A stretch of DNA of 35,881 nt from a virus. Its lineage: Duplodnaviria > Heunggongvirae > Uroviricota > Caudoviricetes. Every line of letters starts with the position of its first letter. Positions within the stretch are counted from its first letter, which is position 1. The stretch is taken from the IMG/VR virus record IMGVR_UViG_2541047915_000013; one strand, written 5' to 3'. Shown here in pieces: positions 1 to 35,881 of the stretch. Below the pieces are notes generated by a model that was not told the origin of the DNA, did no database searches, and worked only from the letters and a program-made list of their open reading frames with translations. The position numbers and the translations under genes were made by a program.

Positions 1-483
1 ATGACGAAGAAAAAAGCACATAAACCTGGTTCAGCGACCATCGCGCTTAACAAGCGCGCCCGTCACGAATACTTTATCGAAGAAGAGTTCGAAGCGGGAC
101 TTGCCCTGCAAGGCTGGGAGGTTAAATCCCTGCGCGCAGGAAAAGCCAATATCAGCGACAGCTATGTCCTTCTGCGCGACGGAGAGGCATTTCTGTTTGG
201 CGCTAACATCACGCCAATGGCTGTGGCCTCCACGCATGTGGTGTGCGATCCTACCCGTACCCGCAAGTTACTTCTCAACCAGCGCGAACTGGACTCATTG
301 TACGGTCGCGTCAATCGAGAAGGCTATACCGTAGTGGCGCTCTCCCTGTACTGGAAAAATGCCTGGTGCAAAGTGAAAATCGGCGTCGCCAAAGGTAAGA
401 AACAGCACGATAAACGTTCAGATATCAAAGAACGCGAATGGCAGGTGGATAAAGCGCGTATCATGAAAAATGCCCACCGTTAA
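1..483 (+). CDS. smpB: SsrA-binding protein SmpB (host core gene)
   Basis: 160-aa ORF whose translation I recognise as enterobacterial SmpB; lies immediately upstream of ssrA as in E. coli. Confidence 0.95.
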
Positions 484-697
484 ACCTATATAAGCGATAC
501 TAATCAAATCCTCACCGCGCCTCCCTATCCGGTGGCGCGAATGAACATCTTATCGACTGTCAAATCTGACACAGATGTAGCCATCCCATTGCTTAATCGA
601 AAAAAAATCATACTATGCAGGCGCTAATTCCAGGATGATAACGCCTTTTGGGCTAGTCATGCTGCTCATAAATCTGGTATACTTACCGTTACACATT

Positions 698-1060
698 GGG
701 GCTGATTCTGGATTCGACGGGATTTGCGAAACCCAAGGTGCATGCCGAGGGGCGGTTGGCCTCGTAAAAAGCCGCAAAAAATAGTCGCAAACGACGAAAA
801 CTACGCTTTAGCAGCTTAATAACCTGCTTAGAGCCCTCTCTCCCTAGCCTCCGCTCTTAGGACGGGGATCAAGAGAGGTCAAACCCAAAAGAGATCGCGT
901 GGAAGCCCTGCCTGGGGTTGAAGCGTTAAAACTTAATCAGGCTAGTTTGTTAGTGGCGTGTCCGTCCGCAGCTGGCAAGCGAATGTAAAGACTGACTAAG
1001 CATGTAGTACCGAGGATGTAGGAATTTCGGACGCGGGTTCAACTCCCGCCAGCTCCACCA
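698..1060 (+). ncRNA. ssrA: tmRNA (transfer-messenger RNA), 363 nt
   Basis: Starts GGGGCTGATTCTGGATTCGACGGG and ends CGCCAGCTCCACCA; internal tag template GCAAACGACGAAAACTACGCTTTAGCAGCTTAA (787-819) encodes ANDENYALAA-stop. Confidence 0.95.
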
Positions 1061-1061
1061 A
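1016..1061. repeat. attL core: 46-bp direct repeat formed by the ssrA 3' end
   Basis: ATGTAGGAATTTCGGACGCGGGTTCAACTCCCGCCAGCTCCACCAA is identical to 35254-35299; identity breaks on both sides. Confidence 0.85.
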
Positions 1062-1070
1062 ATAAATCAA

Positions 1071-1103
1071 GGGGTTACGTGAAAGCGTAGCCCCTTTTTC
1101 TTT
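1071..1103 (+). terminator. Rho-independent terminator downstream of ssrA
   Basis: GGGGTTACG-tgaaag-CGTAGCCCC hairpin followed by TTTTTCTTT. Confidence 0.6.
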
Positions 1104-1118
1104 GGTAGTGGCGGCAAA

Positions 1119-1157
1119 ATGGCGACAGACTTTTGCGTCCATCTTGCCTGTCGCCAT
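1119..1157. promoter_or_regulatory. 10-bp inverted repeat upstream of the WYL-BRCT ORF (candidate operator)
   Basis: ATGGCGACAG (1119-1128) and CTGTCGCCAT (1148-1157), 19-bp spacer; AAGAGG ribosome-binding site at 1171-1176. Confidence 0.35.
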
Positions 1158-1183
1158 CTTGAAATCATGCAAAGAGGTTTCAC

Positions 1184-1666
1184 ATGGAAGAACTTCACTT
1201 TGTTTACATCAATGCAAATGGTCGTATCGGTGTTCACTCAATACAGAGCATCAGTTATAGCGAAAATCATATACAGGGCATTTGTAAGAACACCGATCGA
1301 ATAAAAACCTTCCGAAAAGACCGCATTCTTAAACAGTACGATTCACCAGAACAAGCCATTCAGGAATGCGCGTCATTCCTCCCCGAAAACTACTCACATC
1401 TCACTAAGCAGTCTGGTCCGAAAAAAAATACATTCGATGTGTGCTTCACCGGATTTAAGAAAGCAGATAAAGAAAGATTGGTTGATAAGGCGAATGAACA
1501 AGGATTAACGGTAAGAACCTCTGTAACCCAAAGCCTTCAGATGCTCTGTTGCGGTTACAATGCAGGCCCATCAAAAGTATCGGCAGCCAGGATGAAAGGC
1601 ACAATCATCATAGATGAGCCTGGCTTTATACATTTTCTTGAAACGGGTGAGATCCCAGATGAATAA
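1184..1666 (+). CDS. Hypothetical protein, WYL-like N-terminal domain fused to BRCT-like C-terminal domain (accessory gene)
   Basis: N-terminal FVYINANGRIG...RIKTFRKDRI resembles the WYL motif; C-terminal CFTGF...ERLVDKANEQGLTV...GPSKVSAARMKGTIIIDE resembles a ligase-type BRCT domain; good RBS. Confidence 0.6.
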   Translation: MEELHFVYINANGRIGVHSIQSISYSENHIQGICKNTDRIKTFRKDRILKQYDSPEQAIQECASFLPENYSHLTKQSGPKKNTFDVCFTGFKKADKERLVDKANEQGLTVRTSVTQSLQMLCCGYNAGPSKVSAARMKGTIIIDEPGFIHFLETGEIPDE

Positions 1667-1692
1667 AAACCTGCCGTAGCAGGTTCTCTTTC

Positions 1693-1911
1693 TCAAAAAT
1701 TCATATGCCCCTGACCACCTGGCAATGGATGTGGAGGGGCTGTAGCAATCAATGCAGGTGTCACAATAAACCGGACCACTGTTTCATGGGTAACAAAAGT
1801 GCTCCCGCAGTTAATATTTTGGCACTGGCAGTAACGCTCTTTGGTGCTTTCTGTTACTTGAAAACTGCTCCTTGTGTGCGCCGCATGACCACACTTCGGA
1901 CAATTCATCAT
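1693..1911 (-). CDS. ogr: Late-gene transcriptional activator, Ogr/Delta zinc-finger family
   Basis: MNCPKCGHAAHTRSS...ERYCQCQNINCGSTF matches the Ogr C4 zinc-finger pattern; the ORF extends to 1956 but the internal ATG at 1911 gives the 72-aa size typical of Ogr. Confidence 0.85.
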   Translation of the reverse strand: MMNCPKCGHAAHTRSSFQVTESTKERYCQCQNINCGSTFVTHETVVRFIVTPALIATAPPHPLPGGQGHMNF

Positions 1912-1979
1912 ATCCAGATCCCTACCTTTGCTATCAGAATCATTGTAATGATACACAAAATATCAATATTGAGAACACA

Positions 1980-3080
1980 TTATTCCATTTCAAGATCATC
2001 AATCTTCACTTCGAGTTCAATACTGGTTGTAAAACCGTTATCCGGGCTGACGGTATGTGTCAGAGTCGTAATGGTCCATTCCGCATCATCTATCGGCTGT
2101 TTAAAGCCACTGACTTTCACTGGCATTTCCGTGTAGAGATCTGCCCGACCTTCCGCCAGTTGTAGCGAGAATGACGCAACGCCGCGTTGCAGGCGTTCCC
2201 ACTGCATTTTCGCTGCCCGTTCAGCGTTGTTCCGGTTGGCATAAGTGCGATTAAGTACCAGCACGTTTTCATCCGTACCCACCAGGTAATCGCCCTGCTT
2301 CGCTTCCGGCTCTTTCTTCTGCTTTGCGGTCCTGCGCTTACGCTTCACCGTGGTGCTTTCTTTCTTCACGGGTTCGCGGGTATGCAACCAACTGGCAATT
2401 ACCCCCGTATAGGCTCCGCGATCTGCCAGGGTAAAGCGGTGACTGTCGCCGTCCTTGCGTGTGATAGTGATCACCGGCAGAGGTTTACCGCTGGCGCTTT
2501 TGCCCTGTCCCTGCCGGATGAATAACAGATTGCCATTTTTCACCGACGCAATAGCACCGTACTGGCGCGCCAGCCGCATCAGAAAACTGCCGTCACTCTC
2601 ATTGGTCTGGTCTATATGTTCCACGGGCTTATCCGACAGGTCTTTACCCAGTGCCATCTTCAGCTTGTGCCGCGCGGCTATTTCCTTCACCACTTCCCCG
2701 ACGGTGGTCTTGTGCCACGATTTTTCACGGCGGGTATTCAGCGTTTCCCTAAAATCAGCACTTCGCGCCCGGATAGTCAGGCGATCCGGTGCGCCAGTGT
2801 GTTCAATCTCGTCCACCGTGAATGCCCCTTTCGGGAAAAGCGGCTGCCCCTTCCAGCCCAGCGCCAGCGTGATGACCGCACCACGGCGCGGCAGCACGAT
2901 TTTTCCGTCGGCGTCGTCCAGCTCCAGATCAAGCTGGTCTGCTTCAAAGCCCCGATTGTCCGTCAACGTCAGACTCATCAGGCGGTTATCCAGCACAGTG
3001 GTGATATCCTTCCCCTCAATACTGATGCTGAATGCGGGAGTTTTGTTGCCTTTGTTAAGCAGTTCAGAGCTGAAATTCAC
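1980..3080 (-). CDS. D: Tail protein D (late control gene D)
   Basis: 366-aa ORF with P2 gpD-like sequence; position directly upstream of ogr. Confidence 0.9.
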   Translation of the reverse strand: MNFSSELLNKGNKTPAFSISIEGKDITTVLDNRLMSLTLTDNRGFEADQLDLELDDADGKIVLPRRGAVITLALGWKGQPLFPKGAFTVDEIEHTGAPDRLTIRARSADFRETLNTRREKSWHKTTVGEVVKEIAARHKLKMALGKDLSDKPVEHIDQTNESDGSFLMRLARQYGAIASVKNGNLLFIRQGQGKSASGKPLPVITITRKDGDSHRFTLADRGAYTGVIASWLHTREPVKKESTTVKRKRRTAKQKKEPEAKQGDYLVGTDENVLVLNRTYANRNNAERAAKMQWERLQRGVASFSLQLAEGRADLYTEMPVKVSGFKQPIDDAEWTITTLTHTVSPDNGFTTSIELEVKIDDLEME

Positions 3081-3562
3081 GACAGCAGCCCTCCCACCGT
3101 TTTACTGATATCGCTTAAGGCAGACGTTGCCGTATCCTGCAAATTATTCAGCTGCGCACTGAGATCACCGAACATATCGGACAGGGATTCATCCACACGT
3201 TTGAGCGACAGGGTAAACTCAATCCGGCGCGGCATACCATCGCGGAAAAACTCCGTTTTAGTCTGATTCAGTCCCTCAATCACATACATGCCGTAAATCG
3301 TGCCGCTGCCTTCAATCAGGGGCCATGCTTTTCCCTGTTCTGCCATCTGCTCCAGAGCCAGCAACGACAGCCTGCCGCCCGTTATCTCCGGCATAAGAAC
3401 ACCAGAAAGCGTCAGCATGTCGTTGTCCGGTCCCAGAAACTGCGTGGACGGACGACGGTTTACCCGGCTGTTTGCCGCATGTCGCCAGCTGCGTTGATAC
3501 TGCAGTTCCTGATACGGAACGGTGCTCAGCATAAACACGTACAATCCCAGCACCATCATCAT
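3077..3562 (-). CDS. U: Tail protein U
   Basis: 161 aa; 4-bp overlap with D and T; P2 gene order. Confidence 0.85.
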   Translation of the reverse strand: MMMVLGLYVFMLSTVPYQELQYQRSWRHAANSRVNRRPSTQFLGPDNDMLTLSGVLMPEITGGRLSLLALEQMAEQGKAWPLIEGSGTIYGMYVIEGLNQTKTEFFRDGMPRRIEFTLSLKRVDESLSDMFGDLSAQLNNLQDTATSALSDISKTVGGLLS

Positions 3563-6500
3563 GCGTCGTATCCCCCCTGATCGCTGTAGTTACTCCTGGC
3601 TTTTGCCTTCAGCCTGCGTTCACGTTCATCAAGCTGGCGTGCCACCTCCCGCGCAATATCCTGCGCACTTTGTCCTGGCTGCGTCTGAATGATGATCTGC
3701 GTCGGTGCCTCAATCCGGTGAACGGGCGGCACAGTGGCTGCACGACTCACCATCGCTTCGCCGCCTTTCGCGGGAAGTGCCAAAGGATGCAACGGTGGAA
3801 GCTCTGCAGGCGCGGCAGCAACGCCCATCATTCCGGCAACAACGGCAGCCAGTGCAGCTGTATTTCTCCGGCTGGTCACATTTGCCGGGCCGTTAACAAT
3901 TTCCGGCCCGTTTTCACCGACGATGCCAAACTGCCCGCGCGGGATATAGCCGCCGCTGTCATACATCCCCGCAAAGCCATATCCCCATGACGGAAAACCA
4001 CCCGATGGCATCATCACTTTACCGTCTGCATTCACCGTCGCAGGTTGCTGACGCGTCACTCTTTCCGGCAGTTTCGCCTTTGCAGCCTCTTTACTGACAA
4101 TGCCGAGTTTTTCCAGCAACCAGGAAACGCTGGATTTCAGGGAGTCCAGCGGATGCATGACCATATTCAGCCCTTCCGCCAGTGCCTCCCCGAATCGTCG
4201 CCCCATTGCCGCTGCGCTCTGCAGTTCGGCAGAGGTCGACTTAACGGGCGTCAGCAGATCAGTAAACCAGCCCCACAACGCCTGCACTTTGTCGCCAATC
4301 CACTGAAACACAGGCTTAAGTGGTTCGAATGCTGCACTGATGGGACCTGCCGCCGCTTTGAATCCTTCCACCACACCAGCGAGAAATGCGGTGATGGGTT
4401 GCCAGTATTTCCAGACAACCAGCGCCACGCCCGCCAGTGCAGTAACCACAAGACCTATCGGACTGAGCAGAGCACCTAACAGACCAGATATGGCATACAG
4501 GGCAACGCGCAGCATCGCCAGCGGACCGGATGCCAGTACTCGCAGCACCGAGCCTGCGGCAGCCAGTCCACCGCGTAGTGCCGCCAGTGGATTCATAAAC
4601 ATCACAGCAACAGCACGTAAACCGGATAATCCAGACCGCAACAGTGCAACCGGCACAACTGCTACAGTTTTCAGGACATTCCCCGTCAGTGATGCCGTGC
4701 GGCGCAAAGACGACAACGGCGCAGTAAGTAAACCCGCTGCGTTGCCCGATGAAGCAAGCCCGCGTCGCAGCAGTGCCAGTGGAGCGCCAGCTAACCAGGA
4801 CAACGCGCTGCTGGTTCGTGTTACTGCTGCCGTAACGGAAGATAACGTTTTGATACCCAGCACAGAGAATCCCAGACGGATGACTGCCAGCGGCCCCAGC
4901 ACTGCAGCCAGCGCCACCGCTAAGGTGCCGAGGCCTACGGTAACCGCAGCCACAATAGCGGCTACTTTCATCAGTGTGCCCGTCAGTTCCGGGTTAGCTT
5001 CCACCCAGCGACGCAACGCTCCCGTAACACTTTTCACCGTGTACAGAATATCCATCAGCGGCTGGCGCAGCGTTTCGCCCAGGCTACTGAAGGTGTTCTG
5101 CGTTCCGGTTTTGACCAGCAACCACTGAGCAGAAAGTGAGTCTTTGTTGATGTCGGATTCTTTCTGCATGGAACCGAGCGCATCATTGCCCGCTGTCAGT
5201 TTTAGCTGGCGCTGCAGTTCCGGCAGGTTGTTTGCCAGTTTCGCCGCGTCATCGCCAAACTCTTTGCCAAACAACATGGTCATGGCAGACAGACGCTTGT
5301 CCTGCGGCAGCGCGTTCACCTTCTCCAGCACACGCTGGATAGTTCCCATCGCATCCTTCGTCATCTGCTTTTCAATCACTTCAGGATTGAGTTTCAGCAG
5401 ATTCATCCCTTCAAAGAAACTCTTGCTTTGCATGGTGGCAATGGACAATTCACGCACCATCGCGTTTGCTGCACTGGCTGCAACCTCCGGCGCAGCGCCC
5501 AGTGTCAGAAAGGTGGAACCCAGCGCCGCCGCTTTACGATAATCCAGACGGTCAGCCACACCGCCCAGACGTTGCATGACATCAATAATGTCTGCCCCTT
5601 TCGACATGGCGTTATCATCCAGATAGTTCAGCGCATCACCGAGCTGTTCAATATTGCGGGTAGGGATTTTGTAGAGCTGGGCGATTTTCCCCAGACTTTC
5701 TGACAGTTCATCCGCTGGCAGCTCAAAGGCTGTTGCCGCCTTTGCTGCCGTACTGGCGAAGGCCAGCAGGTCACGTTTCTGGTCTTCCCAGCTGTCGTCA
5801 GGGTTTGCGACGTTCATGCGCGCACCACCTTCAACCAGTGCAGCGAAGTCTACCGCACCGTTTTCCATCGGCAACTGTTCGCTGGCAGCCTTGATGGCAT
5901 CCTGCATTTCATAAAAACGTGCAGTGCGGTTGCCATTATCGTCACGCAGACCATTGACCTGCTTTGCCACACCTTTCATGGCATCTTCCATGCTGGTATA
6001 GCTTTTTACTGCCGCCATCACTGGCGTCCCCATTGCCAGCCCTGCCGCCGTGGTGGTGGCTCCTGCTCCTGCGATGCGATCGCGCACCTCCAGCGAACGG
6101 GCATAACTGGCACGCGCCACATTCATCCTGCGCTGAGCTTCCCCCAGTCGCTTCAGCCGCGCCTCCTGTTTCGACAGTTCCTGGTTATAACGTGATGTTT
6201 CACGGGCTAAACGGGCAGTTGCTCCCGCATCATCTTTCGCAGAAATTCCCGCCCGGTACAGTTCAGCACGCACAAGCGCCGTTTGCTTCTGCAAATATTT
6301 TTGTTGTTCTTCCAGACGTTGGACTGCCAGCGTTTGCCGACCTAAAGCCACAAGATGCCTTTGTGATGGTTGTTCCATCGCCTCCAGCTCAGAGCTAAGC
6401 AAATTAGCCTTCTGTCTGGCATAGTTCAGCCTGTCGCCTAACTTCTTGTTATCGGCCTGCAGCTTGCGAAATTTTTCCAGGCTGTTACCCGCCTGATTGA

Positions 6501-6636
6501 GTTGCTTTAATGCGTCACGGGAGTTTCTGATTGCGCCAGCCAGCTCTTTCGAACTGGCCTGTGCAGCACGGAATGGGCGGGTGAGTTTGTCAACCGCATT
6601 AAGAATGACCTGCAGGCGCAGGTTGTTATCACTCAT
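3559..6636 (-). CDS. T: Tail tape measure protein T
   Basis: 1025 aa, Ala/Leu-rich with long helical and transmembrane-like segments; position after E/E'. Confidence 0.9.
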   Translation of the reverse strand: MSDNNLRLQVILNAVDKLTRPFRAAQASSKELAGAIRNSRDALKQLNQAGNSLEKFRKLQADNKKLGDRLNYARQKANLLSSELEAMEQPSQRHLVALGRQTLAVQRLEEQQKYLQKQTALVRAELYRAGISAKDDAGATARLARETSRYNQELSKQEARLKRLGEAQRRMNVARASYARSLEVRDRIAGAGATTTAAGLAMGTPVMAAVKSYTSMEDAMKGVAKQVNGLRDDNGNRTARFYEMQDAIKAASEQLPMENGAVDFAALVEGGARMNVANPDDSWEDQKRDLLAFASTAAKAATAFELPADELSESLGKIAQLYKIPTRNIEQLGDALNYLDDNAMSKGADIIDVMQRLGGVADRLDYRKAAALGSTFLTLGAAPEVAASAANAMVRELSIATMQSKSFFEGMNLLKLNPEVIEKQMTKDAMGTIQRVLEKVNALPQDKRLSAMTMLFGKEFGDDAAKLANNLPELQRQLKLTAGNDALGSMQKESDINKDSLSAQWLLVKTGTQNTFSSLGETLRQPLMDILYTVKSVTGALRRWVEANPELTGTLMKVAAIVAAVTVGLGTLAVALAAVLGPLAVIRLGFSVLGIKTLSSVTAAVTRTSSALSWLAGAPLALLRRGLASSGNAAGLLTAPLSSLRRTASLTGNVLKTVAVVPVALLRSGLSGLRAVAVMFMNPLAALRGGLAAAGSVLRVLASGPLAMLRVALYAISGLLGALLSPIGLVVTALAGVALVVWKYWQPITAFLAGVVEGFKAAAGPISAAFEPLKPVFQWIGDKVQALWGWFTDLLTPVKSTSAELQSAAAMGRRFGEALAEGLNMVMHPLDSLKSSVSWLLEKLGIVSKEAAKAKLPERVTRQQPATVNADGKVMMPSGGFPSWGYGFAGMYDSGGYIPRGQFGIVGENGPEIVNGPANVTSRRNTAALAAVVAGMMGVAAAPAELPPLHPLALPAKGGEAMVSRAATVPPVHRIEAPTQIIIQTQPGQSAQDIAREVARQLDERERRLKAKARSNYSDQGGYDA

Positions 6637-7065
6637 CGTTGGCCCCGCATCTCTGAATCGCTTTATACCGCCATTCCAGCACTTCGGTCAGCGGCATAAC
6701 GTCAGTAACGGATGGCGGCCAGTGAAAAATGGTGGCGATATCTGCCACCAGATCGTCAACCGTCAGGCTGTCGGTAAACCGGCAAGCACCGACTTCTTCA
6801 ACAAAAAAGTGACAACCTCAACCGACATGGCTGTGAGATCTGCCGGGTCCATCTCTGCGATTTCCTGTGCAGTCAGTGCCGGACTGGAGATGCGGGGGAT
6901 CACGGTCATCATCGCGTTCACATCCATATCCATAATGGCCTGCAGGCGTGTACCGCGCAGCGCACCGGACTGCGGTTTACGCAGCACAATTTCGGTAATT
7001 TCTGTTTTACCGCGCTTGATAGGGGTATCCAGTTGAATGGTCTTTTCAGTCTGCTTATCGCTCAT
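6629..7065 (-). CDS. E+E': Tail assembly chaperone E+E' (-1 programmed frameshift product)
   Basis: After the T TTT TTG heptamer the -1 frame stays open for about 58 codons (VEEVGACRFTDSLTVDDL...AIQRCGANDE) and stops at a TGA overlapping the T start codon. Confidence 0.7.
6763..7065 (-). CDS. E: Tail assembly chaperone E
   Basis: 100-aa ORF matching P2 gpE; contains the slippery site near its 3' end. Confidence 0.85.
   Translation of the reverse strand: MSDKQTEKTIQLDTPIKRGKTEITEIVLRKPQSGALRGTRLQAIMDMDVNAMMTVIPRISSPALTAQEIAEMDPADLTAMSVEVVTFLLKKSVLAGLPTA
6802..6808 (-). other. Slippery heptamer T TTT TTG for the E/E+E' -1 frameshift
   Basis: Minus-strand reading ACT TTT TTG in the E frame (plus strand CAAAAAA). 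Confidence 0.7.
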
Positions 7066-7119
7066 TTTGTTGTCCTGTAAATTGGGTTCTGGCGCGGAAT
7101 CCCGCGCCGTTCAGATACA

Positions 7120-7635
7120 TCAGAGGCCGAGGGCGTTGCGGTGCGCTTCCATCAGGTCCACACCGTCCACAATTTCCACCATGTTGATAAGGTCCACTTC
7201 ATAGAGCACCTCACCATTGATGGTCAGCTTCGCGTAGCTGTTGGTACTGGTCACTTTGGTGGTGTTGCTTTCGCCCGTCTTCCACTCGCCGGAATCTACT
7301 TCTTTGTGACGTCCACGCACGACAAGCTCCACGGCCTGCACTTCCCCGGTATCGTCACGCTGGATAGAGCCGGTAAAGCGCAGCTGGATGCCATCCACCG
7401 TGGATTTGCCCATCTGCTTAAACAGCAGCAGTTCAGTACCACCAATGGAAAATTCTGTATCCAGTGCACTGTCATCCAGTCCCAGATCCACATCCACCGC
7501 CCCCGGCATACCGCCGCCGCGATACTTCTCATATTTGCGGGTGAATTTCGGCAGCGTCAGCGACTCAACGATCCCCTGCCAGTTGTTCCCGTCGTTAAAC
7601 AAGTTCAGATGTTTTAATTTGCGTGGTAAAGCCAT
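7120..7635 (-). CDS. FII: Tail tube protein FII
   Basis: 171 aa, P2 gpFII-like. Confidence 0.9.
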   Translation of the reverse strand: MALPRKLKHLNLFNDGNNWQGIVESLTLPKFTRKYEKYRGGGMPGAVDVDLGLDDSALDTEFSIGGTELLLFKQMGKSTVDGIQLRFTGSIQRDDTGEVQAVELVVRGRHKEVDSGEWKTGESNTTKVTSTNSYAKLTINGEVLYEVDLINMVEIVDGVDLMEAHRNALGL

Positions 7636-7644
7636 GTTGTCCCC

Positions 7645-8817
7645 TTACGCGCTGACCTGGCTGGCGAAATTCACCAGGTACTGATCGGTGATGCGCTGGC
7701 GCAGCATCAGATTTTCAAGTGGCGGCACTGGCGTGTAGTCGTAGTCGATGGTGAGTTTTCCGGCTTTAAGCGTGTCTTTGTCGTTCACCGACTCGTCCAG
7801 CCAGCAATCACCACCAATGAGATAGCCCTGACTGACCAGGTTGCGCATTTTGGCGCGGATACCTTCGATAATGTCGCGGGCCAGCGACGGGTTAAGCGGT
7901 TTATCCACCGCCCACATGTGTGCTTCTGCCATCGTGTCCATCAGCACCTGCGCCGTGCGGGTGTAGTTTTCGAAGGCAAAGAGCGGGTCATCACTCAGGC
8001 AGCGGGAACCCCAGAAGCGGAAACCGTCTTTACGCACAAGCGTGGTGACATCGTTCTGGTTCAGCAGACCTGCATCGGTTGCCGGGTCCTGCAGATCCCA
8101 GAACACATCTGCAGAAATTCCGGTGACACCGTTCACGCCCACGTTGGACAGGCTTTTGTGCCACCCGGTCTGCTCATCAATTTTGGCACGCAGACCAAGC
8201 GCACGGGCGGTGGCATATGCCATTGCTTCGGCGTTCAGCACCGTGTCCCAGCCAGTAAAGTCAGGCCAGATCAGCATCCCTTCGCGCTGGCTGAAGTTTT
8301 CACGGTAAGTGATCGCCTCCTGTACCGTCTTGCAGCCATACGCTGACAGGTAGGCAAACCCACGCAGGCTTTGCGCCACACTCAGCAACTCAGTAGCAAC
8401 GGCTTTGTTATCGTGACCTGGCACGCCGAGAATGCGCGGTTTAACGCCGAGCTGTGACTGGGCAGATAACAGGGCTTTCATGCCTGTTTTTTTACCTTCA
8501 GCGGTCACTGCTCCGATGATATTGGTCGTGGTTTCGTCTTCCGTTTCACCCTGCGGCACACGCACAACAACGGTCACGGGTTTTGCCTGGTCAGCGATGG
8601 CGTCCAGCGAACGGGCCAGCGTTCCGGACTCACCCGCTTTACCGCTGGCAGTCAGCACATCAGTGATCAGCACGGGTTTATTAAGAGGAAACATTTTTGC
8701 ATCGGCATCATCGCCCGTGCAGACCATACCCACGATGGCGGTGCTCACCGTGGTAATGGATCGGGTGCCTTCGTTGACTTCAACAACGCGCACCCCGTGG
8801 TGGTAATCCTGAGCCAT
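7645..8817 (-). CDS. FI: Contractile tail sheath protein FI
   Basis: 390 aa, P2 gpFI-like. Confidence 0.9.
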
Positions 8818-8892
8818 AAGGCAGTCTCTCCGGTTGTAGAGGGGGTCTGCCTATGTTCTGGTTGATACGCGCAGGGTGCACGCGATGGGGTT

Positions 8893-8910
8893 TGTATGGG
8901 AAATGGCACA
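8893..8910. promoter_or_regulatory. TGT-N12-ACA element upstream of FI (candidate Ogr-dependent late promoter)
   Basis: TGTATGGGAAATGGCACA in the G-FI intergenic region. Confidence 0.4.
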
Positions 8911-8951
8911 ACGACGGGGTGAAAAGATCCCCGCAGGCGCGGGGCAGGAAT

Positions 8952-9554
8952 TTAAAATTCTGGTAGTTCGGGCCAGTTAATATCAGGGGCTGTGCTGATA
9001 TCTATTGCTGCTACCACGTCGATATAGTCAAGAACGGAATCGAGCTTTACTGTTTCTTCCGCAGTTAATTTTCTTCCCGCCTGCAATTTTAGTTGAATCA
9101 GAACAATGGAAGACATGGCATCATCAATCAGTGACTGGCGTTGCAGTTCAGCCCCTTCCACTGCTGCGTTATGTTGCGCTTTGGTATCCGTCACCCATTT
9201 CTCACCATCCCACTTATCGTATGGTGTTAACGGAGCAATAGTGGTTGTCTTTTCAGGGTAATCTCCCGGCACTGTGATTTCTTTTGAGTCCCCCGTTTCG
9301 GTGTTATAGACGATTTCACCGCGATGGTCTGGCACATATTCCCATGATCTCAAATCCAGAGTTCGACAGGACACATAACCTGACTTATATGAACCAGGAG
9401 CATCTAAACACGAATGTGCGGGAATACCGACGCCAACAGCAAGATATTCAGTTGATTCAGAAATATATTCCCGTGTTTCACCATCATAGTTATAGACGGT
9501 AATATTCCCCGCCTTCGTGGCAATAAGTTCGCTATTTAATACGGCTTTATCCAT
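8952..9554 (-). CDS. G: Tail fibre assembly protein (gpG-like)
   Basis: 200 aa directly downstream of the tail fibre gene. Confidence 0.8.
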   Translation of the reverse strand: MDKAVLNSELIATKAGNITVYNYDGETREYISESTEYLAVGVGIPAHSCLDAPGSYKSGYVSCRTLDLRSWEYVPDHRGEIVYNTETGDSKEITVPGDYPEKTTTIAPLTPYDKWDGEKWVTDTKAQHNAAVEGAELQRQSLIDDAMSSIVLIQLKLQAGRKLTAEETVKLDSVLDYIDVVAAIDISTAPDINWPELPEF

Positions 9555-11179
9555 TACGCAGCTCTCACGATATAGTTAAATGCAATATTTCGTGGACGGG
9601 TTTCGCTCCCACCTGTGTTACCAATACTCCCTCGTGTATGTAGCGTTGGTGATGGAATCAGAGTCCCTCCGGCATCGGCAGCATCAAGCCCCCGGCCTTG
9701 CGTATATGCTTTTCTGAAGATTGCCGCCAGTTCCCATTCCTCTTTTGAATCATACCCATCGTTGGCTACAACCATATGGCGGTGTTTTTCCAGCATTCCA
9801 GCCTGAAGGCTCAATAAAGCACGCCCAGCATCAATACCACGCCCATCATCCCAGCCACGAATAAACTCACCACGTAAATCGGGCAATTTATTTGTCGGAT
9901 AAACCTTTGCCAGTTTGGGATATTCTTCAGCCGAAAAAGCCGCTCCGTTGCATTTCAGCCAGCCTGTCGGTGGAGTGGCAGAAGGCCACGGAACAGGGAC
10001 ACCAACAGGTAATGCAGAGCCATCCCCTAAACCAAGATAATCAAGAACGCCCTGTGCGCTGGGCTTGCTAAGAATGGCACGCCCAACACTTGTCAGTGCA
10101 GTTAAGGCAGCCCGATCTTCCCCTGTAAAATAAGGGAGTTTATCTTTTGATGTAGAAAGCCCTGCCAACGCTGTTAAAGTAGCATCCTTTGGCTGCTTCC
10201 CCGCAAGGGAGTTAGTTATTGTCGTGGCAAAGTTCGGATCATTCCCCAGCGCCGCTGCCAGTTCGTTCAGCGTATCCAGTGCCGCAGGTGCAGAACCCAC
10301 CATGGCTGCAATTGCCGATTTCACAAAAGCGGTAGTGGCAATCTGTGTATTGTTGACCGACTGCGCCGCCGTGGGAGCTGTTGGCGTTCCGGTAAGTGCC
10401 GGACTCGACAGCGGCGCTTTCAGTGCCAGCGCATTGTTAATGGTGGTGCTGAATTTCGGGTCATTGTTTATGGCTGCGGCTATTTCTTTCAGCGTGTCCA
10501 GCGTGGCTGGAGCACCATTAATAACGGCCTTCAGTGCCGCCTGAACAAACGCGGTGGTCGCAAGTTGCGTGGTATTATTCCCCGCCGCTGGCGTTGGCGC
10601 TTTGGGGGTTCCGGTAAATGTTGGGCTGGCTTTTGGCGCATACTGTGAATGTGGATCTGGTGCGGCAAGGTGTTTTGCCATCAGATCATCCACGTACACC
10701 TTCAGCTCCAGTGCCTTGTCATCCACATACTTGCGGGTTGCCAGCACTATAGCAGGATCGATTTTCAAGGTGATATTGTCCGTGCTGCTGGTAATCAGCA
10801 CCATGCGCACGGTCTGGGTGCGCCCGCTGCCTTCAGCCAGTTGCGGCTTATAGCTTTCCGGGCAGTTGCCCACGGCAATCAATGCCCCTGACTCATCAAA
10901 CAGGCCCACTTCACGTATCCACCAACCGCCCTCGTTTTCAGGGATCACCTGTTCAGCAATAATCTGGCTGCTGTTCTGCGGGTCGATATAGAGCATATTC
11001 AGCGCAGCCCGGCGTTTCTCATTTACCAGTGCAGTCTGCTTTGAGTCTGGCGTTGGCAATACTCCGCCGCCATCGCCGACCGCCATATGGGTAATTTTTA
11101 GCGGCACACCGAGCGCGGCGGCGCTGGCAAGTTTCGCCGCGCCAATATCCGTCAGCAGGGTATAAAATTTTGTGCTCAT
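9554..11179 (-). CDS. H: Tail fibre protein H
   Basis: 541 aa; N-terminus MSTKFYTLLTDIGAAKLA is gpH-like; internal tandem repeat; variable C-terminus. Confidence 0.85.
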   Translation of the reverse strand: MSTKFYTLLTDIGAAKLASAAALGVPLKITHMAVGDGGGVLPTPDSKQTALVNEKRRAALNMLYIDPQNSSQIIAEQVIPENEGGWWIREVGLFDESGALIAVGNCPESYKPQLAEGSGRTQTVRMVLITSSTDNITLKIDPAIVLATRKYVDDKALELKVYVDDLMAKHLAAPDPHSQYAPKASPTFTGTPKAPTPAAGNNTTQLATTAFVQAALKAVINGAPATLDTLKEIAAAINNDPKFSTTINNALALKAPLSSPALTGTPTAPTAAQSVNNTQIATTAFVKSAIAAMVGSAPAALDTLNELAAALGNDPNFATTITNSLAGKQPKDATLTALAGLSTSKDKLPYFTGEDRAALTALTSVGRAILSKPSAQGVLDYLGLGDGSALPVGVPVPWPSATPPTGWLKCNGAAFSAEEYPKLAKVYPTNKLPDLRGEFIRGWDDGRGIDAGRALLSLQAGMLEKHRHMVVANDGYDSKEEWELAAIFRKAYTQGRGLDAADAGGTLIPSPTLHTRGSIGNTGGSETRPRNIAFNYIVRAA

Positions 11180-11781
11180 GGATTCACTCTCATTGTGTCA
11201 ATAACATGGACCGCCCCGCCTTCATGCGCGGTGCTGCCGGAAATAATTGTTTCGTTGATATACGGATAGATCGTGATTTCTTCGCCAAGATAGCTGGCGG
11301 CTCCCACCCAATGCGGGCCGCTGGTCTGCAGGTTGATGGACATGCCGATCATGTGACGGCTACATGGTTTGGCATCGCTTATCAGTCGCTCAAGTTCCAG
11401 ATAGGTATCTTCAGTGATGCCCTGGTCCTGCACGCCGATATCCAGACGAAACGTGCCCGGTGCCTCTCCGGTCTGCCACCACTCAATAATGCGGATCAGA
11501 AAGCCGAACGGCTCCACCACCCGCCGCACGGCACTGGTGGTTCCTTTATGCTGATGAATATAAAAAGCATCCTTCACCACCTGGCGCTTGACGCTTTCTG
11601 TCCAGCCCTCGTCCCAGCGATCCACAGAGAACGCCCAGGCGAGATAAGGCAGGAAACTGATCGGACAGGTTGCCGGATTCCACAAGTCACGCAGCGGCAC
11701 CTGCAGATCAGAAATCCCGCTACAGGTCTGCGCCAGTCGGCGCTCCAGTGGCGTTGAACCCGGTGGCAGCAGACTATTCAT
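11176..11781 (-). CDS. I: Baseplate protein I
   Basis: 201 aa, P2 gpI-like, overlaps H and J by a few nt. Confidence 0.85.
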   Translation of the reverse strand: MNSLLPPGSTPLERRLAQTCSGISDLQVPLRDLWNPATCPISFLPYLAWAFSVDRWDEGWTESVKRQVVKDAFYIHQHKGTTSAVRRVVEPFGFLIRIIEWWQTGEAPGTFRLDIGVQDQGITEDTYLELERLISDAKPCSRHMIGMSINLQTSGPHWVGAASYLGEEITIYPYINETIISGSTAHEGGAVHVIDTMRVNP

Positions 11782-12682
11782 CCGTTCCTCCGTTGGTCAC
11801 GCTCCACTGCGTACATGATGCCGCCTGCGTTTTGTTCAGAACCACATCCGCCAGCGGAGAAGCCAGTTCCACACGTTGAACACCCTCAACATGCAGCGCG
11901 GCAAAAATAGCACTACGGCGAATATCCCGACCGAGCCGCGTCTGACTGGCGATGTACCTCTGCAGGCTGACTTTTGCCGCTGCCATTACCGGCTCTGCTT
12001 CCGGTCCCGGATAAAGAAAAATGGTGGCTTCCACACGGTACGGGATGATTTCTGCGCTGCGAACCGTCAGACGGTCAGCCACCGGGCGGACATTCTCACT
12101 GTTCAGGGCTTTCTCCACCACATCCAGCAAATCTTTTTCTGCTGTTCCGTCGCCTTCACGGCTCAGGACAGTCAGTACCACCTCTGCAGGTGCCGGACTG
12201 GTTGCACTGGCATCCGCCACCCGACCGTCGGCGCTTCGGGCATGAAATTCATAAGCGGCAGTTGGCCCCGCAACAGAAAGCCCTTCAAAGGCTGCGGGCA
12301 CACGCAGGCGTAACGCTTCATCGCTTTCCATCACAGCCGCAACGGGTGGCACAGCGTCATTATCAGCAGGCGTCACCGTCAGGCGTTTCACGTTGTAGTT
12401 GGCAGCGAGCTGGTCAAGATCGCCGCCCATCGCGTAAGCCACCATCACCGCCTGCGCGGCTTCGTTAATGCGCTGGCGCAGAAGCAACTCACGGTAAGCG
12501 TTCTCCTGCAGCAATTTGGTGACGGGTTCAGATTCCAGTTCCAGCGTGCGGATCACTGCTTCCTGCTCATCTTTCGGATGAAGCGCCACAAATTCTGCCT
12601 TGCGTTCGGCAAGCAGCGTCTCAAAGTCCGGCACATCCACAATCTGCGGCGCAGGCAACTGCGAAAGGTCAATCACTGCCAT
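11774..12682 (-). CDS. J: Baseplate assembly protein J
   Basis: P2 gpJ-like; start placed at the ATG at 12682 (MAVIDLSQLPAP), giving 302 aa; the ORF is open to 12721. Confidence 0.85.
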   Translation of the reverse strand: MAVIDLSQLPAPQIVDVPDFETLLAERKAEFVALHPKDEQEAVIRTLELESEPVTKLLQENAYRELLLRQRINEAAQAVMVAYAMGGDLDQLAANYNVKRLTVTPADNDAVPPVAAVMESDEALRLRVPAAFEGLSVAGPTAAYEFHARSADGRVADASATSPAPAEVVLTVLSREGDGTAEKDLLDVVEKALNSENVRPVADRLTVRSAEIIPYRVEATIFLYPGPEAEPVMAAAKVSLQRYIASQTRLGRDIRRSAIFAALHVEGVQRVELASPLADVVLNKTQAASCTQWSVTNGGTDE

Positions 12683-13028
12683 TCTCTGCTCCTGTTGATA
12701 CGGAAAGGGACACAGGCACACCGTTATTCCGCCGCCCGGTCAGCTCCACCACCATAGAACCGTCAAAGTTGCTGTTGATGGTGATGGAATCCAGCGTCAG
12801 CCGTGGCTCCCAGCGACTCAGCGCCACATACACTGCCGACATGACCTGCAGGCGTAACGCCGGATTTTGTGGCTGGTCTATCAGTGCCGACAGCAGGGAA
12901 CCATATTCACGGCGAGCAATGCGGCTACCCTGCGGCGTCAGCAGAATGTCCCACACCGACTGGCGCAGATGGTCAATATCAGTAATGACTTTGCCACTGG
13001 TATTGTTCATCCCGCTATAAAGCGTCAT
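12669..13028 (-). CDS. W: Baseplate wedge protein W
   Basis: 119 aa, gpW-like. Confidence 0.85.
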   Translation of the reverse strand: MTLYSGMNNTSGKVITDIDHLRQSVWDILLTPQGSRIARREYGSLLSALIDQPQNPALRLQVMSAVYVALSRWEPRLTLDSITINSNFDGSMVVELTGRRNNGVPVSLSVSTGAENGSD

Positions 13029-13603
13029 ACCGGGCCTCCGGTTGTATCGCCGCCTTTCAGGACGCCAGTATGCTGATGCGCATCAACCACGATCCCGTTA
13101 GAACTCATCGCTCCGCCGCCCTGGGTAACGCCACCATTGATCACCACTTCGCTGTTAATGCGCGTGCGGTCAGCCTCCAGTACAAACTCACTGGTTTTCA
13201 TGGTGATGTTGTCAGCGGCCTCAATGACCATTGATTTGATGCCCCTGACATACCAGCGCCCGGTGGCGGGTTCGTATTCAAACCAGCCACCGTCAGGATG
13301 TTCTGTCACGCAGGCGTCCGCCGACGTCGACGGTGGTGCGAACTGATTCGAATAGACAGCGGGCAGCGCAAAGGCAGTCTCCAGATTGCCGCCCAGACTC
13401 AGCAGCACCACCTGCTCACCTTCTGATGGTTTCCACCATGTGCGGGCATTACCCGCGCGCAGCGTCAGCCAGTTAATCCAGTTAGTTTCAAGGTCGCCCG
13501 TTTTCACCCGGCAAAGCCAGTTTGTCCTGTCCACTTCGGTGACTACCCCAGTGCGGATCAGGTTGGTGATAAGGCGCATGATTTCGGTTAATTGTGCGTT
13601 CAT
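13025..13603 (-). CDS. V: Baseplate spike protein V
   Basis: 192 aa, gpV-like. Confidence 0.85.
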   Translation of the reverse strand: MNAQLTEIMRLITNLIRTGVVTEVDRTNWLCRVKTGDLETNWINWLTLRAGNARTWWKPSEGEQVVLLSLGGNLETAFALPAVYSNQFAPPSTSADACVTEHPDGGWFEYEPATGRWYVRGIKSMVIEAADNITMKTSEFVLEADRTRINSEVVINGGVTQGGGAMSSNGIVVDAHQHTGVLKGGDTTGGPV

Positions 13604-13639
13604 AGGGAAAGGTTGCCATCAGGGGAAGAAAGGCGGCAG

Positions 13640-13657
13640 TGCTGCAACTTGTATCAG
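13640..13657. promoter_or_regulatory. TGT-N12-ACA palindrome in the S-V intergenic region (candidate Ogr-dependent late promoter)
   Basis: TGTATCAGTGCTGATACA, a perfect 8-bp inverted repeat. Confidence 0.45.
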
Positions 13658-13671
13658 TGCTGATACAAAAA

Positions 13672-14118
13672 TCACCCCGCCAGCCATTGCAGAATCATGT
13701 CGCGGGTCATTGCCTCAACATCATCATTTACACCCAGAAGGCGACGCTCTGCGTAACGGACCTCCGGTCCTTTGCGGCTGACGCGATCACGTAAGCCGTA
13801 GTGATGAACACGGGCAATGCGCTGTACCTTGCCTTCAAACTGCACGCTGGCAGAGTCGGCGCTGGCGGCAGTTTTCAGGTATTTTGTGGTGCGCAGCTTT
13901 GTAAACATCTGACGTTTGATGCGCCCCTTCTTGCTGCGTGCTGTGACCCTGCGCGGTTCATAACTGCTGCCATCTGGATTGCGCTGCATCCTGATATTCT
14001 GCTGCTGTGTCCGGCGCAGTTCCTGCGCCAGCTGGCGCATCATTCGGCTTCTTGCGGCTGGTTCCAGATTCGCCAGCAAAGCACTCAGCCAGTCGTCCAC
14101 CTTCTGCAGTTCAGCCAC
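13672..14118 (-). CDS. S: Tail completion protein S
   Basis: 148 aa, gpS-like. Confidence 0.85.
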   Translation of the reverse strand: MAELQKVDDWLSALLANLEPAARSRMMRQLAQELRRTQQQNIRMQRNPDGSSYEPRRVTARSKKGRIKRQMFTKLRTTKYLKTAASADSASVQFEGKVQRIARVHHYGLRDRVSRKGPEVRYAERRLLGVNDDVEAMTRDMILQWLAG

Positions 14119-14563
14119 GTTTCACCGTCCACATTTCTTCAGGTTCATCGGGTTCCGCTACAGCTTCAACGCTCGACACACTGCCGTCAGTGCTGACCAC
14201 CACACGCTCTGTCAGCTGCAGGGTAAGGCTGATATCACAGACATCGTTGCGCAGAATATCCACCTCAAAGGTGAATAGCTTTTCCCGTAACGTCGGGTTA
14301 TTGATGGCATCAGGCTGGTTATCCCGCAGCCACAGCAAAACCGGGGCCATCAGCAGATTCTGGTCGCCGCTGAAATCTTCAATCACCACGTTCAGGGTGT
14401 AGCGGTACTCCCATGACATGGAGCTGGCCCCGGTGGCAACCAGCGAACCGTTATCCACAAACAGATGCAGTTTGTCCGGGTTATTACGGACATAAGGCAC
14501 TGCTTTATTGAGGGCGTGGCGCAGGGATTGTGGTTTGTTCACTGTTTCGCTCCTGACACGCAA
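14111..14563 (-). CDS. R: Tail completion protein R
   Basis: 150 aa, gpR-like. Confidence 0.85.
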   Translation of the reverse strand: MRVRSETVNKPQSLRHALNKAVPYVRNNPDKLHLFVDNGSLVATGASSMSWEYRYTLNVVIEDFSGDQNLLMAPVLLWLRDNQPDAINNPTLREKLFTFEVDILRNDVCDISLTLQLTERVVVSTDGSVSSVEAVAEPDEPEEMWTVKRG

Positions 14564-14795
14564 TAATCATGTCCACTTTGTCTGCACAGACCGCCCAGGC
14601 GGCCTCCGTTTCATCCAGCAATGCGTTCAGATCACCGTTATTGTGTGGCGCTGCCTGATCCAGCTGACACGGCGTCACTCGCGGACAACCACTGACGGTA
14701 AGCTGCACCTCCGGTGAGTGCCGGACGTTCCCGCAGCCGGATAATGTCAGCAGGCAAAGGAGTATCAGCCCAGCGGCGTAAATCCTCGTTCTCAC
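14505..14795 (-). CDS. lysC: Outer-membrane spanin lipoprotein (Rz1-like LysC), nested in the lysB 3' region
   Basis: Signal peptide with lipobox LTLSGC; out-of-frame overlap with lysB. Confidence 0.75.
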   Translation of the reverse strand: MRTRIYAAGLILLCLLTLSGCGNVRHSPEVQLTVSGCPRVTPCQLDQAAPHNNGDLNALLDETEAAWAVCADKVDMIIACQERNSEQTTIPAPRPQ

Positions 14796-15066
14796 GTTTC
14801 AGTTCCTCAATCCGATGTTGTCGTTGTCTCAGCAGCGCGCTGGTCTGTTCTGCTTCGGCATAGAGCCGCGCCTGCTCCCGGTTATTGGTTTCAGTCAGAA
14901 TGGACAGGCTGGTAAGCTGGCTGTTGCTCTTTGCCAGTGCCTGACTTTTGCTCCGCAGCTCGTCTGCCTGCGTGCTGATGGTCTGGCTGGCATCAGCCAG
15001 CCGCCACGTCTGCCAGCCCAGCGACGCCAGTAATAACGCCAGCACAACCAGCAGCAACCGGTTCAT
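14638..15066 (-). CDS. lysB: Inner-membrane spanin (Rz-like LysB)
   Basis: N-terminal transmembrane segment followed by coiled coil; position after lysA. Confidence 0.8.
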   Translation of the reverse strand: MNRLLLVVLALLLASLGWQTWRLADASQTISTQADELRSKSQALAKSNSQLTSLSILTETNNREQARLYAEAEQTSALLRQRQHRIEELKRENEDLRRWADTPLPADIIRLRERPALTGGAAYRQWLSASDAVSAGSGSATQ

Positions 15067-15440
15067 GCTGCTACCTGTTGCGCCATCTGATTACGGGTGA
15101 TCCAGAAGGCAATAACGGTCAGCAGATAAAAGACCAGGGTCATAGCCCACCCCGTCCAGGCGAGACTTACGATAATCAGCAATCGCATCACCCAACTGAT
15201 AAATACGTTTTCTTTTCGGGTAATTGTCTTCAGCAAAGATGCCCTTAACTCCTGCCAGAGCGGGCCATTCTTAATTAACGCAGCCAGTGCTACCGGAATT
15301 ACCGCCCATGTCAGCAAACAGGCTACCCAAACGCCGGACGCTGCCAGTACCGGAAAAATCCCCTGCGGATACACCATTGCTGCGATTAACAGCGCCATCC
15401 ATAACATCAGAAACAGTCCGCTGATTAATTTCTTTTTCAT
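15063..15440 (-). CDS. lysA: Lysis regulatory membrane protein LysA
   Basis: Multi-transmembrane protein; start set at the ATG at 15440 (MKKKLISGL), which abuts the K stop; the ORF is open to 15512. Confidence 0.7.
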   Translation of the reverse strand: MKKKLISGLFLMLWMALLIAAMVYPQGIFPVLAASGVWVACLLTWAVIPVALAALIKNGPLWQELRASLLKTITRKENVFISWVMRLLIIVSLAWTGWAMTLVFYLLTVIAFWITRNQMAQQVAA

Positions 15441-15441
15441 T

Positions 15442-15954
15442 TCAGTTTGCTCCCTGTAAACACCAGGCCATCTCCCGCGCACGGCGGTTATCCAGCCCCT
15501 GATTAAACACACCTTTTACATAAACCCAGCGCGGCAACTGTCGGCACGCATCCGCCCAGCGCCGCTGATTGAGCAATTTCACCAGCGTAGAACTGCAGGC
15601 ATTGCCTGTCCCCACGTTGAAGGCAAATGACACCACCGCGTCATACACTTTCTGCGGTGGCTGTTGCTTCACACACCTTTCCAGTGCCCGCTCCACACGC
15701 AGCACGTTGGAGATCAGCCCTTCCGCGGCCTGTCGTTCCGTAATGGTTTTGCCTGGAATGACGCCAGATGTATTACCAATGCCGTCGGTCCAGACACCCG
15801 CGCTGCACTGATACGGCTGCAGACGACAGCCTTCGTAATCGGCAATCAGTTTCAGCCCCTCCACGGAGGTGTGAAGCTGCTGAAAACCCGGTAGCGCGGC
15901 AGCAATAGCCAGCACGGCCCCGACAAGGCAGCGTTTAACGATTGATGGATTCAT
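15442..15954 (-). CDS. K: Endolysin (lysozyme, gpK-like) with signal-anchor-like N-terminus
   Basis: 170 aa; hydrophobic N-terminus then lysozyme-like core. Confidence 0.85.
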   Translation of the reverse strand: MNPSIVKRCLVGAVLAIAAALPGFQQLHTSVEGLKLIADYEGCRLQPYQCSAGVWTDGIGNTSGVIPGKTITERQAAEGLISNVLRVERALERCVKQQPPQKVYDAVVSFAFNVGTGNACSSTLVKLLNQRRWADACRQLPRWVYVKGVFNQGLDNRRAREMAWCLQGAN

Positions 15955-16150
15955 AGTCCTCCCGCGAGATCTGCCCGTCGCGCAGAAGCTGGTAGGCTTT
16001 GTGTTTGTAGTACCAGTTGATAGCCAGCATCAGCACACCAATCATCAGGCCGCCCAGCGTTGAGGCATCCTTGATGGACAAATCGCCCAGCCAGGCCAGC
16101 ACGACGGCGATGCAATACGTGATAAAGGCGCTGATTCGCTCAAGCGTCAT
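15935..16150 (-). CDS. Y: Holin
   Basis: 71 aa with two predicted transmembrane helices and a charged C-terminus, immediately upstream of the endolysin. Confidence 0.75.
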   Translation of the reverse strand: MTLERISAFITYCIAVVLAWLGDLSIKDASTLGGLMIGVLMLAINWYYKHKAYQLLRDGQISREDYESINR

Positions 16151-16153
16151 AAT

Positions 16154-16357
16154 TCAGTCCCATAGCTGGACGGTCTGCACGGTGGTGGTTGTCGGTATGT
16201 CCGGCAGCTCCACCTGCAGCCCGTGAGGTAAAAAGGGGCCGTATTCGGCAAGCCCCGGATTTGCCTTCAGTACCTGCTCCGTGACACCCTGCGTGCGCCC
16301 GTAATGACGCCAGCAAAGTGCGTCCACCGTGTCATACTGATGCGCACGCACTTTCAT
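16154..16357 (-). CDS. X: Tail protein X
   Basis: 67 aa; MKVRAHQYDTVDALCWRHYGRT...ANPGLA is gpX-like. Confidence 0.85.
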   Translation of the reverse strand: MKVRAHQYDTVDALCWRHYGRTQGVTEQVLKANPGLAEYGPFLPHGLQVELPDIPTTTTVQTVQLWD

Positions 16358-16821
16358 CAGATAAGCTCCACTGTGCAGTGCGGCGCATCCTGCACCCGGC
16401 TGATGGCCCAGCGGGCGTCACGCCATAAATCACCGCTTGCTTCCGCCAGTTCCTCGCCTCGCTTCGCACCGGATGCCGTGGCGTCATAGTCCTGGTAACG
16501 TTCGTTGAGCATGGCGCGTGCCCAGCAGTAAACCGCGTTGAAATAGTGCTGAATGCGCTCGCTTTTGCCGTCCAGTTGTTCCGCCGGAACCTCTGCCAGC
16601 GAGGCATATCCCAGCATCTGCTGACGTCTGCGAAACTCATACAGCTCTGCGTTGACCTCCGAAATTGCCGACAGCGCAACCTGCTTTAAACGCGGCTGCG
16701 TCACCGTGCCGTCAGTGCGCATGACACAGCGAAACTCCGACAGGTCCACATCAGGCCAGAACGGCGTATTTCTGATGATTTCCGCCTGTTCCGGTGCCTG
16801 TTCTGGCGCAACAAACTTCAT
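16357..16821 (-). CDS. L: Capsid completion protein L
   Basis: gpL-like; start set at the ATG at 16821, which has an AGGAGA ribosome-binding site; the ORF is open to 16884. Confidence 0.75.
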   Translation of the reverse strand: MKFVAPEQAPEQAEIIRNTPFWPDVDLSEFRCVMRTDGTVTQPRLKQVALSAISEVNAELYEFRRRQQMLGYASLAEVPAEQLDGKSERIQHYFNAVYCWARAMLNERYQDYDATASGAKRGEELAEASGDLWRDARWAISRVQDAPHCTVELI

Positions 16822-16916
16822 GCTGCTTTCTCCTGAAATAAAGGGCGGTGGACGGGGTTTTGATGTGGCAGTGCCTTTCGCCACCCCGTGCCGCCCGTGC
16901 GCGGGGGCACGTTCTG

Positions 16917-17567
16917 TCAGCGGCTGTCATTGCGCAGTCTGCGCTCCAGCTGCTGTTTGTCTTTTTTCACGCCACAGCGGGGATCGAGCTGTAACGCATG
17001 GTTGAGATGATTAAGGGCGGAAGCCGGATTACTTTCACTCAGGACAGCGCCAATCGCTTTATGCAGACGCGCCCGTGACTGGTCCGGCATATCCAGACCG
17101 TCTGTCAGCTCCAGCGTCTGCAGCAACAGATCGGCATCAAAGCCGGTAGTGGCAAGCATTGCGCTCTGTGCCGCGTCTGCCATTTCCTCTGCCAGCACGG
17201 TCTGCACGTTGCGGTTACCCAGCGGCATCACCCAGCCATGACGCAGGGCATGACGCCCGATCTCCAGCGCCCCGGCATAATCTCCGGCATCAATACGCCA
17301 CAGCATCACGTACATCAGCACGTCATCCTGTTGAGCGCCTCCGGCAGCCAGAACACCCTCCGCCCAGGCGGCGTACTTCGGCAGCAGCTCCACTTTGATT
17401 TCCGCTTTTTTGACCGTGGACTGAACACCCTTGAGACGGCGTCGGTCTTCCGCCAGTTGCAGCAGCATCAGGTCATAGCCCGACGCGTGGCGAACGCTGC
17501 CGCCCTCGCGGGCGGCCTGTTCAGCCTGAACGCGCAGGCGATGCTGCCGTGCGGGACTCAGGCTCAT
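16917..17567 (-). CDS. M: Terminase endonuclease (small) subunit M
   Basis: 216 aa, gpM-like. Confidence 0.85.
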   Translation of the reverse strand: MSLSPARQHRLRVQAEQAAREGGSVRHASGYDLMLLQLAEDRRRLKGVQSTVKKAEIKVELLPKYAAWAEGVLAAGGAQQDDVLMYVMLWRIDAGDYAGALEIGRHALRHGWVMPLGNRNVQTVLAEEMADAAQSAMLATTGFDADLLLQTLELTDGLDMPDQSRARLHKAIGAVLSESNPASALNHLNHALQLDPRCGVKKDKQQLERRLRNDSR

Positions 17568-17570
17568 GGA

Positions 17571-18629
17571 TTACGCTCCGGTTTCTGCTGCGGCGGCGCT
17601 GAAGTCGCCAATCTGGATGTTTTCCACCAGTGCGGCGCAGCGGTAGTCCTCAACCACATAGGCTTCGTTAACGGATTCAAAGTTTTCAATCCGGTCACGT
17701 TTCGGGTTGTCGATAACTGAACGGCGGCGGGTATCCTCCTGCCAGTAGATGGACAGGTTATCCAGACGGGTGATCAGCAGCGCATTCGGCGGGAAGAACG
17801 GCGCACGCACGGCCTGCAGGCCACCCATGCGTTTCTGGCTGATGATCATATCTGCAGCCAGTTTTTCACTGTTCTCCTGCTCTTTGTTGACCAGCGGGAA
17901 ATACTTGTCAGACAACAGTTCACGACCGCAAATCACCACCAGATCGTCATCGTCCTGGTAGACCACGTCGATAAGCTCATTGACGGCATCCATCACCACG
18001 GCGTCCAGGTTGGCATATTCGCCACCTTTTCCGACTTTCACCGCACCCGGTGTGGTTTCACCGCCCGTGGTGGTGCTGCCCATGACGTGATCCGGTGCAT
18101 CCTCACGGATTTTCTGCAGCCAGCCTTTATTCACATCCTGCAGCAGCGGGTTTTCGCTACGGTTTGAGGTTTTCGCACGCTTCACGCCGTTAAAGCCGAT
18201 CATGATGCGGTCCAGTGCCTGACGTTTCACGATCGCGTCACGAATACGCACCTGGAAATCCTGAAACTTCGCCCACAGGTCCAGCTTCGCGTAGGTCAGC
18301 ACCGTGTCAAAGTTGGTCTGCTCGCATTTGTATTCCACATCGACCATCAGCGTCGGATCGACAGGCTCACGCTCTTTTGCGGTGGTATCAGTGGTTCCGG
18401 CAATGGTGCTGCCAACACCCAGCCCCAGCAGCTGACCAGACTGCTCGGTCACTGGCGTGACGTTAATCAGCGTCAGGAAAGCGGCGGATTGCTGGATCTG
18501 GTCTTCCAGCGTCTGCTGCACAGACGGCTCCACGGTGAACTTGCTGGACAGTTCTTCAACTGCCACACCGTTCAGACGCGCCAGCTGCTGCAGGTAAGCG
18601 TTAAAAGCAAAGCGGGTATTCTTCTTCAT
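17571..18629 (-). CDS. N: Major capsid protein N
   Basis: 352 aa, gpN-like. Confidence 0.9.
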   Translation of the reverse strand: MKKNTRFAFNAYLQQLARLNGVAVEELSSKFTVEPSVQQTLEDQIQQSAAFLTLINVTPVTEQSGQLLGLGVGSTIAGTTDTTAKEREPVDPTLMVDVEYKCEQTNFDTVLTYAKLDLWAKFQDFQVRIRDAIVKRQALDRIMIGFNGVKRAKTSNRSENPLLQDVNKGWLQKIREDAPDHVMGSTTTGGETTPGAVKVGKGGEYANLDAVVMDAVNELIDVVYQDDDDLVVICGRELLSDKYFPLVNKEQENSEKLAADMIISQKRMGGLQAVRAPFFPPNALLITRLDNLSIYWQEDTRRRSVIDNPKRDRIENFESVNEAYVVEDYRCAALVENIQIGDFSAAAAETGA

Positions 18630-18645
18630 CGGGTTTTGTGCTCCA

Positions 18646-19479
18646 TCAGCAATTGGTCAGAGTGTCAGCGGGGGCGTTACCGCCTGTTGCACGCTGGCGG
18701 TAGTCCTTGCGGCTGTCTTCATGACTCAGCTTGTCCACCAGTTCGTTAAAGGCGGTTTGCTGTGCCTGCAGGGCAGTCTCCAGCTCAGACAGGCGTTCTT
18801 CCTGCTCAGACAGGGATTTTTCGGTGCGTGCGCTCAGGTTCTGCTGCTCAGTGGCGACCAGCTCCACGGCCTTATGCACATCAGAGAACCGGGCGTCATC
18901 GGACTGATCTTTTTTGGTAAACAGCGCCGTGACACGGGCAAACAGGGACGGTTTGTCGTCCTGGATTTCTTCCAGTTCGATCACCGTTTCCTCTGCAGCG
19001 GTAAAGAGATTGGCAGGATTCTGCTTGCGGTTTGCCAGTGGGTTATGGGCTGCACTGGCGCTGAATGTCAGCATTTCAGTGCCCAGACTGGCAGGGTCAT
19101 CAGTGGCAGCCAGGCCGACCAGGTAGGCTTTGCCCGTATCAGCGAACTTCGGGCTGACTTCCATAGAGGTGAATAATTTCTGGCCTTTTTTCACCAGCTC
19201 CACCAGGGACTCCGTTGGCTCAACGTCGGCATACAGCGCCATCTTGCCTGCCAGCGGACCTTCCGTGATTTCTTCAGCAAACAGCGCCGTCACCTTGCCG
19301 TAGCGGTTAAAGGTGCTGTCCGGCAGATAAGACTTGATGTGCTCAAGGTTAATCAGCGCGGTATACACCGCCGGGTTGTAGCTGGCTGCCATCTGTTCCA
19401 GCCATTCACGCTGGATTTCGCGTCCGTCGGTGGTGGCACCTTCCACCCCGATGCGAAAACGCTTTGCTTTCACTGTCAT
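18646..19479 (-). CDS. O: Capsid scaffolding protein O
   Basis: 277 aa, gpO-like with acidic coiled-coil C-terminal part. Confidence 0.9.
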   Translation of the reverse strand: MTVKAKRFRIGVEGATTDGREIQREWLEQMAASYNPAVYTALINLEHIKSYLPDSTFNRYGKVTALFAEEITEGPLAGKMALYADVEPTESLVELVKKGQKLFTSMEVSPKFADTGKAYLVGLAATDDPASLGTEMLTFSASAAHNPLANRKQNPANLFTAAEETVIELEEIQDDKPSLFARVTALFTKKDQSDDARFSDVHKAVELVATEQQNLSARTEKSLSEQEERLSELETALQAQQTAFNELVDKLSHEDSRKDYRQRATGGNAPADTLTNC

Positions 19480-19557
19480 GAGCCGTGCTCCGTTAGAAAA
19501 AACTTACTGGAGCCTTATGGTTGCGGTGATGGGGGCAGTGAAACAATGCGCGGTATT

Positions 19558-19575
19558 TGTACCGACAACCACACA
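19558..19575. promoter_or_regulatory. TGT-N12-ACA element in the divergent O/P promoter region
   Basis: TGTACCGACAACCACACA in the 142-bp O-P intergenic region. Confidence 0.4.
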
Positions 19576-19621
19576 AACCGCAGGCGGGGAAAGCCGTCAT
19601 TCAAGGCTGTAGGTTTGTGCC

Positions 19622-21388
19622 ATGAACACCACACTGACACCCGCAGATCTCGATCCCCGTCGGCAGGCCATGCTGCTGTACTTTCAGGGATACCGCGTAG
19701 CCCGCATTGCTGAAATGCTGGGCGAGAAAGTTGCAACCGTTCACAGCTGGAAAAAACGCGACAAGTGGGGTGACTATGGGCCGCTGGATCAGATGCAGCT
19801 CACCACCGCCGCACGCTACTGCCAGCTCATTATGAAGGAGCACAAAGAAGGGAAAGATTTCAAAGAGATTGACCTGCTGGCGCGCCAGTCTGAGCGCCAC
19901 GCGCGGATCGGCAAGTTTAACAATGGCGGCAACGAAGCCGACTTAAACCCTAACGTCGCCAACCGCAATAAAGGCCCACGCCGTCAGCCGGAAAAGAATG
20001 TTTTCACCGATGAGCAGATTGAGAAGCTGGAAGAAATCTTCCATTCCTCCATGTTCAACTACCAGCGCCACTGGTGGGAAGCCGGAAAAACCAACCGCAT
20101 CCGCAACCTGCTGAAGTCACGCCAGATCGGCGCGACCTTCTATTTTGCCCGTGAAGCCCTGATTGACGCCCTGCTTACCGGACGTAACCAGATTTTCCTT
20201 TCTGCCAGTAAGGCTCAGGCCCACGTCTTTAAACAATACATCATCGACTTCGCCAAAGAAGTCGAGGTGGAGCTAAAAGGCGATCCGATGGTGCTTCCTA
20301 ACGGAGCTACGCTTTACTTCCTCGGCACCAATGCCCGCACGGCCCAGAGTTATCACGGCAACCTGTATCTGGATGAATATTTCTGGATACCGAAATTCCA
20401 GGAGCTGCGCAAAGTGGCTTCCGGGATGGCTATTCACAAAAAATGGCGACAAACCTATTTTTCCACGCCATCCAGCCTGACCCACAGTGCTTATCCGTTC
20501 TGGTCCGGTGCGCTGTTCAACCGTGGACGCAACAAAGCTGACAAGGTGGACATCGACCTGTCCCACAGCAATCTGGCCCCCGGCCTGCTGTGCGCAGACG
20601 GGCAATACCGCCAGATAGTCACCGTGGAAGATGCGGTGCGCGGCGGCTGTAACCTGTTCGACCTCGACCAGCTACGCTTGGAGTACAGCCCGGACGAATA
20701 CCAGAACCTGCTGATGTGCGAGTTCGTGGACGATCTCGCGTCCGTGTTCCCGCTCAGCGAACTGCAGGCGTGCATGGTGGACAGCTGGGAAGTCTGGACC
20801 GACTTTCATGCACTGGCCCTGCGCCCGTTTGGCTGGCGCGAAGTGTGGATCGGTTATGACCCGGCAAAAGGTACGCAGAACGGCGACAGTGCCGGATGCG
20901 TGGTGGTGGCTCCGCCAGCCGTGCCGGGTGGTAAGTTCCGCATTCTTGAGCGTCACCAGTGGCGCGGGATGGACTTCCGCGCCCAGGCTGACGCCATCAA
21001 AAAACTCACCGAACAGTACAACGTGACCTATATCGGTATCGACTCAACCGGCGTTGGTCACGGGGTTTATGAGAACGTGAAAGCGTTCTTTCCTGCCGTC
21101 CGGGAGTTTGTCTACAACCCCAATGTTAAAAACGCCCTGGTACTCAAGGCCTATGACATTATCAGCCACCGCCGTCTGGAGTTTGACGCCGGGCACACCG
21201 ACATTGCGCAGTCATTCATGGCAATCCGTCGCGCAACCACCGCCAGCGGCAACCGCCCGACCTATGAAGCCAGCCGCAGCGAAGAAGCCAGCCACGCCGA
21301 TCTGGCCTGGGCAACAATGCACGCACTGTTTAACGAACCGCTGCAGGGCGAATCCGCCAATACCAGCAATATTGTGGAGATTTTTTGA
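19622..21388 (+). CDS. P: Terminase ATPase (large) subunit P
   Basis: 588 aa, gpP-like. Confidence 0.9.
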   Translation: MNTTLTPADLDPRRQAMLLYFQGYRVARIAEMLGEKVATVHSWKKRDKWGDYGPLDQMQLTTAARYCQLIMKEHKEGKDFKEIDLLARQSERHARIGKFNNGGNEADLNPNVANRNKGPRRQPEKNVFTDEQIEKLEEIFHSSMFNYQRHWWEAGKTNRIRNLLKSRQIGATFYFAREALIDALLTGRNQIFLSASKAQAHVFKQYIIDFAKEVEVELKGDPMVLPNGATLYFLGTNARTAQSYHGNLYLDEYFWIPKFQELRKVASGMAIHKKWRQTYFSTPSSLTHSAYPFWSGALFNRGRNKADKVDIDLSHSNLAPGLLCADGQYRQIVTVEDAVRGGCNLFDLDQLRLEYSPDEYQNLLMCEFVDDLASVFPLSELQACMVDSWEVWTDFHALALRPFGWREVWIGYDPAKGTQNGDSAGCVVVAPPAVPGGKFRILERHQWRGMDFRAQADAIKKLTEQYNVTYIGIDSTGVGHGVYENVKAFFPAVREFVYNPNVKNALVLKAYDIISHRRLEFDAGHTDIAQSFMAIRRATTASGNRPTYEASRSEEASHADLAWATMHALFNEPLQGESANTSNIVEIF

Positions 21389-22419
21389 TGGGAAAGAGTA
21401 AGAAGAACCGCGCTGCGGCGACGAAACAGATCCAGCTTAAAAGCCAGACTACAGCCGAAGCATTCAGCTTCGGCGATCCCGTTCCTGTTCTGGATCGCCG
21501 AGAACTGCTGGACTATGTGGAATGCGTACAGATGGACCGTTGGTATGAGCCGCCCGTCAGCTTTGACGGACTGGCGCGCACCTTCCGCGCTGCCGTGCAT
21601 CACAGTTCCCCGATTGCAGTAAAGTGCAACATTCTGACCAGTACCTATATCCCTCATCCGCTGCTCAGCCAGCAGGCTTTTTCGCGTTTTGTACAGGACT
21701 ATCTGGTATTTGGTAACGCCTACCTGGAGAAACGCACGAACCGATTCGGTGAAGTTATCGCCCTTGAGCCTGCGCTGGCAAAATACACCCGACGCGGGTT
21801 AGACCTGGATACCTACTGGTTTGTGCAATACGGTATGACAACCCAGCCGTATCAGTTCACGAAAGGCAGCATTTTTCATCTGATGGAACCGGACATCAAC
21901 CAGGAGATCTACGGCCTGCCCGGTTATCTTTCTGCCATTCCGTCAGCTCTGCTCAACGAGTCCGCCACGCTGTTCCGCCGCAAGTATTACATTAACGGCA
22001 GTCATGCAGGCTTCATCATGTACATGACCGATGCTGCGCAGAACCAGGAGGATGTGAACAACCTCCGCAATGCGATGAAAAGCGCCAAAGGTCCTGGTAA
22101 CTTCCGTAACCTGTTTATGTACTCGCCTAACGGTAAAAAGGACGGGCTTCAGATTATCCCGTTGTCAGAAGTGGCGGCGAAGGATGAGTTCCTGAATATC
22201 AAGAACGTGAGCCGGGACGACATGATGGCGGCGCATCGTGTGCCGCCACAAATGATGGGGATAATGCCTAATAATGTCGGGGGGTTTGGGGATATCGAAA
22301 AGGCAAGCACAGTATTTGTACGAAATGAGCTACTGCCTCTACAAAAAATGTTTCTAGAAATAAATAATTGGTTAAACGATAGAATTATAAATTTTTCAAC
22401 CTACGAACTAAAAATTTAA
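21385..22419 (+). CDS. Q: Portal protein Q (3' end low-GC)
   Basis: 344 aa, gpQ-like; the last ~45 codons are AT-rich like the adjacent cargo. Confidence 0.9.
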   Translation: MMGKSKKNRAAATKQIQLKSQTTAEAFSFGDPVPVLDRRELLDYVECVQMDRWYEPPVSFDGLARTFRAAVHHSSPIAVKCNILTSTYIPHPLLSQQAFSRFVQDYLVFGNAYLEKRTNRFGEVIALEPALAKYTRRGLDLDTYWFVQYGMTTQPYQFTKGSIFHLMEPDINQEIYGLPGYLSAIPSALLNESATLFRRKYYINGSHAGFIMYMTDAAQNQEDVNNLRNAMKSAKGPGNFRNLFMYSPNGKKDGLQIIPLSEVAAKDEFLNIKNVSRDDMMAAHRVPPQMMGIMPNNVGGFGDIEKASTVFVRNELLPLQKMFLEINNWLNDRIINFSTYELKI

Positions 22420-22436
22420 TTAAGATAATTTAGTCG

Positions 22437-22454
22437 GCCTCATTTCTGAGGCCA
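22437..22454. terminator. Hairpin between the convergent Q and ATPase genes
   Basis: GGCCTCA-tttc-TGAGGCC, followed on the plus strand by ATATTTT. Confidence 0.4.
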
Positions 22455-22459
22455 TATTT

Positions 22460-23890
22460 TCATCTTGAAAGTATCACCCGTTCAAACAATGGCATTAATT
22501 GAGAATAAACATTATCATAATGTTCATCATTTAAAAGATGATATTTATTTTCAAGTTTGATGCTATTAAAACCATCCATGAAACTCTCATAACCAACAGT
22601 GCCAATAATAATCTGATTTGTAAGGGAAAACCCATCCAAGCATAGTTTTATAAGCTTATGCGTATGCTCTGGATCCAAATCTTGTTGCTTTGGAGAGTCT
22701 ATTACTATAGGCATATTCTCAACTGAAGAGTTGCTTTTCATAACACTAAGTAGCGCGTAGTGAAATGCAAATATACCTCGAGGACCTCGACTACCAGTCT
22801 TACCCTTAGTAATATTATTATAACTACTAAGGCCACCTACCTTTGTATTTTCGACACCAAGCTCTTTAAGAGCTTTAGCGAAATACTCTTTGAAACAGTC
22901 ATTTATTTTAACAGTTCTTTTCTTATCATTGTATACTTCTAATTCTTCTTGTAATTCTGTCAACTCGCCTTCTTTTCGACCAATCTCAACGAATAACTCA
23001 TCTAACTGTGAAACAAAAGTAGATTCAATTTCATGGTATGCAGCAGATTTAATAACATCATGAAGCGTTATTTCCGATTGAGTTTCTAAAATCAGCGCCT
23101 GCAACGCCTCTGAAGCAGCCCTTGACTCTTCTAGCTTTTGATTCAATTTAGGAATATTTTCCTCAATCTTGCTTTTCTCATCTGCAAGAACAGCAATGTT
23201 TTTGAGCATTTCATCTCTATGGTTTATATAATTATATTCATTTACTGAATAAGCAACATTATCATCTCGAAAATTCGAAATCTCAAATTCATTATCAATA
23301 ATCGCAGTTATCTCTTTGAGTTCACTCTCAAGGAAATTCTTCCTAGAATATAACCTCAAAAGATTCAATCTATATTCTGTCTGAACTAAATTCAAATTAG
23401 AATATTCATTTAATATACGTTCTAACTTTGATTTATAAAAATCCAAATCAACATCAAATAAAACCACACCAAAAGATTCATCAATCTTACTTTTGCTTCT
23501 TTTTAGAACCTTAACAAAACCATCTAACTCTGAAATTTTAACTTTAACTTCTTTGATTTTCCCTTGAACTGTGTAATATTCCTTTGGCTTAATTCCAGAG
23601 TGATAGTAAAGAATGTTTTTTTGCCATTCTGAGTACATACTCATGTTTTCGAAAGAATTTATCACCGCTTTCCATCCTTCATCCTGATCAATAAAGAATG
23701 GGGCAAACAAACAAGCAGGGTTTGCCTGAGTCGTAGCACCCGTATATTTATTATGTAATTCCAGTTTAAAACCAAATATATTTGAAACACGAGATGCTAA
23801 TGACGAAATCGTGTTATACACGACTAGATCATCATTCTTCAAATCAAAGACACCAATAATCTTTTTATAACGCAAAAAAAATAAAATCAC
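22460..23890 (-). CDS. SMC/ABC-type ATPase, C-terminal part (LmuB/DUF3732-like), separated from its P-loop by a frameshift
   Basis: Long coiled-coil region, then PIVIDSP (Walker-B-like) and DPEH (H-loop-like); no Walker A in this ORF; about 30% GC. Confidence 0.6.
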   Translation of the reverse strand: MILFFLRYKKIIGVFDLKNDDLVVYNTISSLASRVSNIFGFKLELHNKYTGATTQANPACLFAPFFIDQDEGWKAVINSFENMSMYSEWQKNILYYHSGIKPKEYYTVQGKIKEVKVKISELDGFVKVLKRSKSKIDESFGVVLFDVDLDFYKSKLERILNEYSNLNLVQTEYRLNLLRLYSRKNFLESELKEITAIIDNEFEISNFRDDNVAYSVNEYNYINHRDEMLKNIAVLADEKSKIEENIPKLNQKLEESRAASEALQALILETQSEITLHDVIKSAAYHEIESTFVSQLDELFVEIGRKEGELTELQEELEVYNDKKRTVKINDCFKEYFAKALKELGVENTKVGGLSSYNNITKGKTGSRGPRGIFAFHYALLSVMKSNSSVENMPIVIDSPKQQDLDPEHTHKLIKLCLDGFSLTNQIIIGTVGYESFMDGFNSIKLENKYHLLNDEHYDNVYSQLMPLFERVILSR

Positions 23891-24134
23891 TTTCCCCGTT
23901 ATTAATTTCCACCAGTGTAACTATATCATCTGATTTCCAAGCATCATCAAGCCTTAAATCTCCACCTAATGTGTAATAAAGACTTTTAATCAGGCTTGAT
24001 TTACCAACATCATTTGTACCATATATGAAGTTAACCCCTTCTGAAAACTCATAAGAAAAAGCTTTTCTGTCTCTTAATGAGAGTATTTTTATATTTTTAA
24101 ATTTAACGTTATTCTTCATAAGAAACATCCTCAA
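23865..24134 (-). CDS. SMC/ABC-type ATPase, N-terminal P-loop fragment
   Basis: Walker A GTNDVGKSSL; frame ends inside a T8 tract where the downstream ORF continues in the +1 frame. Confidence 0.6.
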   Translation of the reverse strand: MRMFLMKNNVKFKNIKILSLRDRKAFSYEFSEGVNFIYGTNDVGKSSLIKSLYYTLGGDLRLDDAWKSDDIVTLVEINNGESDFIFFAL

Positions 24135-25188
24135 AAGTCAACTTTATAATTGCATATATAGCAATCATAAATTTCTCTTCTTGATTTAATAAAGAGAAAT
24201 CCCCGTCCCCCGCTGCAATTGTTTTTTCGAGTGTAAAGAAGAGGTCTCGAACAGGTATCTCACGATAATGCTCTATACTCTTTAGAGCCGATTGAAATTC
24301 CAGAAAATAAAGATAGTATATTGAATTGACATTGAGCACTTTTATTGATATGCGTGTAAAAACTGATTGTAATTTAATCCCCTCATAAGGATCTGAGAAA
24401 GTACCAAGCAACATACAAACCTGTTCCCATTTTGGCGTTATTTTTATGCTTGCAATGAGTCCAGATAATAAATCAGTTACAAATTCTGAAGATATACCTT
24501 TCTTTAGTACTAAATCTTCAAAAGTTTTGATATCACTAGAAGCAACACTAACCTTCTCATTACACTTATTGATTAATAATTTAGTGAATGCTGTTGAATT
24601 AATACCATGATCATCCCCAAAGTAAGAATTCAAAAAAACTGCAACTTTCCCGTATAAATGTGAGTTAGGATCTAACAAACTAAGATCAGATGTTTTAAAT
24701 TTTATTTTATCAAGAGGAACTTCTTTTTTAGTATTTAGCTGCTCTTGAACCTTACTAATTATAATTTCCTTATGCTCATTATTAAGATCACTACCTTTTT
24801 CGTTATTATCATTTAAGAAATCGAATCCAGCATTCGATAACAGAACCATATAAATTTCGTGACCAACGAATTGATAGAAATGGTCATATAGTTTTGCAAC
24901 AAATGATTTAGGTTTAGCTTTTGTTGCGTTCACTATTGCTGCGAGTGTCCATTTACCATCTTTTTTTGTTTTAACTTGGATAAACTCAGCACTAGTCGGA
25001 GAAACAGATGAATTCAATACAAGAATATCGTCATGATATTCAAATAGAAATAAATATTTCTCCTTTTCTTTTTGTTTCTCAAGTAAATAATTTATCCCCC
25101 AAGAGGCTTGATATGAAAAGCCTCTCAACGCGTTTTCACCGCCCCGTTCTGCTTGATTTACTGTAATTAACGCATCTGATAACGCCAC
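24109..25188 (-). CDS. PD-(D/E)xK nuclease-like protein of the Cap4/DUF4297 type (LmuA-like)
   Basis: N-terminal GGENALRGFSYQ ... YHDDILVL ... EFIQVK motifs; GTG start with AGGGA ribosome-binding site; about 30% GC. Confidence 0.55.
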   Translation of the reverse strand: MALSDALITVNQAERGGENALRGFSYQASWGINYLLEKQKEKEKYLFLFEYHDDILVLNSSVSPTSAEFIQVKTKKDGKWTLAAIVNATKAKPKSFVAKLYDHFYQFVGHEIYMVLLSNAGFDFLNDNNEKGSDLNNEHKEIIISKVQEQLNTKKEVPLDKIKFKTSDLSLLDPNSHLYGKVAVFLNSYFGDDHGINSTAFTKLLINKCNEKVSVASSDIKTFEDLVLKKGISSEFVTDLLSGLIASIKITPKWEQVCMLLGTFSDPYEGIKLQSVFTRISIKVLNVNSIYYLYFLEFQSALKSIEHYREIPVRDLFFTLEKTIAAGDGDFSLLNQEEKFMIAIYAIIKLTFEDVSYEE

Positions 25189-25273
25189 TCTATATATCCC
25201 TATTGTACTGCTTTTTTTGATACAAATTACCTTAGCTTCACCATCAAGTCCACAGATTCATGGCTAAGCGCGC

Positions 25274-25293
25274 GCTCGTATCCCCGCCACGCC
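25274..25293 (-). other. cos-like site (putative cohesive-end sequence)
   Basis: Minus-strand GGCGTGGCGGGGATACGAGC; the first 13 nt match the P2/186 cohesive-end sequence as I recall it. Confidence 0.4.
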
Positions 25294-25337
25294 TGCCCGC
25301 TTTATGTAGTGGTTTTCATGCACCTGCATGATCTACG

Positions 25338-25362
25338 CAAAAGCCCGCCAGTTCTGGCGGGC
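25338..25362 (-). terminator. Rho-independent terminator after the dinI-like operon
   Basis: GCCCGCCAG-aac-CTGGCGGGC hairpin followed by TTTTG on the minus strand. Confidence 0.55.
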
Positions 25363-25497
25363 CTTAGCAAAAACGATCCTCAAACGATCATGCGATCTCA
25401 TGCGGCATAGACATGCACTACAGAGCTAACGCCTCGCAAGGGCTCGTTGTTCAACCTTGCTGACGCCAGAAGCAAGTTCAGACGCCAGCAACGTTTC

Positions 25498-25731
25498 TTA
25501 ATGCAGCCAGCTGTCGTCTTCCCACACCTTCTGCATAATTTTCATCACTTGTTTTCTTTCTTCGTCCTGTTGCAGTCCGGTCAGTTCCACACCGTTAGAG
25601 CTACCTTTGCGGATACGAATTACCGTTTTGGGATACAGGGAGCGCAGATTGCGGTAAAGCTCGGATTCAAGGGCGTCCATGGTAGACTGGCTAATCTTCT
25701 GCTCTTTATCGATCATTATTTCAATGCGCAT
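25498..25731 (-). CDS. DinI-family protein (DNA-damage-inducible protein I-like)
   Basis: MRIEIMIDKEQ...LESELYRNLRSLYP...VWEDDSWLH resembles DinI; start set at the internal ATG at 25731; the ORF is open to 25803. Confidence 0.7.
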   Translation of the reverse strand: MRIEIMIDKEQKISQSTMDALESELYRNLRSLYPKTVIRIRKGSSNGVELTGLQQDEERKQVMKIMQKVWEDDSWLH

Positions 25732-25741
25732 AAAAGTCACC

Positions 25742-25930
25742 TCAGCTGATGACATCCATTGAGCGGTTGTATTCGTGGGTTCTGATTTTTGCCATGAGTT
25801 CATCAGTCAATTCAGAAACCCACTGCAGAGCCAGCCCCTTATCTTCATCACTACACTCACTAGCCGCTACAAGCTTAAGAAAAAAATCAATGCGCTGGAG
25901 CTTCAAAGACTCCAAAAAATAGTCCTGCAT
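25742..25930 (-). CDS. Hypothetical protein, first gene of the LexA-box operon
   Basis: ATG at 25930 preceded by AGGAGG; LexA box about 45 bp upstream. Confidence 0.5.
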   Translation of the reverse strand: MQDYFLESLKLQRIDFFLKLVAASECSDEDKGLALQWVSELTDELMAKIRTHEYNRSMDVIS

Positions 25931-25971
25931 CTTTCCTCCTATGACACCACACGCAATACTGTATGTATAAT

Positions 25972-25991
25972 CACTGTTTATATTTACAGTA
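25972..25991. promoter_or_regulatory. LexA (SOS) box
   Basis: CACTGTTTATATTTACAGTA fits CTGT-N8-ACAG. Confidence 0.65.
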
Positions 25992-26083
25992 TATAATAAT
26001 CTTACTGATGTAAAACGTTTTTTTACGTTCATCAGCCTGATATGCCTGGTATTATTAAGAGCACGAATTGTTAACCCGCGTAA

Positions 26084-28498
26084 TTAATACAGGTTCCGCC
26101 ACTGATCATCTTCCTGCAAACGCTGGTTCCGATAGAAGATACGCAGGCCTGCTCCTGACGGAATACTGCCTCCGCGAAGGAGTAAATCGACCTCTTTCTC
26201 GCTGCCATCAAATCCTCTGGACTTCAGCTCATACACGAGCTGCAGTCGCTGATGGTCTGTAATTCGCTGTTTGTAGTCTTTACGCCGTTTCGGTTTCACC
26301 TGGCGTAACCTTGCAGCCAGTTCCCGGCGCTCTTTTTTGCTCATACTGTGCAGGTAATCGTGCAACTCCTTGTCATTCATACAGGTAATATCCGTTCTGG
26401 AGTCCCCATCAGCTGATTTGTCTTTCCCTTGTTGGTTCAAATTTTCAGCAAGGGGACAGTTATTGCCACGAGTCCAAGGGGCGCAAGCGCCCTGGTCGGC
26501 TGCCGCCTCCTGAACGTCAACGGCCTTACGAACTATTTTCCACTTCACTGCATGAGTGCAGATCTTGCCCTCTGCAATGGGTGACCAGATGCCATAAATA
26601 CGAATGCCGTGATCGCCATAGGCGGTCGGCTCTTCGTTGATTTCATAAGCGGTTCTGATCAGGTGATATTTGCGGGGAACCAGTACGCCGCCCTGCTTCA
26701 TGATGTAGGTGGCAAAACAACCAGCATCAGCAGCAGCCAGGATTGCATCAAGGCGCGGGTTATCCAGTACCGGCGCACCTGCTTTTTTGTCCCCCTGTTG
26801 CCTTGCCGCCTGACCAGCCAGCAATCGCAGTTCACGGTAAGCCTGACGCCCCGGAATGCCAAAGAAGCGGAATTGCTGAACACGATGCAGAGACGCCCAG
26901 GCATTAACGTATTCAGCGTTATCACGCAGGGATTTACCCGTTTCCTTGCTGATCTCGCCAGCCAGACCACGCCCGTCAATGTTCTTACTAATGTATTTCG
27001 CGATGTAGCTTGTCGGCGTTCCTTTGCGCGGGTTAATCAACTCAGACTTAAAGCGCGGCCCTGTGTTATTGCCCAGCTCCTCGCGGTCTTCACGGATGGC
27101 AAACTTACGCAGTAATGCAGTGATGGCGCGGCGGTCTTTTTTGCGCATAAAACACAACAGGTGCCAGTGAACTGTACCGTCATGATGCGGCTCAGCCACC
27201 CGCACGCCATACCACCGCAATCCGGCTTTGTGCATCGCCTTACGAAATGCAGCAAACATGCCGACCAGATAATCACTGCTTTGTCTTACCGTCGCATTTG
27301 TCCAGGTTGGGTTGGGCCTGCCGTTATTTAGCGTGGAATGGAAACGTGACGGACAGGTGATGGTGTAGAAAACGGCGCAGTCACCGCGCATTTCCGCGAT
27401 AAGCTCCAGACCTTTAACACAGGCCATCATCTCATTGCGGCGATGCGCAGGGTTGCTGCTGCTGGCGTTTACCACATCTTCCATATCCAGCGTGTCGCCG
27501 TCTTCGTTCACCAGTTCATGAGAACGAAAAAACTCCAGCGACTTACGGCGCTGCTCACGTTTATGCATCACGGCTTCATAGCTGACATAGGGGGATGCTT
27601 TTTTGCTGACCAGGCAGACAGCACGCAACTGCTCTTCCCGCCATTCGCAACGCATCTTCCATAATTTCCGATACCACCAGTCGGCACACAACATACGCGC
27701 CAGCGAACCCGGAATGAGTTCATAGGGCACGGGTTTACGGCGGTTTCTTTTCCGACGGAGTTGCTCAAACGCAGGCGGAATAACATCCAGACGCAGGGTT
27801 TCCGCTGCCACCTTTTCCCATGTTTTGCGGATTTCTTCTGGCTTAACGTCATCGGTGGCATACAAATCGCCACAAGCTGCATCAAGACACATGCTCATAT
27901 GCGCAGCAACAAGGGTGGACAGGCGTTTCACCTGATCCTGACTCATTTCAGGCAGGATCAGCAGGCCGTCCAGCCCTTCATGGCTTGCCATAAAGCGAAA
28001 AGAAGTGGATAGCTGACTCTCGCGTACATGCTCCAGTCGTTCCAGACATGGCTTAATCGTCTCACGCAAATAGCGGGAATAAGCCTTTGGCCTGCCCAGG
28101 CTGCTGAAGTATTCAATACGTTGCATCAGCGGCTTGCTGATATGGGAAGGCTGGGCGTTGACGTCCGCCAGAATGACCATGTCTGGATTAAAACGCTGCT
28201 GCTCATGCGCCAGCTTTGCCCGGCTAATGAGCTTATCCTGCTCCATTTCGCGCTGGACAGGATCACGGGATTCATTAAAGAAATAACGCTCCCAGACCTG
28301 ATCACTCAGTGCCTCACGGCGCAGTTGTTCCTGCTCGTTATCGGCAGCGTACAGAGTGATCAGGTTTGAAAGCGCAGAAACCGGCGCAACTTCCGCCGGG
28401 TCCAGATAAGGGTTAATAGCCTTTTTCGGGCTGTTCCATGAGAATGCTGCGGCGGCCTCGTTAAAGCCGCTGCAGTTGTTCATATCAGCATGGCTCAT
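26084..28498 (-). CDS. A: Replication initiation endonuclease A (rolling-circle initiator)
   Basis: 804 aa; HxH motif (VHWHLL) and YIAKYISK tyrosine motif; gpA-like. Confidence 0.9.
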
Positions 28499-29352
28499 GC
28501 ACGCACTCCGTACACGGCAGAACTATCCACGCCACGCGAAGGATCAAATCCCACCCAGCAGCGCGCCCCAGAAACAGCGATGATTTCTGTTGCAGATTTA
28601 CTCTCACCAGCTGCTACGCCGATGCTGCGTTTTGCCTTGATGTAGTGGTGAGTAAAATTGCGATACAGCGAACGGATCAGGGATGTGTCACTGTTAGAAA
28701 CAATGACCGGATGTCCTTCTGATGACCGATGTTCAAGAACGGATGCCAGGTGATACTGGTCATCTTCAGTGAAGCCGTCAGTGTGATAACCGGAAAACGT
28801 GCCGTCATACGGCGGATCGCAATACACCACATCCCCCGCCTTCAACATCGCCAGCGTTTCATCAAAGCTGGCGCAGATAAACGTTGCCCGCTGGGCTTTC
28901 TCTGCAAATGCGCGAATTTCTTTTTCAGGGAAATACGGATTTTTATAATTACCGTAGGGAATGTTGAAATACCCGCTCTTGTTATAGCGACATAACCCAC
29001 GGTAACCATGACGATTGAGATACAGAAAATATACCGCTTTCATGAAATCAGTAATTTCAGTGGAGTAATTAAACTTCTGCCTTATGTTGTAATAAGCCAC
29101 CTCCCTGTTTGCTTCCTCAAATAAAGCTCTGGCACGAGATATAAATGCCTCACAATCAGCAGCAACCTTTTTATAGAGGTTGATTAAATCAGGATTAATA
29201 TCCGCAACAAGATAGCTGGGGTAATCCGTCTCCATCATCACAGCACAGGAACCCGCGAAAGGTTCAACCAGTCGCGGGCCAGCAGGAAGGTGTTTTTTCA
29301 GTTCGGACATAATGGCGGTTTTATTTCCCGCCCATTTCAGGATGGTGCTCAT
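28495..29352 (-). CDS. dam: DNA adenine methyltransferase (Dam-like, N6-adenine)
   Basis: N-terminal SAM-binding region and DPPY motif (YCDPPYDG); start set at the ATG at 29352 ([11 protein letters not shown]). Confidence 0.8.
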
Positions 29353-29576
29353 ACAGCACCTCCGTTGTAATGTTTGCCTTTCAGCTCTGCAATTTCCTGG
29401 CAGGTAATGCAAAGCTGCACACCCGGAATGGCACGGCGGCGTGCTGGCGGAATTGGCGCTTCACACTCAATGCAAAGCACGCGAGACACGCCCGGTGTTT
29501 TGGCACGGGCAGCACGGATATGGCGCTGGCGTTCTTCTTCAACGCGCTGCTGTACGAGATCCATTGCATCAGCCAT
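29349..29576 (-). CDS. TraR/DksA-family C4 zinc-finger protein
   Basis: CIECEAPIPPARRRAIPGVQLCITCQ motif. Confidence 0.7.
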   Translation of the reverse strand: MADAMDLVQQRVEEERQRHIRAARAKTPGVSRVLCIECEAPIPPARRRAIPGVQLCITCQEIAELKGKHYNGGAV

Positions 29577-29815
29577 TAGTGGATCTCCTGCGCTTCGTTC
29601 TGGATTGCTTCAGCAGTCACACGCAGCAGTTCTGCCGCTTCCACGTGGTTTAGCTGACGGGATGAGATATGACACGCCAGGCTATCAAGGCGAGCTGCCA
29701 TTGCTTCAGCCCTTGCCCGGCGTTCTTCCAGACGAGCCTCTGTCAGTAAAATATTAAGCCCTGCATCATCCGGTCCGGTTTTAGTCGTGAGGATTTCAAT
29801 ATTACGCATAATCAA
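29576..29815 (-). CDS. Hypothetical early protein
   Basis: 79-aa ORF in the early operon, tightly packed with neighbours. Confidence 0.5.
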   Translation of the reverse strand: MIMRNIEILTTKTGPDDAGLNILLTEARLEERRARAEAMAARLDSLACHISSRQLNHVEAAELLRVTAEAIQNEAQEIH

Positions 29816-29876
29816 TTCTCCTGAATTTAGATAAAGGGATGCCCGGCGGGTTTACGCCATTAATTTCATTAGTTGG

Positions 29877-30218
29877 TTAATTCGGCATGGTTAGCCGTCT
29901 GGGAAATAAGCTCACCACTGCACGAAAATGATTCATTGCTTTAATCAACTCCCGCTTTTCGTCAGTGGTCAGCTCATTGATGCTGATGCTATGACGTTCA
30001 GCCGGAATTTTTGCCATAAAGAATATGGCTGCCAGTGCTCGTTTATTTTGTTCGTTATTGATATCCCGTGGATCACGCATATCTTTAATAAACCGCTCAA
30101 GCTCTGACTCAATATTCAGGCCAAAAACTTTCGCCCTTAATTCCGCTATGTGATTAAGTCCATTCAGGCGTTCACCGGGGCTTAATGGAACAGTCGCCGC
30201 AGCGCCTTCAATAGCCAT
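29877..30218 (-). CDS. Hypothetical early protein
   Basis: 113-aa ORF in the early operon. Confidence 0.5.
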   Translation of the reverse strand: MAIEGAAATVPLSPGERLNGLNHIAELRAKVFGLNIESELERFIKDMRDPRDINNEQNKRALAAIFFMAKIPAERHSISINELTTDEKRELIKAMNHFRAVVSLFPRRLTMPN

Positions 30219-30382
30219 TTGTTCCCCCGTTTTTTCGTAGATAGTTCTGCCAGCAATTCATCTTGTGAACGGCACGGATGCCAGCGTTTACCATCCTCAC
30301 CCATGATCCAGCCGTGACCGTAGTACATTGCCGGACTTTGTTTTACCAGCAGCGATGCAAATGATGGTTCTTTCGTCAGCAT
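30182..30382 (-). CDS. Hypothetical early protein (positionally like the 186 fil/dhr region)
   Basis: ORF open to 30412; internal ATG at 30382 chosen to avoid deep overlap with cII. Confidence 0.4.
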   Translation of the reverse strand: MLTKEPSFASLLVKQSPAMYYGHGWIMGEDGKRWHPCRSQDELLAELSTKKRGNKWLLKALRRLFH

Positions 30383-30389
30383 AAGCACC

Positions 30390-30899
30390 TCACAGCAAAC
30401 CGAATGAAGCACCGAGGCCGGTTACAGTATCAACTGCACTTGCCATCGCAGGATTAACCTGTAAACGGGCCTGCAATGAAACAGCAGCTAACGCCATCAG
30501 TCGTGTAACAGAGTTAATGCTGCTGATAGCATCACGACGACCTGCACTGGTTTTTACATCGCCAGATACCGCACCTGCAGCAACACGCCCGATCTCTGCG
30601 GTTGCACTCATGACGTAATGTGGCAGTTTCTCTTTTGCCACCTCATTAATCGGTACACATGGCAGGCAGTGAATCTGTGCCAGAAAACCGTCTACCAGCG
30701 TTGAATCTTCCGTCAGATCGGTAAGTAGCCAGATATCTGGCGCATTGAGCTGATGCGGTTGATCTGGGTTGAGTTTGTTTCGCAGAGTCTGGACATTCAT
30801 TCCTGAACGTTCTGCCAGCTTCGCCATATTGTGACGAAGTGCAAAAGCTCTACAGGCTTCATCAAAATGCGGGTGTTTGGAAATCTTATAATCAAACAT
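30390..30899 (-). CDS. cII: Phage regulatory protein CII (186 CII-like)
   Basis: 169 aa; N-terminus MFDYKISKHPHFDEACRAFALRHNMAKLAERSGMNVQTLRNKLNP closely resembles 186 CII. Confidence 0.85.
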   Translation of the reverse strand: MFDYKISKHPHFDEACRAFALRHNMAKLAERSGMNVQTLRNKLNPDQPHQLNAPDIWLLTDLTEDSTLVDGFLAQIHCLPCVPINEVAKEKLPHYVMSATAEIGRVAAGAVSGDVKTSAGRRDAISSINSVTRLMALAAVSLQARLQVNPAMASAVDTVTGLGASFGLL

Positions 30900-30931
30900 G
30901 CTACCCCCTTAGAAAGTTCTCATAATTGAAC

Positions 30932-31174
30932 TTACTTACCAACAATGACGCGGAAGTTGGAATGACCGAGGGATTCACGGACCTGATCGGTTTTGTACAT
31001 TAAATAACGCAGGCTTACGCGGCCTTTGTTTTTTTCTTTCTTGACCATGTATTTAGCAAGCTGACCATGATGAATTTTTTGATACACAGAGCCGCGGGAG
31101 ATACCTTCCCATTCCGCGAACTCTGCAGGCGTAGCCATCTCTTTTGGTACACGAATTGAAATATCAGTGCTCAT
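30932..31174 (-). CDS. apl: Apl/Cox-like excisionase-regulator (helix-turn-helix)
   Basis: 80-aa helix-turn-helix protein, first gene of the lytic operon, divergent from cI. Confidence 0.55.
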   Translation of the reverse strand: MSTDISIRVPKEMATPAEFAEWEGISRGSVYQKIHHGQLAKYMVKKEKNKGRVSLRYLMYKTDQVRESLGHSNFRVIVGK

Positions 31175-31293
31175 AGTGCAGTATCTCCCGATTAAGGTTT
31201 GGTTTACGTCGTTTTATCTCGTTTTACTTGATTCAATATTTGATACATCGAGATACTACGATCCAATATTTAATACGTCAACAGGATTAAAAA
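31175..31293. promoter_or_regulatory. Immunity switch region with repeated candidate operator sites
   Basis: Intergenic region between the divergent apl and cI; repeats TTCAATATTTGATAC (31232-31246) and TCCAATATTTAATAC (31262-31276); tandem CGTTTTAYYT at 31209-31228. Confidence 0.5.
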
Positions 31294-31926
31294 ATGATAC
31301 AGGTAAAGGTTGGAGAGAATACAGGGGGAAGAGAGGCTATCCATAGACTAATGGCAGCCTATGATTTCAAGTCCAGACAGCAACTTTGCGATCACTTAGG
31401 CGCATCAAAAAGTACCATGGCAAACAGATACTTAAGAGATAGTTTTCCTGCAGAGTGGGTGATTCAGTGCGCCTTGGAAACAGGAGTTTCTTTACTGTGG
31501 CTAACCACCGGACAGGGGGAGCCAGGTCCAAACATTGAACCTAAAAAAAATATCAATTCCGTGAACTCCAGCAAGGTTGTACCTCTTTCTGAACTAGTAT
31601 CTCCTGAAATTGACAAGGCGACTCTCAACGGTGGTTTATTGGTCGATGCTGGAAAAGCAATCATTGATAGCAGCATACTCCCCTCAGACTCAAGCAACCT
31701 ACTGCTGGTGACTACTTCTGGTGATTCTTATTTAATAGATCGCAACCAAACACCACCAGTAAATGGTATGTGGTTAGTCGATATTGACGGGATAAAAAGC
31801 ATTGTTAAATTGACTCGACTTCCGGGAAACAAATTAGTAGTGCATCAGGATGATTCATCGTTTGAGTGTGGCCTAGATGACATTGAGGTAGTAGGCCGCG
31901 CACTGAAAATCATTAAGAGCCTTTGA
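31294..31926 (+). CDS. cI: CI-like immunity repressor
   Basis: 210-aa protein with N-terminal helix-turn-helix-like region; co-oriented with int. Confidence 0.7.
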   Translation: MIQVKVGENTGGREAIHRLMAAYDFKSRQQLCDHLGASKSTMANRYLRDSFPAEWVIQCALETGVSLLWLTTGQGEPGPNIEPKKNINSVNSSKVVPLSELVSPEIDKATLNGGLLVDAGKAIIDSSILPSDSSNLLLVTTSGDSYLIDRNQTPPVNGMWLVDIDGIKSIVKLTRLPGNKLVVHQDDSSFECGLDDIEVVGRALKIIKSL

Positions 31927-31927
31927 T

Positions 31928-32944
31928 ATGACCATCAGAAAACAGCCGAACGGAAAATGGTTGTGTGAGTGCTATCCCAATGGACGCAATGGTAAGCGCG
32001 TGCGTAAGCAATTTGCTACGAAAGGCGAAGCCATTGCTTTTGAAAGCTTCACAATGGAAGAAGTGAATAAAAAACCGTGGTTGGGTGAAAAGGATGATCG
32101 GCGACGCCTATCAGAATTAATTGAGCTTTGGTATTCCCTGTATGGTCAGACACTCGCAGACCCCAAGCGCCTCATGGCGAAACTTAGAATTATCTGTAAT
32201 GGTCTAGGCGACCCCATCGCCTCAGAACTGACAGCCGGTGACTTTACGAAATACCGCGAAGCACGGTTAAAAGGTGACGTTCGTAACGAAGACGGCACAC
32301 TAATGTCGCCAGTAAAACCACGCACGGTGAATCTTGAGCAACGTAACCTATCATCGGTTTTCGGCACATTGAAAAAACTAGGCCACTGGTCAGCACCAAA
32401 TCCTCTCGCCGGGCTGCCAACATTTAAAATCGCTGAGGGGGAACTGGCGTTCCTGACCTCGGAAGAAATTAAACGTCTGCTAGATGCCTGCGCTGATTCT
32501 CAAAACCCCAGTCTGCTTTTGATTGCAAAAATATGCCTGGCCACCGGCGCACGCTGGAGTGAAGCTGAAAACCTGCAGGGCCATCAGTTATCTAAATACC
32601 GCATCACTTATACCAAGACGAAGGGTAAGAAAAACCGCACCGTGCCGATATCTCAAGATCTGTATGACGAACTCCCCAAGAACAGAGGGAAGCTATTCAC
32701 CCCGTGCAGAAAAGCCTTTGAACGAGCAGTAAAGCGAGCTGGCATCGAGCTGCCAGAGGGCCAATGCACTCACGTGCTACGTCATACATTCGCCAGCCAT
32801 TTTATGATGAATGGCGGAAACATACTGGTGCTGCGCGATATTCTGGGCCATGCCGATATAAAAATGACGATGATTTACGCCCACTTTTCGCCCGATCACC
32901 TTGAAGATGCGGTAACTAAAAACCCTTTATGCAACTTAAGATAG
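31928..32944 (+). CDS. int: Tyrosine integrase (P2/186 family)
   Basis: 338 aa; ...ATGARWSEA..., ...HVLRHTFASHFMMNGG... and ...MIYAHF motifs typical of P2-type integrases. Confidence 0.9.
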   Translation: MTIRKQPNGKWLCECYPNGRNGKRVRKQFATKGEAIAFESFTMEEVNKKPWLGEKDDRRRLSELIELWYSLYGQTLADPKRLMAKLRIICNGLGDPIASELTAGDFTKYREARLKGDVRNEDGTLMSPVKPRTVNLEQRNLSSVFGTLKKLGHWSAPNPLAGLPTFKIAEGELAFLTSEEIKRLLDACADSQNPSLLLIAKICLATGARWSEAENLQGHQLSKYRITYTKTKGKKNRTVPISQDLYDELPKNRGKLFTPCRKAFERAVKRAGIELPEGQCTHVLRHTFASHFMMNGGNILVLRDILGHADIKMTMIYAHFSPDHLEDAVTKNPLCNLR

Positions 32945-33260
32945 AGTAACTTATGAAAACAAACTCAAACTATTTACAAATATAATATTCAGCAGGTTAT
33001 CCATTCTCATTTAACTCTTCAGACTGAGTTTAGGTTTTATTTATAGAATAAGATAATTTTTACATCACAAAAAAACCTATAAGCCCTCATCTTTGTTGTA
33101 TAAAAACATCAAAGATGCCACATTCAAAAATAGTAGAAAAGCATAGCATTGCAACATTAAAAAGAAACCAATAAAAAACAGTCATTAGAAAATGAAAAAA
33201 ACAAAAACATTTTTTATCGAAGCTTCAGTCTGACTACTAGTTTGACTCTGCAATTAACTT

Positions 33261-33290
33261 TCAAGATGATCAATATTTATTGATCATCTT
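33261..33290. repeat. Perfect 13-bp inverted repeat (hairpin) carrying two GATC sites
   Basis: CAAGATGATCAAT-attt-ATTGATCATCTTG, 35 bp beyond the deaminase stop. Confidence 0.7.
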
Positions 33291-33324
33291 GAAGCTTACC
33301 TCAGGAAGGATGAGTATAATATTT

Positions 33325-35058
33325 CTACTCAAGGAGATATTCTAACTCATCTTTTATCGGGATAATTTGCTCATAAAGTCGGTGATATGACTTCCCAATT
33401 GCGCCTCTAAATTGTATTAACTTTGGTGGCTTACTACCTATATTAATAATATGGTCTTGAGCTATACCTGGGTAGGGATCAATAAATACAATTTCAGATA
33501 TACCTAACTGATAAGCTTTTTTCGCACACAACTCACAGGGACTGGCAGTTGTATACAACTTCCCCCCCAGAACGCCAATACCACCATATTTTGCAAGTTG
33601 CAAAAATGCGTTTTCCTCAGCATGTAATGCACGTGTATGAACTTGATTACCTTTTTTCTCTTTATCAAGATCATTATGTATATCTTTAAAACAATAAGAT
33701 AAGTTCCTGCCTCTATAAATATCACCAGTTTTATCTATCGCCCTAAAATTTAAGAGTTTCTCATTAGCTTTAATTCTGAAAGAACTATTATTTCTCTCAT
33801 AATGACTGTACGTTTTTTCATCAAAATCGTTCATTAGGCCATCTAGAGATCTCATAGAGCAAGGAATCTGACCGTTGGCAACATCATTCCAACCAACTGA
33901 TTTTATTGAATTATCACCATCAGTTACTACAGCTCCCACCTGTCTAGATATACAGCCAGAGTTTAATTTTACCGTATACGCAACTTGCATAACCCTTTCC
34001 ATTGCAGTAGGTGTTATCAGACCAGGATGCTTCATCAGTGCGATGTACCACGCTAATTGTGCTTTTAAAATATTGTCATTATCAAATTCATTTTTTGGGT
34101 TAAAAATGTGTATATCTGATAGTTCAATACATTTAGTTACATTTGGATTGGTGAGATGTTTGTAAGAGTTATCACCTTTACCTGACTCTACAGAATCTAT
34201 TTCCTCTATCTGCTTTTCTGAAAACTTATGTAGTTTCCGCAAATAGTTTGTTCGATGTTCATCCGGGGCATTTATTGACATTAAATGAAATGCAGAATAT
34301 CTATCCTTAAAAAATTTTGCCTCATATGGATTTCTAATAGCATCTATGACAATTAATGCGTTATCTCTTTTGCTTTTTCTTATTAATTTAATAACCCTAT
34401 TAATAGTTTCCGGCAAATGAAAAACAGATTTAGGCATAAACTCTTTATCTTCAAAATCGACTTCAATACGCCCACGACGTCTAATTGACTTACCTGCTAA
34501 CTGATAGGCTGAAACATATAAATTTGAGTTTATCTCATTTAGTTCAGCTTTGAATTCTTTAGTAAATTTTCTAACTAACTTCAAAATTGATATAAATTTA
34601 TTAATCGTTTTTTCATCAAGCTTCAATTCACTATTATGATCAAGCAAATTCTCAATTACATTTTTAAATCTTGTCAAAATGAGATTATCTGAGAATACAC
34701 CAAAAGTTAATACAATATCTAAATGCTCTTTACTGATAGATTTATTAGATGATAGAATGAATTCAGAAGCTTCCTCAGCTGTTAACATCAGAAGATACGC
34801 TGAGATTAGGTCACTCACCTTAATTGAGTAAAAATTTTCCCAGTGATTTTCTGCGAATTTTTTAACTATATTATAACGATGGACATCCAATCCCTTGTAA
34901 AACCCCTGTAATTTACTTACATCAGGGAAGACTGTTTTTTCGTTTTCAAGAATATTAGCTGTTGTTGTGCAACCAGAACCAGTTCGACCTGTCAAACCGA
35001 CTAAAATAAACTGCCCATTTTCAAGGAAAAGCTCACTAACGAATTTTTTTTCTTTCAT
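33325..35058 (-). CDS. P-loop kinase-like / cytidine deaminase fusion protein (AvcD/dCTP-deaminase-like accessory gene)
   Basis: N-terminal P-loop GRTGSGCTT; C-terminal deaminase zinc motifs HAEENA and SPCELC; ATG at 35058; about 30% GC. Confidence 0.7.
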   Translation of the reverse strand: MKEKKFVSELFLENGQFILVGLTGRTGSGCTTTANILENEKTVFPDVSKLQGFYKGLDVHRYNIVKKFAENHWENFYSIKVSDLISAYLLMLTAEEASEFILSSNKSISKEHLDIVLTFGVFSDNLILTRFKNVIENLLDHNSELKLDEKTINKFISILKLVRKFTKEFKAELNEINSNLYVSAYQLAGKSIRRRGRIEVDFEDKEFMPKSVFHLPETINRVIKLIRKSKRDNALIVIDAIRNPYEAKFFKDRYSAFHLMSINAPDEHRTNYLRKLHKFSEKQIEEIDSVESGKGDNSYKHLTNPNVTKCIELSDIHIFNPKNEFDNDNILKAQLAWYIALMKHPGLITPTAMERVMQVAYTVKLNSGCISRQVGAVVTDGDNSIKSVGWNDVANGQIPCSMRSLDGLMNDFDEKTYSHYERNNSSFRIKANEKLLNFRAIDKTGDIYRGRNLSYCFKDIHNDLDKEKKGNQVHTRALHAEENAFLQLAKYGGIGVLGGKLYTTASPCELCAKKAYQLGISEIVFIDPYPGIAQDHIINIGSKPPKLIQFRGAIGKSYHRLYEQIIPIKDELEYLLE

Positions 35059-35253
35059 CACGTCCCACTTATGAATGCAAGAACAATTAACATATTAATT
35101 GTAATTTATTAACTAATTTTATTCTAGATACTTGATGTAATGGCGGCACTTTGGCGGCAGAGCATTAAAAACGCGTAAGACGAGCAAATACAAAATAACA
35201 CTAACACATTGTTTTCAAACATAATCTACTGTTTTTACTATAATAAAAATGGT

Positions 35254-35299
35254 ATGTAGGAATTTCGGACGCGGGTTCAACTCCCGCCAGCTCCACCAA
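35254..35299. repeat. attR core: second copy of the 46-bp ssrA 3'-end repeat
   Basis: Exact copy of 1016-1061; not a second tmRNA gene, only the terminal 46 bp. Confidence 0.85.
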
Positions 35300-35428
35300 T
35301 CATGATTGGACGGTGTAAGGACAACACCAACAAAAACAGGAAGTTAGAAGTCTCAGCAGGACACCGACCAGACGGTGAGGAGACATAAAAGGATACGCAA
35401 AGGAGCCGCGGCTCCGAAGTGAAATGAA

Positions 35429-35452
35429 AGCCCGCTGATGCGGGCTTTTTTG
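35429..35452 (+). terminator. Rho-independent terminator in host flank after attR
   Basis: AGCCCGC-tgat-GCGGGCT followed by TTTTTT. Confidence 0.55.
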
Positions 35453-35881
35453 CTTCTTCTCTTTAGCCTGATTCGACACTCTCAATGCGGCCATAAACAA
35501 CAACCCACTTTTCTTATACCGTAGCCTGTCCCCCTCTTCCTGCTTTCTAACCATAACAGATGTGAGCGTTTGCTATGAGCGATATATAGTCATTCGTACC
35601 CTCCGATACTAATCATCACAGAAATTAATATATTCATTCCTTACTGAAAAGCTATGAAGTAGATATATAGGATTGGGGCGCGTATGGCACTGGACAGTTA
35701 TGCATCTCCGAATATTATTCCGGAGCTAAGACAACCGAATGCCGCAGCAGGTAAGATCACGCTAGGGGGGCTGGACAGAATGGCTGTTACGCCCAGTGTG
35801 AAGAAAAGAAGGCTAAGTATGGTAGAATTTCCATACGCACAGACCTTGTTATCCGACTATACAGCCTGGAAGGCACTATGA

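Follow-up and report, generated by a model that had tools for sequence, protein, structure and literature searches.

Is the DNA inserted in ssrA in the 35,881-nt stretch analysed here (the window) a complete phage that can move, and is the anti-phage cargo it carries intact? The sequence-only reading had described an apparently complete P2/186-family prophage; its boundaries, the ssrA site and the essential genes are borne out below, whereas the cargo is not fully intact and not every cos-side slot is occupied. With a probability of about 80%, judging from the sequence, window positions 1062-35299 (34,238 bp; Table 1) represent a genetically complete prophage of a temperate myovirus (family Peduoviridae), from the Fels-2/PSP3/Cartapus lineage (Elveevirus-like) and with a 186-type lysogeny switch. 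Missense or regulatory defects would escape such a reading of completeness. Overall, the prophage is an ordinary, well-understood kind of element, with known types of anti-phage cargo in known slots.

Table 1. Features of the ssrA-integrated prophage and its attachment sites in the window.
Feature	Position	Strand	Evidence or remark
ssrA (tmRNA), tag ANDENYALAA	698..1060	+	ARAGORN; Rfam RF00023, 295.8 bits, model 1-374
attL core, left copy of exact 46-bp repeat	1016..1061		three-way alignment with empty attB of ATCC 11775
ogr-side attP arm	1062..1128		window 1040-1128 97.8% identical to Fels-2 1-89
WYL-BRCT protein (phrog_2561), 160 aa	1184..1666	+	between attP and ogr
ogr / 186 B-type late-gene activator, 72 aa	1693..1911	-	67% identical to 186 B
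Tail operon: D, U, tape measure T (3559-6636), E + E', tube FII, sheath FI	1980..8817	-	tblastn against 186 and P2; lengths equal VG888 CDSs
Tail fibre assembly G, fibre H, baseplate I/J/W/V, tail completion S/R	8952..14563	-	tblastn, PHROGs, VG888 lengths
Lysis cassette: LysC, LysB, LysA-like protein, endolysin (15442-15954), holin (15935-16150)	14505..16150	-	PHROGs; tblastn; PGAP names in VG888
X, head completion L, small terminase M, capsid N, scaffold O	16154..19479	-	tblastn
Large terminase P, portal Q	19622..22419	+	tblastn
lmuB, SMC-like ATPase of type I Lamassu, +1 frameshift	22460..24134	-	PADLOC LmuB PDLC00255
A8 run (T8 on coding strand), source of the lmuB frameshift	23874..23881		VG888 has A7, the intact version
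lmuA, Cap4-type dsDNA nuclease effector, intact	24109..25188	-	Pfam PF14130, 1.4e-33; PADLOC LmuA, 4e-143
cos, 19-nt cohesive-end sequence GGCGTGGCGGGGATACGAG	25276..25294	-	aligns across 186 right-end/left-end junction; identical in Fels-2 and Kp4845-2
DinI-like protein (TumB equivalent), 77 aa	25498..25731	-	Pfam DinI, 5.8e-23
Upstream half of split tum (TumA), 62 aa, candidate antirepressor	25742..25930	-	96.8% identical to Fels-2 STM2728; phrog_698
LexA box CTGTTTATATTTACAG	25974..25989		44 bp upstream of tum operon start codon
Early lytic operon: Apl (30932-31174), CII, Fil, DUF5347, DUF2732, TraR/DksA, Dam methylase (28495-29352), replication endonuclease A (26084-28498)	26084..31174	-	Pfam, PADLOC, PHROGs, tblastn, VG888
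Lysogenic operon: 186-type CI repressor (31294-31926), tyrosine integrase (31928-32944)	31294..32944	+	Pfam PF07022 and PF16452; Int 93% identical to Fels-2 Int
Anti-phage dCTP deaminase	33325..35061	-	NCBIfam NF041025; PADLOC dCTPase, 1.2e-145; Pfam PF00383
int-side attP arm, TGGCGGCACTTTGGCGGCAG arm-type repeats	35140..35253		window 35140-35277 84.8% identical to Fels-2 33556-33693
attR core, right 46-bp repeat copy, displaced ssrA 3' end	35254..35299		repeat match, attB alignment

Relationship to known phages

Comparison of all proteins of 186 and P2 with the insert (tblastn) recovered the Peduoviridae hallmark genes, namely the Q-P/O-N-M-L head and packaging module, P2-type tail genes, an ogr-type activator and the gpA replication endonuclease, and the PGAP names in the prophage of E. 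coli VG888-46E9 (97% identity × coverage; VG888 hereafter) agree with this assignment. The P2/186 label originally given to the element is sound at the family level but does not denote close kinship, identity × coverage to P2 and 186 being only ~16%. The corresponding value is about 62.5% for Fels-2 and 73.5% for Cartapus (Elveevirus cartapus, NC_070909; prophage 4 of E. coli LF82), the latter being a blastn-based approximation (77.5% of the prophage aligned, 94.9% identity) and not an official VIRIDIC value. The usual ICTV criterion for a genus is nucleotide identity of 70% or more across the genome; the insert lies above this line for Elveevirus, as measured against Cartapus, and below it for Felsduovirus, as measured against Fels-2.

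Cartapus shares with the insert the gene order, Dam and the split tum, an identical Apl (100%) and 93% of Int residues, but its CI is only 52% identical. The accessory genes differ more extensively: Cartapus carries a DUF4145 protein at the cos-portal slot, where the window has Lamassu, and a RES-domain protein at the int-attP slot, where the window has a dCTP deaminase. Furthermore, Cartapus has two hypothetical genes between DinI and cos and a gene in the S-V gap, both slots being empty in the window, as well as a Gin-type invertase with alternative fibres, whereas no invertase segment is present in the tail fibre region of the window. Fels-2 and PSP3 resemble the insert in ssrA integration, sharing the att core and arms, in the 186-type CI, Apl and CII, and in a LexA-controlled tum that is divided into two halves, antirepressor and DinI (PMC3121763). 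Although the cos of Fels-2 is identical, its cargo occupies both cos sides and neither attP flank, in contrast to both attP flanks and one cos side in the window. Structural, packaging and late-control proteins have homologues in 186 and P2 at 30-69% amino-acid identity, and the early region is of the 186 type (CI, Apl, CII, Fil, DksA-like, A, Tum/DinI), but the holin, endolysin and tail-fibre assembly genes have been replaced by non-homologous ones, the C/Cox/B module of P2 is absent from the window, and 186 integrates in ileY and P2 elsewhere, rather than in ssrA.

Integration in ssrA

The 46-nt direct repeats at the two ends of the insert are exact, as had been proposed, and their chance origin in 36 kb is effectively impossible. 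In E. coli ATCC 11775, ssrA is followed directly by the right flank of the window, and this unoccupied attB equals the left side of attL, the 46-bp core and the right side of attR, with a match at both junctions. The att core duplicates the 3' end of the tmRNA gene, which is restored upon integration, as is typical of ssrA-integrating elements: the last 45 nt of ssrA (1016-1060) come from the prophage-side copy of the core, and the reconstitution of a full-length tmRNA with its tag template is confirmed (Table 1). The ogr-side arm holds GGCGGCAAAATGGCGAC arm-type repeats and, at 1069-1096, an ssrA terminator contributed by the phage; both attP arms have been kept, with the cargo cassettes lying outside of them. 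As read from these junctions, a tyrosine integrase carried out recombination between the 46-bp core of attP and the ssrA 3' end, rebuilding the tmRNA gene and providing it with a new terminator.

Essential gene complement

For every essential structural, packaging, lysis, replication and regulatory gene of P2/186, a full-length homologue was found (tblastn, PHROGs), and the ORF lengths equal those of un-flagged PGAP CDSs in VG888. The whole-genome comparison with 186 and P2, suggested earlier as a way of revealing a missing essential gene, thus uncovered none. The E/E' slippery site is TTTTTTG. Ogr-type dyads (TGT-N12-ACA) precede the O/P, V and FI operons, the one in the divergent O/P late promoter region being located at 19558, and the activator itself scores just under the cut-off of NCBIfam PRK09678 (112.5 versus 116 bits; E 9.7e-33). 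A P2-type cos with a 19-nt cohesive end lies near the portal gene.

Lysogeny switch and SOS module

All components of a 186/Fels-2-type switch were found: CI (Phage_CI_repr and Phage_CI_C), Apl, CII (CP76) and, downstream of A, a LexA-boxed tum/DinI operon; the excisionase was assigned by PHROG. The DinI-like protein is 43% identical to residues 71-145 of 186 Tum and 96% identical to Fels-2 DinI, and in 186, p95 carries an equivalent LexA site. The 62-aa ORF showed no similarity to the N-terminal half of 186 Tum in a BLASTP comparison; in the split tum described previously, the upstream half has an antirepressor role (PMC3121763). A simple scan for sigma-70 consensus promoters gave no hit at the tum operon. 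CI is 52-58% identical to its Cartapus and Fels-2 counterparts, whereas TumA is 97-98% identical.

By analogy with Fels-2, PSP3 and 186, lysogeny would be maintained by CI. Upon DNA damage, LexA would leave its box, and the 62-aa upstream Tum half would inactivate CI; the circle would then be excised by Apl and Int and replicated by A, the late operons switched on by Ogr, and cos cut by the P/M terminase for packaging of ~34.2 kb.

Cargo genes and their slots

Hotspots of P2-like phages, including the int-att one, which holds 3% of P2 defence systems, have already been published, as described in the hotspot passages of two papers (Rousset et al., 2022, PMC9122126; NAR 2026, PMC13586616). In terms of these passages, the Lamassu pair sits in the cos-proximal gpA-gpQ hotspot, the dCTP deaminase in the int-att hotspot and Dam, which we counted as cargo within the early operon, in the int-primase interval. 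The gpA-gpQ hotspot is treated there as a single locus; in the window it is divided by cos, with only the portal side filled. The WYL-BRCT gene occupies the att-ogr slot, which is missing from the defence hotspots listed in one of these passages. The tum-cos side, occupied in P2, 186, Fels-2 and Cartapus, is empty in the window, and the S-V and G-FI gaps contain no cargo. The proposal that all accessory positions around attP and cos are occupied is therefore correct for both attP flanks but, for cos, only on the portal side. The kinds of cargo and their slots are thus already known, the 160-aa WYL-BRCT gene being the sole uncharacterised piece.

The predicted dCTP deaminase combines a P-loop N-terminal region with a dCMP-deaminase-like domain containing the HAE (HAEENA) and PCELC motifs; the HAE and PCxxC zinc motifs and the N-terminal P-loop are common to the known anti-phage dCTP deaminase, with no notable difference. 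The gene described earlier as a deaminase fusion thus corresponds to a known anti-phage system; its NF041025 score of 425.4 bits exceeds the equivalog cut-off of 400. The cassette (32926-35139) is missing from Fels-2 and Cartapus.

The WYL-BRCT cassette (1129-1664) is likewise missing from Fels-2, whereas Cartapus carries an orthologue that is 98.8% identical and in the same attP-ogr position. The BRCT domain (RFC1/LigA subclass) scores 19.5 bits in the window protein, under the Pfam cut-off of 21.3, but is matched in 39 of the 44 family members. The family profile hits the BRCT domains of RFC1 (3.4e-5) and LigA (5.9e-5) with FTG and AGpsK aligned, so that the TG ... G-x-AG-x-K motif is present at the family level. 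A WYL domain (PF13280) is matched by Pfam in 5 of 44 homologues (best E 1.5e-5) and not in the window protein, the N-terminal 55 residues of which are predicted to form a five-strand beta domain, with PafBC (rank 16, E 4.7e-3) as the only Foldseek support.

WYL-BRCT is an old P2-family gene, with ~160-aa homologues in P2-like phages of Escherichia, Yersinia, Vibrio, Burkholderia and Mannheimia. The odds are even that it is a lysogeny-module accessory gene that moved across attP in this lineage and serves phage lysogeny or DNA transactions, as opposed to acquired defence cargo. In Yersinia ruckeri, Xenorhabdus, Serratia and Mannheimia PHL101, its position is directly after the repressor or in the repressor-int interval, on the same strand, and the Cartapus orthologue is transcribed in the lysogen 15-fold above the prophage background (PMC9928086), both consistent with a role in lysogeny. 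However, the gene is missing in Fels-2, 186 and P2 and is therefore dispensable, a distant homologue resides in a non-P2 integrase island beside an Mrr-type nuclease and a DNA methylase, and PADLOC matches the protein to the candidate PDC-S48, albeit at the BRCT level only.

The type I Lamassu consists of two overlapping genes matching LmuA and LmuB; a third gene, LmuC, is absent in the window. The LmuA match spans positions 1-360 of the 361-position PADLOC profile and includes the Cap4/DUF4297 nuclease domain of the type I effector. LmuB is encoded by two ORFs, of 89 aa (1e-39, profile 2-81) and 476 aa (1e-208, profile 79-549), and a continuous ORF carrying both head halves is absent in the window: the break falls ~82 codons into the gene (profile position ~80), immediately beyond the Walker A motif. 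The homopolymer run responsible has one base fewer in all 12 relatives checked (a Klebsiella record, with an uninterrupted 552-aa LmuB, and 11 E. coli genomes), and the Lamassu cargo is therefore not intact as sequenced. The contention that all genes are intact accordingly applies to the essential phage genes, which are full-length, but not to the cargo, since LmuB is split in two.

A rather doubtful explanation, but one with some substance, is that the frameshift stems from a homopolymer miscalled in sequencing or assembly, in which case the Lamassu pair, and hence all cargo, would be intact: a lone extra base turning an A7 into an A8 run is a classic length miscall, and the unbroken LmuB of Klebsiella and the match of 11/11 E. 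coli genomes with one base fewer over this stretch fit this possibility. Against it, this is the only indel relative to VG888 over about 25 kb (window 10218-35299), and the assembly is therefore not generally prone to homopolymer errors; homopolymer runs are also true mutational hotspots, and an abortive-infection system that is toxic to its own host could plausibly be lost. With LmuB frameshifted, the Lamassu pair is probably inactive as sequenced. At least one gene of the element has decayed, or the assembly contains errors.

Inducibility and mobility

By analogy with related phages, we infer that the prophage is inducible. Cartapus makes virions, with encapsidated genomes at 3.3e5 per mL, but these are scarce and no indicator host was found (PMC9928086); the LF82 prophages for which ciprofloxacin induction was reported do not include Cartapus. 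It is unlikely that the insert is a cryptic, defective prophage, a fixed defence island instead of a vehicle, in which point mutations or a mismatch between repressor and antirepressor block excision, replication or particle formation: the private lmuB frameshift, which implies that some decay or error exists, the divergence of CI, but not TumA, from Fels-2 and Cartapus, and the low virion yield of Cartapus, together with its lack of a known indicator host, are compatible with such a state, but none of the essential genes is truncated, the nearest relative differs by a single indel over 25 kb, and cos, both attP arms and the dyads of the late promoters have been preserved.

A genetically complete prophage remains the more probable reading. 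A related prophage with 99.5% identity over 25 kb is flanked on both sides by different host chromosomal sequence, and Klebsiella phage records show 96% identity to the prophage; the occurrence of the same prophage behind different flanks and in another genus counts against a defective element and argues for recent mobility of the lineage. All cargo, namely, the type I Lamassu (cos-portal), the dCTP deaminase (int-attP), Dam (early operon) and WYL-BRCT (attP-ogr), is enclosed by the att sites, beyond the attP arms, and would therefore be packaged with the phage. Consistent with the original proposal of horizontal transfer, the genetically complete prophage could carry these genes along, and they would travel with the phage.

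Integration in ssrA and relationship to known phages

The element is an ordinary, well-delimited and apparently functional prophage of the type represented by Fels-2 and by the Escherichia phage Cartapus (Elveevirus), a prophage of E. coli LF82 and the closest named relative, and its cargo is known. Its ends are marked by two exact copies of a 46-nt direct repeat; the window contains no other long repeat, and the left copy forms the 3′ end of ssrA. ARAGORN and Rfam agree on one full-length tmRNA. The right flank (582 bases past the second repeat copy) matches E. coli chromosomes, among them that of ATCC 11775, at 100% identity; there, this sequence directly follows ssrA without an insert. In a three-way alignment, the empty site matches attL to the left of the 46-bp core, attR to its right, and the core in between. 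Given this match and the repeats, the insert is a clean site-specific integration of 34,238 bp, and the exact repeats and rebuilt ssrA with its tag template described in the sequence-only reading are both borne out. The phage arm contributes the rho-independent terminator of ssrA in the lysogen, and the gene for a protein with BRCT and WYL-like domains (hereafter, WYL-BRCT gene) is located immediately downstream of it, on the same strand as ssrA.

The product of identity and aligned fraction is 15.8% for P2 and 16.6% for 186, compared with 62.5% for Fels-2, 73.5% for Cartapus and 97% for the nearest prophage, that of E. coli VG888-46E9. In view of the low values for P2 and 186, the initial assignment to a P2/186 family is correct at the family level and no closer; comparison is properly made with Cartapus, Fels-2 and PSP3. 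Fels-2 likewise resides in ssrA and shares the att core with the window. Positions 1-89 of Fels-2 are 97.8% identical to positions 1040-1128 (the attP arm on the ogr side), and its int-side arm is 84.8% identical to positions 35140-35277, with repeated GGCGGCA-type motifs present within both stretches.

The VG888-46E9 prophage is 99.5% identical to the present one over 25 kb, whereas the smpB-ssrA spacers of the two strains differ, with indels, and the right chromosomal flanks are unrelated beyond position 35450; the right flank of the window recurs at 100% identity in several others, ATCC 11775 and NU14 among them. Furthermore, Klebsiella phage records match at 96% identity and have the Lamassu cassette in common. 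The differing flanks in VG888-46E9 and the Klebsiella phage match provide evidence that the prophage lineage moves.

Features of the prophage and its flanks (positions in the window)
Feature	Position	Remarks
smpB	1-483	upstream of ssrA
ssrA (tmRNA)	698-1060	tag ANDENYALAA
46-nt repeat, left copy	1016-1061
ssrA terminator	1069-1096	12-bp stem
WYL-BRCT gene	1184-1666	160 aa; phrog_2561; between attP and ogr
Tail-fibre module	8817-10217
A8 run in lmuB	23874-23881	A7 in VG888-46E9
lmuA	24109-25188	Cap4 nuclease domain; PADLOC LmuA 4e-143
cos	25276-25294	19 nt; between lmuA and the DinI gene
tum-cos slot	25295-25497	empty
62-aa ORF (TumA)	25742-25930
LexA box	25974-25989	perfect CTGT-N8-ACAG; downstream of A
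Dam-type orphan N6-adenine methylase	28495-29352	early operon, just upstream of gene A
Apl	30932-31174
CI	31294-31926
Anti-phage dCTP deaminase	33325-35061	NCBIfam NF041025, 425.4 bits; PADLOC dCTPase 1.2e-145; HAE and PCxxC motifs
Second LexA-type site	33940-33955	perfect CTGT-N8-ACAG; inside the deaminase gene
46-nt repeat, right copy	35254-35299

Gene content and cis elements

Every annotated protein of 186 and P2 was compared with the window using tblastn. Full-length homologues (30-69% identity) were found for the portal, both terminase subunits, scaffold, capsid, head completion protein, X, LysB/LysC, R, S, V, W, J, I, sheath, tube, E and E′, tape measure, U and D, as well as for ogr/B, Int, 186 CI, Apl, CII, Fil, the DksA-like protein and A; for H, the homology covers the N-terminal part. 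The holin, endolysin, LysA-like protein and fibre-assembly protein are non-homologous replacements, all four recognised by PHROGs. The ORF lengths equal those of the PGAP CDSs of the VG888-46E9 prophage, none of which carries a pseudogene flag, and a base-by-base comparison of the two prophages over positions 10218-35299 (~25 kb) revealed a single indel, located in lmuB.

The cis elements include a slippery TTTTTTG for E/E′, TGT-N12-ACA dyads upstream of the O/P, V and FI operons, and a cos site (GGCGTGGCGGGGATACGAG) that is identical in Fels-2 and aligns across the joined ends of 186. At the position that cos occupies in P2 and 186, here the 40 bp separating the portal gene from lmuB, there is only a hairpin; cos sits beyond the Lamassu pair. 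Overall, the genetic completeness of the prophage is well supported. The earlier view of a complete P2-family prophage with structural, lysis, replication and immunity genes stands, the comparison with 186 and P2 having found homologues for the essential phage genes.

The tail-fibre module lacks the Gin/Cin invertase and the alternative fibre segment that VG888-46E9, Fels-2 and Cartapus all carry, and the fibre C-terminus and assembly protein differ from those of all three. The Dam-type methylase, common to Fels-2 and Cartapus, is a further accessory gene that was missing from the original cargo list.

Cargo slots and defence systems

Three cassettes of low G+C content are sharply bounded in the alignment with Fels-2 and Cartapus (1129-1664, ~22330-25267 and ~32930-35139). 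At the cargo junctions, the last ~30 codons of the portal gene (22329-22419) and the last ~6 codons of int (32926-32944) differ from their Fels-2 and Cartapus counterparts, which places the points of cassette exchange within the 3′-terminal portions of core genes. In the window, cargo is present on both flanks of attP, whereas Fels-2 has none on either. The position of cos implies that the slot filled by the Lamassu pair is the one on the portal side of cos, at the left end of the genome as packaged; this cargo (22460-25188) begins ~26 bp past the cos cut-site homology. The slot on the other side, between tum and cos, which holds old/tin in P2, orf97 in 186, STM2726 in Fels-2 and gp46-47 in Cartapus, is empty. 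Thus, the statement that all accessory positions around attP and cos are occupied applies to attP but not to cos, which is filled on the portal side only, in contrast to both sides in Fels-2 and Cartapus. Cargo of the Z/fun type of P2 and of the orf30 type (P2 orf30, Cartapus gp14) could be dismissed, given that the G-FI and S-V gaps are just 134 and 68 bp long, respectively, and empty.

The cos-proximal gpA-gpQ region is a published hotspot of P2-like phages (Rousset et al., 2022; PMC9122126), and a 2026 survey of thousands of P2-like prophages names gpA-gpQ, int-att (3% of systems), int-primase (8%) and the tail region (PMC13586616). As the present arrangement makes clear, cos cuts the published 'gpA-gpQ hotspot' into two slots, one of which is filled here, a distinction that bears on models of cargo exchange beside cos.

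The Lamassu pair belongs to type I. A three-gene Lamassu with LmuC was rejected, as neither the interval between the portal stop codon and lmuB nor that upstream of lmuA before cos is large enough for a third gene. LmuB is split: an 89-aa ORF covers positions 2-81 of the LmuB profile and a 476-aa ORF, in a different frame, covers positions 79-549, the cause of the frameshift being the A8 run. Removal of one base yields a 552-aa LmuB that is 99.3% identical to the uninterrupted ORF of Kp4845-2, a Klebsiella phage record with the same cassette. All 11 cassette carriers among complete E. coli genomes, compared using a 201-bp query, have one base fewer across the run, and lmuB is intact in all 12 relatives checked. 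The frameshift is thus private to the window sequence and reflects either genuine inactivation by mutation or one miscalled base in the homopolymer. Accordingly, the earlier description of the genes as intact does not extend to Lamassu, and the system is best left out of defence predictions for this strain until the base call has been checked.

The gene previously described as a deaminase fusion does encode a deaminase, and its identity is that of the known anti-phage dCTP deaminase, with the NF041025 score exceeding the equivalog cut-off of 400 bits. Lamassu, dCTP deaminase and the use of ssrA for integration are each established already, and the two known defence systems of the prophage sit in P2 hotspots described in the literature. 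With known cargo, published hotspots and near-identical RefSeq prophages already so annotated, the window adds no new principle.

Lysogeny switch and inducibility

The LexA box downstream of A is followed by the 62-aa ORF and then by a 77-aa DinI-like ORF, which are 96.8% and 96.1% identical, respectively, to the two halves of the tum region of Fels-2. In Fels-2 and PSP3, a stop codon divides tum into two (Lemire et al., 2011; PMC3121763), and the same paper cites work the title of which attributes the lethality of a lexA null mutation in Salmonella to Fels-2. BLASTP did not align the 62-aa ORF with the N-terminal half of 186 Tum; hence, its assignment rests on the 97% identity to STM2728 of Fels-2 and on the literature, rather than on 186. 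A simple sigma-70 consensus scan detected no promoter for the tum operon. The second LexA-type site (CTGTCTAGATATACAG), in the AT-rich deaminase gene, is probably there by chance.

Cartapus spontaneously produces DNase-protected genomes, at ~3.3e5 per mL (PMC9928086); it was not among the prophages reported as induced by ciprofloxacin, and no indicator host was found for it. The CI of the window is 52-58% identical to those of Cartapus and Fels-2, whereas TumA, the upstream half of the split tum, is 97-98% identical to its counterparts and Apl is 100% identical. A diverged CI beside a shared putative antirepressor and excisionase suggests a different immunity type. The sequence supplies a specific basis for the predicted inducibility, which was absent from the original claim, and SOS induction is a plausible prediction, tempered by the diverged CI, the missing alignment with 186 Tum, the negative promoter scan, and the ciprofloxacin and indicator-host results for Cartapus.

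A possible lysogenic-conversion gene next to attP

The WYL-BRCT gene is the one piece of the prophage that is not understood. Annotations mislabel phrog_2561 as 'DNA ligase' or 'exonuclease'. The family (~160 residues, 122 matches found) matches Pfam BRCT in 39 of 44 sampled members and WYL in five of the 44, and its profile matches the BRCT domains of RFC1 and LigA, with the FTG and AGpsK motifs aligned. The BRCT assignment is therefore solid, and WYL is supported at the family level only. Members of the RFC1/LigA BRCT subclass bind 5′-phosphate DNA ends, and by analogy DNA-end binding is suggested for the WYL-BRCT protein.

The gene recurs in P2-like phages of Escherichia, Yersinia, Vibrio, Burkholderia and Mannheimia. 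In prophages of Yersinia ruckeri, Xenorhabdus bovienii and Serratia ficaria and in Mannheimia PHL101, it comes straight after the repressor gene, in the same orientation and in most cases ahead of int; in Pantoea, Cartapus and the window, it lies just across attP, beside ogr. In the P2-like loci examined, its position is always after cI or beside attP. A simple sigma-70 consensus scan found no promoter for it. In the LF82 transcriptome, the Cartapus gene for a 'putative exonuclease protein' is expressed 15-fold over the prophage background, compared to 5-fold for CI (PMC9928086). In Cartapus, this name is borne by gp32 only, the 98.8%-identical orthologue, so that the WYL-BRCT gene is a lysogen-expressed moron. 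A literature search on BRCT, WYL and prophage together returned nothing relevant.

Conservation in P2-like phages of Gamma- and Betaproteobacteria, placement after cI or beside attP, and the expression in the Cartapus lysogen are the grounds for a tentative proposal, to which we assign a probability of roughly one in five: the WYL-BRCT protein might be a lysogenic-conversion factor of the P2 family, in which the BRCT and WYL-like domains may recognise DNA ends or single-/double-strand junctions, acting on incoming linear phage genomes or on cohesive ends, as a new form of superinfection exclusion, or in the DNA transactions of the prophage itself. Being widespread in P2-family phages, with an orthologue expressed in the Cartapus lysogen, the gene lends itself to inexpensive screening for a role in defence or lysogeny.

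Follow-up and report, generated by a model that had tools for sequence, protein, structure and literature searches.

In transcription factors and a small number of enzymes that govern bacterial immunity and DNA-damage responses, WYL domains serve as the sensing half. Closest to the protein described here are the wHTH-WYL-WCX regulators CapW and BrxR and the WYL activators DriD and PafBC. The WYL domains of CapW, DriD and PafBC bind ssDNA (PMC11662680, PMC12041258, PMC11804915), and one WYL protein binds c-di-GMP rather than ssDNA (PMC11880434). BRCT domains of one subclass are found at the C-terminus of LigA, in RFC1 and in the LigB subunit of T5-like phages. On gapped DNA, the Rfc1 BRCT domain is located at the 5' junction; that of RFC1 p140 binds 5'-phosphorylated DNA ends. 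Among prophage genes, lambda rexAB and BTP1 bstA ride with repressor genes.

The gene described here, located in a window of 35,881 nt (the whole stretch of DNA that was analysed), encodes a protein in which a WYL domain is joined only to a ligase-type BRCT domain. In contrast to these regulators and activators, it has neither a winged helix nor a WCX domain and carries the BRCT as output domain, which excludes a transcription factor of their kind. By profile and fold, its BRCT belongs to the same subclass as those of LigA, RFC1 and T5-like LigB, and the TG...K pocket is common to both, but adenylation, OB, zinc-finger and HhH domains or a clamp-loader module are missing. The likeness to rexAB and bstA lies in a position directly 3' of an immunity repressor and in expression in the lysogen, whereas there is no similarity in sequence or fold. 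It is highly probable that the WYL plus BRCT architecture and the lysogenic expression of the gene at 1184-1666 hold. Our best guess is that the product, made in the lysogen, binds or senses ssDNA/5'-phosphate DNA structures and serves exclusion or induction control.

The gene and its setting at the attachment site

The WYL-BRCT gene occupies positions 1184..1666 on the + strand (160 codons plus stop, ATG start; ORF list). A preliminary description had placed a 160-aa ORF at 1119-1666. Such an ORF is present, but its true span is shorter, as the ATG at 1119 is in a different frame, opens a 61-aa ORF and lies inside a repeat element. In PGAP the CDS corresponds to WP_000391794.1, 'BRCT domain-containing protein'. 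A good Shine-Dalgarno sequence, AAAGAGG, could be read 6 nt 5' of the ATG (1171..1177, +), and an alignment of orthologous loci revealed that its equivalent AAAGGTG is kept. On the 3' side, a terminator-like hairpin detected by a terminator scan (1668..1685, +) separates the gene from its convergent neighbour, the late-gene activator ogr (1693..1911, −; PGAP on the identical locus and ORF list).

The prophage is P2/186-like and resides in E. coli. On the 5' side of the WYL-BRCT gene lies the tmRNA gene ssrA (698-1060), the only Rfam match above threshold over 500-2100. The 3' end of ssrA forms the 47-bp att core (1016..1062, +), which is repeated exactly at 35254-35300. It is followed by a phage-carried ssrA terminator hairpin (1069..1096, +; terminator scan), which shows compensatory changes in its stem among relatives and is homologous to the native ssrA terminator of strain NCTC86. 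At the opposite end of the prophage, an ORF of 578 aa with a P-loop and a dCMP-deaminase domain (33325-35061, −) lies between int and attR, so the deaminase and WYL-BRCT genes face each other across attP. With tmRNA, att cores, ogr and deaminase ORF mapped, the att-proximal position opposite the deaminase proposed in the preliminary description was corroborated.

The accompanying view of the gene as cargo needed correction. Of 5426 complete E. coli genomes, 177 carry the WYL-BRCT gene, as do 177 of the 219 that have the same integrase type; it is a stable, not a swappable, part of the lysogeny/att module. According to a survey of related prophages it is the slot across attP that varies, being occupied by the deaminase here and by a RES-type ORF in Cartapus, and empty in MLG42. 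The stable WYL-BRCT gene is less typical of defence cargo than that variable slot.

A WYL barrel linked to a BRCT domain

Structure prediction, fold search and HMM matches of relatives upheld the assignment, made initially from the sequence, of an N-terminal WYL and a C-terminal BRCT domain. The 160 residues are fully accounted for by a WYL barrel that starts at residue 3 (residues 3-52; 1190..1339, +), a pair of short helices (residues 55-73), a linker of lower confidence (about residues 74-84; helices and linker 1346..1435, +, from the AF2 secondary structure) and a BRCT domain of the LigA/RFC1 class (residues 85-154; 1436..1645, +). The AF2 model has a pLDDT of 91.6, dipping to 68 at residues 71-80, and a pTM of 0.52. 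This combination suggests two predicted rigid domains with a flexible link. No recognisable enzymatic domain had been noted before, and in agreement with this no domain other than WYL and BRCT was found in Pfam, NCBIfam or PADLOC; in the Pfam scan no HTH family was matched.

Residues 3-52 form a five-stranded Sm/SH3-like beta-barrel as in WYL domains (PF13280), and its best matches among solved structures in the fold search are the WYL domains of PafBC, CapW, BrxR and DriD. The segment RIKTFRKDRI quoted in the preliminary description corresponds to residues 39-48 and includes the TFRKDRI motif at residues 42-48. The basic motif R-x-F-R-x-D-R-I, which we take to be the canonical form after the WYL strand, is present as K41-T42-F43-R44-K45-D46-R47-I48. 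In the family alignment Y8, T42, T89, G90, F91 and K131 are invariant; within the WYL half, F43, R44 and D46 are at least 90% conserved next to the invariant T42, and the arginines of FR.DR are retained. The Pfam WYL model gave no match with the window protein at E <= 10. Among 46 close homologues it matched 6, the best at 1.5e-5, and among 57 longer members of the family 24, the best at 1.2e-8; PADLOC WYL models match family members at E = 3.7e-9. When the PDB was searched by sequence alone with a profile of the N-terminal domain, just a faint PafBC/PafC match emerged. Since such PDB sequence searches were nearly empty, the WYL call rests on the fold search and the Pfam matches of relatives. 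The two arginines on either side of the WYL motif that contact ssDNA in CapW (RWHVR; PMC11662680) are not kept, only those of FR.DR are; the equivalent strand, in a register set by eye, reads N28-H-I-Q-G32, with the consensus xHxQG.

Residues 85-154 show the beta-alpha-beta-beta-alpha-beta-alpha fold of BRCT domains (PF00533), together with the features of the LigA/RFC1 class: strand 1 is followed by a T/S-G, helix 1 contributes a basic residue, and helix 2 opens with a Lys. The phosphate pocket consists of T89-G90, K96 and K131, presumably the counterparts of T415/G416/R423/K458 in human RFC1. Of these, K96 is conserved to at least 90%, while T89-G90 and K131 do not vary at all. A profile comparison aligned the pocket residues with FTG and AGPKK of yeast Rfc1, and the family profile matches the Rfc1 BRCT at E = 2.8e-5 and LigA at E = 5e-5. 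The Pfam BRCT model scores 19.5 bits on the window protein (curated cut-off 21.3) and matches 40 of 46 homologues at E <= 0.1 (best 2.1e-6). A recent capture of the host LigA BRCT was considered and rejected, the similarity being weak (E = 2e-4). The whole protein has a pI of 6.95 and the BRCT half one of 5.3. With values this far from basic, avid binding to DNA without specificity is less plausible, and the ligand may be a protein or a small molecule.

As the closest relatives of the BRCT domain are those of the LigA/RFC1 class, the protein might be an accessory in transactions of the phage's own DNA, binding nicks or cos ends during circularisation, integration or excision, where it would aid or time sealing by host LigA or shield the ends from nucleases. 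In T5-like phages, the BRCT acting on nicked DNA is borne by a ligase subunit of its own (9hu3), one MAG contig has a NAD-ligase-like gene two ORFs upstream, and the WYL-BRCT gene is co-expressed with int in many relatives. Yet E. coli LigA carries a BRCT of its own, tyrosine recombinases leave no 5'-phosphate nicks, and the gene is expressed in established lysogens, which have no phage ends. Moreover, most P2-like phages, P2 and 186 included, do without it, the P2-like D gene being found in 1326 E. coli genomes versus 177 for the WYL-BRCT gene. We consider such an accessory role improbable; if the protein were a passive DNA-binding accessory, the finding would be modest.

Names, family and distribution

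The preliminary description could not assign the protein to any described family. This is only half correct, as PHROG 2561, the PGAP name and the WYL+BRCT fusion among the architectures listed by Makarova et al. 2014 (PMC4012209) represent its family and architecture. These are catalogue entries only, however, and no published characterisation of a WYL-BRCT phage protein was found in the literature. An RNA-seq study of strain LF82 flagged the gene as a moron (PMC9928086), and the accessible part of a CRISPRi study of LF82 holds nothing on it.

The match to PHROG 2561, named 'DNA ligase', covers the full length (E = 2e-77). RefSeq phage records carry the same name, the Cartapus protein is called 'putative exonuclease protein', and weak NCBIfam matches to LigA and to a DEDDh exonuclease point the same way. 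However, only the last 70-105 positions of the LigA models (650 aa) match, at about 11-20 bits versus cut-offs of 369-1051, and of the DEDDh exonuclease with BRCT (PRK06063, 331 aa) only positions 229-307, at 26 bits versus 389. The 160 residues hold no nucleotidyltransferase (adenylation KxDG, OB fold, Zn finger, HhH) or DEDD region, and no HTH part either. Because the protein has no ligase or exonuclease part, these names are misnomers, and the chance that they are correct is negligible. The PHROG name derives from the BRCT domain. This is a small prophage WYL-BRCT gene that is mislabelled ligase or exonuclease in databases.

PADLOC-DB 2.0 yielded no full-length component match, only a weak SspE match and a partial one to the candidate system PDC-S48. 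The BRCT-like end of the latter (positions 335-406 of 411) matches the C-terminal 70 residues of the WYL-BRCT protein at E = 1.8e-7, whereas its other 330 residues have no counterpart.

At E <= 1e-30 the family comprises 204 clusters of 50% identity. Seven orthologues, all with 160 intact codons, indicate strong purifying selection (pN about 0.19 versus pS 0.73-0.89). Among cultured phages, 28 records carry the gene, all of them temperate (27 P2-like, one lambdoid); a scan of IMG/VR retrieved just close relatives located at the ends of prophages, with no further information on virulent phages. Outside phages, WYL-BRCT genes keep defence-type company, namely AbiGi, MrcB_N-HNH, or Mrr, Dcm and an integrase. 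The family is large, strongly conserved and carried by temperate phages and other integrative elements. In other lineages a putative partner domain of ~190 aa, termed X, is fused to or adjoins the WYL-BRCT module. It matched nothing in Pfam, PADLOC or PDB sequences, and a six-frame search of the window and P2-like loci detected no copy.

The gene could also encode a counter-defence protein that masks ssDNA or DNA ends, or acts as a decoy for host immune sensors reading them. CBASS, BREX and further systems are governed by WYL sensors via ssDNA, a signal for which a free WYL domain might compete, and phages carry small stand-alone WYL proteins. On the other hand, the gene belongs to a lysogenic, not an early lytic, operon. 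It is expressed in the lysogen, none of the known anti-defence families matches it, and it is also found in chromosomal islands. We regard a counter-defence role as very improbable. Its targets could be systems under WYL control, or ones triggered by DNA ends or ssDNA.

Association with repressors and expression in lysogens

Usually, the WYL-BRCT gene lies directly 3' of the immunity repressor and shares its strand; in many cases int follows on its other side. It follows the repressor immediately in Mannheimia PHL101, Vibrio PV94, Y. ruckeri and Xenorhabdus, the last having the order cI, WYL-BRCT, int with gaps of 3-35 nt. The same repressor arrangement occurs in Hafnia, Brenneria, Rahnella, Acerihabitans and Parasalinivibrio; Serratia has one gene between the two. 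This arrangement recurs in Pseudomonas, where the neighbours are S24-type repressors, and in a lambdoid Pseudomonas phage. The ssrA-integrating lineage differs in that the gene is located just across attP from cI-int. The window prophage is of the 186 type, with a CI without S24 domain and a DinI/Tum-like gene. Across many Proteobacteria, temperate phages keep the WYL-BRCT gene in the company of the repressor, and it is expressed in lysogens, among them the Crohn's-associated strain LF82.

The LF82 orthologue, CARTA_32 of the near-identical prophage Cartapus, is 98.8% identical to the window protein. Its transcript is 15-fold over the prophage background in LB and is at or above that of cI in LB and DMEM, whereas cI is higher in macrophages (Table 1 and S1 Table of PMC9928086). 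Read-through from ssrA could account for part of this signal. Two traits of a moron are present, as the gene is absent from most P2-like prophages and its lysogen transcript lies above the prophage background. Conservation and expression in related prophages had been set beforehand as a refutation test for the preliminary description, and both were seen, the former in the orthologues and the latter in the LF82 RNA-seq data.

One alternative is a factor in lysogeny control. Such a protein would sense DNA damage in the form of ssDNA gaps, beside or without RecA/LexA, and tune prophage induction. For example, by sitting at the 5' junction of gaps, the site of RecA loading by RecFOR, it might damp spontaneous SOS/Tum-mediated induction; alternatively, the damage signal might be relayed to the repressor or the integrase via the BRCT domain. 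Consistent with this are the co-oriented position next to the repressor in many genera, the cI-int position in Xenorhabdus, the stable linkage to the int/att module, and a transcript that tracks cI between LB and DMEM in LF82. DriD, PafBC and CapW are ssDNA-triggered damage sensors, the prophage is of the 186 type with a CI lacking S24 plus a DinI/Tum-like gene, and a 2026 preprint reads Roseobacter cI/BRCT modules as damage-responsive regulators, without experiments (PMC13345283). However, at least three unrelated repressor types (186 CI, S24/LexA-like, HTH_3) adjoin the gene, which counts against a specific physical partnership with the repressor. Lacking an HTH, the protein has no direct output on transcription, SOS induction is already provided for by Tum in the 186-type circuit, and WYL-BRCT genes also occur in non-phage islands beside restriction or Abi genes. 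Overall, a lysogeny-control factor appears rather unlikely.

Proposed function

The reading we put forward, albeit tentatively and with the odds somewhat against it, is that WYL-BRCT is a passenger of the repressor operon which protects the lysogen by occupying structures on foreign DNA, by analogy with rexAB and bstA. The WYL domain would bind a single-stranded nucleic acid or a related small anionic ligand, like CapW, DriD and PafBC, although the loss of the two CapW arginines and the c-di-GMP-binding WYL protein speak against this. The BRCT pocket (T89-G90, K96, K131) may hold a phosphate; as in RFC1 and LigA, the likeliest is a 5'-phosphate exposed at a nick, a gap or a recessed DNA end. 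Together, the two domains would make a stoichiometric reader of ssDNA/dsDNA junctions. In the lysogen, the protein could occupy such structures on incoming or replicating foreign DNA, e.g. annealed cos nicks, gaps and replication intermediates. Thus occupied, they could be neither sealed nor used, or they would be marked for recognition by host factors.

In more general terms, WYL-BRCT proteins might represent an unrecognised, enzyme-free class of DNA-structure sensors in immunity operons, acting as an exclusion cap or as a RecA-independent damage sensor, with X as partner elsewhere, although we judge this unlikely. The exclusion version envisages a stand-alone protein that caps ssDNA/5'-phosphate junctions of invading genomes; the damage-sensor version, a RecA-independent protein that sets the induction threshold. 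For other lineages one may picture WYL-BRCT working with the ~190-aa X, fused or encoded alongside. Finding the ligand and partners would assign a function to a widespread, mislabelled prophage gene, test BRCT domains as outputs of bacterial nucleic-acid sensing, and possibly disclose a new route by which prophages shield the host cell or regulate their own induction.

Repeats flanking the att core

An inverted repeat in the promoter of the gene had also been reported. The repeat does exist (1115-1128 / 1148-1161), with 13 of 14 positions complementary, 19 nt apart and a chance of occurrence of about 6e-4 per 100-nt stretch by our own rough estimate, but the promoter part of the claim found no support. 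Neither a scan nor inspection by eye found a sigma-70-like site on the + strand of 1000-1184. An operator or RNA hairpin was rejected, too, because the second arm is absent in seven orthologous loci, the leader folds no better than shuffled sequences (z = -1.58) and the conserved arm is one of the TGGCGRCA repeats present on both att arms.

The left arm coincides with the second of two direct TGGCGRCA repeats in the P' arm (1109..1127, +; copies at 1109-1116 and 1120-1127) with 11-bp spacing. The block GTGGCGGCAAAATGGCGRCAG is invariant in 8 ssrA-integrating relatives. A third, inverted copy, TGGCGACA (1149..1156, −), makes up the right arm; being absent from the seven aligned relatives, it is lineage-specific. 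In the P arm, about 100 nt 5' of the attR core, two further direct repeats, TGGCGGCA, again have 11-bp spacing (35141..35159, +). The window contains 16 matches to TGGCGRCA versus 3.6 expected. In the attP of the free phage MLG42 the same 2+2 layout surrounds the core, with 7 matches versus 0.7 expected. Judging from this sequence pattern, the 2+2 repeats flanking the att core are most likely arm-type sites of the integrase.

The WYL-BRCT gene and its prophage

Two 47-bp copies of the ssrA 3' end, which form the att cores (1016-1062 and 35254-35300), bound a P2/186-like prophage of about 34 kb. The window starts with smpB (1-483), followed by the tmRNA gene ssrA (698-1060); the WYL-BRCT gene (1184-1666, + strand, 160 codons) is convergent with ogr (1693-1911), beyond which lie D, U and T. 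The prophage's other end carries cI (31294-31926), encoding a 186-type repressor without an S24 peptidase domain, int (31928-32944) and, between int and attR, a 578-aa ORF (33325-35061, - strand). As recognized in the preliminary description, the WYL-BRCT gene and this deaminase ORF face each other across attP, i.e. they occupy opposite prophage ends and each is att-proximal. The start at 1119 proposed there had to be corrected: the ATG at this position belongs to another frame and opens an ORF of 61 codons. The ATG of the real ORF has AAAGAGG 6 nt to its 5' side, and PGAP calls exactly 1184-1666 in identical genomes (WP_000391794.1, 'hypothetical protein' or 'BRCT domain-containing protein').

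The 160 codons are intact in all seven orthologues compared (E. coli, Yersinia phage, Erwinia, Klebsiella, Plesiomonas, Tatumella, Citrobacter), from which the gene differs by about 0.19 at non-synonymous sites, with synonymous sites saturated (0.73-0.89). The ORF is a real, selected gene. Searching 1.84 billion cluster representatives with a profile gave 2718 proteins at E <= 1e-3, of which 204 reach E <= 1e-30. Genome loci are known from many Gammaproteobacteria and also from Alpha-, Beta- and Deltaproteobacteria-type MAGs. Among 5426 complete E. coli genomes, 177 have the gene, 219 this integrase type and 1326 a P2-like D gene. With any family member as query, the full-length protein occurs in only 28 of 50,697 phage records, all 28 of them temperate (27 P2-like and one lambdoid Pseudomonas phage).

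Several other genes were noted in the prophage. The 578-aa ORF has a P-loop (GRTGSGCTT) in its N-terminal part and the zinc site of a dCMP/cytidine deaminase in its C-terminal part (Pfam dCMP_cyt_deam_1, E = 1.6e-14); it resembles anti-phage defence genes of the deoxycytidylate-deaminase type. Two accessory ORFs at 22460-25188 (- strand), between the portal gene and a DinI/Tum-like gene, are probably a defence cassette in a P2 hotspot; one (359 aa) has a Cap4 dsDNA-endonuclease domain (E = 1.4e-33) and the other (476 aa) has no Pfam match. The 101-aa ORF at 25498-25803 (- strand) contains a DinI-like domain (E = 5.8e-23) and probably encodes the Tum-type SOS antirepressor of this 186-like prophage.

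Domain architecture

When searched alone against Pfam, the window protein gives a BRCT match below threshold (19.5 bits versus a cut-off of 21.3, residues 84-145) and no WYL match. Support for both domains is much stronger at the family level. BRCT is matched in 40 of 46 full-length homologues and WYL in six (best E = 1.5e-5), and among 57 longer relatives the counts are 46 and 24 (best WYL E = 1.2e-8). In a confident AlphaFold2 model from the alignment (pLDDT 91.6), a five-stranded barrel at residues 3-52 leads into a pair of helices and a lower-confidence linker, and residues 85-154 form a beta-alpha-beta-beta-alpha-beta-alpha domain; the model's pTM of only 0.52 is expected for two domains joined by a flexible link. 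With the family profile, BRCT domains were retrieved from yeast Rfc1 (E = 2.8e-5) and LigA (5e-5), RFC structures being the top PDB matches. In the Rfc1 alignment, the invariant T89-G90 falls on FTG and the likewise invariant K131 on the lysine of AGPKK. These results bear out the proposed WYL-BRCT fusion lacking an enzymatic domain, and no further domain was found in the window protein. We rate it as a WYL sensor with an unusual output domain, neither enzymatic nor HTH.

Weak NCBIfam matches to LigA and to a DEDDh exonuclease are confined to the BRCT ends of those models. Accordingly, 'DNA ligase' (PHROG 2561, under which the family is catalogued, and RefSeq phage records) and 'putative exonuclease' (phage Cartapus, a near-identical prophage of E. 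coli LF82) are wrong names transferred from BRCT. Membership tests rejected assignment to the wHTH-WYL-WCX regulators, DNA ligases, DEDDh exonucleases or any PADLOC system.

Inverted repeat, att arms and terminator

The inverted repeat assigned to the promoter exists (1115-1128/1148-1161, 13 of 14 positions complementary), but it is better explained as a component of attP. The attL arm contains TGGCGRCA in direct orientation at 1109 and 1120 (11-bp spacing) and inverted at 1149, and the attR arm has direct copies at 35141 and 35152, again with 11-bp spacing. The motif has 16 matches in the window versus 3.6 expected. The free Yersinia phage MLG42 (seven matches versus 0.7 expected) shows the same 2+2 layout around the core, with two copies directly past the int stop codon and two past the core and terminator; the inverted third copy is confined to the window's lineage. 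Eight ssrA-integrating relatives share the block GTGGCGGCAAAATGGCGRCAG without variation. Judged from layout rather than a footprint, the conserved elements are most likely arm-type sites of the integrase. The + strand upstream of the gene (1000-1184) yielded no sigma-70-like site, and shuffled sequences fold about as well as the leader, with no significant difference.

Along with the ssrA 3' end, the phage carries a copy of the native ssrA terminator hairpin (1061-1110 in the window; see also locus L065, 2490-2550), so that the tmRNA gene is complete again after integration, terminator included. Relatives have compensatory changes in the stem of this hairpin (1069-1096), whose homologue in E. 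coli NCTC86 is the native terminator. Of 5426 E. coli genomes, 3183 have a match to 1061-1122; in NCTC86, the one locus inspected, the shared sequence is limited to the terminator part (up to about 1110) and lies at the far end of an apparent CP4-57-type island.

Genomic position and expression

The position of the gene among relatives is the most informative result. Throughout the ssrA-integrating Enterobacterales lineage the order is invariably ssrA - att - WYL-BRCT gene - ogr - D, and in circular MLG42 it reads cI - int - attP - WYL-BRCT gene on a single strand. In this lineage the gene is constant and the slot across attP varies: it holds the deaminase in the window, a 401-aa RES-type 'RES/NAD+-binding' ORF in Cartapus and nothing in MLG42, and is thus a variable cargo slot. 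Most other relatives have it immediately behind the immunity repressor gene and in the same orientation, as in Mannheimia PHL101 and Vibrio PV94. The gap to a 186-type CI gene is 8 nt in Y. ruckeri; in Xenorhabdus the gene stands 35 nt behind cI and 3 nt before int, and in Serratia one gene intervenes after the repressor. A place directly downstream of the repressor, in its orientation, is also seen in Hafnia, Brenneria, Rahnella, Acerihabitans and Parasalinivibrio. On Pseudomonas chromosomes it adjoins S24-type repressors, and in the lambdoid Pseudomonas phage divergent cro and cI are followed, on the cI side, by a small ORF and then the WYL-BRCT gene. Outside recognizable phages it is found in integrative islands beside Mrr and a Dcm methylase, an MrcB_N-HNH protein, or AbiGi.

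Cartapus carries the gene at the same site (98.8% protein identity). Misson et al. listed it (LF82_783 = CARTA_32, 'putative exonuclease') among two Cartapus morons, 15-fold over prophage background in LB (PMC9928086). In their S1 Table, log2 expression of the gene versus cI is 6.6-6.9 versus 5.0-5.1 in LB, 9.1-9.6 versus 8.0-8.4 in DMEM and 7.6-8.8 versus 8.1-9.3 in macrophages, with the neighbouring D gene at about 3 (PMC9928086). Lysogens of this related prophage hence transcribe the gene; its transcript equals or exceeds that of the repressor in LB and DMEM, is somewhat lower in macrophages, and climbs together with cI from LB to DMEM. The gene thus withstands the refutation proposed in the preliminary description, namely a lack of conservation or expression in related prophages. 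Because the gene begins 120 nt past the very strongly expressed ssrA, read-through may account for part of the signal.

Proposed function

Genes right behind a prophage repressor are classically lysogen-protecting passengers, e.g. lambda rexAB and BTP1 bstA, and relatives of the WYL-BRCT gene accompany restriction and Abi genes. Given this position and company, we tentatively favour a possible role in exclusion or defence. BRCT domains of the RFC1/LigA class bind 5'-phosphorylated DNA ends and are located at the 5' junction of gapped DNA. In CapW, DriD and PafBC, the WYL domain is an ssDNA binder that signals DNA damage or infection (PMC11662680, PMC12041258, PMC11804915). Joined without enzyme or HTH, the two could form a stoichiometric reader of ssDNA/dsDNA junctions, nicks or gaps. 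The main rival, a protein that senses damage and tunes prophage induction, strikes us as somewhat less likely. Several points speak against ready DNA binding: with a pI of 6.95 the protein is neutral, its BRCT half is acidic, the two CapW arginines flanking the WYL motif are not conserved, and one WYL protein has c-di-GMP as ligand. The ligand could therefore be other than DNA, and BRCT could be a protein-binding module.

The WYL and BRCT combination has a single mention, in a list of architectures (PMC4012209), and a 2026 preprint remarks on cI/BRCT modules of Roseobacter prophages (PMC13345283); our literature search found no experiment on any family member. We consider the gene a well-supported, experimentally tractable candidate.

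Possible partners in other lineages

Longer proteins (230-710 aa) make up 57 of the best 150 family matches. A recurrent ~190-aa domain with the motif G[YF]AxGW.FAV...ALDIKLT...WTQG..F.F..GD (alignment A5) accompanies the WYL-BRCT module in many non-P2 relatives, either as a fusion or as a neighbouring ORF; it was confirmed in the handful of longer proteins checked. Examples are found in the relatives' loci L024 (5443-6489), L025 (5242-6456), L027 (6502-7098), L045 (2174-3163) and L060 (4587-5036) and in proteins P0152, P0178, P0189, P0132 and P0169. The domain has no match in Pfam, PADLOC or PDB sequences and is absent from the window and P2-like loci. In Pseudomonas loci and the lambdoid Pseudomonas phage, the stretch behind an S24-type repressor gene holds the WYL-BRCT gene and, immediately before or after it, a conserved ORF of ~80-100 aa (start MSLTKPNQ-L-RDL...; L146, 3144-3443; also L047, L054 and L056); this ORF may encode a partner protein. 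A WYL-BRCT gene on one short MAG contig (L035) has an NAD-dependent-ligase-like gene (249-1919, 556 aa, judged by eye) two ORFs to its upstream side.

Follow-up and report, generated by a model that had tools for sequence, protein, structure and literature searches.

The locus considered here raises the question of why the last codons of a phage portal gene have the composition of the neighbouring cargo genes rather than that of the gene to which they belong, and where the unit that carries them begins and ends. The window, that is, the whole stretch of 35,881 nucleotides that was analysed, contains a P2-like (Peduoviridae) prophage with the gene order P, Q, cargo, cos, DinI-like gene and A, collinear with annotated Peduoviridae phages (Table 1). 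The variable locus between Q and A is said to have been described first by Odegrip et al. in 2006. In published work on P2-like phages it is the gpA-gpQ hotspot of defence genes next to cos (Rousset et al., 2022, PMC9122126; Vassallo et al., 2022, PMC9519451; Moura de Sousa et al., 2026, PMC13586616). Judged by its gene order and content, the window locus is a member of this hotspot: it lies between portal gene Q and replication gene A beside cos, similar phages carry unrelated defence cassettes at this place, and near-identical core genes are found with different cargo. Gene P, the first gene of the P-Q operon, belongs to the conserved backbone, and A is the far conserved flank of the published hotspot. 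In the text searched, Rousset et al. (PMC9122126) speculated that cohesive ends and one homologous event drive the exchange, and the mechanism of the very fast turnover of hotspot cassettes is called unknown there and in PMC13586616. The analysis presented below points, with a probability of roughly three in four, to a GC break near position 22294 that is the left border of a swappable defence module, moved by a crossover at the edge of Q together with a junction at cos.

Table 1. Features of the Q-cos-A region (window coordinates; a dot marks features given without strand)
Feature	Position	Strand	Basis or remark
P, terminase large subunit	19622-21388	+	ORF list; annotated GpP in collinear relatives
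Q (portal), whole gene	21388-22419	+	Pfam Phage_portal; 343 aa
Q body, codons 1-302, ending in GGFGD	21388-22293	+	backbone composition; GC 0.53, GC3 0.64
Q tail, codons 303-343 and stop	22294-22419	+	change points; covariation with cargo; AT-rich
GC-rich hairpin, terminator-like	22436-22453	.	between the convergent Q and lmuB stops
lmuB, Lamassu SMC-like ATPase	22460-24134	-	PADLOC; two ORFs, 23865-24134 and 22460-23890
lmuA, Lamassu effector, Cap4-type nuclease / DUF4297	24109-25188	-	PADLOC; Pfam
Cassette leader	25189-25266	.	AT-rich, GC 0.35; last bases of the variable module
Conserved cos block	25267-25418	.	homology onset at 25267/25268 in most compared loci
cos cohesive-end sequence, 19-mer	25275-25293		reverse complement GGCGTGGCGGGGATACGAG; 14/19 matches to P2 cosL
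Second, independent variable region beyond cos	25419-26083	-	many relatives align to 25267-25418 only
DinI-like gene	25498-25803	-	Pfam DinI
96-aa ORF	25742-26032	-	
Replication gene A	26084-28498	-	Pfam Phage_GPA, E = 6e-128

The abrupt fall in GC content inside the 3' end of Q, from which an earlier sequence-only reading of this DNA had started, is confirmed. GC drops from 0.531 in positions 21388-22293 to 0.278 in 22294-22419 and then amounts to 0.35 in the intergenic stretch (22420-22459), 0.321 in the cargo (22460-25188) and 0.559 in the cos block. Compared with 126-nt windows of the late region between 2000 and 22293 (mean 0.556, sd 0.046), the Q tail has a z of -6.1, and no window of this size with a GC of 0.30 or less occurs in that region, the minimum being 0.381. 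The maximum-likelihood GC change point falls at about 22312, which leaves 107 nt of the Q ORF with the stop included (gain of 34.9 log-likelihood units). In comparisons with most relatives that carry other cargo, nucleotide identity has its change point at 22294, which is codon 303. The extent first proposed for the AT-rich part, about 130 bp or about 45 codons, came close to the actual 126 nt, or 41 codons and the stop. The likeness between tail and cargo also holds, with GC3 values of 0.24 in the Q tail, 0.24 in LmuA and 0.27 in LmuB, against 0.64 in the Q body.

A simple account of such a tail would be that the Q C-terminus is merely weakly constrained, fast-evolving and intrinsically AT-rich in all P2-like portals, and that its resemblance to the cargo is coincidental. 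With the exception of the N-terminus, no part of Q is less conserved than the tail (amino acid identity about 0.57 at codons 319-333 versus 0.75-0.97 across most of the body), and tail GC is below body GC in most of the loci sampled. However, the AT-rich stretch is not universal, as it would be under this account: P2, in which cargo is absent between Q and cos, has a GC-normal tail (0.52), and loci without AT-rich cargo adjoining Q have tail GC values of 0.57-0.60. The N-terminus served as a control, since it is as variable as the tail (identity 0.21 at residues 4-18), yet its GC3 stays body-like at 0.68. Third-position identity falls from 0.67 at codons 270-302 to 0.46 at codons 303-319, although the protein is still conserved there. 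Across a comparison set of 158 related Q loci with 131 distinct tails, tail GC is graded with cargo GC (r about 0.75-0.8) and does not track the GC of the Q body. In 68 enterobacterial loci the correlation of tail GC is 0.80 with downstream GC and 0.07 with body GC, and among 107 distinct tails that adjoin AT-rich cargo the correlation between tail and cargo is still 0.62. Moreover, tails are 100% identical in phages that share cargo and whose Q bodies differ by 6-7%. An intrinsically AT-rich tail is therefore extremely improbable.

The covariation of tail and cargo, which the sequence-only reading had put forward as its test, is seen throughout the set. The same cargo is found in 64 of the 67 pairs of loci with tails at least 97% identical, the three exceptions being trivial, but in only 25 of the 63 pairs with Q bodies at least 97% identical, the other 38 having unrelated cargo; these pairs are phylogenetically non-independent, so that pair counts overstate the number of events and counts per module (10-18 modules) are safer. 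Median identity in same-cargo pairs is 100% for tails and 94.7% for Q bodies, and where bodies are at least 93% identical but the cargo is unrelated, the median for tails is 57%. C-termini that stay identical whatever the cargo were thus not found. Conversely, the tail of the window is 100% identical in four loci (L001, L089, L171 and L172) with the same Lamassu cargo and Q bodies 96.5-96.8% identical, and AIPR, retron, DUF4145, Hypoth_Ymh and other cargos adjoin Q genes that are 90-95% identical. The left border is sharp: codons 303-308 account for 76% of the 2371 identity change points from pairwise comparisons. Same-module pairs in different backgrounds have an identity of 0.91-0.95 up to Q nt 900 and of 0.97-1.00 from nt 901, and in 8 of 10 modules the last body mismatch lies 4-46 nt from the border, whereas 0-5 mismatches are found in the tail. 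Across the P2-like phages of E. coli and Klebsiella the Q body is homogenised, the identity of the window to its relatives being 0.92-0.98 up to 22293. In its inheritance the tail follows the cargo and not the rest of the gene.

Such co-inheritance might itself be selected instead of being a by-product of linkage, if the tail were functionally matched to the cargo or under diversifying selection; the tail could keep the phage's own defence system from targeting the phage itself, or escape portal-sensing immunity in other cells. Portal proteins are triggers of some defence systems, for example Avs4, and the number of distinct tails in the set is high. The border also coincides with the start of what appears to be a discrete helix: in a weak AlphaFold2 model of Q (mean pLDDT 38.8, from a shallow alignment of 40 sequences) the sole confident element is a helix at residues 303-329, and the tail is predicted to encode this C-terminal helix. 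A PDB sequence search with Q gave no match. Ten tail residues are invariant in the 40-sequence alignment (F310, V311, N313, E314, L315, P317, N326, W328, F336 and Y339), and the same conservation pattern, VFVRNEL-PLQ followed by N326, W328, F336 and Y339, is present across the 158 loci. Against a functional match, the helix keeps its hydrophobic, structural positions, and its variable ones shift to AT-rich codons, which looks like compositional drift. The tails covary with all types of cargo (AIPR, retron, DUF4145 and Lamassu), so that linkage fits better than a specific protein-protein match, and the non-coding hairpin and spacer downstream of Q covary with the cargo in the same way. Selection for matched tails is, on this evidence, quite unlikely.

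This hairpin, which had been noticed earlier between the convergent genes, is present one base away from the coordinates first given. Its sequence, GGCCTCA-TTTC-TGAGGCC followed by ATATTTT, was scored as terminator-like in a scan and has a folding energy of -18 kcal/mol on either strand (z about -5). In P2 the annotated terminator tQ has the corresponding position, and the hairpin is predicted to terminate the P-Q operon. It is part of the variable module, and other modules have their own, different hairpins.

The cargo between Q and cos is, by profile matches, a Lamassu type I pair and hence a predicted defence cassette. PADLOC assigns LmuA with E = 4e-143 (residues 1-356 against profile positions 1-360 of 361), and Pfam Cap4_nuclease matches it with E = 1.4e-33. 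In the case of LmuB, a 476-aa ORF (E = 1e-208, profile 79-549) and an 89-aa ORF (E = 1e-39, profile 2-81) jointly cover profile positions 2-549 of 550 and are separated by a +1 frameshift within a homopolymer run, which may be real or an assembly error; in six relatives, which lack one base here, the ORF is intact at 557 aa. Both genes match over essentially full profiles and have the usual order and orientation, lmuA being co-oriented with lmuB and overlapping its start by 26 nt. The difference from a typical type I system is the frameshift in lmuB, the cassette being assigned to Lamassu by HMM.

The gene content of the cassette and the form of its borders bear on whether it could be mobile in its own right or by site-specific recombination, like an integron-like cassette, a transposon or the target of a diversity-generating retroelement, and insert at or rewrite one fixed position in the 3' end of Q. 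In favour of this, both borders recur and are sharp, and a variable stretch at the 3' end of a gene is also seen in retroelement target regions. However, no flanking direct or inverted repeats and no att-like sites pair the two borders, one of which is the phage's own cos site, and PADLOC and Pfam find only LmuA and LmuB in the cargo, with no recombinase, transposase or reverse transcriptase. Furthermore, the tails are complete and homologous and differ at all base types, along with kilobases of unrelated cargo. A mobile element of this kind can be given almost no credence. A megablast search for the module in plasmids gave no match.

On the right, homology with relatives that carry other cargo returns at 25257-25270 (about 108 loci). 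The variable DNA of the window ends at 25266, 8 nt before the cos cohesive-end sequence, a 19-mer that recurs unchanged in phage Cartapus, where it is annotated as 'putative cos site'; because the cos sequence is itself conserved, the right junction can be placed no finer than about 30 nt. On the cargo side of cos, seven of nine modules have 0-4 mismatches over 400 nt, and on the far side the same seven have 17-46 mismatches in the first 150 nt, beginning 5-17 nt past the cohesive-end sequence. In the two exceptions (L127/L147 and window/L171) the first 150 nt past cos are identical too. The regions flanking cos on either side assort independently, and the far one lies on the side where P2 has tin and old.

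Such exchanges could also arise with no role for cos cutting, if ordinary homologous recombination placed one crossover in Q and a second in A or the conserved cos block. Besides the two exceptions, a tract shared between the window and Klebsiella phage Kp4845-2 (L001) is consistent with this explanation: near-identity starts within Q at 21775-21897 and ends at 25347-25472, inside or just past the cos block and not at the nick. But in the seven modules near-identity on the cargo side gives way to 11-30% divergence so close past the cohesive end that a RecA-type crossover would need repeated hits inside about 30 nt of shared sequence, and the independent assortment of the two sides also speaks against double crossovers, which are rather unlikely.

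The same tract places the module on E. coli and Klebsiella backbones with 99.4% identity, compared with a background divergence of about 3-5%, and it qualifies the earlier claim that the junction which delivered the cassette lies within Q and replaced its tail. Covariation supports this claim, but the latest exchange detectable in the window begins upstream of the break, so that the GC break is not the crossover of that event. As judged from these alignments, the break is a recurrent, family-wide module border and not necessarily the last crossover in the lineage of the window.

The preferred reading, a crossover at the edge of Q combined with a junction at cos, would account for these borders as follows. 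The module (22294-25266) comprises the predicted C-terminal helix of the portal, the hairpin predicted to terminate the P-Q operon and the Lamassu type I cassette, and such modules would pass between P2-like phages as units. Similarity between relatives is lost at codon 303, directly behind GGFGD, and resumes 8 nt short of the cos cohesive-end sequence, which makes the exchanged unit the left-terminal piece of the linear genome. The first junction would arise by homologous crossover where the conserved body of Q ends; crossovers would not occur beyond this edge, because the tails are only about 55-60% identical. The second would be supplied by cos: where genomes are cut, annealed or packaged from one cos to the next, a single crossover between them would be enough to swap the terminal segment. 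With that segment replaced, the portal of each recipient would be chimeric, with a resident body and an incoming tail, and the tail would be as AT-rich as the cargo because it shares its history with the cargo and not with the body. Since the replacement tail is a homologous Q tail, the junction would stem from an exchange between P2-like phages and not from a fusion with foreign DNA. Among 128 relatives from GTDB genomes, retrieved by a peptide-pattern search biased to close relatives, no low-GC full-length Q was found as a tail donor (minimum body GC 0.50), and a search of 5.8 billion proteins with the 47-aa tail alone returned two 64-aa fragments only. One of these led to a locus (L176) with a 3' fragment of Q, cargo including a DndB-domain gene, and cos beside lambdoid genes; it is most likely a P2-like remnant or hybrid and was not used as evidence.

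Two candidate reasons for the position of the left border were rejected. Recombination stimulated by Chi from the cos end is not indicated, as GCTGGTGG is absent throughout the window. Nor does an anchor of long identical runs lie just upstream of the border; the opposite is the case, with runs of at least 25 nt fewest at Q nt 751-900 and present in the 150 nt upstream of the border in 0.19-0.25 of pairs, compared with 0.5-0.87 in mid-gene. The pile-up of crossovers could reflect junction stalling at heterology, repeated erosion or a true hotspot. A tentative and rather unlikely proposal is that the edge of Q at codon 300 is a genuine recombination hotspot which, with cos cutting, would form a dedicated mechanism of 'terminal cassette reassortment'. 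Holliday junctions might, for example, stall and be resolved at the border between homology and heterology, or the G-rich GGFGD codons might be prone to breakage.

Parallels to both halves of the preferred reading exist in other phages. Mosaic module borders inside phage genes are known for lambdoid phages and for tail-fibre genes. These borders resemble the one in Q in the sharp switch of ancestry within an ORF at the apparent edge of a structural element, in the chimeric functional proteins that result and in the homologous flanks that guide the exchange; here, in contrast, one border is reused by more than 100 modules, is paired with the packaging site and coincides with a GC3 step of 0.4. 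In lambda genetics the linear map ends at cos, and a single crossover exchanges terminal markers. The cos-adjacent segment of the P2-like phages would likewise be replaceable by one crossover, with cos cutting and packaging supplying the other end. P2, however, is reported to recombine poorly in crosses and to package from monomeric circles, and the lambda logic serves here as a tentative analogy.

In the text searched of the hotspot papers, Q counts as a core gene that flanks the locus intact, and the hotspot comprises the genes that lie between Q and A. The searched text of PMC9122126, PMC9519451 and PMC13586616 contains no report of a variable unit that starts about 126 nt inside Q, of an end within about 8 nt of the cohesive-end sequence, or of a cos site that divides the locus into two independently assorting regions. 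Both ends of the exchanged unit, which runs from the cos cohesive end to Q codon ~300, are now fixed within a few bases, and this placement makes the published speculation on cohesive ends and one homologous event directly testable. Pipelines that work at the level of genes and treat Q as an intact core gene mis-place the border and may split portal protein clusters by cargo, and the Q tail could act as a short sequence barcode for the adjoining cassette. Each swap would yield a chimeric portal protein, and cos splits the published hotspot into two regions with separate histories of assortment. As a corollary of the hotspot proposal, the GC3 step within a single gene would be a natural experiment, showing that DNA outside homologous homogenisation drifts towards AT-richness and the recombining part stays GC-rich. 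A hotspot at the edge of Q combined with cos cutting would, if real, explain why defence cassettes turn over so very fast in P2-like phages, and the same might hold for other cos phages and for satellites.

The window is a P2-like (Peduoviridae) prophage and shows 100% identity to E. coli VG888-46E9 (NZ_CP128581) over the region compared (21890-23400). The sequence-only reading had claimed that GC content drops about 130 bp before the stop codon of the portal gene Q, and that the last codons share the composition of the adjacent cargo, the swappable defence genes between Q and cos. Both claims hold, with coordinates shifted by a few bases. GC content is 0.531 in the Q body (codons 1-302, 21388-22293), 0.278 in the Q tail (codons 303-343 and stop, 22294-22419) and 0.321 in the cargo; third-position GC falls from 0.64 in the body to 0.24 in codons 303-343, compared with 0.24 for LmuA and 0.27 for LmuB. 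The tail lies at z = -6.1, all other 126-nt windows of the late region having a GC content of at least 0.38, and the maximum-likelihood change point lies 107 nt from the 3' end of the Q ORF (stop codon counted). The predicted hairpin between Q and cargo is also present, at the position of P2's annotated tQ terminator. At 22282-22299, the border directly follows a G-rich run that codes for GGFGD (GTCGGGGGGTTTGGGGAT). The late-region windows of lowest GC outside Q (0.38, ~9435-9590) lie where the tail-fibre gene (9554-11179) meets the tail-fibre assembly gene (8952-9554), possibly another mosaic border.

Features of the prophage around Q, cos and the integrase end (window positions)
Feature	Position	Strand	Remarks
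Late genes		minus	
P	19622-21388	plus	
Q	21388-22419	plus	portal, 343 aa
Hairpin	22436-22453		terminator-like, strongly structured; refined from 22437-22454
AT-rich block		minus	3' of Q; Lamassu type I pair
LmuB	22460-24134	minus	E = 1e-208; split by frameshift
LmuA	24109-25188		PADLOC E = 4e-143; Pfam Cap4 nuclease
cos-like site			after AT-rich block; then DinI-like gene, before A
Conserved cos block	25267-25418		152 nt; then second variable region
Second variable region	25419-26083		far side of cos
DinI-like gene	25498-25803		in second variable region
96-aa ORF	25742-26032		in second variable region; no family match
Replication gene A	26084-28498		
578-aa ORF	33325-35061	minus	cytidine/dCMP deaminase domain

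The +1 frameshift in lmuB falls within 23860-23890 at a homopolymer run (plus-strand A8); six relatives carry seven bases at this run and an intact 557-aa LmuB. The split reflects either true inactivation of the gene or an error in the assembly, and defence pseudogenes were found to be rare in P2 hotspots in a recent study.

The GC break is not peculiar to this prophage. In phage records searched by megablast, relatives with other cargo lose similarity to Q at window 22301-22388. Of 5426 complete E. coli genomes, 1207 contain a match to a related Q, which ends between 22301 and 22409 among the matches listed; this Lamassu cargo occurs in only 11 of the genomes searched. GenBank phages, one genome per GTDB species and IMG/VR together provided 158 usable loci with 131 distinct tail DNA sequences. 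Where bodies are similar but cargo is unrelated (2371 pairs), identity change points fall at codons 303-308 in 76% of pairs, and the window changes at nt 22294 against ~60 relatives. The Q protein is conserved to about codon 319, while third-position identity in codons for the same amino acid falls from 0.67 (codons 270-302) to 0.46 (codons 303-319); the border therefore reflects ancestry and not constraint. Module-sharing pairs on different backgrounds (46 pairs) have an identity of 0.91-0.95 up to Q nt 900 and of 0.97-1.00 from nt 901. In eight of ten modules, body mismatches reach within 4-46 nt of the border and the 123-nt tail holds 0-5 mismatches. A better homology anchor does not explain this pile-up of junctions, since the 150 nt upstream are not rich in long identical runs.

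The test proposed by the sequence-only reading, that the tail should covary with the cargo and not with the rest of Q, came out in its favour and supports an exchange of the C-terminal tail along with the cassette. At a tail identity of 97% or more, 64 of 67 pairs share the adjacent cargo, the three exceptions involving a locus without cargo and one ending 77 nt downstream of Q; at the same threshold for Q bodies, only 25 of 63 pairs do. Same-cargo pairs have a median tail identity of 100% versus a median body identity of 94.7%; where bodies are at least 93% identical and the cargo is unrelated, median tail identity is 57%. The linkage is old, because distantly homologous cargos (65-80% identity) go with an intermediate median tail identity (0.67 versus 0.545). 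Judged by their sequences, the tails are genuine Q tails. F310, V311, N313, E314, L315, P317, N326, W328, F336 and Y339 do not vary across a 40-sequence alignment, and helix 303-329 is the sole confident element of a poor AF2 model (mean pLDDT 38.8).

Across 68 enterobacterial loci, the GC content of the tail tracks that of the following 1 kb (r = 0.80) and is uncorrelated with that of the Q body (r = 0.07). With one representative per tail the correlation with cargo is 0.74 overall, and 0.62 for the 107 tails beside cargo below 0.45 GC. Of 120 loci with AT-rich cargo, 114 have their GC change point within Q, the median distance to the stop being 107 nt. Weak constraint as the cause is excluded, because the equally variable Q N-terminus (aa 4-18) keeps a GC3 of 0.68 and the tail of P2, which has 167 nt and no cargo between Q stop and cos, has a GC content of 0.52; other loci without AT-rich cargo beside Q have 0.57-0.60. 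The AT-richness of the tail may have either of two causes: whole modules of tail and cargo may circulate via lower-GC hosts and their P2-like phages, or a segment outside homologous homogenisation may drift toward AT together with its cargo. The graded correlation shows a shared history and is compatible with both. A second AT-rich island (33000-35100, GC ~0.30-0.36) lies just beyond the integrase (31928-32944); at this integrase-att end of the prophage, its 578-aa ORF is a candidate for a defence gene of the deaminase type.

On the right, homology to relatives with other cargo resumes at 25257-25270, with a mode at 25267/25268, 8 nt before the cohesive-end sequence (25275-25293). This 19-mer shares 14 of 19 positions with P2 cosL and has the same sequence as the annotated cos of phage Cartapus. 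On the cargo side of cos, seven of nine modules on different backgrounds show 0-4 mismatches over 400 nt; on the far side they show 17-46 over the first 150 nt, starting 5-17 nt past the cohesive-end sequence. Taken together, the borders define the shared unit as the left end of the mature linear genome, between cos and about Q codon 300. The Q-cos interval is empty in only ~5 of ~108 loci, with roughly 150-240 nt from Q stop to cos block. Cargos lie mostly on the Q side of cos in this sample; P2 tin and old are on the A side (PMC9122126). For many relatives, similarity to the window is confined here to the 152-nt cos block, so cos divides the published gpA-gpQ hotspot into two parts that assort independently. 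In one contig (L176 5762-8283, Logan SRR1779119), a P2-like Q is represented by its 3' 40%, with 81% identity to window 21982-22403; after it come a hairpin of its own, genes for a 310-aa protein and a DndB-domain protein, and a cos block matching the window perfectly over the 36 nt reached. This segment directly adjoins lambdoid genes (NinG, NinE, antiterminator Q, holin) and may represent the remnant of a P2-like phage, a phage hybrid or an assembly chimera.

The exchanged unit, its two borders and the linkage within it are direct observations. The exchange itself probably combines a single homologous crossover where the conserved Q body ends with a second junction provided by cos cutting, annealing or packaging, which together would replace the terminal module. 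This proposal agrees with a speculation of Rousset et al. (PMC9122126), to which the border data give nucleotide-level support. Site-specific or transposon-like exchange is unlikely, because no flanking repeats were found at the module borders and profile searches found no recombinase or reverse transcriptase in the cargo. Chi (GCTGGTGG) is absent from both strands of the 35.9 kb, which is not significant with ~1.3 occurrences expected by chance. Compared with Klebsiella phage Kp4845-2, divergence is ~0.5% from 21775-21897 to 25347-25472 and ~3-5% elsewhere, so the latest detectable exchange in this lineage was wider than the module. The GC break inside Q thus represents the standing module border and not the crossover of this latest event.

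The gpA-gpQ hotspot, its cos-adjacent position and its rapid swapping are already published (PMC9122126, PMC9519451, PMC13586616); their searchable text describes Q as an intact flank and the mechanism as unknown. No statement that the variable unit includes portal C-terminal codons or ends at the cos nick was found in the searchable literature text. The feature is a member of this known hotspot, and its border property, which seems undescribed, is mechanistically informative.

Follow-up and report, generated by a model that had tools for sequence, protein, structure and literature searches.

A probable type I Lamassu cassette with a frameshifted lmuB beside cos in a P2-like E. coli prophage

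The minus-strand two-gene block at positions 22460-25188 of IMG/VR virus record IMGVR_UViG_2541047915_000013, whose whole 35,881-nucleotide stretch is referred to herein as the window, was assigned to type I Lamassu (LmuA-LmuB, no LmuC) with a probability that we place at about 0.93. It is AT-rich DNA of horizontal origin, carried as cargo in the gpA-gpQ defence hotspot, close to cos, of a P2-like E. coli prophage integrated at ssrA, and the copy as sequenced is most likely non-functional. The pairing of an LmuA-type with an LmuB-type protein had been proposed from motifs in a first-pass annotation of the window, and was borne out herein by profile HMMs, by a profile match of LmuB to the solved structure 9ux7, and by fold searches. 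The features on which the following account is based are summarized in Table 1.

Table 1. Features of the cassette and its surroundings in the window (dot, no strand given).
Feature	Position	Strand	Description
Portal gene Q	21385-22419	+	Converges on lmuB
Hairpin	22436-22453	.	GC-rich GGCCTCA-TTTC-TGAGGCC within the 40 bp that separate the 3' ends of the convergent genes Q and lmuB; terminator-like site
lmuB, whole	22460-24119	-	SMC/Rad50-like ABC ATPase, 552 aa when intact; here a frameshifted gene or pseudogene
lmuB, C-terminal fragment	22460-23890	-	+1 frame, 476-aa ORF
lmuB, N-terminal fragment	23865-24119	-	84 aa from ATG, ends in ...DFIFFAL (stop); Walker A G34-x4-G39-K40-S41
Frameshift site	23874-23881	-	T8 on the coding strand (A8 on plus); intact allele T7
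lmuA	24109-25188	-	359 aa, GTG start; Cap4-type PD-(D/E)xK nuclease domain (~15-212) and helical C-terminal domain
Leader	25189-25274	-	86 bp between cos and the lmuA start, read from sequence
cos region	25267-25325	-	19-nt cohesive-end-like GGCGTGGCGGGGATACGAG (25293-25275) and conserved upstream flank
dinI-like gene	25498-25731		
gpA	26084-28498		

Family membership, domains, conserved motifs, gene order, location and distribution were all established in the present analysis. LmuA matched the PADLOC LmuA model PDLC00243 with E=4e-143, its residues 1-356 covering profile positions 1-360 of 361, and Pfam recognized Cap4_nuclease (PF14130) in residues 15-212 (E=1.4e-33). Of the stretches GFSYQ, HDD and QVK, read earlier as a PD-(D/E)xK-like signature, H52-D53-D54 and Q71-V72-K73 were invariant in 14 LmuA homologues, and Q27 of GFSYQ was likewise invariant across homologues. 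In the AlphaFold2 (AF2) model of LmuA (pLDDT 86), which has a helical C-terminal domain at residues 223-354, H52-D53-D54 and Q71-V72-K73 lie on adjacent beta strands, and K73 would be the counterpart of the published catalytic Lys (BcLmuA K59 / VcLmuA K57). The best PDB fold match of this model found by Foldseek was 9ux7_C, the LmuA of an LmuAB-DNA complex, over 352 columns, although the match was moderate (TM 0.51-0.59). When the PDB was searched with LmuA as a single sequence, as a 14-sequence profile, or as the N-terminal domain alone, no Lamassu chain was matched, and the solved LmuA is thus linked to that of the window through structure prediction and Foldseek only. The protein was 100% identical to the LmuA annotated in NZ_CP128581 (WP_021565864.1), and the exact protein is widespread in E. 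coli assemblies, being listed in 1936 blocks.

The two fragments of lmuB together tiled the PADLOC LmuB model PDLC00255, at positions 2-81 (E=1e-39) and 79-549 (E=1e-208) of 550. An LmuB profile gave a full-length match to PDB 9ux7_A, entitled "Lamassu protein LmuB" (E=5.5e-44; also 9ux8), with the Walker A Lys aligned to K37 of the 9ux7 chain, the residue mutated in BcLmuB (bioRxiv 10.1101/2025.06.23.660979). The AF2 model of LmuB likewise had 9ux7_A as its top fold match (E=1.5e-24), followed by type II LmuB, Rad50 and SMC, and placed coiled-coil helices at residues 179-419 between the head halves. In NCBIfam, the two proteins matched nothing beyond the P-loops of SMC/Rad50/RecF models, and those only weakly. 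The earlier suggestion of a divergent or undescribed variant was not upheld, since existing PADLOC models cover the proteins over their whole length and RefSeq contains many identical proteins.

The ATPase motifs were examined across LmuB homologues. Walker A (G34/G39/K40/S41) and the Q-loop were invariant, as was P470-I-V472-I473-D474-S475-P476 in 25 homologues, so that both the Walker A and the VIDSP pointed out from the sequence were confirmed. The C-terminal fragment carries the Q-loop (D144-Q145), the coiled coil, a signature-like G-S-R-x-P-R, the deviant Walker B P-I-V-I-D474-S-P and the D-loop D482. The P-x-V-I-D-S-P of the window protein fits the deviant Walker B of short Lamassu, hhhhD[Q/S/T/E] (PMC12663957). 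In contrast, the H-loop-like His that had been proposed was not retained: the expected position after the invariant Q502 is Val/Thr in LmuB, the Rad50 H-loop His aligns to Val, and His485/487 are conserved in close relatives only. Neither the window LmuB nor any of 18 homologues with identities of 36% or more contains a CxxC zinc hook, and this clade has a deletion of 15-20 residues at the coiled-coil apex; CPxC occurs at about residue 294 in distant LmuB homologues and in 60 of 79 loci. As the apical hook varies across short Lamassu, it is not strictly defining. The details of assembly in the hook-less clade may nevertheless differ from those of BcLmuB, in which the zinc hook mediates dimerisation.

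Both proteins have the architecture expected of a Lamassu pair: LmuB is an SMC/Rad50-like ABC ATPase whose head begins with the Walker A part and is completed by a C-terminal half beyond a short antiparallel coiled coil, and LmuA joins an N-terminal effector, the Cap4 nuclease, to a C-terminal domain and is encoded immediately upstream of lmuB. As expected of type I Lamassu (LmuAB; clade S of PMC12663957), no lmuC was found between or beside the two genes, there being no room between them because the ATG of lmuB at 24119 lies within lmuA, with an overlap of 11 nt; downstream are only 40 bp and the terminator before Q, and upstream are cos and the dinI-like gene. Of 79 related loci, drawn from many phyla, 77 had the same arrangement, with LmuA directly upstream of LmuB and no room for LmuC.

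The block between cos (25275-25293) and the 3' end of Q has a GC content of 32.1%, compared with 55.2% in the phage late region (1700-22419). The low-GC two-gene block noticed at first reading between a cos-like site and Q therefore stands, with its ORFs at the positions in Table 1 and with cos aligned to that of P2. A blastn search against the circularised P2 cos junction aligned P2 33543-33587 to window 25325-25281, at 82% over 45 nt (E=4.6e-8), and also placed P2 1-27 on window 25293-25267; window 25325-25267 on the minus strand hence corresponds to P2 33543-33593 (cosR flank) plus P2 1-27 (cos). The P2 cos 19-mer itself gave no match when no more than 3 mismatches were allowed, the true site having 5. 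The hairpin behind Q is likely a bidirectional terminator, and the P2 annotation has the tQ terminator at the equivalent spot. The leader contains a TACAAT hexamer about 20 nt upstream of the lmuA GTG; a consensus promoter scan gave no site upstream of lmuA at its threshold, and fewer sites than in shuffles. The cassette would have its own promoter within the leader or farther upstream. Silencing by H-NS is frequent among AT-rich defence loci of prophages (bioRxiv 10.64898/2026.09.05.749240).

The gpA-gpQ region of P2 is a published defence hotspot (PMC9122126; PMC13586616), and the window has variable, compositionally foreign genes between gpA and Q, adjoining cos. The cassette is not in P2 itself. 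Its flanks are shared by 1277 of 5426 complete E. coli genomes, but the cassette by only 11, and the order gpA, orf62, dinI, cos, lmuA, lmuB, Q was kept in all 10 places examined with identical LmuA. The first-pass annotation had equated the locus with that of old/tin in P2, which is correct as to the hotspot and incorrect as to the slot, lmuAB being on the Q side of cos and old/tin on the gpA side. None of the P2 genes (Q, P, A, dinI, int and others) was found around 79 LmuB-encoding loci of other species; the association with P2 belongs to the E. coli/Klebsiella copies alone. In other genera, the lmuAB neighbours include transposases, integrases and another AAA_15/21 ATPase, with no conserved synteny of the cassette.

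Two other assignments of the pair were weighed. Membership in a different nuclease-ATPase defence family (CBASS Cap4, Hachiman HamA, Gabija, PARIS or OLD-like) appears very improbable, even though LmuA weakly matches HamA models (E=5e-11 to 2e-8) and the Hachiman structure 8zue, and the P-loop region of LmuB matches GajA, AriA and PtuA (E=1e-5 to 3e-7), as these matches cover the shared nuclease core or P-loop alone and lie more than 100 orders of magnitude behind those to Lamassu. SAVED, helicase and TOPRIM domains are missing from both proteins, and the neighbourhood has neither a CD-NTase nor a HamB gene. A CBASS Cap4 effector was accordingly rejected, Pfam finding Cap4_nuclease only and the neighbourhood having no cyclase gene; so was Hachiman HamAB (HamA DUF1837, ~540 aa), to which the weak HamA match extends over only about the first 97 residues and for which there is no helicase gene, and so were OLD, Gabija and PARIS, where the matches to GajA/AriA remain at the P-loop level and no TOPRIM domain occurs. 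The resemblance of the LmuB head to Rad50/SbcC would also suit a housekeeping or phage-replication SMC/Rad50-type DNA-repair module. The distribution of the cassette, in so few of the complete E. coli genomes and not in P2, effectively refutes this, and there is further evidence against it: the genes are AT-rich cargo in a variable hotspot, in other genera they lack conserved synteny and are flanked by transposases or integrases, and the partner is a Cap4 nuclease, not Mre11/SbcD.

Within the type I Lamassu assignment, the state of lmuB deserves separate consideration. The frameshift alluded to in the first-pass annotation was traced to the T8 run, which reads T7 in the 9 relatives whose run was read (8 E. 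coli loci and 1 Klebsiella phage record), all with an intact 552-aa LmuB; with one T taken out, the gene translates into 552 aa that match the intact LmuB of E. coli VG888-46E9 exactly. A functional Lamassu has both genes intact, and here lmuB is split by the change from T7 to T8. The insertion cuts the 84-aa piece with the Walker A strand off from the coiled coil and the remainder of the head, and is most likely inactivating. The lesion is very recent, as no other amino-acid change separates the copy from intact alleles. The extra T is probably real. It would be unlikely, though far from negligible, that the system is functional and the T a homopolymer error of sequencing or assembly in the source assembly, a reading favoured by the nature of the lesion, a single base within a homopolymer, by the 100% identity of both proteins to intact alleles apart from T8, and by the intact 552-aa LmuB in 9 of the 10 places with identical LmuA. 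Over the 25 kb aligned at 99.5% to NZ_CP128581, however, T8 is the only coding indel and the only one of 48 homopolymers of at least 6 nt to differ, which argues that the source assembly was not generally error-prone. Moreover, an entry identical to the 84-aa product exists for GCA_000460795.1 (EQY01235.1 / WP_021565863.1), the split lmuB products are recorded from both NCBI and an independent Logan assembly, and the same +1 allele on another allelic background (P0110, N78; 8 contigs, several isolates) shows that such mutations do occur.

The homopolymers might alternatively be contingency switches, ON at T7 and OFF at T8, by slipped-strand mispairing, and/or RNA polymerase slippage on T8 might partly restore full-length LmuB; in E. 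coli, transcriptional slippage can take place on A/T runs once these reach ~8-9 nt. Indel alleles are found in public assemblies at all four 7-nt A/T runs of the cassette: +1 alleles at each (lmuB T-run, P0107/P0110; lmuB A-run, P0109, 24 contigs; lmuA A-run, P0148; lmuA T-run, P0146/P0151), and -1 alleles at at least two, a third candidate being annotated "partial" and possibly a contig end. The tract lengths of P0110 and P0109 were deduced from in-silico +1/-1 translations, which reproduce their C-termini exactly. We nonetheless consider such switching improbable, since the variants are rare against very many intact copies (the 1936 blocks with the exact LmuA), classical phase variation typically involves tracts longer than 7 nt, the composition of 32% GC DNA leads one to expect such runs, and some variants may be sequencing errors. 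Were switching to operate, P2 lysogens could shed or regain a costly abortive-infection system, and the window would represent the OFF (T8) state. The preferred reading remains a type I Lamassu whose lmuB was inactivated by a genuine single-base insertion.

A mechanism for the intact system can be drawn from the homologous LmuAB complex of Bacillus cellulasensis, whose structure is solved. LmuB, a Rad50/SMC-like ABC ATPase whose coiled coil is short, would dimerise and hold a single LmuA monomer via the LmuA C-terminal domain, and thereby keep the Cap4-type nuclease inactive. Once bound to free dsDNA ends, or to replication intermediates that an infecting phage produces, LmuB would, with ATP, release LmuA, which would form a tetramer and degrade DNA indiscriminately, so that the infection would be aborted and the lysogen population shielded from competing phages. 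The stoichiometry, trigger, tetramerisation and abortive infection are taken from the literature: phage or plasmid protection, the LmuB2:LmuA1 complex and the DNA-end-triggered LmuA tetramer are published for BcLmuAB, VcLmuACB and SeLmuACB only (bioRxiv 10.1101/2025.06.23.660979; PMC12663957). The defence activity of the E. coli/Klebsiella subfamily would be an extrapolation from Bacillus proteins of ~20% identity.

The type of system, its mechanism (structures solved in 2025-26) and the cos-proximal hotspot of P2 are already published, and as a known system in a known place, in a probably inactivated copy, the cassette matters little beyond annotation. A better label than "hypothetical protein" or "AAA family ATPase" is type I Lamassu with a frameshifted lmuB. 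Censuses of defence systems should check AT-rich cargo for homopolymer frameshifts, and the natural T7/T8 allele pair is convenient for testing an enterobacterial, hook-less type I Lamassu.

Among known systems, BcLmuAB, the type I Lamassu of B. cellulasensis NIO-1130 (PDB 9ux7/9ux8; Doron 2018; bioRxiv 10.1101/2025.06.23.660979), is the best sequence-profile and fold match for the window proteins (LmuA by fold). The two share a two-gene lmuA-lmuB operon without lmuC, an LmuA of ~360 aa consisting of a Cap4 nuclease and a helical C-terminal domain, and an LmuB of ~550-560 aa in which Walker A reads GxxxxGKS, the deviant Walker B ends in D-S and the coiled coil is short. Identity is, however, only ~15-20%; the window LmuB lacks a CxxC and has an apex 15-20 residues shorter, whereas BcLmuB has a CQYC hook; and the window cassette is frameshifted and resides on a P2-like prophage in a Gram-negative host. 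Type II LmuACB (Vibrio cholerae DdmABC, PDB 9nxx/9nyg/9uxh; Salmonella enterica, PDB 9hqu/9hqx) has the same overall LmuA and LmuB folds and presumably the same activation logic of DNA-end sensing followed by LmuA tetramerisation, and VcLmuB is likewise without a zinc hook. The window cassette differs from it in having no LmuC gene and a shorter LmuB (552 aa vs ~570-660), and the match is much weaker, the LmuB profile reaching only E=0.006 with 9hqu and LmuA giving no sequence match.

With P2 old/tin, the cassette shares the gpA-gpQ hotspot beside cos and the presumed role of a prophage-encoded barrier to other phages, while its proteins are unrelated to those of old/tin, Old being an ATPase + TOPRIM nuclease. 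The old/tin genes occupy the right end of the P2 genome, whereas lmuAB would be at the left end of the packaged genome. CBASS Cap4 (PDB 6vm6/6wan) has a homologous PD-(D/E)xK dsDNA endonuclease domain, as indicated by PF14130 and fold matches; in contrast to it, LmuA has no SAVED/CARF sensor and no CD-NTase partner, and would be activated by release from LmuB, not by a cyclic oligonucleotide. Finally, LmuB resembles Rad50/SbcC of the Rad50/SbcC-Mre11/SbcD complexes in its ABC ATPase head with an intervening antiparallel coiled coil, and departs from it in that its coiled coil is much shorter and without a hook, the H-loop His is missing, Walker B is deviant and the partner is a Cap4 nuclease in place of Mre11/SbcD; a complex of the Rad50/SbcC type is the proposed evolutionary source of Lamassu (PMC12663957).

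The 359-aa protein encoded by the first gene of the cassette matched the PADLOC LmuA model PDLC00243 end to end in an HMM search (E=4e-143) as well as Pfam Cap4_nuclease (E=1.4e-33), and H52-D53-D54 and Q71-V72-K73 were conserved, confirming the Cap4-type nuclease signature (HDD, QVK) noticed in the first-pass annotation. A search of the PDB by sequence gave no detectable relative of LmuA; a fold search with its AlphaFold model (pLDDT 86) returned 9ux7_C, the LmuA chain of the LmuAB-DNA complex, as the first match, followed by Hachiman HamA, VcLmuA, Cap4, and Salmonella LmuA.

The 89-aa and 476-aa ORFs tiled the 550-position PADLOC LmuB model PDLC00255 as positions 2-81 (E=1e-39) and 79-549 (E=1e-208), and are therefore the halves of one gene. 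A LmuB profile built from 25 sequences matched the 562-aa "Lamassu protein LmuB" of PDB 9ux7/9ux8 over its full length (E=5.5e-44), with Rad50 heads as the next matches, and the Walker A lysine aligned to K37 of that chain, which was mutated in BcLmuB from Bacillus cellulasensis in the structure paper on type I Lamassu (bioRxiv 10.1101/2025.06.23.660979). The LmuB AlphaFold model (pLDDT 83), made from P0016, an intact protein 99% identical, likewise retrieved 9ux7_A first (E=1.5e-24), then type II LmuBs, Rad50 and SMC heads. The conserved residues comprised the Walker A G34..G39-K40-S41, D144-Q145, G442-S443..P446-R447, P470-x-V-I-D474-S-P, D482, and Q502, of which V-I-D-S represents the deviant Walker B of short Lamassu (PMC12663957). 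With both motifs conserved and with the profile and fold matches to 9ux7, the initial reading of an SMC/ABC-type ATPase having Walker A and VIDSP was upheld; its "H-loop-like His" was not, the position of the Rad50 H-loop His, after the invariant Q502, being occupied by Val. The proposed LmuA/LmuB pairing of Lamassu was supported by the PADLOC HMMs and the predicted-structure matches to 9ux7.

Features of the window, with the +1 alleles (protein records, P numbers) at the four homopolymers of the cassette
Feature	Coordinates	Strand	Remarks
smpB	1-483		
tmRNA gene (ssrA)	698-1060		
Direct repeat, perfect 46 bp, ssrA 3' end	1016-1061 and 35254-35299		marks prophage ends
160-aa ORF	1184-1666	plus	between ssrA and ogr
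Tail-fibre/assembly region	8819-10217		
Portal gene Q	21385-22419	plus	convergent with cassette
GC-rich hairpin	22436-22453		within the 40-bp gap from Q to cassette
476-aa ORF (lmuB C-terminal part)	22460-23890	minus	+1 frame relative to short ORF
lmuB apex site, residues ~280-300	~23220-23280		
lmuB A-run	23616-23622		+1 allele P0109, 24 contigs
Short ORF (lmuB N-terminal part)	23865-24134	minus	real ATG at 24119
lmuB T-run	23874-23881 in window (T8)		+1 alleles P0107 (window product), P0110 (other allelic background, 8 contigs)
359-aa ORF (lmuA)	24109-25188	minus	
lmuA T-run	24632-24638		+1 alleles P0146/P0151; strain L73, lmuA split
lmuA A-run	24961-24967		+1 allele P0148
Hairpin upstream of cos	25339-25362	minus	3' of dinI-like gene
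dinI-like gene	25498-25731		NCBIfam DinI, E=1e-11
Replication gene A (gpA)	26084-28498		beyond dinI-like gene and 62-aa ORF
Orphan Dam-like DNA adenine methyltransferase	28495-29412	minus	PADLOC oMTase, E=2e-111
Integrase gene	31928-32944		
dCTPase gene	33325-35061	minus	between integrase and distal att repeat

The first-pass description proved correct: the two genes form a low-GC cassette (32.1% in 22460-25188 vs 55.2% in the late-gene region) flanked by Q on one side and, on the other, by a cos-like site, where 25325-25267 aligned to the P2 cos junction (P2 33543-33593 joined to 1-27). The 11-nt overlap of lmuA and lmuB and an otherwise full cos-to-Q interval leave no space for another gene; there is thus no lmuC, and the layout is that of type I (LmuAB). 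Among 79 LmuB-encoding loci taken from species-representative genomes of many phyla, a LmuA homologue stood directly upstream of LmuB (overlap or gap of at most ~40 bp) in 77. Just upstream of cos, a hairpin GCCCGCCAG-AA-CTGGCGGGC followed by TTTT probably terminates the early (gpA) operon; it escaped the terminator scan owing to its short T-tract.

The coding strand of lmuB reads GAT TTT ATT TTT TTT GCG TTA TAA, its T8 run being A8 on the plus strand; the nine other copies of this run that were read (eight E. coli loci and one Klebsiella phage record) had T7, and lmuB was 1659 nt in all annotated copies. Removal of one T gave a 552-aa LmuB identical to the protein of E. coli VG888-46E9, as was LmuA, and thus the lesion is either very recent or an error. 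It was the sole coding indel among 48 homopolymers of at least 6 nt over 25 kb aligned (99.5%) with the VG888-46E9 prophage, and the 84-aa and 476-aa split products are recorded both for a Logan assembly and for GCA_000460795.1, whose scaffold KE702030.1 is identical to window 20865-27119. On these two grounds we lean toward a real mutation, at roughly seven chances in ten. On the LmuB model, the frameshift interrupts the ATPase head within its N-terminal beta-sheet, at strand 78-84; as sequenced, neither fragment should be functional, and the window copy is probably a freshly inactivated type I Lamassu.

The intact cassette contains exactly four 7-nt homopolymers, each with a +1 allele in public E. 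coli protein data, and -1 alleles were found at no fewer than two of them (P0150, P0152); a third -1 candidate, P0153 at the lmuA T-run, carries the annotation "partial" and could reflect the end of a contig. Translations with indels introduced in silico at the runs matched the recorded truncated proteins exactly. A dedicated phase-variation device acting through these four runs is nevertheless improbable, the variants being few and intact copies very numerous. Set against these, the indels look like the result of sporadic slippage, with the runs acting as mutational hot spots in AT-rich cargo; some may be sequencing errors.

The window LmuB falls in an enterobacterial/gammaproteobacterial subclade (at least 36% identity) which has lost the CPxC zinc hook together with ~15-20 residues of the coiled-coil apex; more distant type I LmuBs, like BcLmuB, keep both. 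This comparison at the apex site set the hook-less loci L006-L023 against L024-L084. Hook content is known to vary among short Lamassu (PMC12663957).

Of 5426 complete E. coli genomes, 11 carried the cassette, whereas 1277 shared only the dinI/Q flanks; 12 near-identical Klebsiella Peduoviridae records also had the cassette. The exact LmuA sequence occurred in 1936 blocks of a large assembly collection. The order gpA, orf62, dinI, lmuA, lmuB was found in all 10 places listed, with LmuB intact in nine. This location is the hotspot described for P2-like phages by Rousset et al. (PMC9122126), the cos-proximal gpA-gpQ interval, which was resurveyed in PMC13586616. In other genera, the homologous pair was not within P2 phages when the 79 loci were searched for P2 genes, and its neighbours included IS110 and rve transposases, a tyrosine integrase, another AAA_15/AAA_21 ATPase, VgrG, and ordinary metabolic genes. 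The setting there is island-like and devoid of housekeeping synteny, which speaks against a housekeeping role mainly outside mobile elements. Two degraded prophages retained the cassette: in L097 (GCA_044144075.1), lmuB directly precedes a 160-aa ORF beside ssrA, then smpB, with Q through ogr deleted, and in L003 (E. coli H2, NZ_CP028733) the portal and tape-measure genes are both truncated and directly adjoin each other. The defence cargo thus appears to outlast the phage. Extra variable cargo was seen on the gpA side of cos in the otherwise identical prophages L004 (E. coli L73, 4098-4817) and L104 (2628-3053), namely one HNH endonuclease gene and, in another, a 141-aa ORF between dinI and lmuA.

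The window holds a P2-like prophage of ~34.2 kb between the 46-bp repeats, inserted at the ssrA 3' end, with both defence cargos (lmuAB and the dCTPase gene) inside and the gene order of the annotated E. coli prophage in NZ_CP128581. The low-GC (33%) dCTPase gene encodes a 578-aa product (PADLOC dCTPase, E=1.2e-145), is annotated "anti-phage dCTP deaminase" in the same context in NZ_CP128581, and matches in position the minor hotspot between int and att that PMC13586616 mentions. The Dam-like methyltransferase gene lies in the early operon directly upstream of gpA, a position at which P2 has none. The 160-aa ORF near ssrA, in a 44% GC stretch (1001-2000), is hypothetical in RefSeq; its only match was a weak one of the C-terminal 70 residues to PDC-S48, a PADLOC candidate (E=1.8e-7), and the gene may represent additional att-proximal cargo. 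The tail-fibre/assembly region (~1.4 kb) was not collinear with the NZ_CP128581 prophage, elsewhere 97-99.5% identical, where ~2.7 kb includes a recombinase and an inverted tail-fibre-assembly gene; it looks like a swapped host-range module.

The cassette has the family membership, motifs, and architecture of Lamassu. Its mechanism can be inferred by homology (~20% identity) from BcLmuAB and the Vibrio cholerae VcLmuACB (bioRxiv 10.1101/2025.06.23.660979; PMC12663957): a LmuB dimer would hold one LmuA monomer via the LmuA C-terminal domain and, on binding dsDNA ends or replication intermediates of a phage, with ATP, would release it; free LmuA would then tetramerize and cleave DNA, resulting in abortive infection. 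Both the system and its hotspot are already known, and the cassette is not the divergent or undescribed variant once considered; the outcome is a good annotation, and no discovery is claimed. The earlier likening to the position of P2 old/tin holds for the gpA-gpQ hotspot, but the two P2 genes are on the gpA side and lmuAB on the Q side of cos, so that lmuAB would sit at the far left of the packaged genome. BcLmuB possesses the zinc hook, whereas the window LmuB has neither the hook nor a LmuC partner.

Follow-up and report, generated by a model that had tools for sequence, protein, structure and literature searches.

A one-base homopolymer insertion in lmuB is predicted to inactivate the type I Lamassu system of a P2-like Escherichia coli prophage

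Among the closest described systems is the type I Lamassu system BcLmuAB of Bacillus cellulasensis NIO-1130, in which a gene for a Cap4 LmuA is followed by a gene for an SMC/Rad50-like LmuB; the system has no LmuC, and its LmuB carries a Walker A motif together with a deviant Walker B motif (10.1101/2025.06.23.660979). The type II Lamassu system of Vibrio cholerae, VcLmuACB (also DdmABC), works by sequestration of the Cap4 effector in an LmuB dimer, sensing of DNA ends and tetramerisation of the effector, and its defence depends on the Walker A lysine (PMC12663957). Mutation of that lysine in LmuB abolished ATPase activity in both the Bc and the Vc systems, and defence was abolished or impaired by the K40A substitution in Vc LmuB and by K42A in Ec LmuB; mutations at the LmuA-LmuB interface of BcLamassu also reduced defence, and LmuA expressed alone aggregated (10.1101/2025.06.23.660979; PMC12663957). 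P2-like prophages carry diverse defence systems in the cos-proximal hotspot between gpA and gpQ, the site that is occupied by old/tin in P2 (Rousset et al. 2022, PMC9122126), and a 2026 survey found defence pseudogenes to be rare in P2 hotspots (PMC13586616).

We analysed a stretch of 35,881 nucleotides, hereafter the window, that has smpB and the tmRNA gene (698-1060) at one end and a gene annotated as an anti-phage dCTP deaminase at the other, with a prophage in between. The prophage is P2-like and is integrated next to ssrA in E. coli. The order of genes in the region of interest is gpA, a small ORF, DinI, lmuA, lmuB, Q and P, which places the cassette in the gpA-gpQ hotspot, and the features that define it are as follows.

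21385-22419, plus strand: P2 portal gene Q, one border of the hotspot (annotated as such in relatives with 99.7% identity; the contig also has a Pfam Phage_portal match)
22436-22453, no strand assigned: putative terminator-like, GC-rich hairpin in the gap where portal gene Q and lmuB converge (consensus scan only)
22460-24119, minus strand: full extent of the lmuB pseudogene, 1660 nt (when intact, 1659 nt encoding 552 aa)
24109-25188, minus strand: lmuA, intact, 359 aa, with an N-terminal Cap4 dsDNA nuclease domain (Pfam, PADLOC)
25498-25803: DinI-like gene, lying together with a small ORF between gene A and lmuA
26084-28498, minus strand: replication gene A of P2, which bounds the hotspot on the opposite side (annotation of relatives)

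Like the old/tin region of P2, the cassette lies between gene A and gene Q and has a low G+C content, at 31-32% compared with about 55% for the prophage. A promoter scan returned 12 sites where 13.4 were expected, and no match was found to an approximate form of the P2 cos sequence. The cassette resembles BcLmuAB in having two genes, lmuA and then lmuB, without LmuC, and in its Walker A and deviant Walker B motifs; it differs in that lmuB is broken by a one-base insertion and in that its carrier is an enterobacterial P2-like prophage. Unlike VcLmuACB, it has no lmuC between or beside lmuA and lmuB.

Profile matches and gene order identify the locus as a two-gene type I Lamassu (LmuA-LmuB) anti-phage system with a pseudogenised lmuB. 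Residues 15-212 of LmuA matched Pfam PF14130 (Cap4_nuclease, E 1.4e-33), and the protein matched the PADLOC LmuA profile PDLC00243 over positions 1-360 of 361 (E 4e-143); its exact sequence is present on 963 contigs and is the commonest allele. When the homopolymer described below is repaired to T7, LmuB matches the PADLOC profile PDLC00255 over positions 2-549 of 550 (E 5.9e-253). This match bears out the preliminary description of the locus, which had taken the split gene for the ATPase of a defence system but had not named the system. lmuB lies beside lmuA on the same strand, as expected of a type I system. Only these two genes are found between DinI and the portal gene, with no LmuC, and it is from the absence of a third gene that the type I assignment follows; the two small upstream ORFs had no PADLOC match. 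The Walker A motif of LmuB, GTNDVGKS at residues 34-41, fits Gx4GK[S/T]. At residue 470 the repaired protein has PIVIDS, which fits hhhhD[Q/S/T/E], a Walker B variant known from short Lamassu systems (PMC12663957). In the window the two motifs fall on different fragments. The repaired protein has no CxxC zinc-hook motif, and its full-length profile match suggests that a long coiled-coil arm probably separates the two halves of the head. In a sequence search of the PDB, LmuB residues 6-79 aligned with the N-terminal ABC-ATPase lobe of Rad50; the matches were Rad50 N-terminal fragments only, and no solved LmuB chain was among them, the LmuB of the window being too distant from those chains for a sequence search.

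The lesion and the two pieces of lmuB lie on the minus strand at the positions given here.

23874-23881, minus strand: T8 homopolymer (plus-strand A8) in which one base has been inserted, T7 being ancestral
23865-24119, minus strand: 5' fragment of lmuB, 84 aa, containing Walker A and ending out of frame in ...DFIFFAL followed by a stop
22460-23890, minus strand: 3' remainder of lmuB, 476 codons, open in the +1 frame

The plus-strand sequence from 23861 to 23895 is CTTTTTATAACGCAAAAAAAATAAAATCACTTTCC, and the coding strand reads GAA AGT GAT TTT ATT TTT TTT GCG TTA TAA across the T8 run, the TAA (23865-23867) being the stop of the upstream ORF. The downstream ORF extends from a GTG at 23890 to 22460 (476 aa) in the +1 frame and overlaps the upstream ORF by 26 nt. 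The preliminary description had reported an ATPase gene split at the A8/T8 run into ORFs that overlap by 26 nt in different frames, and both the coordinates and the reading were confirmed on the sequence. Its further statement that removal of one T would fuse the two ORFs also held: deletion of one T joins them into a single ORF of 552 aa, and the repaired protein aligns to the LmuB profile without a break at the junction. The start and length that it had proposed, TTG at 24134 and about 560 aa, were wrong; in all annotated relatives the gene starts at the ATG at 24119, which has GAGGA upstream, and this start gives the 84-aa fragment and the 552-aa repaired protein. The ATG of lmuB and the stop of lmuA overlap by 11 nt. 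The ancestral T7 is read as ATT TTT TTG (I-F-L), codons 80-82 of lmuB; with T8 in place of T7, translation ends after 84 aa and the reading frame is no longer intact.

The 3' remainder contains a likely Q-loop region (FFIDQ, residue 141), a long middle region and the deviant Walker B motif. The sole candidate for a start codon in it is the GTG, which lies 3 bases past GGGGAAA and 23 nt upstream of the stop of the first fragment. Comparison of the remainder with intact alleles revealed no other disabling change. The repaired LmuB is identical in amino acid sequence to the LmuB of E. coli VG888-46E9 and to the intact S77 allele, which is found on 49 contigs, and the repaired gene differs from that of VG888-46E9 by one synonymous base. 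The identity to the VG888-46E9 protein, together with the unbroken alignment to the LmuB profile, shows that the two ORFs did not come to lie side by side by chance. The match of the repaired protein to an intact allele, with no second lesion, also makes the event a recent one.

The preliminary description had proposed comparing the tract among related prophages, with the possibility in mind that homologues might be encoded as two separate genes with the same boundary. The cassette is present in 11 of 5,426 complete E. coli genomes, and nine of these 11 loci were examined. A single lmuB of 1659 nt was found in all nine; the tract is T7 in eight of them and TTTTCTT in the ninth (IZSBS22). A homologue from Tatumella punctata with 89% amino acid identity, the sole relative obtained from a contig scan of a collection that holds one genome per species, reads GAT TTT ATC TTC TTA CGT within one ORF. 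In IZSBS22 and in Tatumella, the tract is thus interrupted by synonymous changes while the ORF is kept. Twelve Klebsiella phage records matched the query at 99.4% and were one base shorter than it. The relatives therefore carry lmuB as a single gene with a T7 or an interrupted tract, rather than as two genes. In a collection of 15 billion proteins, six intact lmuB alleles were found on 436, 228, 146, 105, 49 and 15 contigs, about 979 in total, whereas T8 alleles were found on approximately 9-10 contigs, about 1% of those bearing the cassette. The T8 lesion is derived and rare. It is most likely an ordinary, recent and rare knockout mutation, and of the options that the preliminary description had listed, the evidence favours that of an inactivating mutation.

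A second option that it had raised is an error of sequencing or assembly. The T7 run and lmuB of the strain would then truly be intact, with one base too many called in the homopolymer of the deposited assembly. In favour of this, a one-base change in homopolymer length is a classic site of error, lmuB is perfect apart from the extra T, and T8 on the S77 haplotype comes from one NCBI assembly and one Logan contig only. The sequence of the window occurs unchanged in scaffold KE702030.1 of NCBI assembly GCA_000460795.1. Its nearest prophage, that of E. coli VG888-46E9, is 99.73% identical over 17,950 bases, and in this alignment A7/A8 is the only indel, save one at the decaying 3' edge (35418); a second aligned block of 8,283 bases has no gaps. 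Two other A8/T8 runs in the window, at 31543 and 35044, have the same length in VG888-46E9, which argues against a general homopolymer problem in the assembly. The exact 84-aa and 476-aa products were also found on a contig of 10-20 kb from Logan, an independent assembly effort on public reads; the reads may be shared with the NCBI assembly, in which case a systematic error would recur. The same ...DFIFFAL truncation was found, in addition, on a haplotype with N77 instead of S77, on 8 contigs (possibly clonal) from NCBI, ENA and Logan, and this N77 T8 allele has at least four GenBank protein accessions. The occurrence of the same lesion on another haplotype, in at least four further assemblies, shows that T8 alleles do exist in nature. 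Taken with the Logan products and the lack of other indels relative to VG888-46E9, this recurrence makes a sequencing error unlikely, and we infer that the lesion lies in the DNA and not in the reads.

What the lesion would do can be predicted from the homologues described above. As the literature shows for homologues, an SMC/Rad50-like LmuB dimer in an intact system keeps a single LmuA monomer in check; when DNA ends are bound and ATP is turned over, LmuA is set free and forms a tetramer active as a Cap4 nuclease, and DNA is degraded and the infection aborted. In the window, a single T has been added to T7 within codons 80-82 of lmuB, most likely by slippage during replication. Translation from the normal start would yield 84 residues, which include no more of the head than its Walker A part, and the remaining 476 codons would be out of frame and without a good start. 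LmuB is predicted to be absent and LmuA to be left without its partner. As judged from the sequence, lmuB is most likely null and Lamassu non-functional in this strain. We consider this account probable as a whole: a P2-like prophage carries Lamassu as cargo in its gpA-gpQ hotspot, lmuB was broken by a T that arose through slippage, LmuB was lost and the system ceased to function.

One could also envisage a split gene that works, in which the Walker A peptide (84 aa) and the remainder (476 aa) are both produced and reassemble into an active LmuB. Rad50 heads can be rebuilt from halves expressed separately, and the PDB matches of LmuB are Rad50 N-terminal fragments of this type; a GTG start with an upstream GGGG is, moreover, present within the overlap. 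However, the break falls near residue 80, within the N-terminal head lobe and not at the border between the head and the coiled coil, and the Rad50 N-terminal fragments matched in the PDB, which do fold, are approximately 147-203 aa long. Only 3 nt separate GGGG from GTG, and no homologue is organised in this manner, whether among the nine E. coli loci, in Tatumella or among the intact alleles. We regard a working split gene as exceedingly unlikely.

The T8 run of the window is not the only lengthened run associated with this cassette, since two further 7-base runs of the operon are longer in other isolates.

23616-23622, minus strand: A7 run in lmuB, a second site, with an A8 frameshift in other isolates
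24632-24638, minus strand: T7 run in lmuA, T8 in E. coli L73

A protein of 176 aa (P0003), found on 24 contigs, ends in ...WQKKHSLLSLWN followed by a stop; the same residues result when lmuB is read out of frame beyond its A7 run, which indicates that the isolates encoding it have A8 at 23616-23622. In E. coli L73 the run in lmuA is T8, and lmuA is annotated as two genes. The tracts are therefore mutable in both genes, and homopolymer lengthening is a recurring way in which the Lamassu cassette breaks.

The last option of the preliminary description was a slippage-prone tract. In this reading the tract is functional, either as a phase-variable on/off switch or as a T8 run that is decoded to full length by +1 ribosomal or transcriptional slippage, and Lamassu is throttled and not dead. 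T8 arose at least two times, and the two other 7-base runs of the operon have also been lengthened. By a reading of the sequence, a tRNA-Phe that slipped by +1 on U UUU UUU G and paired again would restore exactly the wild-type sequence, and overexpressed Lamassu is toxic (PMC12663957), such that a switch could pay off. Against this, T8 accounts for only about 1% of contigs compared with approximately 979 intact ones, and synonymous changes have broken the run in IZSBS22 and Tatumella with the ORF kept. A/T runs of at least 7 nt in lmuAB number 4, compared with 2.9 +/- 1.4 expected from 2000 synonymous-codon shuffles in which the amino acid sequence and codon usage were fixed (P = 0.32). In bacteria, slippery runs typically show signs of being selected against once they reach 9 nt (PMC1088944). 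Transcriptional slippage in A/T runs of E. coli produces insertions, and deletions in runs are rare (PMC5574713), whereas rescue of the T8 frame at the level of transcription would need a change of -1 or +2; the run, at 8 nt, also falls below the 9 or more A/T that is typical of efficient slippage. PMC10861913 gives no usable figures for slippage on U runs. With respect to ribosomal slippage, no stop, slow or rare codon follows directly after the run, and the G-rich stretch upstream is too far away to resemble the arrangement in prfB. Ribosomal +1 slippage on U8 may nevertheless give a trace of full-length LmuB. On balance we consider a functional slippery tract quite unlikely. The option thus stands only insofar as the tract is a mutational hot spot, and there is no sign of a selected or programmed switch.

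Genes with programmed slippage, such as Thermus dnaX (A9) and IS elements with A9/T9, likewise have an A/T run at the junction of two frames; in those genes the tract and the two-frame layout are conserved and the run is usually at least 9 nt (PMC1088944), while in the window the layout is confined to rare alleles and the tract is dispensable. Programmed recoding was rejected, given that the nine E. coli loci and Tatumella all encode LmuB in one frame and do not all keep the tract. A comparison can also be made with contingency loci. In phase-variable restriction-modification systems and other contingency loci, a gene, including one for defence, is turned off by a change in homopolymer length. 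The operon resembles such loci in having an off state that depends on homopolymer length and recurs in independent isolates; its tracts, unlike theirs, are short (7-8), neither enriched nor conserved, and the off state is rare. On these grounds a phase-variable contingency locus is not supported, although the length of the tract is polymorphic. It is similarly doubtful, to much the same degree as the functional tract itself, that the short A/T runs are de facto reversible switches by which lysogens repeatedly silence a costly Lamassu through T7 to T8 or A7 to A8 changes, can revert, and might meanwhile produce a trickle of LmuB. The recurrence at three tracts was observed; reversibility and selection would be hypothetical. 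Were the switch reading true, it would mean that lysogens silence an abortive-infection system, one that possibly also restricts plasmids, when it is costly.

The system, its place in the genome and this kind of lesion were all known already, and the locus adds little new biology. Its annotation is nevertheless affected: what the assembly lists as an 84-aa "AAA family ATPase" and a 476-aa "hypothetical protein" is a single lmuB pseudogene in two pieces, and callers of defence systems should score the strain as Lamassu-defective. The breaks at three runs also provide natural isogenic on and off alleles with which the cost and benefit of Lamassu could be tested. With regard to the survey of P2 hotspots (PMC13586616), the cassette of the window is one of the rare pseudogene cases, and the proportion of contigs on which the cassette is disrupted, about 1-3%, fits that survey. 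Across isolates, a few percent have the cassette broken at one or another of three 7-base runs.

The Lamassu cassette was also found broken in other isolates, as it is in the window, and the homopolymer runs concerned lie in both of its genes:

23616-23622, A7 run of lmuB; elsewhere an A8 allele leads to a 176-aa product (P0003; 24 contigs)
23874-23881, second T8 allele of lmuB (the protein P0004), on the N77 haplotype (8 contigs)
1614-2694 of the E. coli L73 locus (L004, NZ_CP033378.1), lmuA with T7 changed to T8; the equivalent run in the window is 24632-24638

In E. coli L73 this T7-to-T8 change splits lmuA in two and lmuB is intact. A sequencing error may lie behind the split, because it is represented by one complete genome only.

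Twelve phage records of Klebsiella pneumoniae, Kp4845-2 and 11 others like it (H91-H102; 35,561 bp), contain the lmuAB cassette at 99.4% identity, and exact LmuB alleles carry the labels Klebsiella, Salmonella and Enterobacteriaceae. Taken together, the close match in the Klebsiella records and the LmuB labels that cross genera argue that the cassette passes from genus to genus nearly unchanged. Some relatives carry extra cargo 5' of lmuA at the same hotspot, either replacing DinI and gpA or beside them:

1-1162 of the E. coli EC50 locus (L008), HNH endonuclease and AAA ATPase
606-1325 of the E. coli L73 locus, HNH endonuclease

The varying cargo of these two loci illustrates modular swapping at the gpA-gpQ hotspot. 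Between gpA and DinI the window also has a small ORF, for which no match was detected in Pfam or PADLOC:

25742-26032, minus strand, small ORF, listed at 96 aa; the annotation of relatives gives it 62 aa

The tail-fibre region of the window (8819-10217) is unlike that of the nearest relative, VG888-46E9 (9319-12028 of its locus, L011), where an invertase-like recombinase gene and further genes for tail-fibre assembly are present; the window has none of these.

The prophage adjoins the tmRNA gene, and a gene annotated for defence is located just beyond the integrase end, outside the prophage:

698-1060, tmRNA gene ssrA, with the tag ANDENYALAA
1184-1666, hypothetical ORF of 160 aa that separates ssrA from the prophage's ogr end
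33325-35061, minus strand, anti-phage dCTP deaminase (as annotated in 99.7%-identical relatives), low in G+C

Going by this annotation, the gene at 33325-35061 is a putative second defence gene, flanking the prophage. The N-terminus of its product is lysine-rich and is encoded by an A8 run (35044-35051), which has the same length in a relative.

Follow-up and report, generated by a model that had tools for sequence, protein, structure and literature searches.

The window analysed here, i.e., the whole 35,881-nt stretch of DNA from a record of a tailed virus (Caudoviricetes), contains a prophage of the P2/186 type, which is reversed relative to the P2 map and sits in the tmRNA gene ssrA. The attachment repeats (Table 1) delimit an element of 34,238 bp, which would also be the length of the excised circle. 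From left to right, the minus strand of the element first presents ogr, the tail gene D with other tail genes, L, M, N (capsid), and O (scaffold). This block is followed by P and Q on the plus strand, two low-GC cargo genes on the minus strand, the predicted cos, a gene for a DinI-like protein, a small ORF, A, and a methylase gene; the rightmost part carries CII, CI, and the integrase gene. The packaging genes, viz., those for the terminase, portal, capsid, scaffold, and head-completion proteins, are full length, and a cognate P2-type terminase made up of gpM and gpP homologues is encoded within the same element as cos. By analogy with P2, its small subunit is expected to recognise cos and its large subunit to cut there. 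The methylase, a Dam-type orphan N6-adenine methyltransferase (28495-29412, minus strand), lies directly upstream of A and overlaps it.

Table 1. Features of the prophage and of its predicted cos region, by position in the window
Feature	Position	Strand	Remarks
smpB	1-483		left end of window
tmRNA gene (ssrA)	698-1060		left end of window
Attachment repeats	1016-1061 and 35254-35299		46-nt direct repeat without mismatch, from the 3' end of ssrA
Small terminase subunit, P2 gpM type (M)	16917..17567	-	Pfam Phage_term_smal, E 1.4e-40
Large terminase subunit, P2 gpP type (P)	19622..21388	+	Pfam Terminase_6N, Terminase_6C, Terminase_5
Portal gene Q	21385..22419	+	Pfam Phage_portal; aligns with P2 Q and 186 W
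Low-GC cassette, including the last ~110-170 nt of Q	~22300..25267		GC ~0.31 versus 0.52 in the backbone
Terminator-like hairpin	22436..22453	+	between the stop codons of Q and LmuB
LmuB, SMC-like ATPase	22460..24134	-	two ORFs, 23865-24134 and 22460-23890
LmuA, Lamassu effector, Cap4-type dsDNA nuclease domain	24109..25188	-	PADLOC E 4e-143; Pfam Cap4_nuclease E 1.4e-33
Whole conserved cos block	25268..25417	-	spans -124 to +25, counted from the first base of the end; 65-locus profile
55-bp cos core	25268..25322	-	29 nt on the replication-gene side, 19-nt end, CGCGCGC
Predicted 19-nt cohesive end GGCGTGGCGGGGATACGAG	25275..25293	-	identical to putative cos of SEN8 and Cartapus
Proximal TGCAT box, offset -29	25318..25322	-	inverted copy at 25325-25329
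GC-rich palindrome GCCCGCCAG AA CTGGCGGGC, then TTTT	25339..25363	-	9+9, inside the cos block
Distal GCAT boxes	25390..25417	-	TGCAT 25417-25413, CGCAT 25404-25400, CGCAT 25394-25390
DinI-like gene	25498..25731	-	on the A side of cos, where 186 has tum; Pfam DinI E 3e-23
Replication gene A	26084..28498	-	Pfam Phage_GPA E 6e-128

A sequence-only reading of this DNA had pointed to 20 nt of the minus strand as a possible cos, on the grounds that their first 13 nt matched the P2/186 cohesive-end sequence. The minus strand at 25293..25274 indeed reads GGCGTGGCGGGGATACGAGC, exactly as given there. When set against the annotated records, with 186 cos as GGCGTGGCGGGGAAAGCAT and P2 cosL/cosR as GGCGAGGCGGGGAAAGCAC, the match is exact for 186, whose end opens with the same 13 nt as the window, but falls one position short for P2 (12/13, with A at position 5). 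The extent of the site likewise needs trimming: by homology, the 19 nt at 25293..25275 constitute the cohesive end, whereas the twentieth base, the C at 25274, lies outside it as the first base of a conserved CGCGCGC. In P2, 186, and P4, too, CGCGCGC or TGCGCGC follows the end. The predicted end GGCGTGGCGGGGATACGAG agrees with the annotated cos at 15 of 19 positions in 186 and at 14 of 19 in both P2 and P4, with differences at positions 14, 16, 17, and 19 (ATACGAG in the window versus AAAGCAT or AAAGCAC in 186, P2, and P4). All 19 of its positions agree with the annotated cos of Salmonella phage SEN8 (NC_047753) and with that of Escherichia phage Cartapus (NC_070909). The SEN8 record begins with the 19-mer, labelled ‘putative cos site’, and the same sequence is the cos reported for that phage (PMC5427200); in Cartapus, it falls within a feature described as ‘putative cos site, homologous to the cos of P2 phage’. 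Following the annotation of 186 and P2, we predict a minus-strand nick 5' of 25293 and a plus-strand nick between 25275 and 25274.

The cos sites of 186, P2, and P4 are described as having 19-nt 5' cohesive ends and a 55-bp core, which is common to P2 and P4 (Ziermann and Calendar 1990, as cited in PMC9594776 and PMC5694545). Alignment with the cos regions of P2 and 186, which had been put forward as a check on the match, recovers this core in the window with the same boundaries, its identity being 42/55 to P2, 44/55 to 186, 43/55 to P4, and 54/55 to SEN8 and Cartapus. The core of the window consists of 29 upstream nt, tgcatgaaaaccactacataaagcgggca, the end GGCGTGGCGGGGATACGAG, and the 7 downstream nt cgcgcgc, that of 186 of tgcattaaaaccgacccataaagtgggca, its annotated end, and tgcgcgc; the cores of P2 and P4 are similar to this pair. 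The polarity is also that of P2, with the left end reading toward Q, here on the minus strand, and the gene order A, DinI, cos, (cargo), Q places the site at the P2-family position when the P2 and 186 maps are compared. The window holds a single cos-like site, with none elsewhere and, in particular, no second cos adjoining Q of the kind seen in P2; just 40 bp separate Q from LmuB in the window. An Rfam search of 22000-26200 (E up to 0.1) returned no match.

Could the agreement of 13 nt with the 186 cos be fortuitous? The 13-mer is G-rich, and when up to two mismatches are allowed such sequences are not rare, with 4 found against 1.8 expected in the window. Yet the exact 13-mer, GGCGWGGCGGGGA, occurs once over both strands, against an expectation of 0.01 per window (100 shuffles), and the 44 core positions shared with 186, the orientation, the map position, and the spacing of the boxes considered below all concur with it. 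The rarity of the 13-mer, the identity of the core, the GCAT boxes, and the block conserved across 65 loci effectively refute a chance match.

For the comparison with relatives, 80 loci around Q homologues were collected, one genome per species, and the 65 distinct ones with a recognisable cos were profiled in an ungapped manner, anchored on the cohesive end. Mean column conservation across these 65 loci is 0.81 within the block, as against 0.38 upstream and 0.39 downstream. Its edges are abrupt, one lying at -124, with the first GCAT box, and the other at +25/+26, with the last base of the CGCGCGC. The 19-mer and its immediate flanks form the best-conserved columns (0.94-1.0), and the version of the end seen in the window is the commonest, being present in 33 of the 65 distinct loci. 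A conserved island of this kind between two background flanks, in many species, argues against both a chance match and a relic. Within it, (T/C)GCAT boxes occupy the offsets -124, -111, -101, and -29 in P2, 186, P4, and the window alike; SEN8 has TGCAT at -124 and -111 and, as in the window, CGCAT at -101. The distal three boxes are each present in 78-82% of the 65 loci and the proximal one in 92%. The sequence between the boxes is unrelated among P2, 186, and P4, and each of these regions is enriched for the GCAT motif over shuffles. We regard the distal boxes as candidate recognition repeats of the terminase.

The GC-rich palindrome inside the block has a predicted RNA fold of -26.2 kcal/mol (z-score -4.05) and columns conserved at 0.8-0.95. 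It is probably the terminator of the DinI-side operon, and it may serve as that terminator, as a part of cos, or as both. At -70 to -51, it is a difference of the window from 186, P2, and P4; in the 186 and P4 sequences, palindromes can be made out by eye at the corresponding place. So strong a terminator-like hairpin, together with cargo genes that begin ~105 nt away, would fit the idea that the 150-bp block is kept for a reason other than packaging, such as termination of the DinI/SOS operon or regulation of the cargo, with the 19-mer being incidental. However, the hairpin makes up only ~25 of the 150 nt, and it is the 19-mer and its flanks that top the conservation profile. The GCAT offsets, moreover, are kept in P2, 186, and P4 despite unrelated neighbour genes, and P4, which is without a DinI operon, has the same core. 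We therefore consider such a non-packaging role for the block highly improbable.

Thus, the 19-mer, the 55-bp core, the orientation, the GCAT offsets, and the 150-bp block all agree in pointing to a P2-family cos, as had been suspected from the 13 nt. A site of this kind might still be a relic, left inactive in a defective prophage or in one packaged from another site, with the block retained by recent descent. In keeping with this, one cargo gene carries a frameshift (see below), which shows some decay or a sequencing error. Conversely, the conservation of the block in 65 loci from different species, with both flanks at background, bespeaks selection and not recent descent; no rival cos-like site is found in the window; none of the packaging genes named above is truncated, and the attachment repeats are perfect; and the plaque-forming phage SEN8 has the identical 19-mer, likewise with cargo between it and Q. 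Hence, a relic is very unlikely. We estimate at roughly 90% the probability that the prophage in ssrA, of P2/186 type, 34.2 kb long, and apparently intact, has its cos region at 25268-25417, with a Lamassu operon in the slot between cos and Q, probably placed there by exchange. By extension from P2 and 186, the terminase (16917-17567 and 19622-21388) would recognise ~125 bp on the replication-gene side, with the four GCAT boxes, and would nick the two strands 19 nt apart, leaving GGCGTGGCGGGGATACGAG as a 5' overhang. Since 4 of the 19 end positions differ from 186, the specificity of the terminase for this end is putative. On the portal side, nothing is conserved more than 7 bp past the end, and this side therefore tolerates foreign DNA; the Q-side flank would, going by P2 and 186, be dispensable for packaging.

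The cargo in this slot comprises adjacent genes for LmuA and LmuB, both of which match their PADLOC models over the full length and which together define a Lamassu system of the Cap4-nuclease type; the third Lamassu gene, LmuC, is absent from the slot. The map and the gene assignments uphold the second claim of the sequence-only reading, namely that the nuclease/ATPase cargo lies between cos and the portal gene Q and not on the replication-gene side. On the A side of cos, there is just one ORF, of 62 codons, besides the DinI-like gene, as in 186 (with tum) and unlike P2, where old/tin lie between A and cosR, i.e., on the opposite side of cos to the cargo of the window. Of the two genes, LmuA comes first after cos, with its transcription directed away from the site and toward Q; the same 1080-nt gene is annotated in RefSeq relatives. 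LmuB is split by one extra A, which alignment locates to an A8 run at 23874-23881 that is A7 in the E. coli relatives, and the PADLOC matches of its two ORFs span profile positions 2-81 and 79-549. The E values obtained for the pair of fragments are 1e-208 and 1e-39. In all five relatives checked, LmuB is intact (1659 nt), and in one of them, strain L73, LmuA is split instead. The extra A may stem from an error in sequencing or may truly inactivate the gene; given this frameshift, the Lamassu cargo may be inactive in the window.

The low-GC Lamassu operon would run from cos toward Q and end at a shared hairpin (22436-22453), an AT-context structure that stands where relatives with an empty site have a GC-rich terminator. 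Between cos and LmuA, no sigma-70 promoter match of at least 9/12 was found, and promoter-like hits in this region are no commoner than in shuffles. In virion DNA, the cassette would constitute the first ~2.9 kb of the left end, with the Lamassu operon starting ~105 nt in. Of 5,426 complete E. coli genomes, 1,221 have a Q of this type with cos, and 11 carry the same cassette. The identity of the window to E. coli VG888-46E9 over 21900-25300 is 99.9%. A scan of viral contigs with LmuA for a donor of the cassette recovered five copies of the same cassette and nothing else.

The edges of the cassette are telling as to how it was probably acquired. On the cos side, homology to relatives ends 7 bp past the end, at 25268/25267, and foreign DNA starts directly after the core. 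On the portal side, the edge falls within Q: past ~22300, the sequence loses its nucleotide identity to relatives and the GC content drops to 0.18-0.28, with the encoded C-terminus still being homologous. In the 55 loci with cargo, the Q tail (last 90 nt) follows the slot in GC content (Spearman 0.78, versus 0.17 for the Q body), and empty sites show a backbone-like GC content in the Q tail. In six loci with similar three-gene cargo, the cargo is 52-77% identical and the Q tails diverge about as much. Further, the segment 22300-25267 is 99.3-99.4% identical to its counterparts in Klebsiella phage Kp4845-2 and E. coli GF47, as compared to 96-97% over the 3 kb on either side, a modest excess (99.4% versus 96-97%); mismatches against these two cease at 22197-22251 and set in again at 25347-25359, shortly beyond the cos core. 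Most likely, the cassette was acquired by exchange with another P2-like phage, with crossovers inside the 3' end of Q and at or next to the cos block.

Exchange of cargo with P4-type satellites was also considered. The shared core architecture would permit it, but the cassette holds a fragment of the portal gene, which P4 lacks, and this route is disfavoured; according to the 2026 NAR study, P2 and P4 exchange hardly any defence genes (PMC13586616). In the psu-int hotspot of P4, the cargo (gop, beta, cII) directly follows this 55-bp core, on the corresponding side of cos, P4 being a satellite without a portal gene, unlike the prophage of the window.

We put forward two linked proposals, for which we would jointly claim somewhat less than even odds. 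First, defence cassettes in this lineage may be transferred together with the last ~100-170 nt of Q as single units, with crossovers anchored in the Q body and the 150-bp cos block, such that the C-terminus of the portal protein is recoded with each cargo. Second, the part of cos that binds the terminase would be the one marked by the fixed-offset GCAT boxes, and this part would end exactly where the variable region on the replication-gene side starts. Rousset et al. 2022 had proposed recombination at the cohesive ends along with a second homologous crossover (PMC9122126); the first of these proposals, if true, turns this idea of recombination at cos into a defined, testable module.

The slot on the Q side proves to be variable throughout the relatives, being empty (~150-250 bp) in some and filled with different cargo in others. 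From the Q stop codon to the cos end, the gap is ~2,855 nt in the window, compared with 167 nt for P2 and 176 nt for 186. Across the 67 loci with a cos, where the surveyed distances carry an offset of 1 nt, it is at most 300 nt in 10 and greater than 600 nt in 55 (median 1,683). Placement of cargo between cos and Q, seen in these 55 of 67 loci, is therefore usual for this lineage. Slot ORFs of 120 codons or more overwhelmingly run from cos toward Q (98/104), and their proteins match 310 PADLOC families, including PDC-M11, bSEFIR, AbiL, AriA, and PD-T4-9. The gap from cos to A ranges from 452 to 4,379 nt and exceeds 900 nt in 26 of the 43 loci in which it is measurable; both slots are filled in 21 of these 43. 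Both flanking gaps vary widely, and so both sides of cos are variable.

Insertions next to cos have a long history in this group. A cargo slot between cos and a terminator is known from the retrons Ec67/Ec86 in 186-related prophages (Dodd and Egan 1996, as cited in PMC6868368 and PMC5694545). Other P2-like phages, such as phiCTX and phiRSY1, are reported to carry ORFs between cosL and the gpQ homologue, which has been suggested to be a hotspot, with reference to Dodd and Egan 1996 and Nakayama 1999 (PMC5694545). In the retron prophages, as in the window, the foreign DNA starts right after the cos core; however, their cargo is a retron whose other edge lies at the terminator of the portal gene, whereas the Lamassu segment of the window starts at ~22200-22300, inside Q and ~110-170 nt before its stop codon, and brings its own terminator. 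SEN8 and Cartapus resemble the window in also bearing cargo between cos and the portal gene, but the cargo differs, being a hypothetical protein and an HNH endonuclease in the former and a DUF4145 protein in the latter.

The defence hotspot adjacent to cos in P2-like phages, gpA-gpQ, was defined by Rousset et al. 2022 (PMC9122126) and extended to thousands of elements in the 2026 NAR study (PMC13586616). Like the locus of the window, it is a variable, cos-adjacent site that houses defence systems, with SMC-type systems among those listed. The descriptions of the hotspot in these two sources delimit it by its flanking genes and leave the cargo's side of cos unstated. Our comparison shows that the published gpA-gpQ hotspot consists of two variable slots divided by the 150-bp cos block. 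Both the cos variant and the cargo slot have already been described, the site being an ordinary P2-family cos, and the separation of the two sides of cos is a refinement that introduces no new kind of thing; the understanding of cos sites or of defence hotspots is unchanged. What it does provide is a fixed physical map, with Lamassu in the predicted first ~2.9 kb of the virion left end and just the SOS-type DinI gene on the replication side. The two-slot view is also relevant to the automatic delimitation of cargo and to the design of P2-type cosmids.

Additional genes are found next to the attachment sites. A 160-aa ORF between attL and ogr (1184-1666, plus strand), with a weak PADLOC PDC-S48 match (E 2e-7) and no Pfam match, may be further cargo at this att-proximal end. 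Between the integrase gene and attR, a 578-aa protein (33325-35061, minus strand) combines a PADLOC dCTPase match (E 1e-145) with a Pfam deaminase domain; this dCTP deaminase gene adds a second defence cargo to the prophage and occupies the minor ‘integrase-att’ hotspot (PMC13586616).

Follow-up and report, generated by a model that had tools for sequence, protein, structure and literature searches.

A Fels-2-like prophage probably carries at its right end a LexA-controlled SOS operon for a TumA-type antirepressor and a DinI-family modulator

Introduction

How does a prophage whose immunity repressor does not cleave itself respond to DNA damage, and which of its genes would carry the signal to the repressor? 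The 186-type repressor is inactivated by an antirepressor and not by self-cleavage, and in phage 186 the antirepressor Tum inhibits CI following SOS derepression of the p95 promoter (PMC7708051). The same question is raised by two small genes behind an SOS box in a 35,881-nt stretch of viral DNA (IMGVR_UViG_2541047915_000013), the whole of which was analysed and is hereafter called the window. The original prediction had described them as a LexA-box-controlled module ending in a dinI-like gene and possibly forming a Tum-type antirepressor unit, and had offered two genes or one shifted gene as alternatives for its layout. From the evidence below, the points directly established being sequence features, homologies, synteny and conservation, the region very probably serves a Fels-2-like prophage (Peduoviridae) as its LexA-controlled SOS operon, placed at the right end and encoding a TumA antirepressor and a DinI-family modulator (Table 1). 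The observation is real, but a split tum arrangement is already known, because tum has been described as split in two in both Fels-2 and PSP3 (PMC3121763).

Table 1. Coordinates of the SOS operon features and of the presumed target repressor in the window
Feature	Position	Strand	Basis or remark
186-type CI immunity repressor, presumed TumA target	31294-31926	+	PF07022 + PF16452
-35 hexamer TTTACA, p95-like promoter	26009-26014	-	Inferred; matches TTGACA at 5/6
-10 hexamer TACTGT, left half of the LexA box	25986-25991	-	Inferred
Predicted LexA (SOS) box TACTGTAAATATAAACAGTG, minus-strand reading	25972-25991	palindromic	Consensus search and conservation
Degenerate second LexA-like site TACTGTATGTATAATCACTG, plus-strand reading	25957-25976		One half-site perfect, the other 2/4
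Shine-Dalgarno AGGAGG of the 62-aa gene	25935-25940	-	4 nt before ATG
tumA-like gene, 62 aa, putative CI antirepressor	25742-25930	-	phrog_698, Fels-2 homology
tumB / DinI-family gene, 77 aa	25498-25731	-	PF06183
Strong 3' UTR hairpin without U-tract	25453-25495	-	Folding
Candidate intrinsic terminator of the SOS operon, GGCCCGCCAGAACTGGCGGGC then TTTT	25339-25366	-	Minus-strand orientation only
Phage cos site GGCGTGGCGGGGATACGAG, module boundary	25275-25293	-	Match to 186 cos

Results

The window holds a complete prophage with a 186-type repressor

The window comprises a complete P2/186-like prophage that lies beside ssrA in E. coli and is collinear with Fels-2. It is flanked by smpB (1-483) and the tmRNA gene ssrA (698-1060, tag ANDENYALAA), and the host was assigned to E. 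coli and the insertion to a position by ssrA because the flank at 1-1060 is 100% identical to E. coli MINF_1D. The immunity region contains a 186-type CI, which combines a PF07022 helix-turn-helix with a PF16452 C-terminal domain and is 33% identical to 186 CI, as well as CII (PF06892) and the integrase (31928-32944); the protein at the Apl/Cox position is 100% identical to Fels-2 Apl. The collinear Fels-2 genome likewise encodes 186-type CI, Apl, CII and Int and has a nearly identical promoter region upstream of its own two-gene module, but its CI is only 58% identical to that of the window, with the divergence residing mainly in the linker and the C-terminal domain. The CIs of 813R9 and 4LV2017 share 44% and 40% identity, respectively, with the window CI, and the PSP3 CI has 286 aa.

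For the window CI, a Pfam domain scan reported no match to a peptidase S24 domain. One feature expected of a Tum- or TumA-bearing phage, namely a 186-type CI without detected self-cleavage, was thus found, and because the repressor has no detected self-cleavage domain, an antirepressor would be needed for its inactivation.

The 62-aa gene and the DinI gene are separate

The genes of the module are all encoded on the minus strand. The P2/186-type replication initiator, gene A (PF05840, E = 6e-128), ends at 26084 and is followed by the 62-aa gene (ORF62), which runs from ATG 25930 to a TGA stop at 25744-25742 and was found, as originally described, to be preceded by an AGGAGG site. After an intergenic gap of 10 nt (GGTGACTTTT) the DinI gene begins at ATG 25731 with its own ribosome-binding site GAGGTGA, and it is at precisely this ATG, with MRIEI, that the similarity to DinI, 186 Tum and PSP3 TumB sets in. 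The out-of-frame overlap over 25742-25803 that had been assigned to the two ORFs is an artefact of calling the longest ORF (101 aa, ATG 25803) and arises with that choice only.

Gene annotations of Fels-2, 813R9, Klebsiella phages and E. coli (PGAP) show the layout of 189 nt + 10 nt + 234 nt, and in Fels-2, as in the window, gene A is followed by the LexA box, the 62-aa gene, a gap of 10 nt and the DinI gene. In IMG/VR contigs with this type of ORF62, the two genes are separate in 80 of 80; 79 contigs share the 10-nt gap, and one has 9 nt. PSP3 also has its split tum after gene A with a LexA box upstream, and there tumA and tumB share one reading frame, with a stop codon plus 3 nt between them. 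In 186, both halves are fused in a 146-aa Tum, with internal starts leading to DinI-only products; on a broader scale, 79 of 80 186-type loci encode a fused Tum, and all 80 ORF62-type loci have the split form.

The fused protein of 186 and of those 79 loci, like the out-of-frame overlap of the longest-ORF calls, could be taken to mean that the locus is a single frameshift-broken tum gene, either a decaying pseudogene or a programmed-frameshift fusion. We regard this as extremely improbable: the stop, the 10-nt spacer with GAGGTGA and the ATG are maintained in 80/80 loci and in Fels-2, both proteins are conserved in many enterobacterial genera, the junction GTCATCAGCTGAGGTGACTTTTATG contains no evident slippery sequence, and PSP3 tumA and tumB are named as separate genes. 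Judged from the 80 separate loci and the MRIEI start, the choice that had been offered between two genes and one shifted gene falls to two genes.

A LexA box overlaps a p95-like promoter

The near-consensus SOS box that had been placed about 45 bp upstream of the 62-aa ORF was recovered 41 nt from its ATG as CACTGTTTATATTTACAGTA, with three mismatches (17/20) to the 20-nt LexA consensus TACTGTATATATATACAGTA and with both CTGT/ACAG cores intact. It is the sole site with at most three mismatches in the 35.9-kb window, and 0 of 100 shuffles reached that score. When only the looser core CTGT-N8-ACAG was demanded, two occurrences were counted in the window versus 0.44 expected; the second perfect one (33940-33955) is situated inside a 578-aa deaminase-domain ORF (33325-35061) and is probably due to chance. 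Of 80 ORF62-type IMG/VR loci, 75 retain an intact CTGT-N8-ACAG core at an unchanged offset, with differences confined to the spacer, and in 80 of 80 186-type loci a perfect core lies at a fixed distance.

The promoter of the window was positioned by analogy with the annotated 186 p95, the record of which gives a -35 TTCACA, 18 nt, a -10 TACTGT and a LexA site beginning at the -10. In the window, 17 nt separate TTTACA from TACTGT, and this -10 is identical in the two phages and inside the LexA box in both. A generic sigma-70 scan found no promoter, because the -10 matches the consensus at only 3/6 positions. The box thus displays at the sequence level the properties of a LexA operator, namely a palindrome with an AT-rich spacer placed over the core promoter; the window and 186 share a predicted LexA-repressed promoter between gene A and cos, which is the second feature expected of a Tum or TumA locus and was likewise found at the sequence level. 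The two differ in that the LexA box of 186 is 19 nt from the start codon versus 41 nt in the window.

A degenerate second LexA-like site overlaps the main box (Table 1), and in a MAFFT alignment the single LexA boxes of 186 and PSP3 fall opposite this site, not opposite the main box, which suggests a shift of the functional LexA box by 16 nt upstream in the Fels-2 lineage. Folding yielded no significant hairpin after gene A (~26000-26040, z = -1.5) and no significant structure of the 5' UTR.

The downstream gene encodes a TumB-type member of the DinI family

Membership of the downstream product in the DinI family, as originally predicted, was borne out by PF06183 (E = 3e-23, 82.4 bits versus a cutoff of 24.2, profile positions 1-63 of 63) and by a match to the DinI structure PDB 1ghh (E = 1.7e-6). 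The protein is 96% identical to the Fels-2 DinI protein and 75% identical to PSP3 TumB. Alignments with 186 Tum and E. coli DinI, which had been proposed as a check, gave 43% identity to Tum residues 71-145 (E = 1e-25) and 29-30% identity to DinI, respectively; the relation of Tum to DinI that had been stated originally hence proved right for the C-terminal half of Tum. E. coli DinI resembles the window protein in Pfam family, length, MRIE start, C-terminal W-E-(D/S) helix and LexA regulation, but differs in that the chromosomal protein shares so low an identity with it. Against the host-DinI equivalog NF007893 (NCBIfam), the window protein reached 45 bits, below the cutoff of 111, and was therefore classified as a phage TumB-type paralogue and not as chromosomal DinI.

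As a DinI-family protein, the product most likely acts as a modulator of RecA filaments and would thereby influence how strong the SOS signal is or how long it lasts. The 186 record draws the same division within one gene, stating that Tum 'inhibits CI DNA binding', while the DinI-only products 'modulate SOS induction'.

The upstream gene encodes a TumA-like antirepressor candidate

ORF62 matches phrog_698 (E = 6e-38) and is 97% identical to Fels-2 STM2728; in RefSeq and most phage records the gene is called 'hypothetical protein'. The name 'levan regulatory protein', carried by some of its homologues, was rejected as annotation noise without a supporting profile match. No Pfam, NCBIfam or PADLOC match was obtained for ORF62, BLASTP gave no alignment with 186 Tum, and ORF62 shares no more than 23-24% identity with 186 Tum or PSP3 TumA.

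Relatedness was detected by profile comparisons. Residues 1-71 of 186 Tum match phrog_698 (6e-6), phrog_8554 (3.5e-12) and phrog_1993 (1.6e-23), and ORF62 in turn matches phrog_8554 (2.6e-9), a bridging family, and phrog_1993 (1.6e-3), the family of PSP3 TumA. HMMs of our own were built from database homologues, every E-value from them being that of a single comparison (search space 1): the Tum N-terminal HMM scored ORF62 at 5.8e-7, on par with PSP3 TumA at 5.5e-7, the ORF62-family HMM scored 186 Tum at 4e-6, and the reciprocal alignments were in register over residues 6-44. An hhalign comparison of the two family alignments returned the same register with E = 0.0015 and a probability of only 17%, owing to the low diversity of the alignments (Neff 1.4), and the homology claim is therefore based on the HMMER and PHROG cross-hits. 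By these profile-level criteria the 62-aa protein is a homologue of Tum from 186, in its N-terminal half, and of PSP3 TumA, the latter having 60 aa, 24% identity and membership in phrog_1993 versus phrog_698 for the window protein. An AF2 model from a 35-sequence alignment predicted a two-helix hairpin (pLDDT 86); Foldseek of this model against the PDB retrieved generic helical hairpins only (best E = 1.4), and a PDB sequence search with the ORF62 family profile retrieved nothing.

The upstream 62-aa gene, not the dinI-like gene, is most likely the antirepressor by analogy with the split systems. Of the original reading, the LexA-controlled Tum-type unit stood, while the antirepressor role implied for the dinI-like gene did not, as it probably belongs to the 62-aa gene instead. 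The converse assignment, with the DinI-like protein as the antirepressor, alone or together with ORF62, and ORF62 as an accessory or unrelated protein, could invoke the DinI-like half within full-length 186 Tum and the DinI gene beside ORF62 in 80/80 loci. It appears very unlikely, however, given that the antirepressor of PSP3 is the upstream gene according to a personal communication cited second-hand in PMC3121763, that the 186 record gives the DinI-only Tum product a role in modulating SOS induction and not that of an antirepressor, and that induction of Gifsy prophages is unchanged by dinI deletions (PMC3121763). ESSI2_ev040 moreover carries after gene A a tumA-like gene (1121-1381, 47% identical) that is not followed by a DinI-like gene. 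With ORF62 as the probable antirepressor, the gene can be named a TumA-like antirepressor candidate in annotation. A literature search on tumA/tumB returned no relevant paper.

The Gifsy dinI-gfoA/gftA operons resemble the window in that a single SOS operon combines a LexA box with genes for a DinI homologue and for a small antirepressor, putative in the window; their repressor is uncleaved, and one antirepressor can act on several prophages (PMC3121763). They differ in that dinI comes first, the phages are lambdoid and the repressor is not of the 186 CI family.

A proposed route from DNA damage to prophage induction

In an undamaged cell, LexA would occupy the box overlapping the p95-type -10 and keep the operon off. 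Upon DNA damage, RecA would be activated and LexA would cleave itself, so that the operon could be transcribed as far as the candidate terminator just before cos. The 62-aa, two-helix TumA-like product would then bind the 186-type CI and prevent its binding to the operator, and with CI blocked the lytic promoter would fire and the prophage would be induced; the DinI-family product would tune RecA filaments and would not be the antirepressor. The module would in this way explain DNA-damage sensing by a prophage without a self-cleaving repressor. The p95-like layout, the 186-type CI and the Tum homology all support the proposal, already made originally, that it ties prophage induction to DNA damage.

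Expression data exist for Fels-2: in Salmonella TA100, which carries this prophage, the mutagen MX raised the expression of STM2727 5.5-, 11.1- and 14.8-fold, this gene is listed in a LexA-regulon table, and STM2726-2727-2728 was scored as a responding operon after MX in array data (PMC2225428). From the order of the locus tags, STM2727 would be the Fels-2 DinI-like gene.

A nearly invariant TumA candidate accompanies variable CI repressors

The 818-bp module matched 1281 of 5426 complete E. coli genomes (~24%), and in 828 of these the match covered no less than 80% of the module. The 62-aa protein is encoded in more than 590 IMG/VR stretches, with homologues in Salmonella, Klebsiella, Enterobacter, Citrobacter, Pectobacterium, Kosakonia and other genera. 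For a covariation analysis, 80 IMG/VR contigs with an ORF62 at least 98% identical to that of the window were sampled, and CI was found in 70. In these 70, CI identity to the window CI ranged from 38 to 100% (median 43%). Gene A identity stayed between 96 and 100%, and whole-protein covariation of ORF62 with CI was absent. A near-invariant ORF62 beside so variable a CI is unusual for a specific protein-protein inhibitor.

When the domains of CI were compared separately, the variability proved to be unevenly distributed. Across the 39 distinct CIs that occur with this TumA, the N-terminal domains have a mean pairwise identity of 75% (minimum 53%) and the C-terminal domains one of 43% (minimum 24%); in single-linkage clustering at 65% of 71 CIs (those of the 70 contigs and the window), all N-terminal domains fell into one cluster and the C-terminal domains into 15. 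Most of these ORF62 loci show exchanges of the neighbouring apl/cox and int genes as well. This pattern fits a TumA that would act on the CI DNA-binding domain and tolerate any C-terminal domain. Two Klebsiella phages, 4LV2017 and ST11-OXA48phi15.3, have longer CIs (~292-313 aa; 7108-8049 and 7504-8382, respectively) with a tandem duplicated N-terminal helix-turn-helix, yet the same 98%-identical TumA.

The near-invariance of ORF62 set against a CI so variable, above all in its C-terminal domain, may also be read as a sign that ORF62 is SOS-induced for some other damage-related role without acting on CI, the prophage being induced in another way, and the weakness of the ORF62-Tum homology (no BLASTP alignment, 17% by hhalign) would be in keeping with this. 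We nonetheless consider it unlikely, as ORF62 shares position, promoter and partner gene with tum and tumA, the ORF62/Tum profile matches are reciprocal and in register, a CI without a detected self-cleavage domain requires an antirepressor, and the CI N-terminal domain forms a single cluster in all loci with this TumA; a lexA-null mutation is, moreover, lethal owing to Fels-2, as stated in the title of Bunny 2002. On the antirepressor reading, the 62-aa protein would bind the window CI, and its target would be the N-terminal DNA-binding domain.

Fused-Tum (186-type) loci have a different class of CI N-terminal domain, 34-47% identical to that of the window, and the class difference is found just past the presumed recognition helix (LRDsFPADWVIQC versus TRGaISYDFAvHC in the 186-type); the association between TumA class and CI N-terminal class is confounded, because the two classes are two phage lineages. 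Four 186-type loci have divergent CI N-terminal domains. The segment RD-x-FPA-D/E-W-V-I-Q-C, around residues 48-59 of the window CI, is a candidate for the surface recognised by TumA.

The sole point that goes beyond the literature covered here, as it appears from these alignments, is that the antirepressor candidate is fixed while the CI C-terminal domain has been swapped repeatedly, and from this the CI N-terminal domain is predicted as the target, along with cross-talk between repressor alleles. Only tentatively, as a possibility we think somewhat doubtful, might the 62-aa TumA be a broad-spectrum antirepressor recognising the conserved N-terminal DNA-binding domain of CI. If true, a single TumA made in the SOS response could activate numerous Fels-2-like prophages with differing CI C-terminal oligomerisation domains, leading to cross-induction among co-resident P2-like prophages, which are present in about one quarter of E. 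coli genomes. Being encoded apart from DinI, the antirepressor function could then also be tuned independently of the DinI function.

The operon probably ends before cos and a Lamassu defence locus

The original prediction had placed a clean terminator after the dinI ORF; none adjoins the stop codon, and what was found instead is a GC-rich hairpin followed by UUUU ~130 nt downstream of the DinI gene. This candidate terminator has a 9-11 bp GC-rich stem but only four U after it, and it was missed by the terminator scan because that scan demands five T. Directly after the DinI stop, inside the 130-nt 3' UTR, there is another strong hairpin, which is present in E. coli and Klebsiella relatives and absent from Fels-2. 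Folding of the whole 181-nt 3' stretch gave z = -3.35, and an Rfam scan of 25100-26150, the 3' UTR hairpin included, produced no match.

The cos site follows the candidate terminator by ~45 nt. Over the first 13 of its 19 nt it agrees with the cos site GGCGTGGCGGGGAAAGCAT annotated for 186, and the upstream flank, at the right end of 186, also matches; homology with 813R9, which has a different cargo, stops just beyond cos. The downstream arrangement varies among the relatives: Fels-2 has an extra downstream gene, STM2726 (243 aa), and lacks the 130-nt 3' UTR hairpin region, and 186 has orf97 downstream, whereas in the window the candidate terminator leads directly to cos and then to a Lamassu cargo. 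Co-transcription of the Lamassu genes with the SOS operon was considered and rejected, because the candidate terminator and the cos site intervene.

The Lamassu anti-phage defence system occupies 22460-25188 on the minus strand, between cos and the portal gene Q, and consists of LmuA (24109-25188; PADLOC E = 4e-143; Pfam Cap4 nuclease) and LmuB (22460-23890; PADLOC E = 1e-208). Related phages carry other cargo at the same position, namely Hypoth_Ymh, an AIPR Abi protein, a TIR protein or a retron effector. LmuB is intact with 552 aa in E. coli VG888-46E9; in the window lmuB is broken at ~23881 by a 1-nt homopolymer difference (T8 versus T7 in VG888-46E9) and split into ORFs of 89 and 476 aa, which could reflect a pseudogene, phase variation or a sequencing error. 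Past the integrase, the 578-aa protein encoded on the minus strand at 33325-35061 has a cytidine/dCMP deaminase domain and matches the PADLOC dCTP-deaminase defence model (E = 1e-145).

Follow-up and report, generated by a model that had tools for sequence, protein, structure and literature searches.

In phage lambda, the sib element, located past attP, targets the int mRNA by way of RNase III, and in E. coli the correction of quasi-palindromes by intramolecular template switching is an established mutational mechanism. P2-like phages have been described as having a minor defence hotspot between int and att, and small intergenic pseudogenes of core genes were reported to be common in P2 defence hotspots (PMC13586616). 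The antitoxin RNA AvcI/DifV of the AvcID system is located 5' of its gene, is co-transcribed with it, and has a length of 152-174 nt (bioRxiv 10.1101/2021.03.31.437871; PMC10511110). A search of the literature yielded no usable structure of the AvcI-AvcD complex. The locus analysed here combines an int-att interval, a deaminase defence gene, and a perfect palindrome between them, and its features are compared below with those of the described systems.

Organization and distribution of the int-att cassette

The window, which is the whole stretch of 35,881 nucleotides that was analysed, is a Fels-2/186-like P2-type prophage in ssrA. The window begins with ssrA, and the prophage extends from approximately position 1061 to position 35299 (Table 1). 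From the positions of the attL and attR repeats, the deaminase and the palindrome therefore lie inside the prophage. The order of features at the right end is CI, int, a spacer, the deaminase on the minus strand, approximately 72 nt of cassette-specific sequence, the attP arm, and attR. The preliminary description of this DNA had reported an AT-rich spacer of 380 bp, and both its length (32945-33324) and its composition (approximately 28-31% GC) were confirmed. A Dam-like methylase had also been attributed to the prophage, and a gene of the Dam family was indeed identified.

Table 1. Coordinates of the ssrA gene, the attachment sites, and the genes and elements of the prophage discussed in the text.
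Feature	Coordinates	Strand	Remarks
ssrA (tmRNA)	698..1060		
attL	1016..1061		Copy of the attR repeat
LmuB (Lamassu)	22460..23890	-	PADLOC E=1e-208
LmuA (Lamassu)	24109..25188	-	PADLOC E=4e-143
Dam-family methylase gene	28495..29412		TIGR00571, 323 bits
CI	31294..31926		
Intact prophage integrase (int)	31928..32944	+	Own IKMT/DHLE codons ATA AAA ATG ACG / GAT CAC CTT GAA; pairing poor, 6/11
Decayed orf208 pseudogene	32953..33131	+	42% identity over the first ~60 codons, in-frame stops; tblastn E=3e-10 (small database)
Probable integrase relic, last ~32 codons of a Fels-2/186-type int	33250..33324	+ (orientation of the intact int)	Arms correspond to (D)IKMT and (P)DHLE(D); ~14-nt internal deletion
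Perfect stem-loop, 15-bp stem and 4-nt loop	33260..33293	- (putative functional strand, that of the deaminase transcript)	GATC at 33268-33271 and 33282-33285
Anti-phage dCTP deaminase (P-loop NTPase + dCMP/cytidine deaminase; AvcD/DcdV-type)	33325..35061	-	Cargo between int and attR
attP arm, conserved in Fels-2-like phages irrespective of cargo	~35133..35253		Direct repeat TGGCGGCA at 35141-35148 and 35152-35159
attR	35254..35299	+	46-bp repeat of the ssrA 3' end

The deaminase was assigned by NCBIfam NF041025 (425.4 bits, against a cutoff of 400), PADLOC dCTPase (E=1e-145), Pfam PF00383, and its RefSeq annotation. The exact cassette was found in 20 of 5426 complete E. coli genomes at 94-100% identity, and in the E. 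coli cassettes the palindrome always accompanies the deaminase and is never annotated. None of the deposited phage genomes contained the deaminase, matches there being limited to the int and attP flanks, and the spacer had no match in the plasmid collection. A single-protein search of genome contigs for related deaminase loci gave one locus, from Photobacterium, in which the 3' flank is unrelated. The hairpin is not shared by all members of the deaminase family, since AW1.7, LF82, L087, L094, and L179 (numbers preceded by L designate individual loci) have other 3' flanks. Deaminase homologues in unrelated islands have hairpins of their own 10-60 nt past the stop codon, including a canonical terminator in LF82.

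Related prophages differ in the interval between int and att, where GapS1, RES-domain, or uncharacterised genes occur. The direct repeat of the attP arm (TGGCGGCA N3 TGGCGGCA) is kept in related prophages with any cargo and may represent two arm-type binding sites of Int. Between the deaminase start codon and this shared arm (35062-35253 of the window), only approximately 72 nt are specific to the cassette, which is too short for an AvcI-type RNA of 152-174 nt at the described place; any RNA inhibitor of the deaminase in the window would thus not occupy the position of AvcI in the AvcID systems of V. cholerae and ETEC. Between the portal gene (Q) and the replication gene (A), which is the classic hotspot of P2, the minus strand carries a Lamassu system (LmuA and LmuB, 22460-25188). 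With Lamassu and the deaminase in one prophage, at least two defence systems are therefore carried.

The palindrome and its relation to the integrase gene

A perfect palindrome of 13 bp at 33261-33290, just 3' of the deaminase gene, had been noted in the preliminary description. The palindrome is present as CAAGATGATCAAT-ATTT-ATTGATCATCTTG, and its core arms (33262-33274 and 33279-33291) are shifted rightwards by one base relative to the positions first given. The repeat is perfect as reported; its length had been underestimated, the stem being 15 bp with a 4-nt loop or, if counted around a 2-nt centre, 16 bp. Both of the GATC sites described were found inside the palindrome. The deaminase stop codon (33325-33327 on the minus strand) is 33 nt away from the element and the int stop codon 315 nt, the element being 3' of both genes. 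It is the longest perfect hairpin of the whole 35.9-kb window, the runner-up being 10 bp, and a stem of 15 bp was obtained in none of 2000 dinucleotide-preserving shuffles of the 380-bp spacer (2 of the 2000 gave 14 bp), in agreement with the original view that it was unlikely by chance. RNA folding of the palindrome gave approximately -19 kcal/mol for either strand (z = -7.5 to -7.8 against shuffles). The palindrome is a real, non-random feature.

The element had been described as lacking a U-tract and as not being an obvious intrinsic terminator, and both statements held. No T-run is present 3' of the stem on either strand (the minus strand continues with AAAGTTAATTG and the plus strand with GCTTACCTCAG), the relatives likewise have no U-run, and a scan for promoter and terminator consensus sequences made no terminator call at the palindrome. 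Only 4 of the 15 stem pairs are G-C, so that the stem is AT-rich and does not have the G+C-rich character of an intrinsic terminator. An Rfam search using gathering and E-value thresholds found no relevant family; the sole match was to a miRNA precursor below threshold (23 versus 54.5 bits) and is attributable to the hairpin shape.

Viral contigs were scanned using the arms as the pattern, which gave 56 loci; approximately half of these matches adjoin deaminase genes, and several others are inside the 3' end of an integrase gene. The pattern scan of metagenomes gave 120 loci, almost all of which were chance matches or unrelated terminators, with only two copies of the window type and no new relic variants. 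One chance match, unrelated to the deaminase (L187, positions 1208-1389 of metagenome contig Ga0115008_10199856), consists of tandem units of approximately 72 nt, every one of them with CAAGATGATC...GATCATCTTG and runs of GATCATCTTG.

In the relatives with deaminases of 70-77% identity (L010, L081-L086, L089-L093, L176, and L177), int is arranged tail-to-tail with the deaminase with 6-20 nt from stop to stop, and one arm consists of the int codons ATC AAG ATG ACC (I K M T), the other of GAT CAT CTT GAA (D H L E); the two arms lie on opposite sides of the catalytic Tyr and are reverse complements of each other. The arms in the intact int translate as DIKMT...PDHLED, and the embedded repeat is an 11+4-bp hairpin located approximately 50 nt beyond the deaminase stop. 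Since AAG-ATG-ACC reads GGT-CAT-CTT on the opposite strand, the peptides KMT and DHL can be encoded as a near-perfect inverted repeat.

When the alignment was anchored on the deaminase stop, the palindrome of the window was aligned to this part of int, the loop containing a gap of 14 nt. Among the columns outside the pattern, 17 of 32 matched int in the window and 20/32 to 22/36 matched in the E. coli variants L077 and L065, which retain more of int (GGCAaCTTCAAGATGATC versus GGCAtCTTCAAGATGATC in int, and CATCTTGATA). The distance from the deaminase stop is 29-33 nt in the relic and approximately 50 nt in the intact int, that is, similar and somewhat shorter. The relatives with 89% protein identity in the deaminase (L005, L006, L009, L300, and L301, from Citrobacter, Siccibacter, and Enterobacter) have a hairpin at the equivalent place, with the same stem base CAAGATGACC...GGTCATCTTG and a different 13-nt loop and flanks. 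The segment thus has homology to int together with the order, orientation, and position expected of an integrase fragment, and the palindrome is very probably a remnant of the 3' end of a second int gene, apparently shortened by approximately 14 nt and made perfect.

Most of the AT-rich spacer is a decayed orf208; this, like the derivation of the palindrome from an int 3' end, had been missed in the preliminary description. Intact orf208 encodes a predicted protein of 208 aa and is located directly after int in L005, L006, L009, L300, and L301; searches of NCBIfam and PADLOC gave no match, and it has no entry in the precomputed Pfam gene tables. The supposition that L005 is without orf208 was rejected, the gene being intact there and merely not called. 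The layout of the window is int, pseudo-orf208, the 3' relic of a pseudo-int, the facing deaminase, and then attR.

The ancestral arrangement would have been a deaminase tail-to-tail against the int gene of an ssrA-integrating P2-like phage. In the lineage of the window, a rearrangement may have put another int and orf208 upstream, with only the last ~75 nt of the old int kept beside the deaminase, and the route could have been a deletion between tandem prophages or a recombination that retained just the ~75-nt tail of the older int. The loop deletion of ~14 nt and a cluster of substitutions would have produced the perfect 15-bp stem, some of the substitutions extending it with AAT/ATT. In the interior of the right arm, CCATGGTC of int is changed to TATTGATC, the exact complement of the left-hand GATCAATA that the deletion created. 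Exactly this pattern would be the outcome of one quasi-palindrome template switch from CCATGGTC to TATTGATC, and the same templated event would convert the ancestral U.G wobble to U-A. The same wobble was resolved oppositely, to C-G, in the Citrobacter-type relic.

The int genes compared (L010, L082, L084, L090, L018, and L026 with 31928-32944 of the window) are mosaic, and over the whole gene the alleles with the repeat are no closer to one another than to the others. The last ~100 nt of the repeat-carrying int genes form a distinct AT-rich haplotype tied to the downstream cargo, and these genes do not form a clade over their whole length; cargo exchange would therefore proceed by crossovers inside the conserved 3' region of int.

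Signs of constraint on the stem and its possible function

In the two relic lineages, the ten inner pairs had 0 of 40 variable columns versus 21 of 71 for the loop and flanks (p=2.8e-5, Fisher test, in which independence is overstated, the sequences being phylogenetically related). Between L005 and L009, approximately 15% of third codon positions and approximately 20% of intergenic positions differ, and 0 of 20 arm positions. Read in the sense of the deaminase, 97.9% of the stem cells are paired overall, pairing being kept while unpaired positions vary. Pair 21-48 occurs as UG (5), CG (4), and UA (4), and pair 20-49 as AU (12) and GU (1). Covariation involving both sides (one pair with three types and one pair changed on both sides) is thin because most stem positions do not vary at all, 8 of the 11 pairs being invariant. 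L009, L300, and L301 have 1-3% differences at third positions of the deaminase, yet approximately 5 differences in the approximately 25 nt of loop and flank by the hairpin, which suggests locally raised mutation beside the stem in these three loci.

Comparison of 65 int alleles encoding the same amino acids showed 4-7 Watson-Crick pairs out of 11 between the arms, versus 10 of 11 plus one G.U in the alleles that abut the deaminase. An exception is the int allele of L018 and L056, which has the repeat and is followed by a co-directional gene without a deaminase; the repeat can thus occur where no convergent deaminase is present. This gene (L018, positions 1565-2788, and L056) encodes 407 aa, begins 5 nt after the repeat-bearing int, has no PADLOC match, and is a candidate uncharacterised cargo or defence gene. 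Among the repeat alleles, synonymous variation was found in 23 of 26 codons outside the arms versus 3 of 9 arm codons, a contrast that is partly circular, the group having been defined by the left arm; the right-arm codons alone gave 1 of 4 versus 23 of 26.

The predicted stability of the hairpin in the deaminase-sense RNA is -18 to -21 kcal/mol in all three architectures, with the exception of L081 (-12.4). At every locus with an imperfect repeat, the hairpin of the int-sense RNA is less stable by 4-6 kcal/mol, since U.G and G.U are replaced by C.A and A.C on that strand. The loop, or arm spacing, is 4, 8, 13, or 24 nt among the relatives. Conservation in homologous deaminase loci had been proposed as a check on the palindrome, and the stem is kept in Citrobacter and Siccibacter as well as in the 70-77% relatives. 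These patterns in the sequences suggest that the stem is under selection.

A protein-binding site, an RNA stem, and a Dam-sensitive element had originally been offered as roles for the palindrome; the RNA stem was retained on account of pairing, a loop of 4-24 nt, and deaminase-sense stability, and the other two were not borne out. Taken as a whole, the evidence leans slightly towards a fossil of an int 3' end that was apparently co-opted as the 3' stem-loop of the deaminase transcript. For the functional part of this statement, a selected 3' RNA stem-loop as judged from position, strand asymmetry, and conservation, we consider the chances to be about even. The stem would be kept because the deaminase-sense RNA would form a stable hairpin just past the stop codon, where it would define the 3' end or block exonuclease; a role in processing is also possible, and the stem-loop might serve as a barrier that keeps apart the converging transcription units of the deaminase and of CI-int. 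Given the absence of a U-tract, a structure protecting or processing the 3' end, or a barrier, is therefore likelier than a classical terminator, and termination activity of the stem is doubtful. Against a stem-loop function, perfect complementarity can come from template switching without selection. No new class of element emerges from the analysis, and the palindrome is probably an ordinary 3' RNA stem-loop.

An active regulatory role of the stem-loop in the defence cassette is decidedly unlikely, whether as a 3' RNA recognised by the deaminase (a functional analogue of AvcI, for which there is no room at the 5' side) or as a dedicated insulator that would keep antisense transcription from the constitutively expressed defence gene out of the CI-int lysogeny operon. 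If either active role were true, selection on an RNA of the opposite strand would have shaped the synonymous codons around the catalytic tyrosine of the integrase.

The palindrome could also be a functionless int 3'-end scar of cargo swapping, perfected by a quasi-palindrome template switch, in which case the youth of the lineages would mimic conservation. The int origin is well supported, the cluster of changes from CCATGGTC to TATTGATC is the expected product of one templated event, small core-gene pseudogenes are common in such hotspots (PMC13586616), the neighbouring orf208 was left to decay, and no U-tract follows the stem, all of which would suit a neutral fossil. We nevertheless regard it as somewhat unlikely, since the arms are invariant and the loop and flanks variable in two separate lineages (p=2.8e-5), the wobble was changed to a Watson-Crick pair by two different routes, RNA stability of approximately -18 to -21 kcal/mol was maintained across three architectures (except in L081, -12.4), and the int alleles adjacent to the deaminase use synonymous codons that maximise pairing. 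A regulatory RNA of the defence system, that is, a 3' counterpart of AvcI/DifV or a cis element to which the deaminase would bind and which would hold it inactive until a phage shuts off host transcription, is very unlikely. In favour of such an RNA, deaminases of the AvcD family are inhibited by a labile non-coding RNA, the ~72 nt of cassette-specific 5' sequence cannot hold an AvcI of 152-174 nt, and the sequence of the stem itself, beyond its pairing, was kept after coding ceased; against it, the described AvcI RNAs are co-transcribed from the 5' side of avcD at that length, and the homologues elsewhere (AW1.7, LF82, L087, and L094) are without this hairpin.

A site acting at the DNA level, whether a Dam-sensitive element or an operator for a dimeric protein (CI, Cox/Apl, Int, or SeqA at the paired GATCs), would be compatible with the perfect dyad, the spacing of 14 bp between the GATCs, the Dam methylase of the prophage, and a weak sigma-70-like match overlapping the palindrome (TTGACT from 33242, GATGAT ending at 33270). 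The 89% loci of Citrobacter and Siccibacter carry GACC/GGTC at both GATCs with the stem retained (L005, L009, L300, and L301 have neither GATC), and a Dam role is therefore unsupported. The one GATC of the ancestral form corresponds to the Asp-His codons of int, the int-embedded forms have one GATC or none (L010/L081), and a search of the window for GATC enrichment found none; the Dam-related idea can be dropped. A dsDNA site for a dimer is made unlikely by an arm spacing (4, 8, 13, and 24 nt) that no fixed footprint would accommodate, and by the half-site, which when sought in the window as a repeated operator gave an exact copy (0 mismatches) at the palindrome only; variation of the G.U type, moreover, keeps pairing in RNA only. 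A DNA-level site is accordingly highly improbable. That the folded hairpin serves as a cassette-exchange site in the int-att hotspot, in the manner of integron attC sites or the ends of IS200/IS605, is extremely improbable. The hairpin is near a mosaic boundary, and the ~100 nt of the repeat-bearing int 3' end follow the cargo rather than the remainder of int, but ordinary homologous recombination in the conserved int explains this boundary, a matching second hairpin is absent at the other end of the cassette, as is a dedicated recombinase, and, in contrast to attC sites, the arms have a conserved sequence, that of int codons.

Should the palindrome be a co-opted 3' stem-loop of the deaminase transcript, it would represent a clean exaptation, in which a repeat arising from the near-antisense peptides KMT and DHL became the 3' hairpin of a neighbouring defence gene and outlived the surrounding integrase as a free-standing element. 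The int-att defence cassette of P2-like phages would then take along a 3' element of its own as well as the terminal ~100 nt of int, which would be of use in setting cassette boundaries and in cloning such systems with their regulatory ends intact.

Comparison with known systems

The element is similar to the mRNA 3' stem-loops that lack a U-tract, such as exonuclease-blocking stabilisers of the REP type and the hairpins at the trimmed 3' ends of Rho-terminated transcripts, in having a hairpin of approximately -19 kcal/mol located 30-55 nt past the stop codon between convergent genes, with a structure that is conserved while loop and flanks drift. It differs from the REP family in being single-copy and without the REP consensus, its origin as a coding relic is unusual, and its activity is putative. 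Intrinsic and bidirectional terminators are likewise located between convergent genes, and the deaminase homologue of LF82 has a canonical terminator in the same place, whereas the palindrome has no T/U tract on either strand and an AT-rich stem.

Relics of core genes in P2/P4 hotspots (PMC13586616) resemble the locus in that a short int remnant lies beside an intact defence gene in the int-att hotspot; the relic of the window differs in showing signs of purifying selection on secondary structure and not simple decay. As in quasi-palindrome correction, an imperfect repeat appears to have been perfected by a tight cluster of changes, each raising complementarity, a likeness read here from the pattern of changes, and selection could reach the same end state. 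Like AvcI/DifV, the palindrome is a non-coding element attached to a dCTP/dCMP-deaminase defence gene, but it is 3' of the gene and approximately 34 nt long, and thus does not have the position or the length of AvcI. With the retroregulation exerted by lambda sib it shares a hairpin in RNA close to int and att of a temperate phage; in contrast to sib, the strand asymmetry of the palindrome favours the transcript of the convergent cargo gene.
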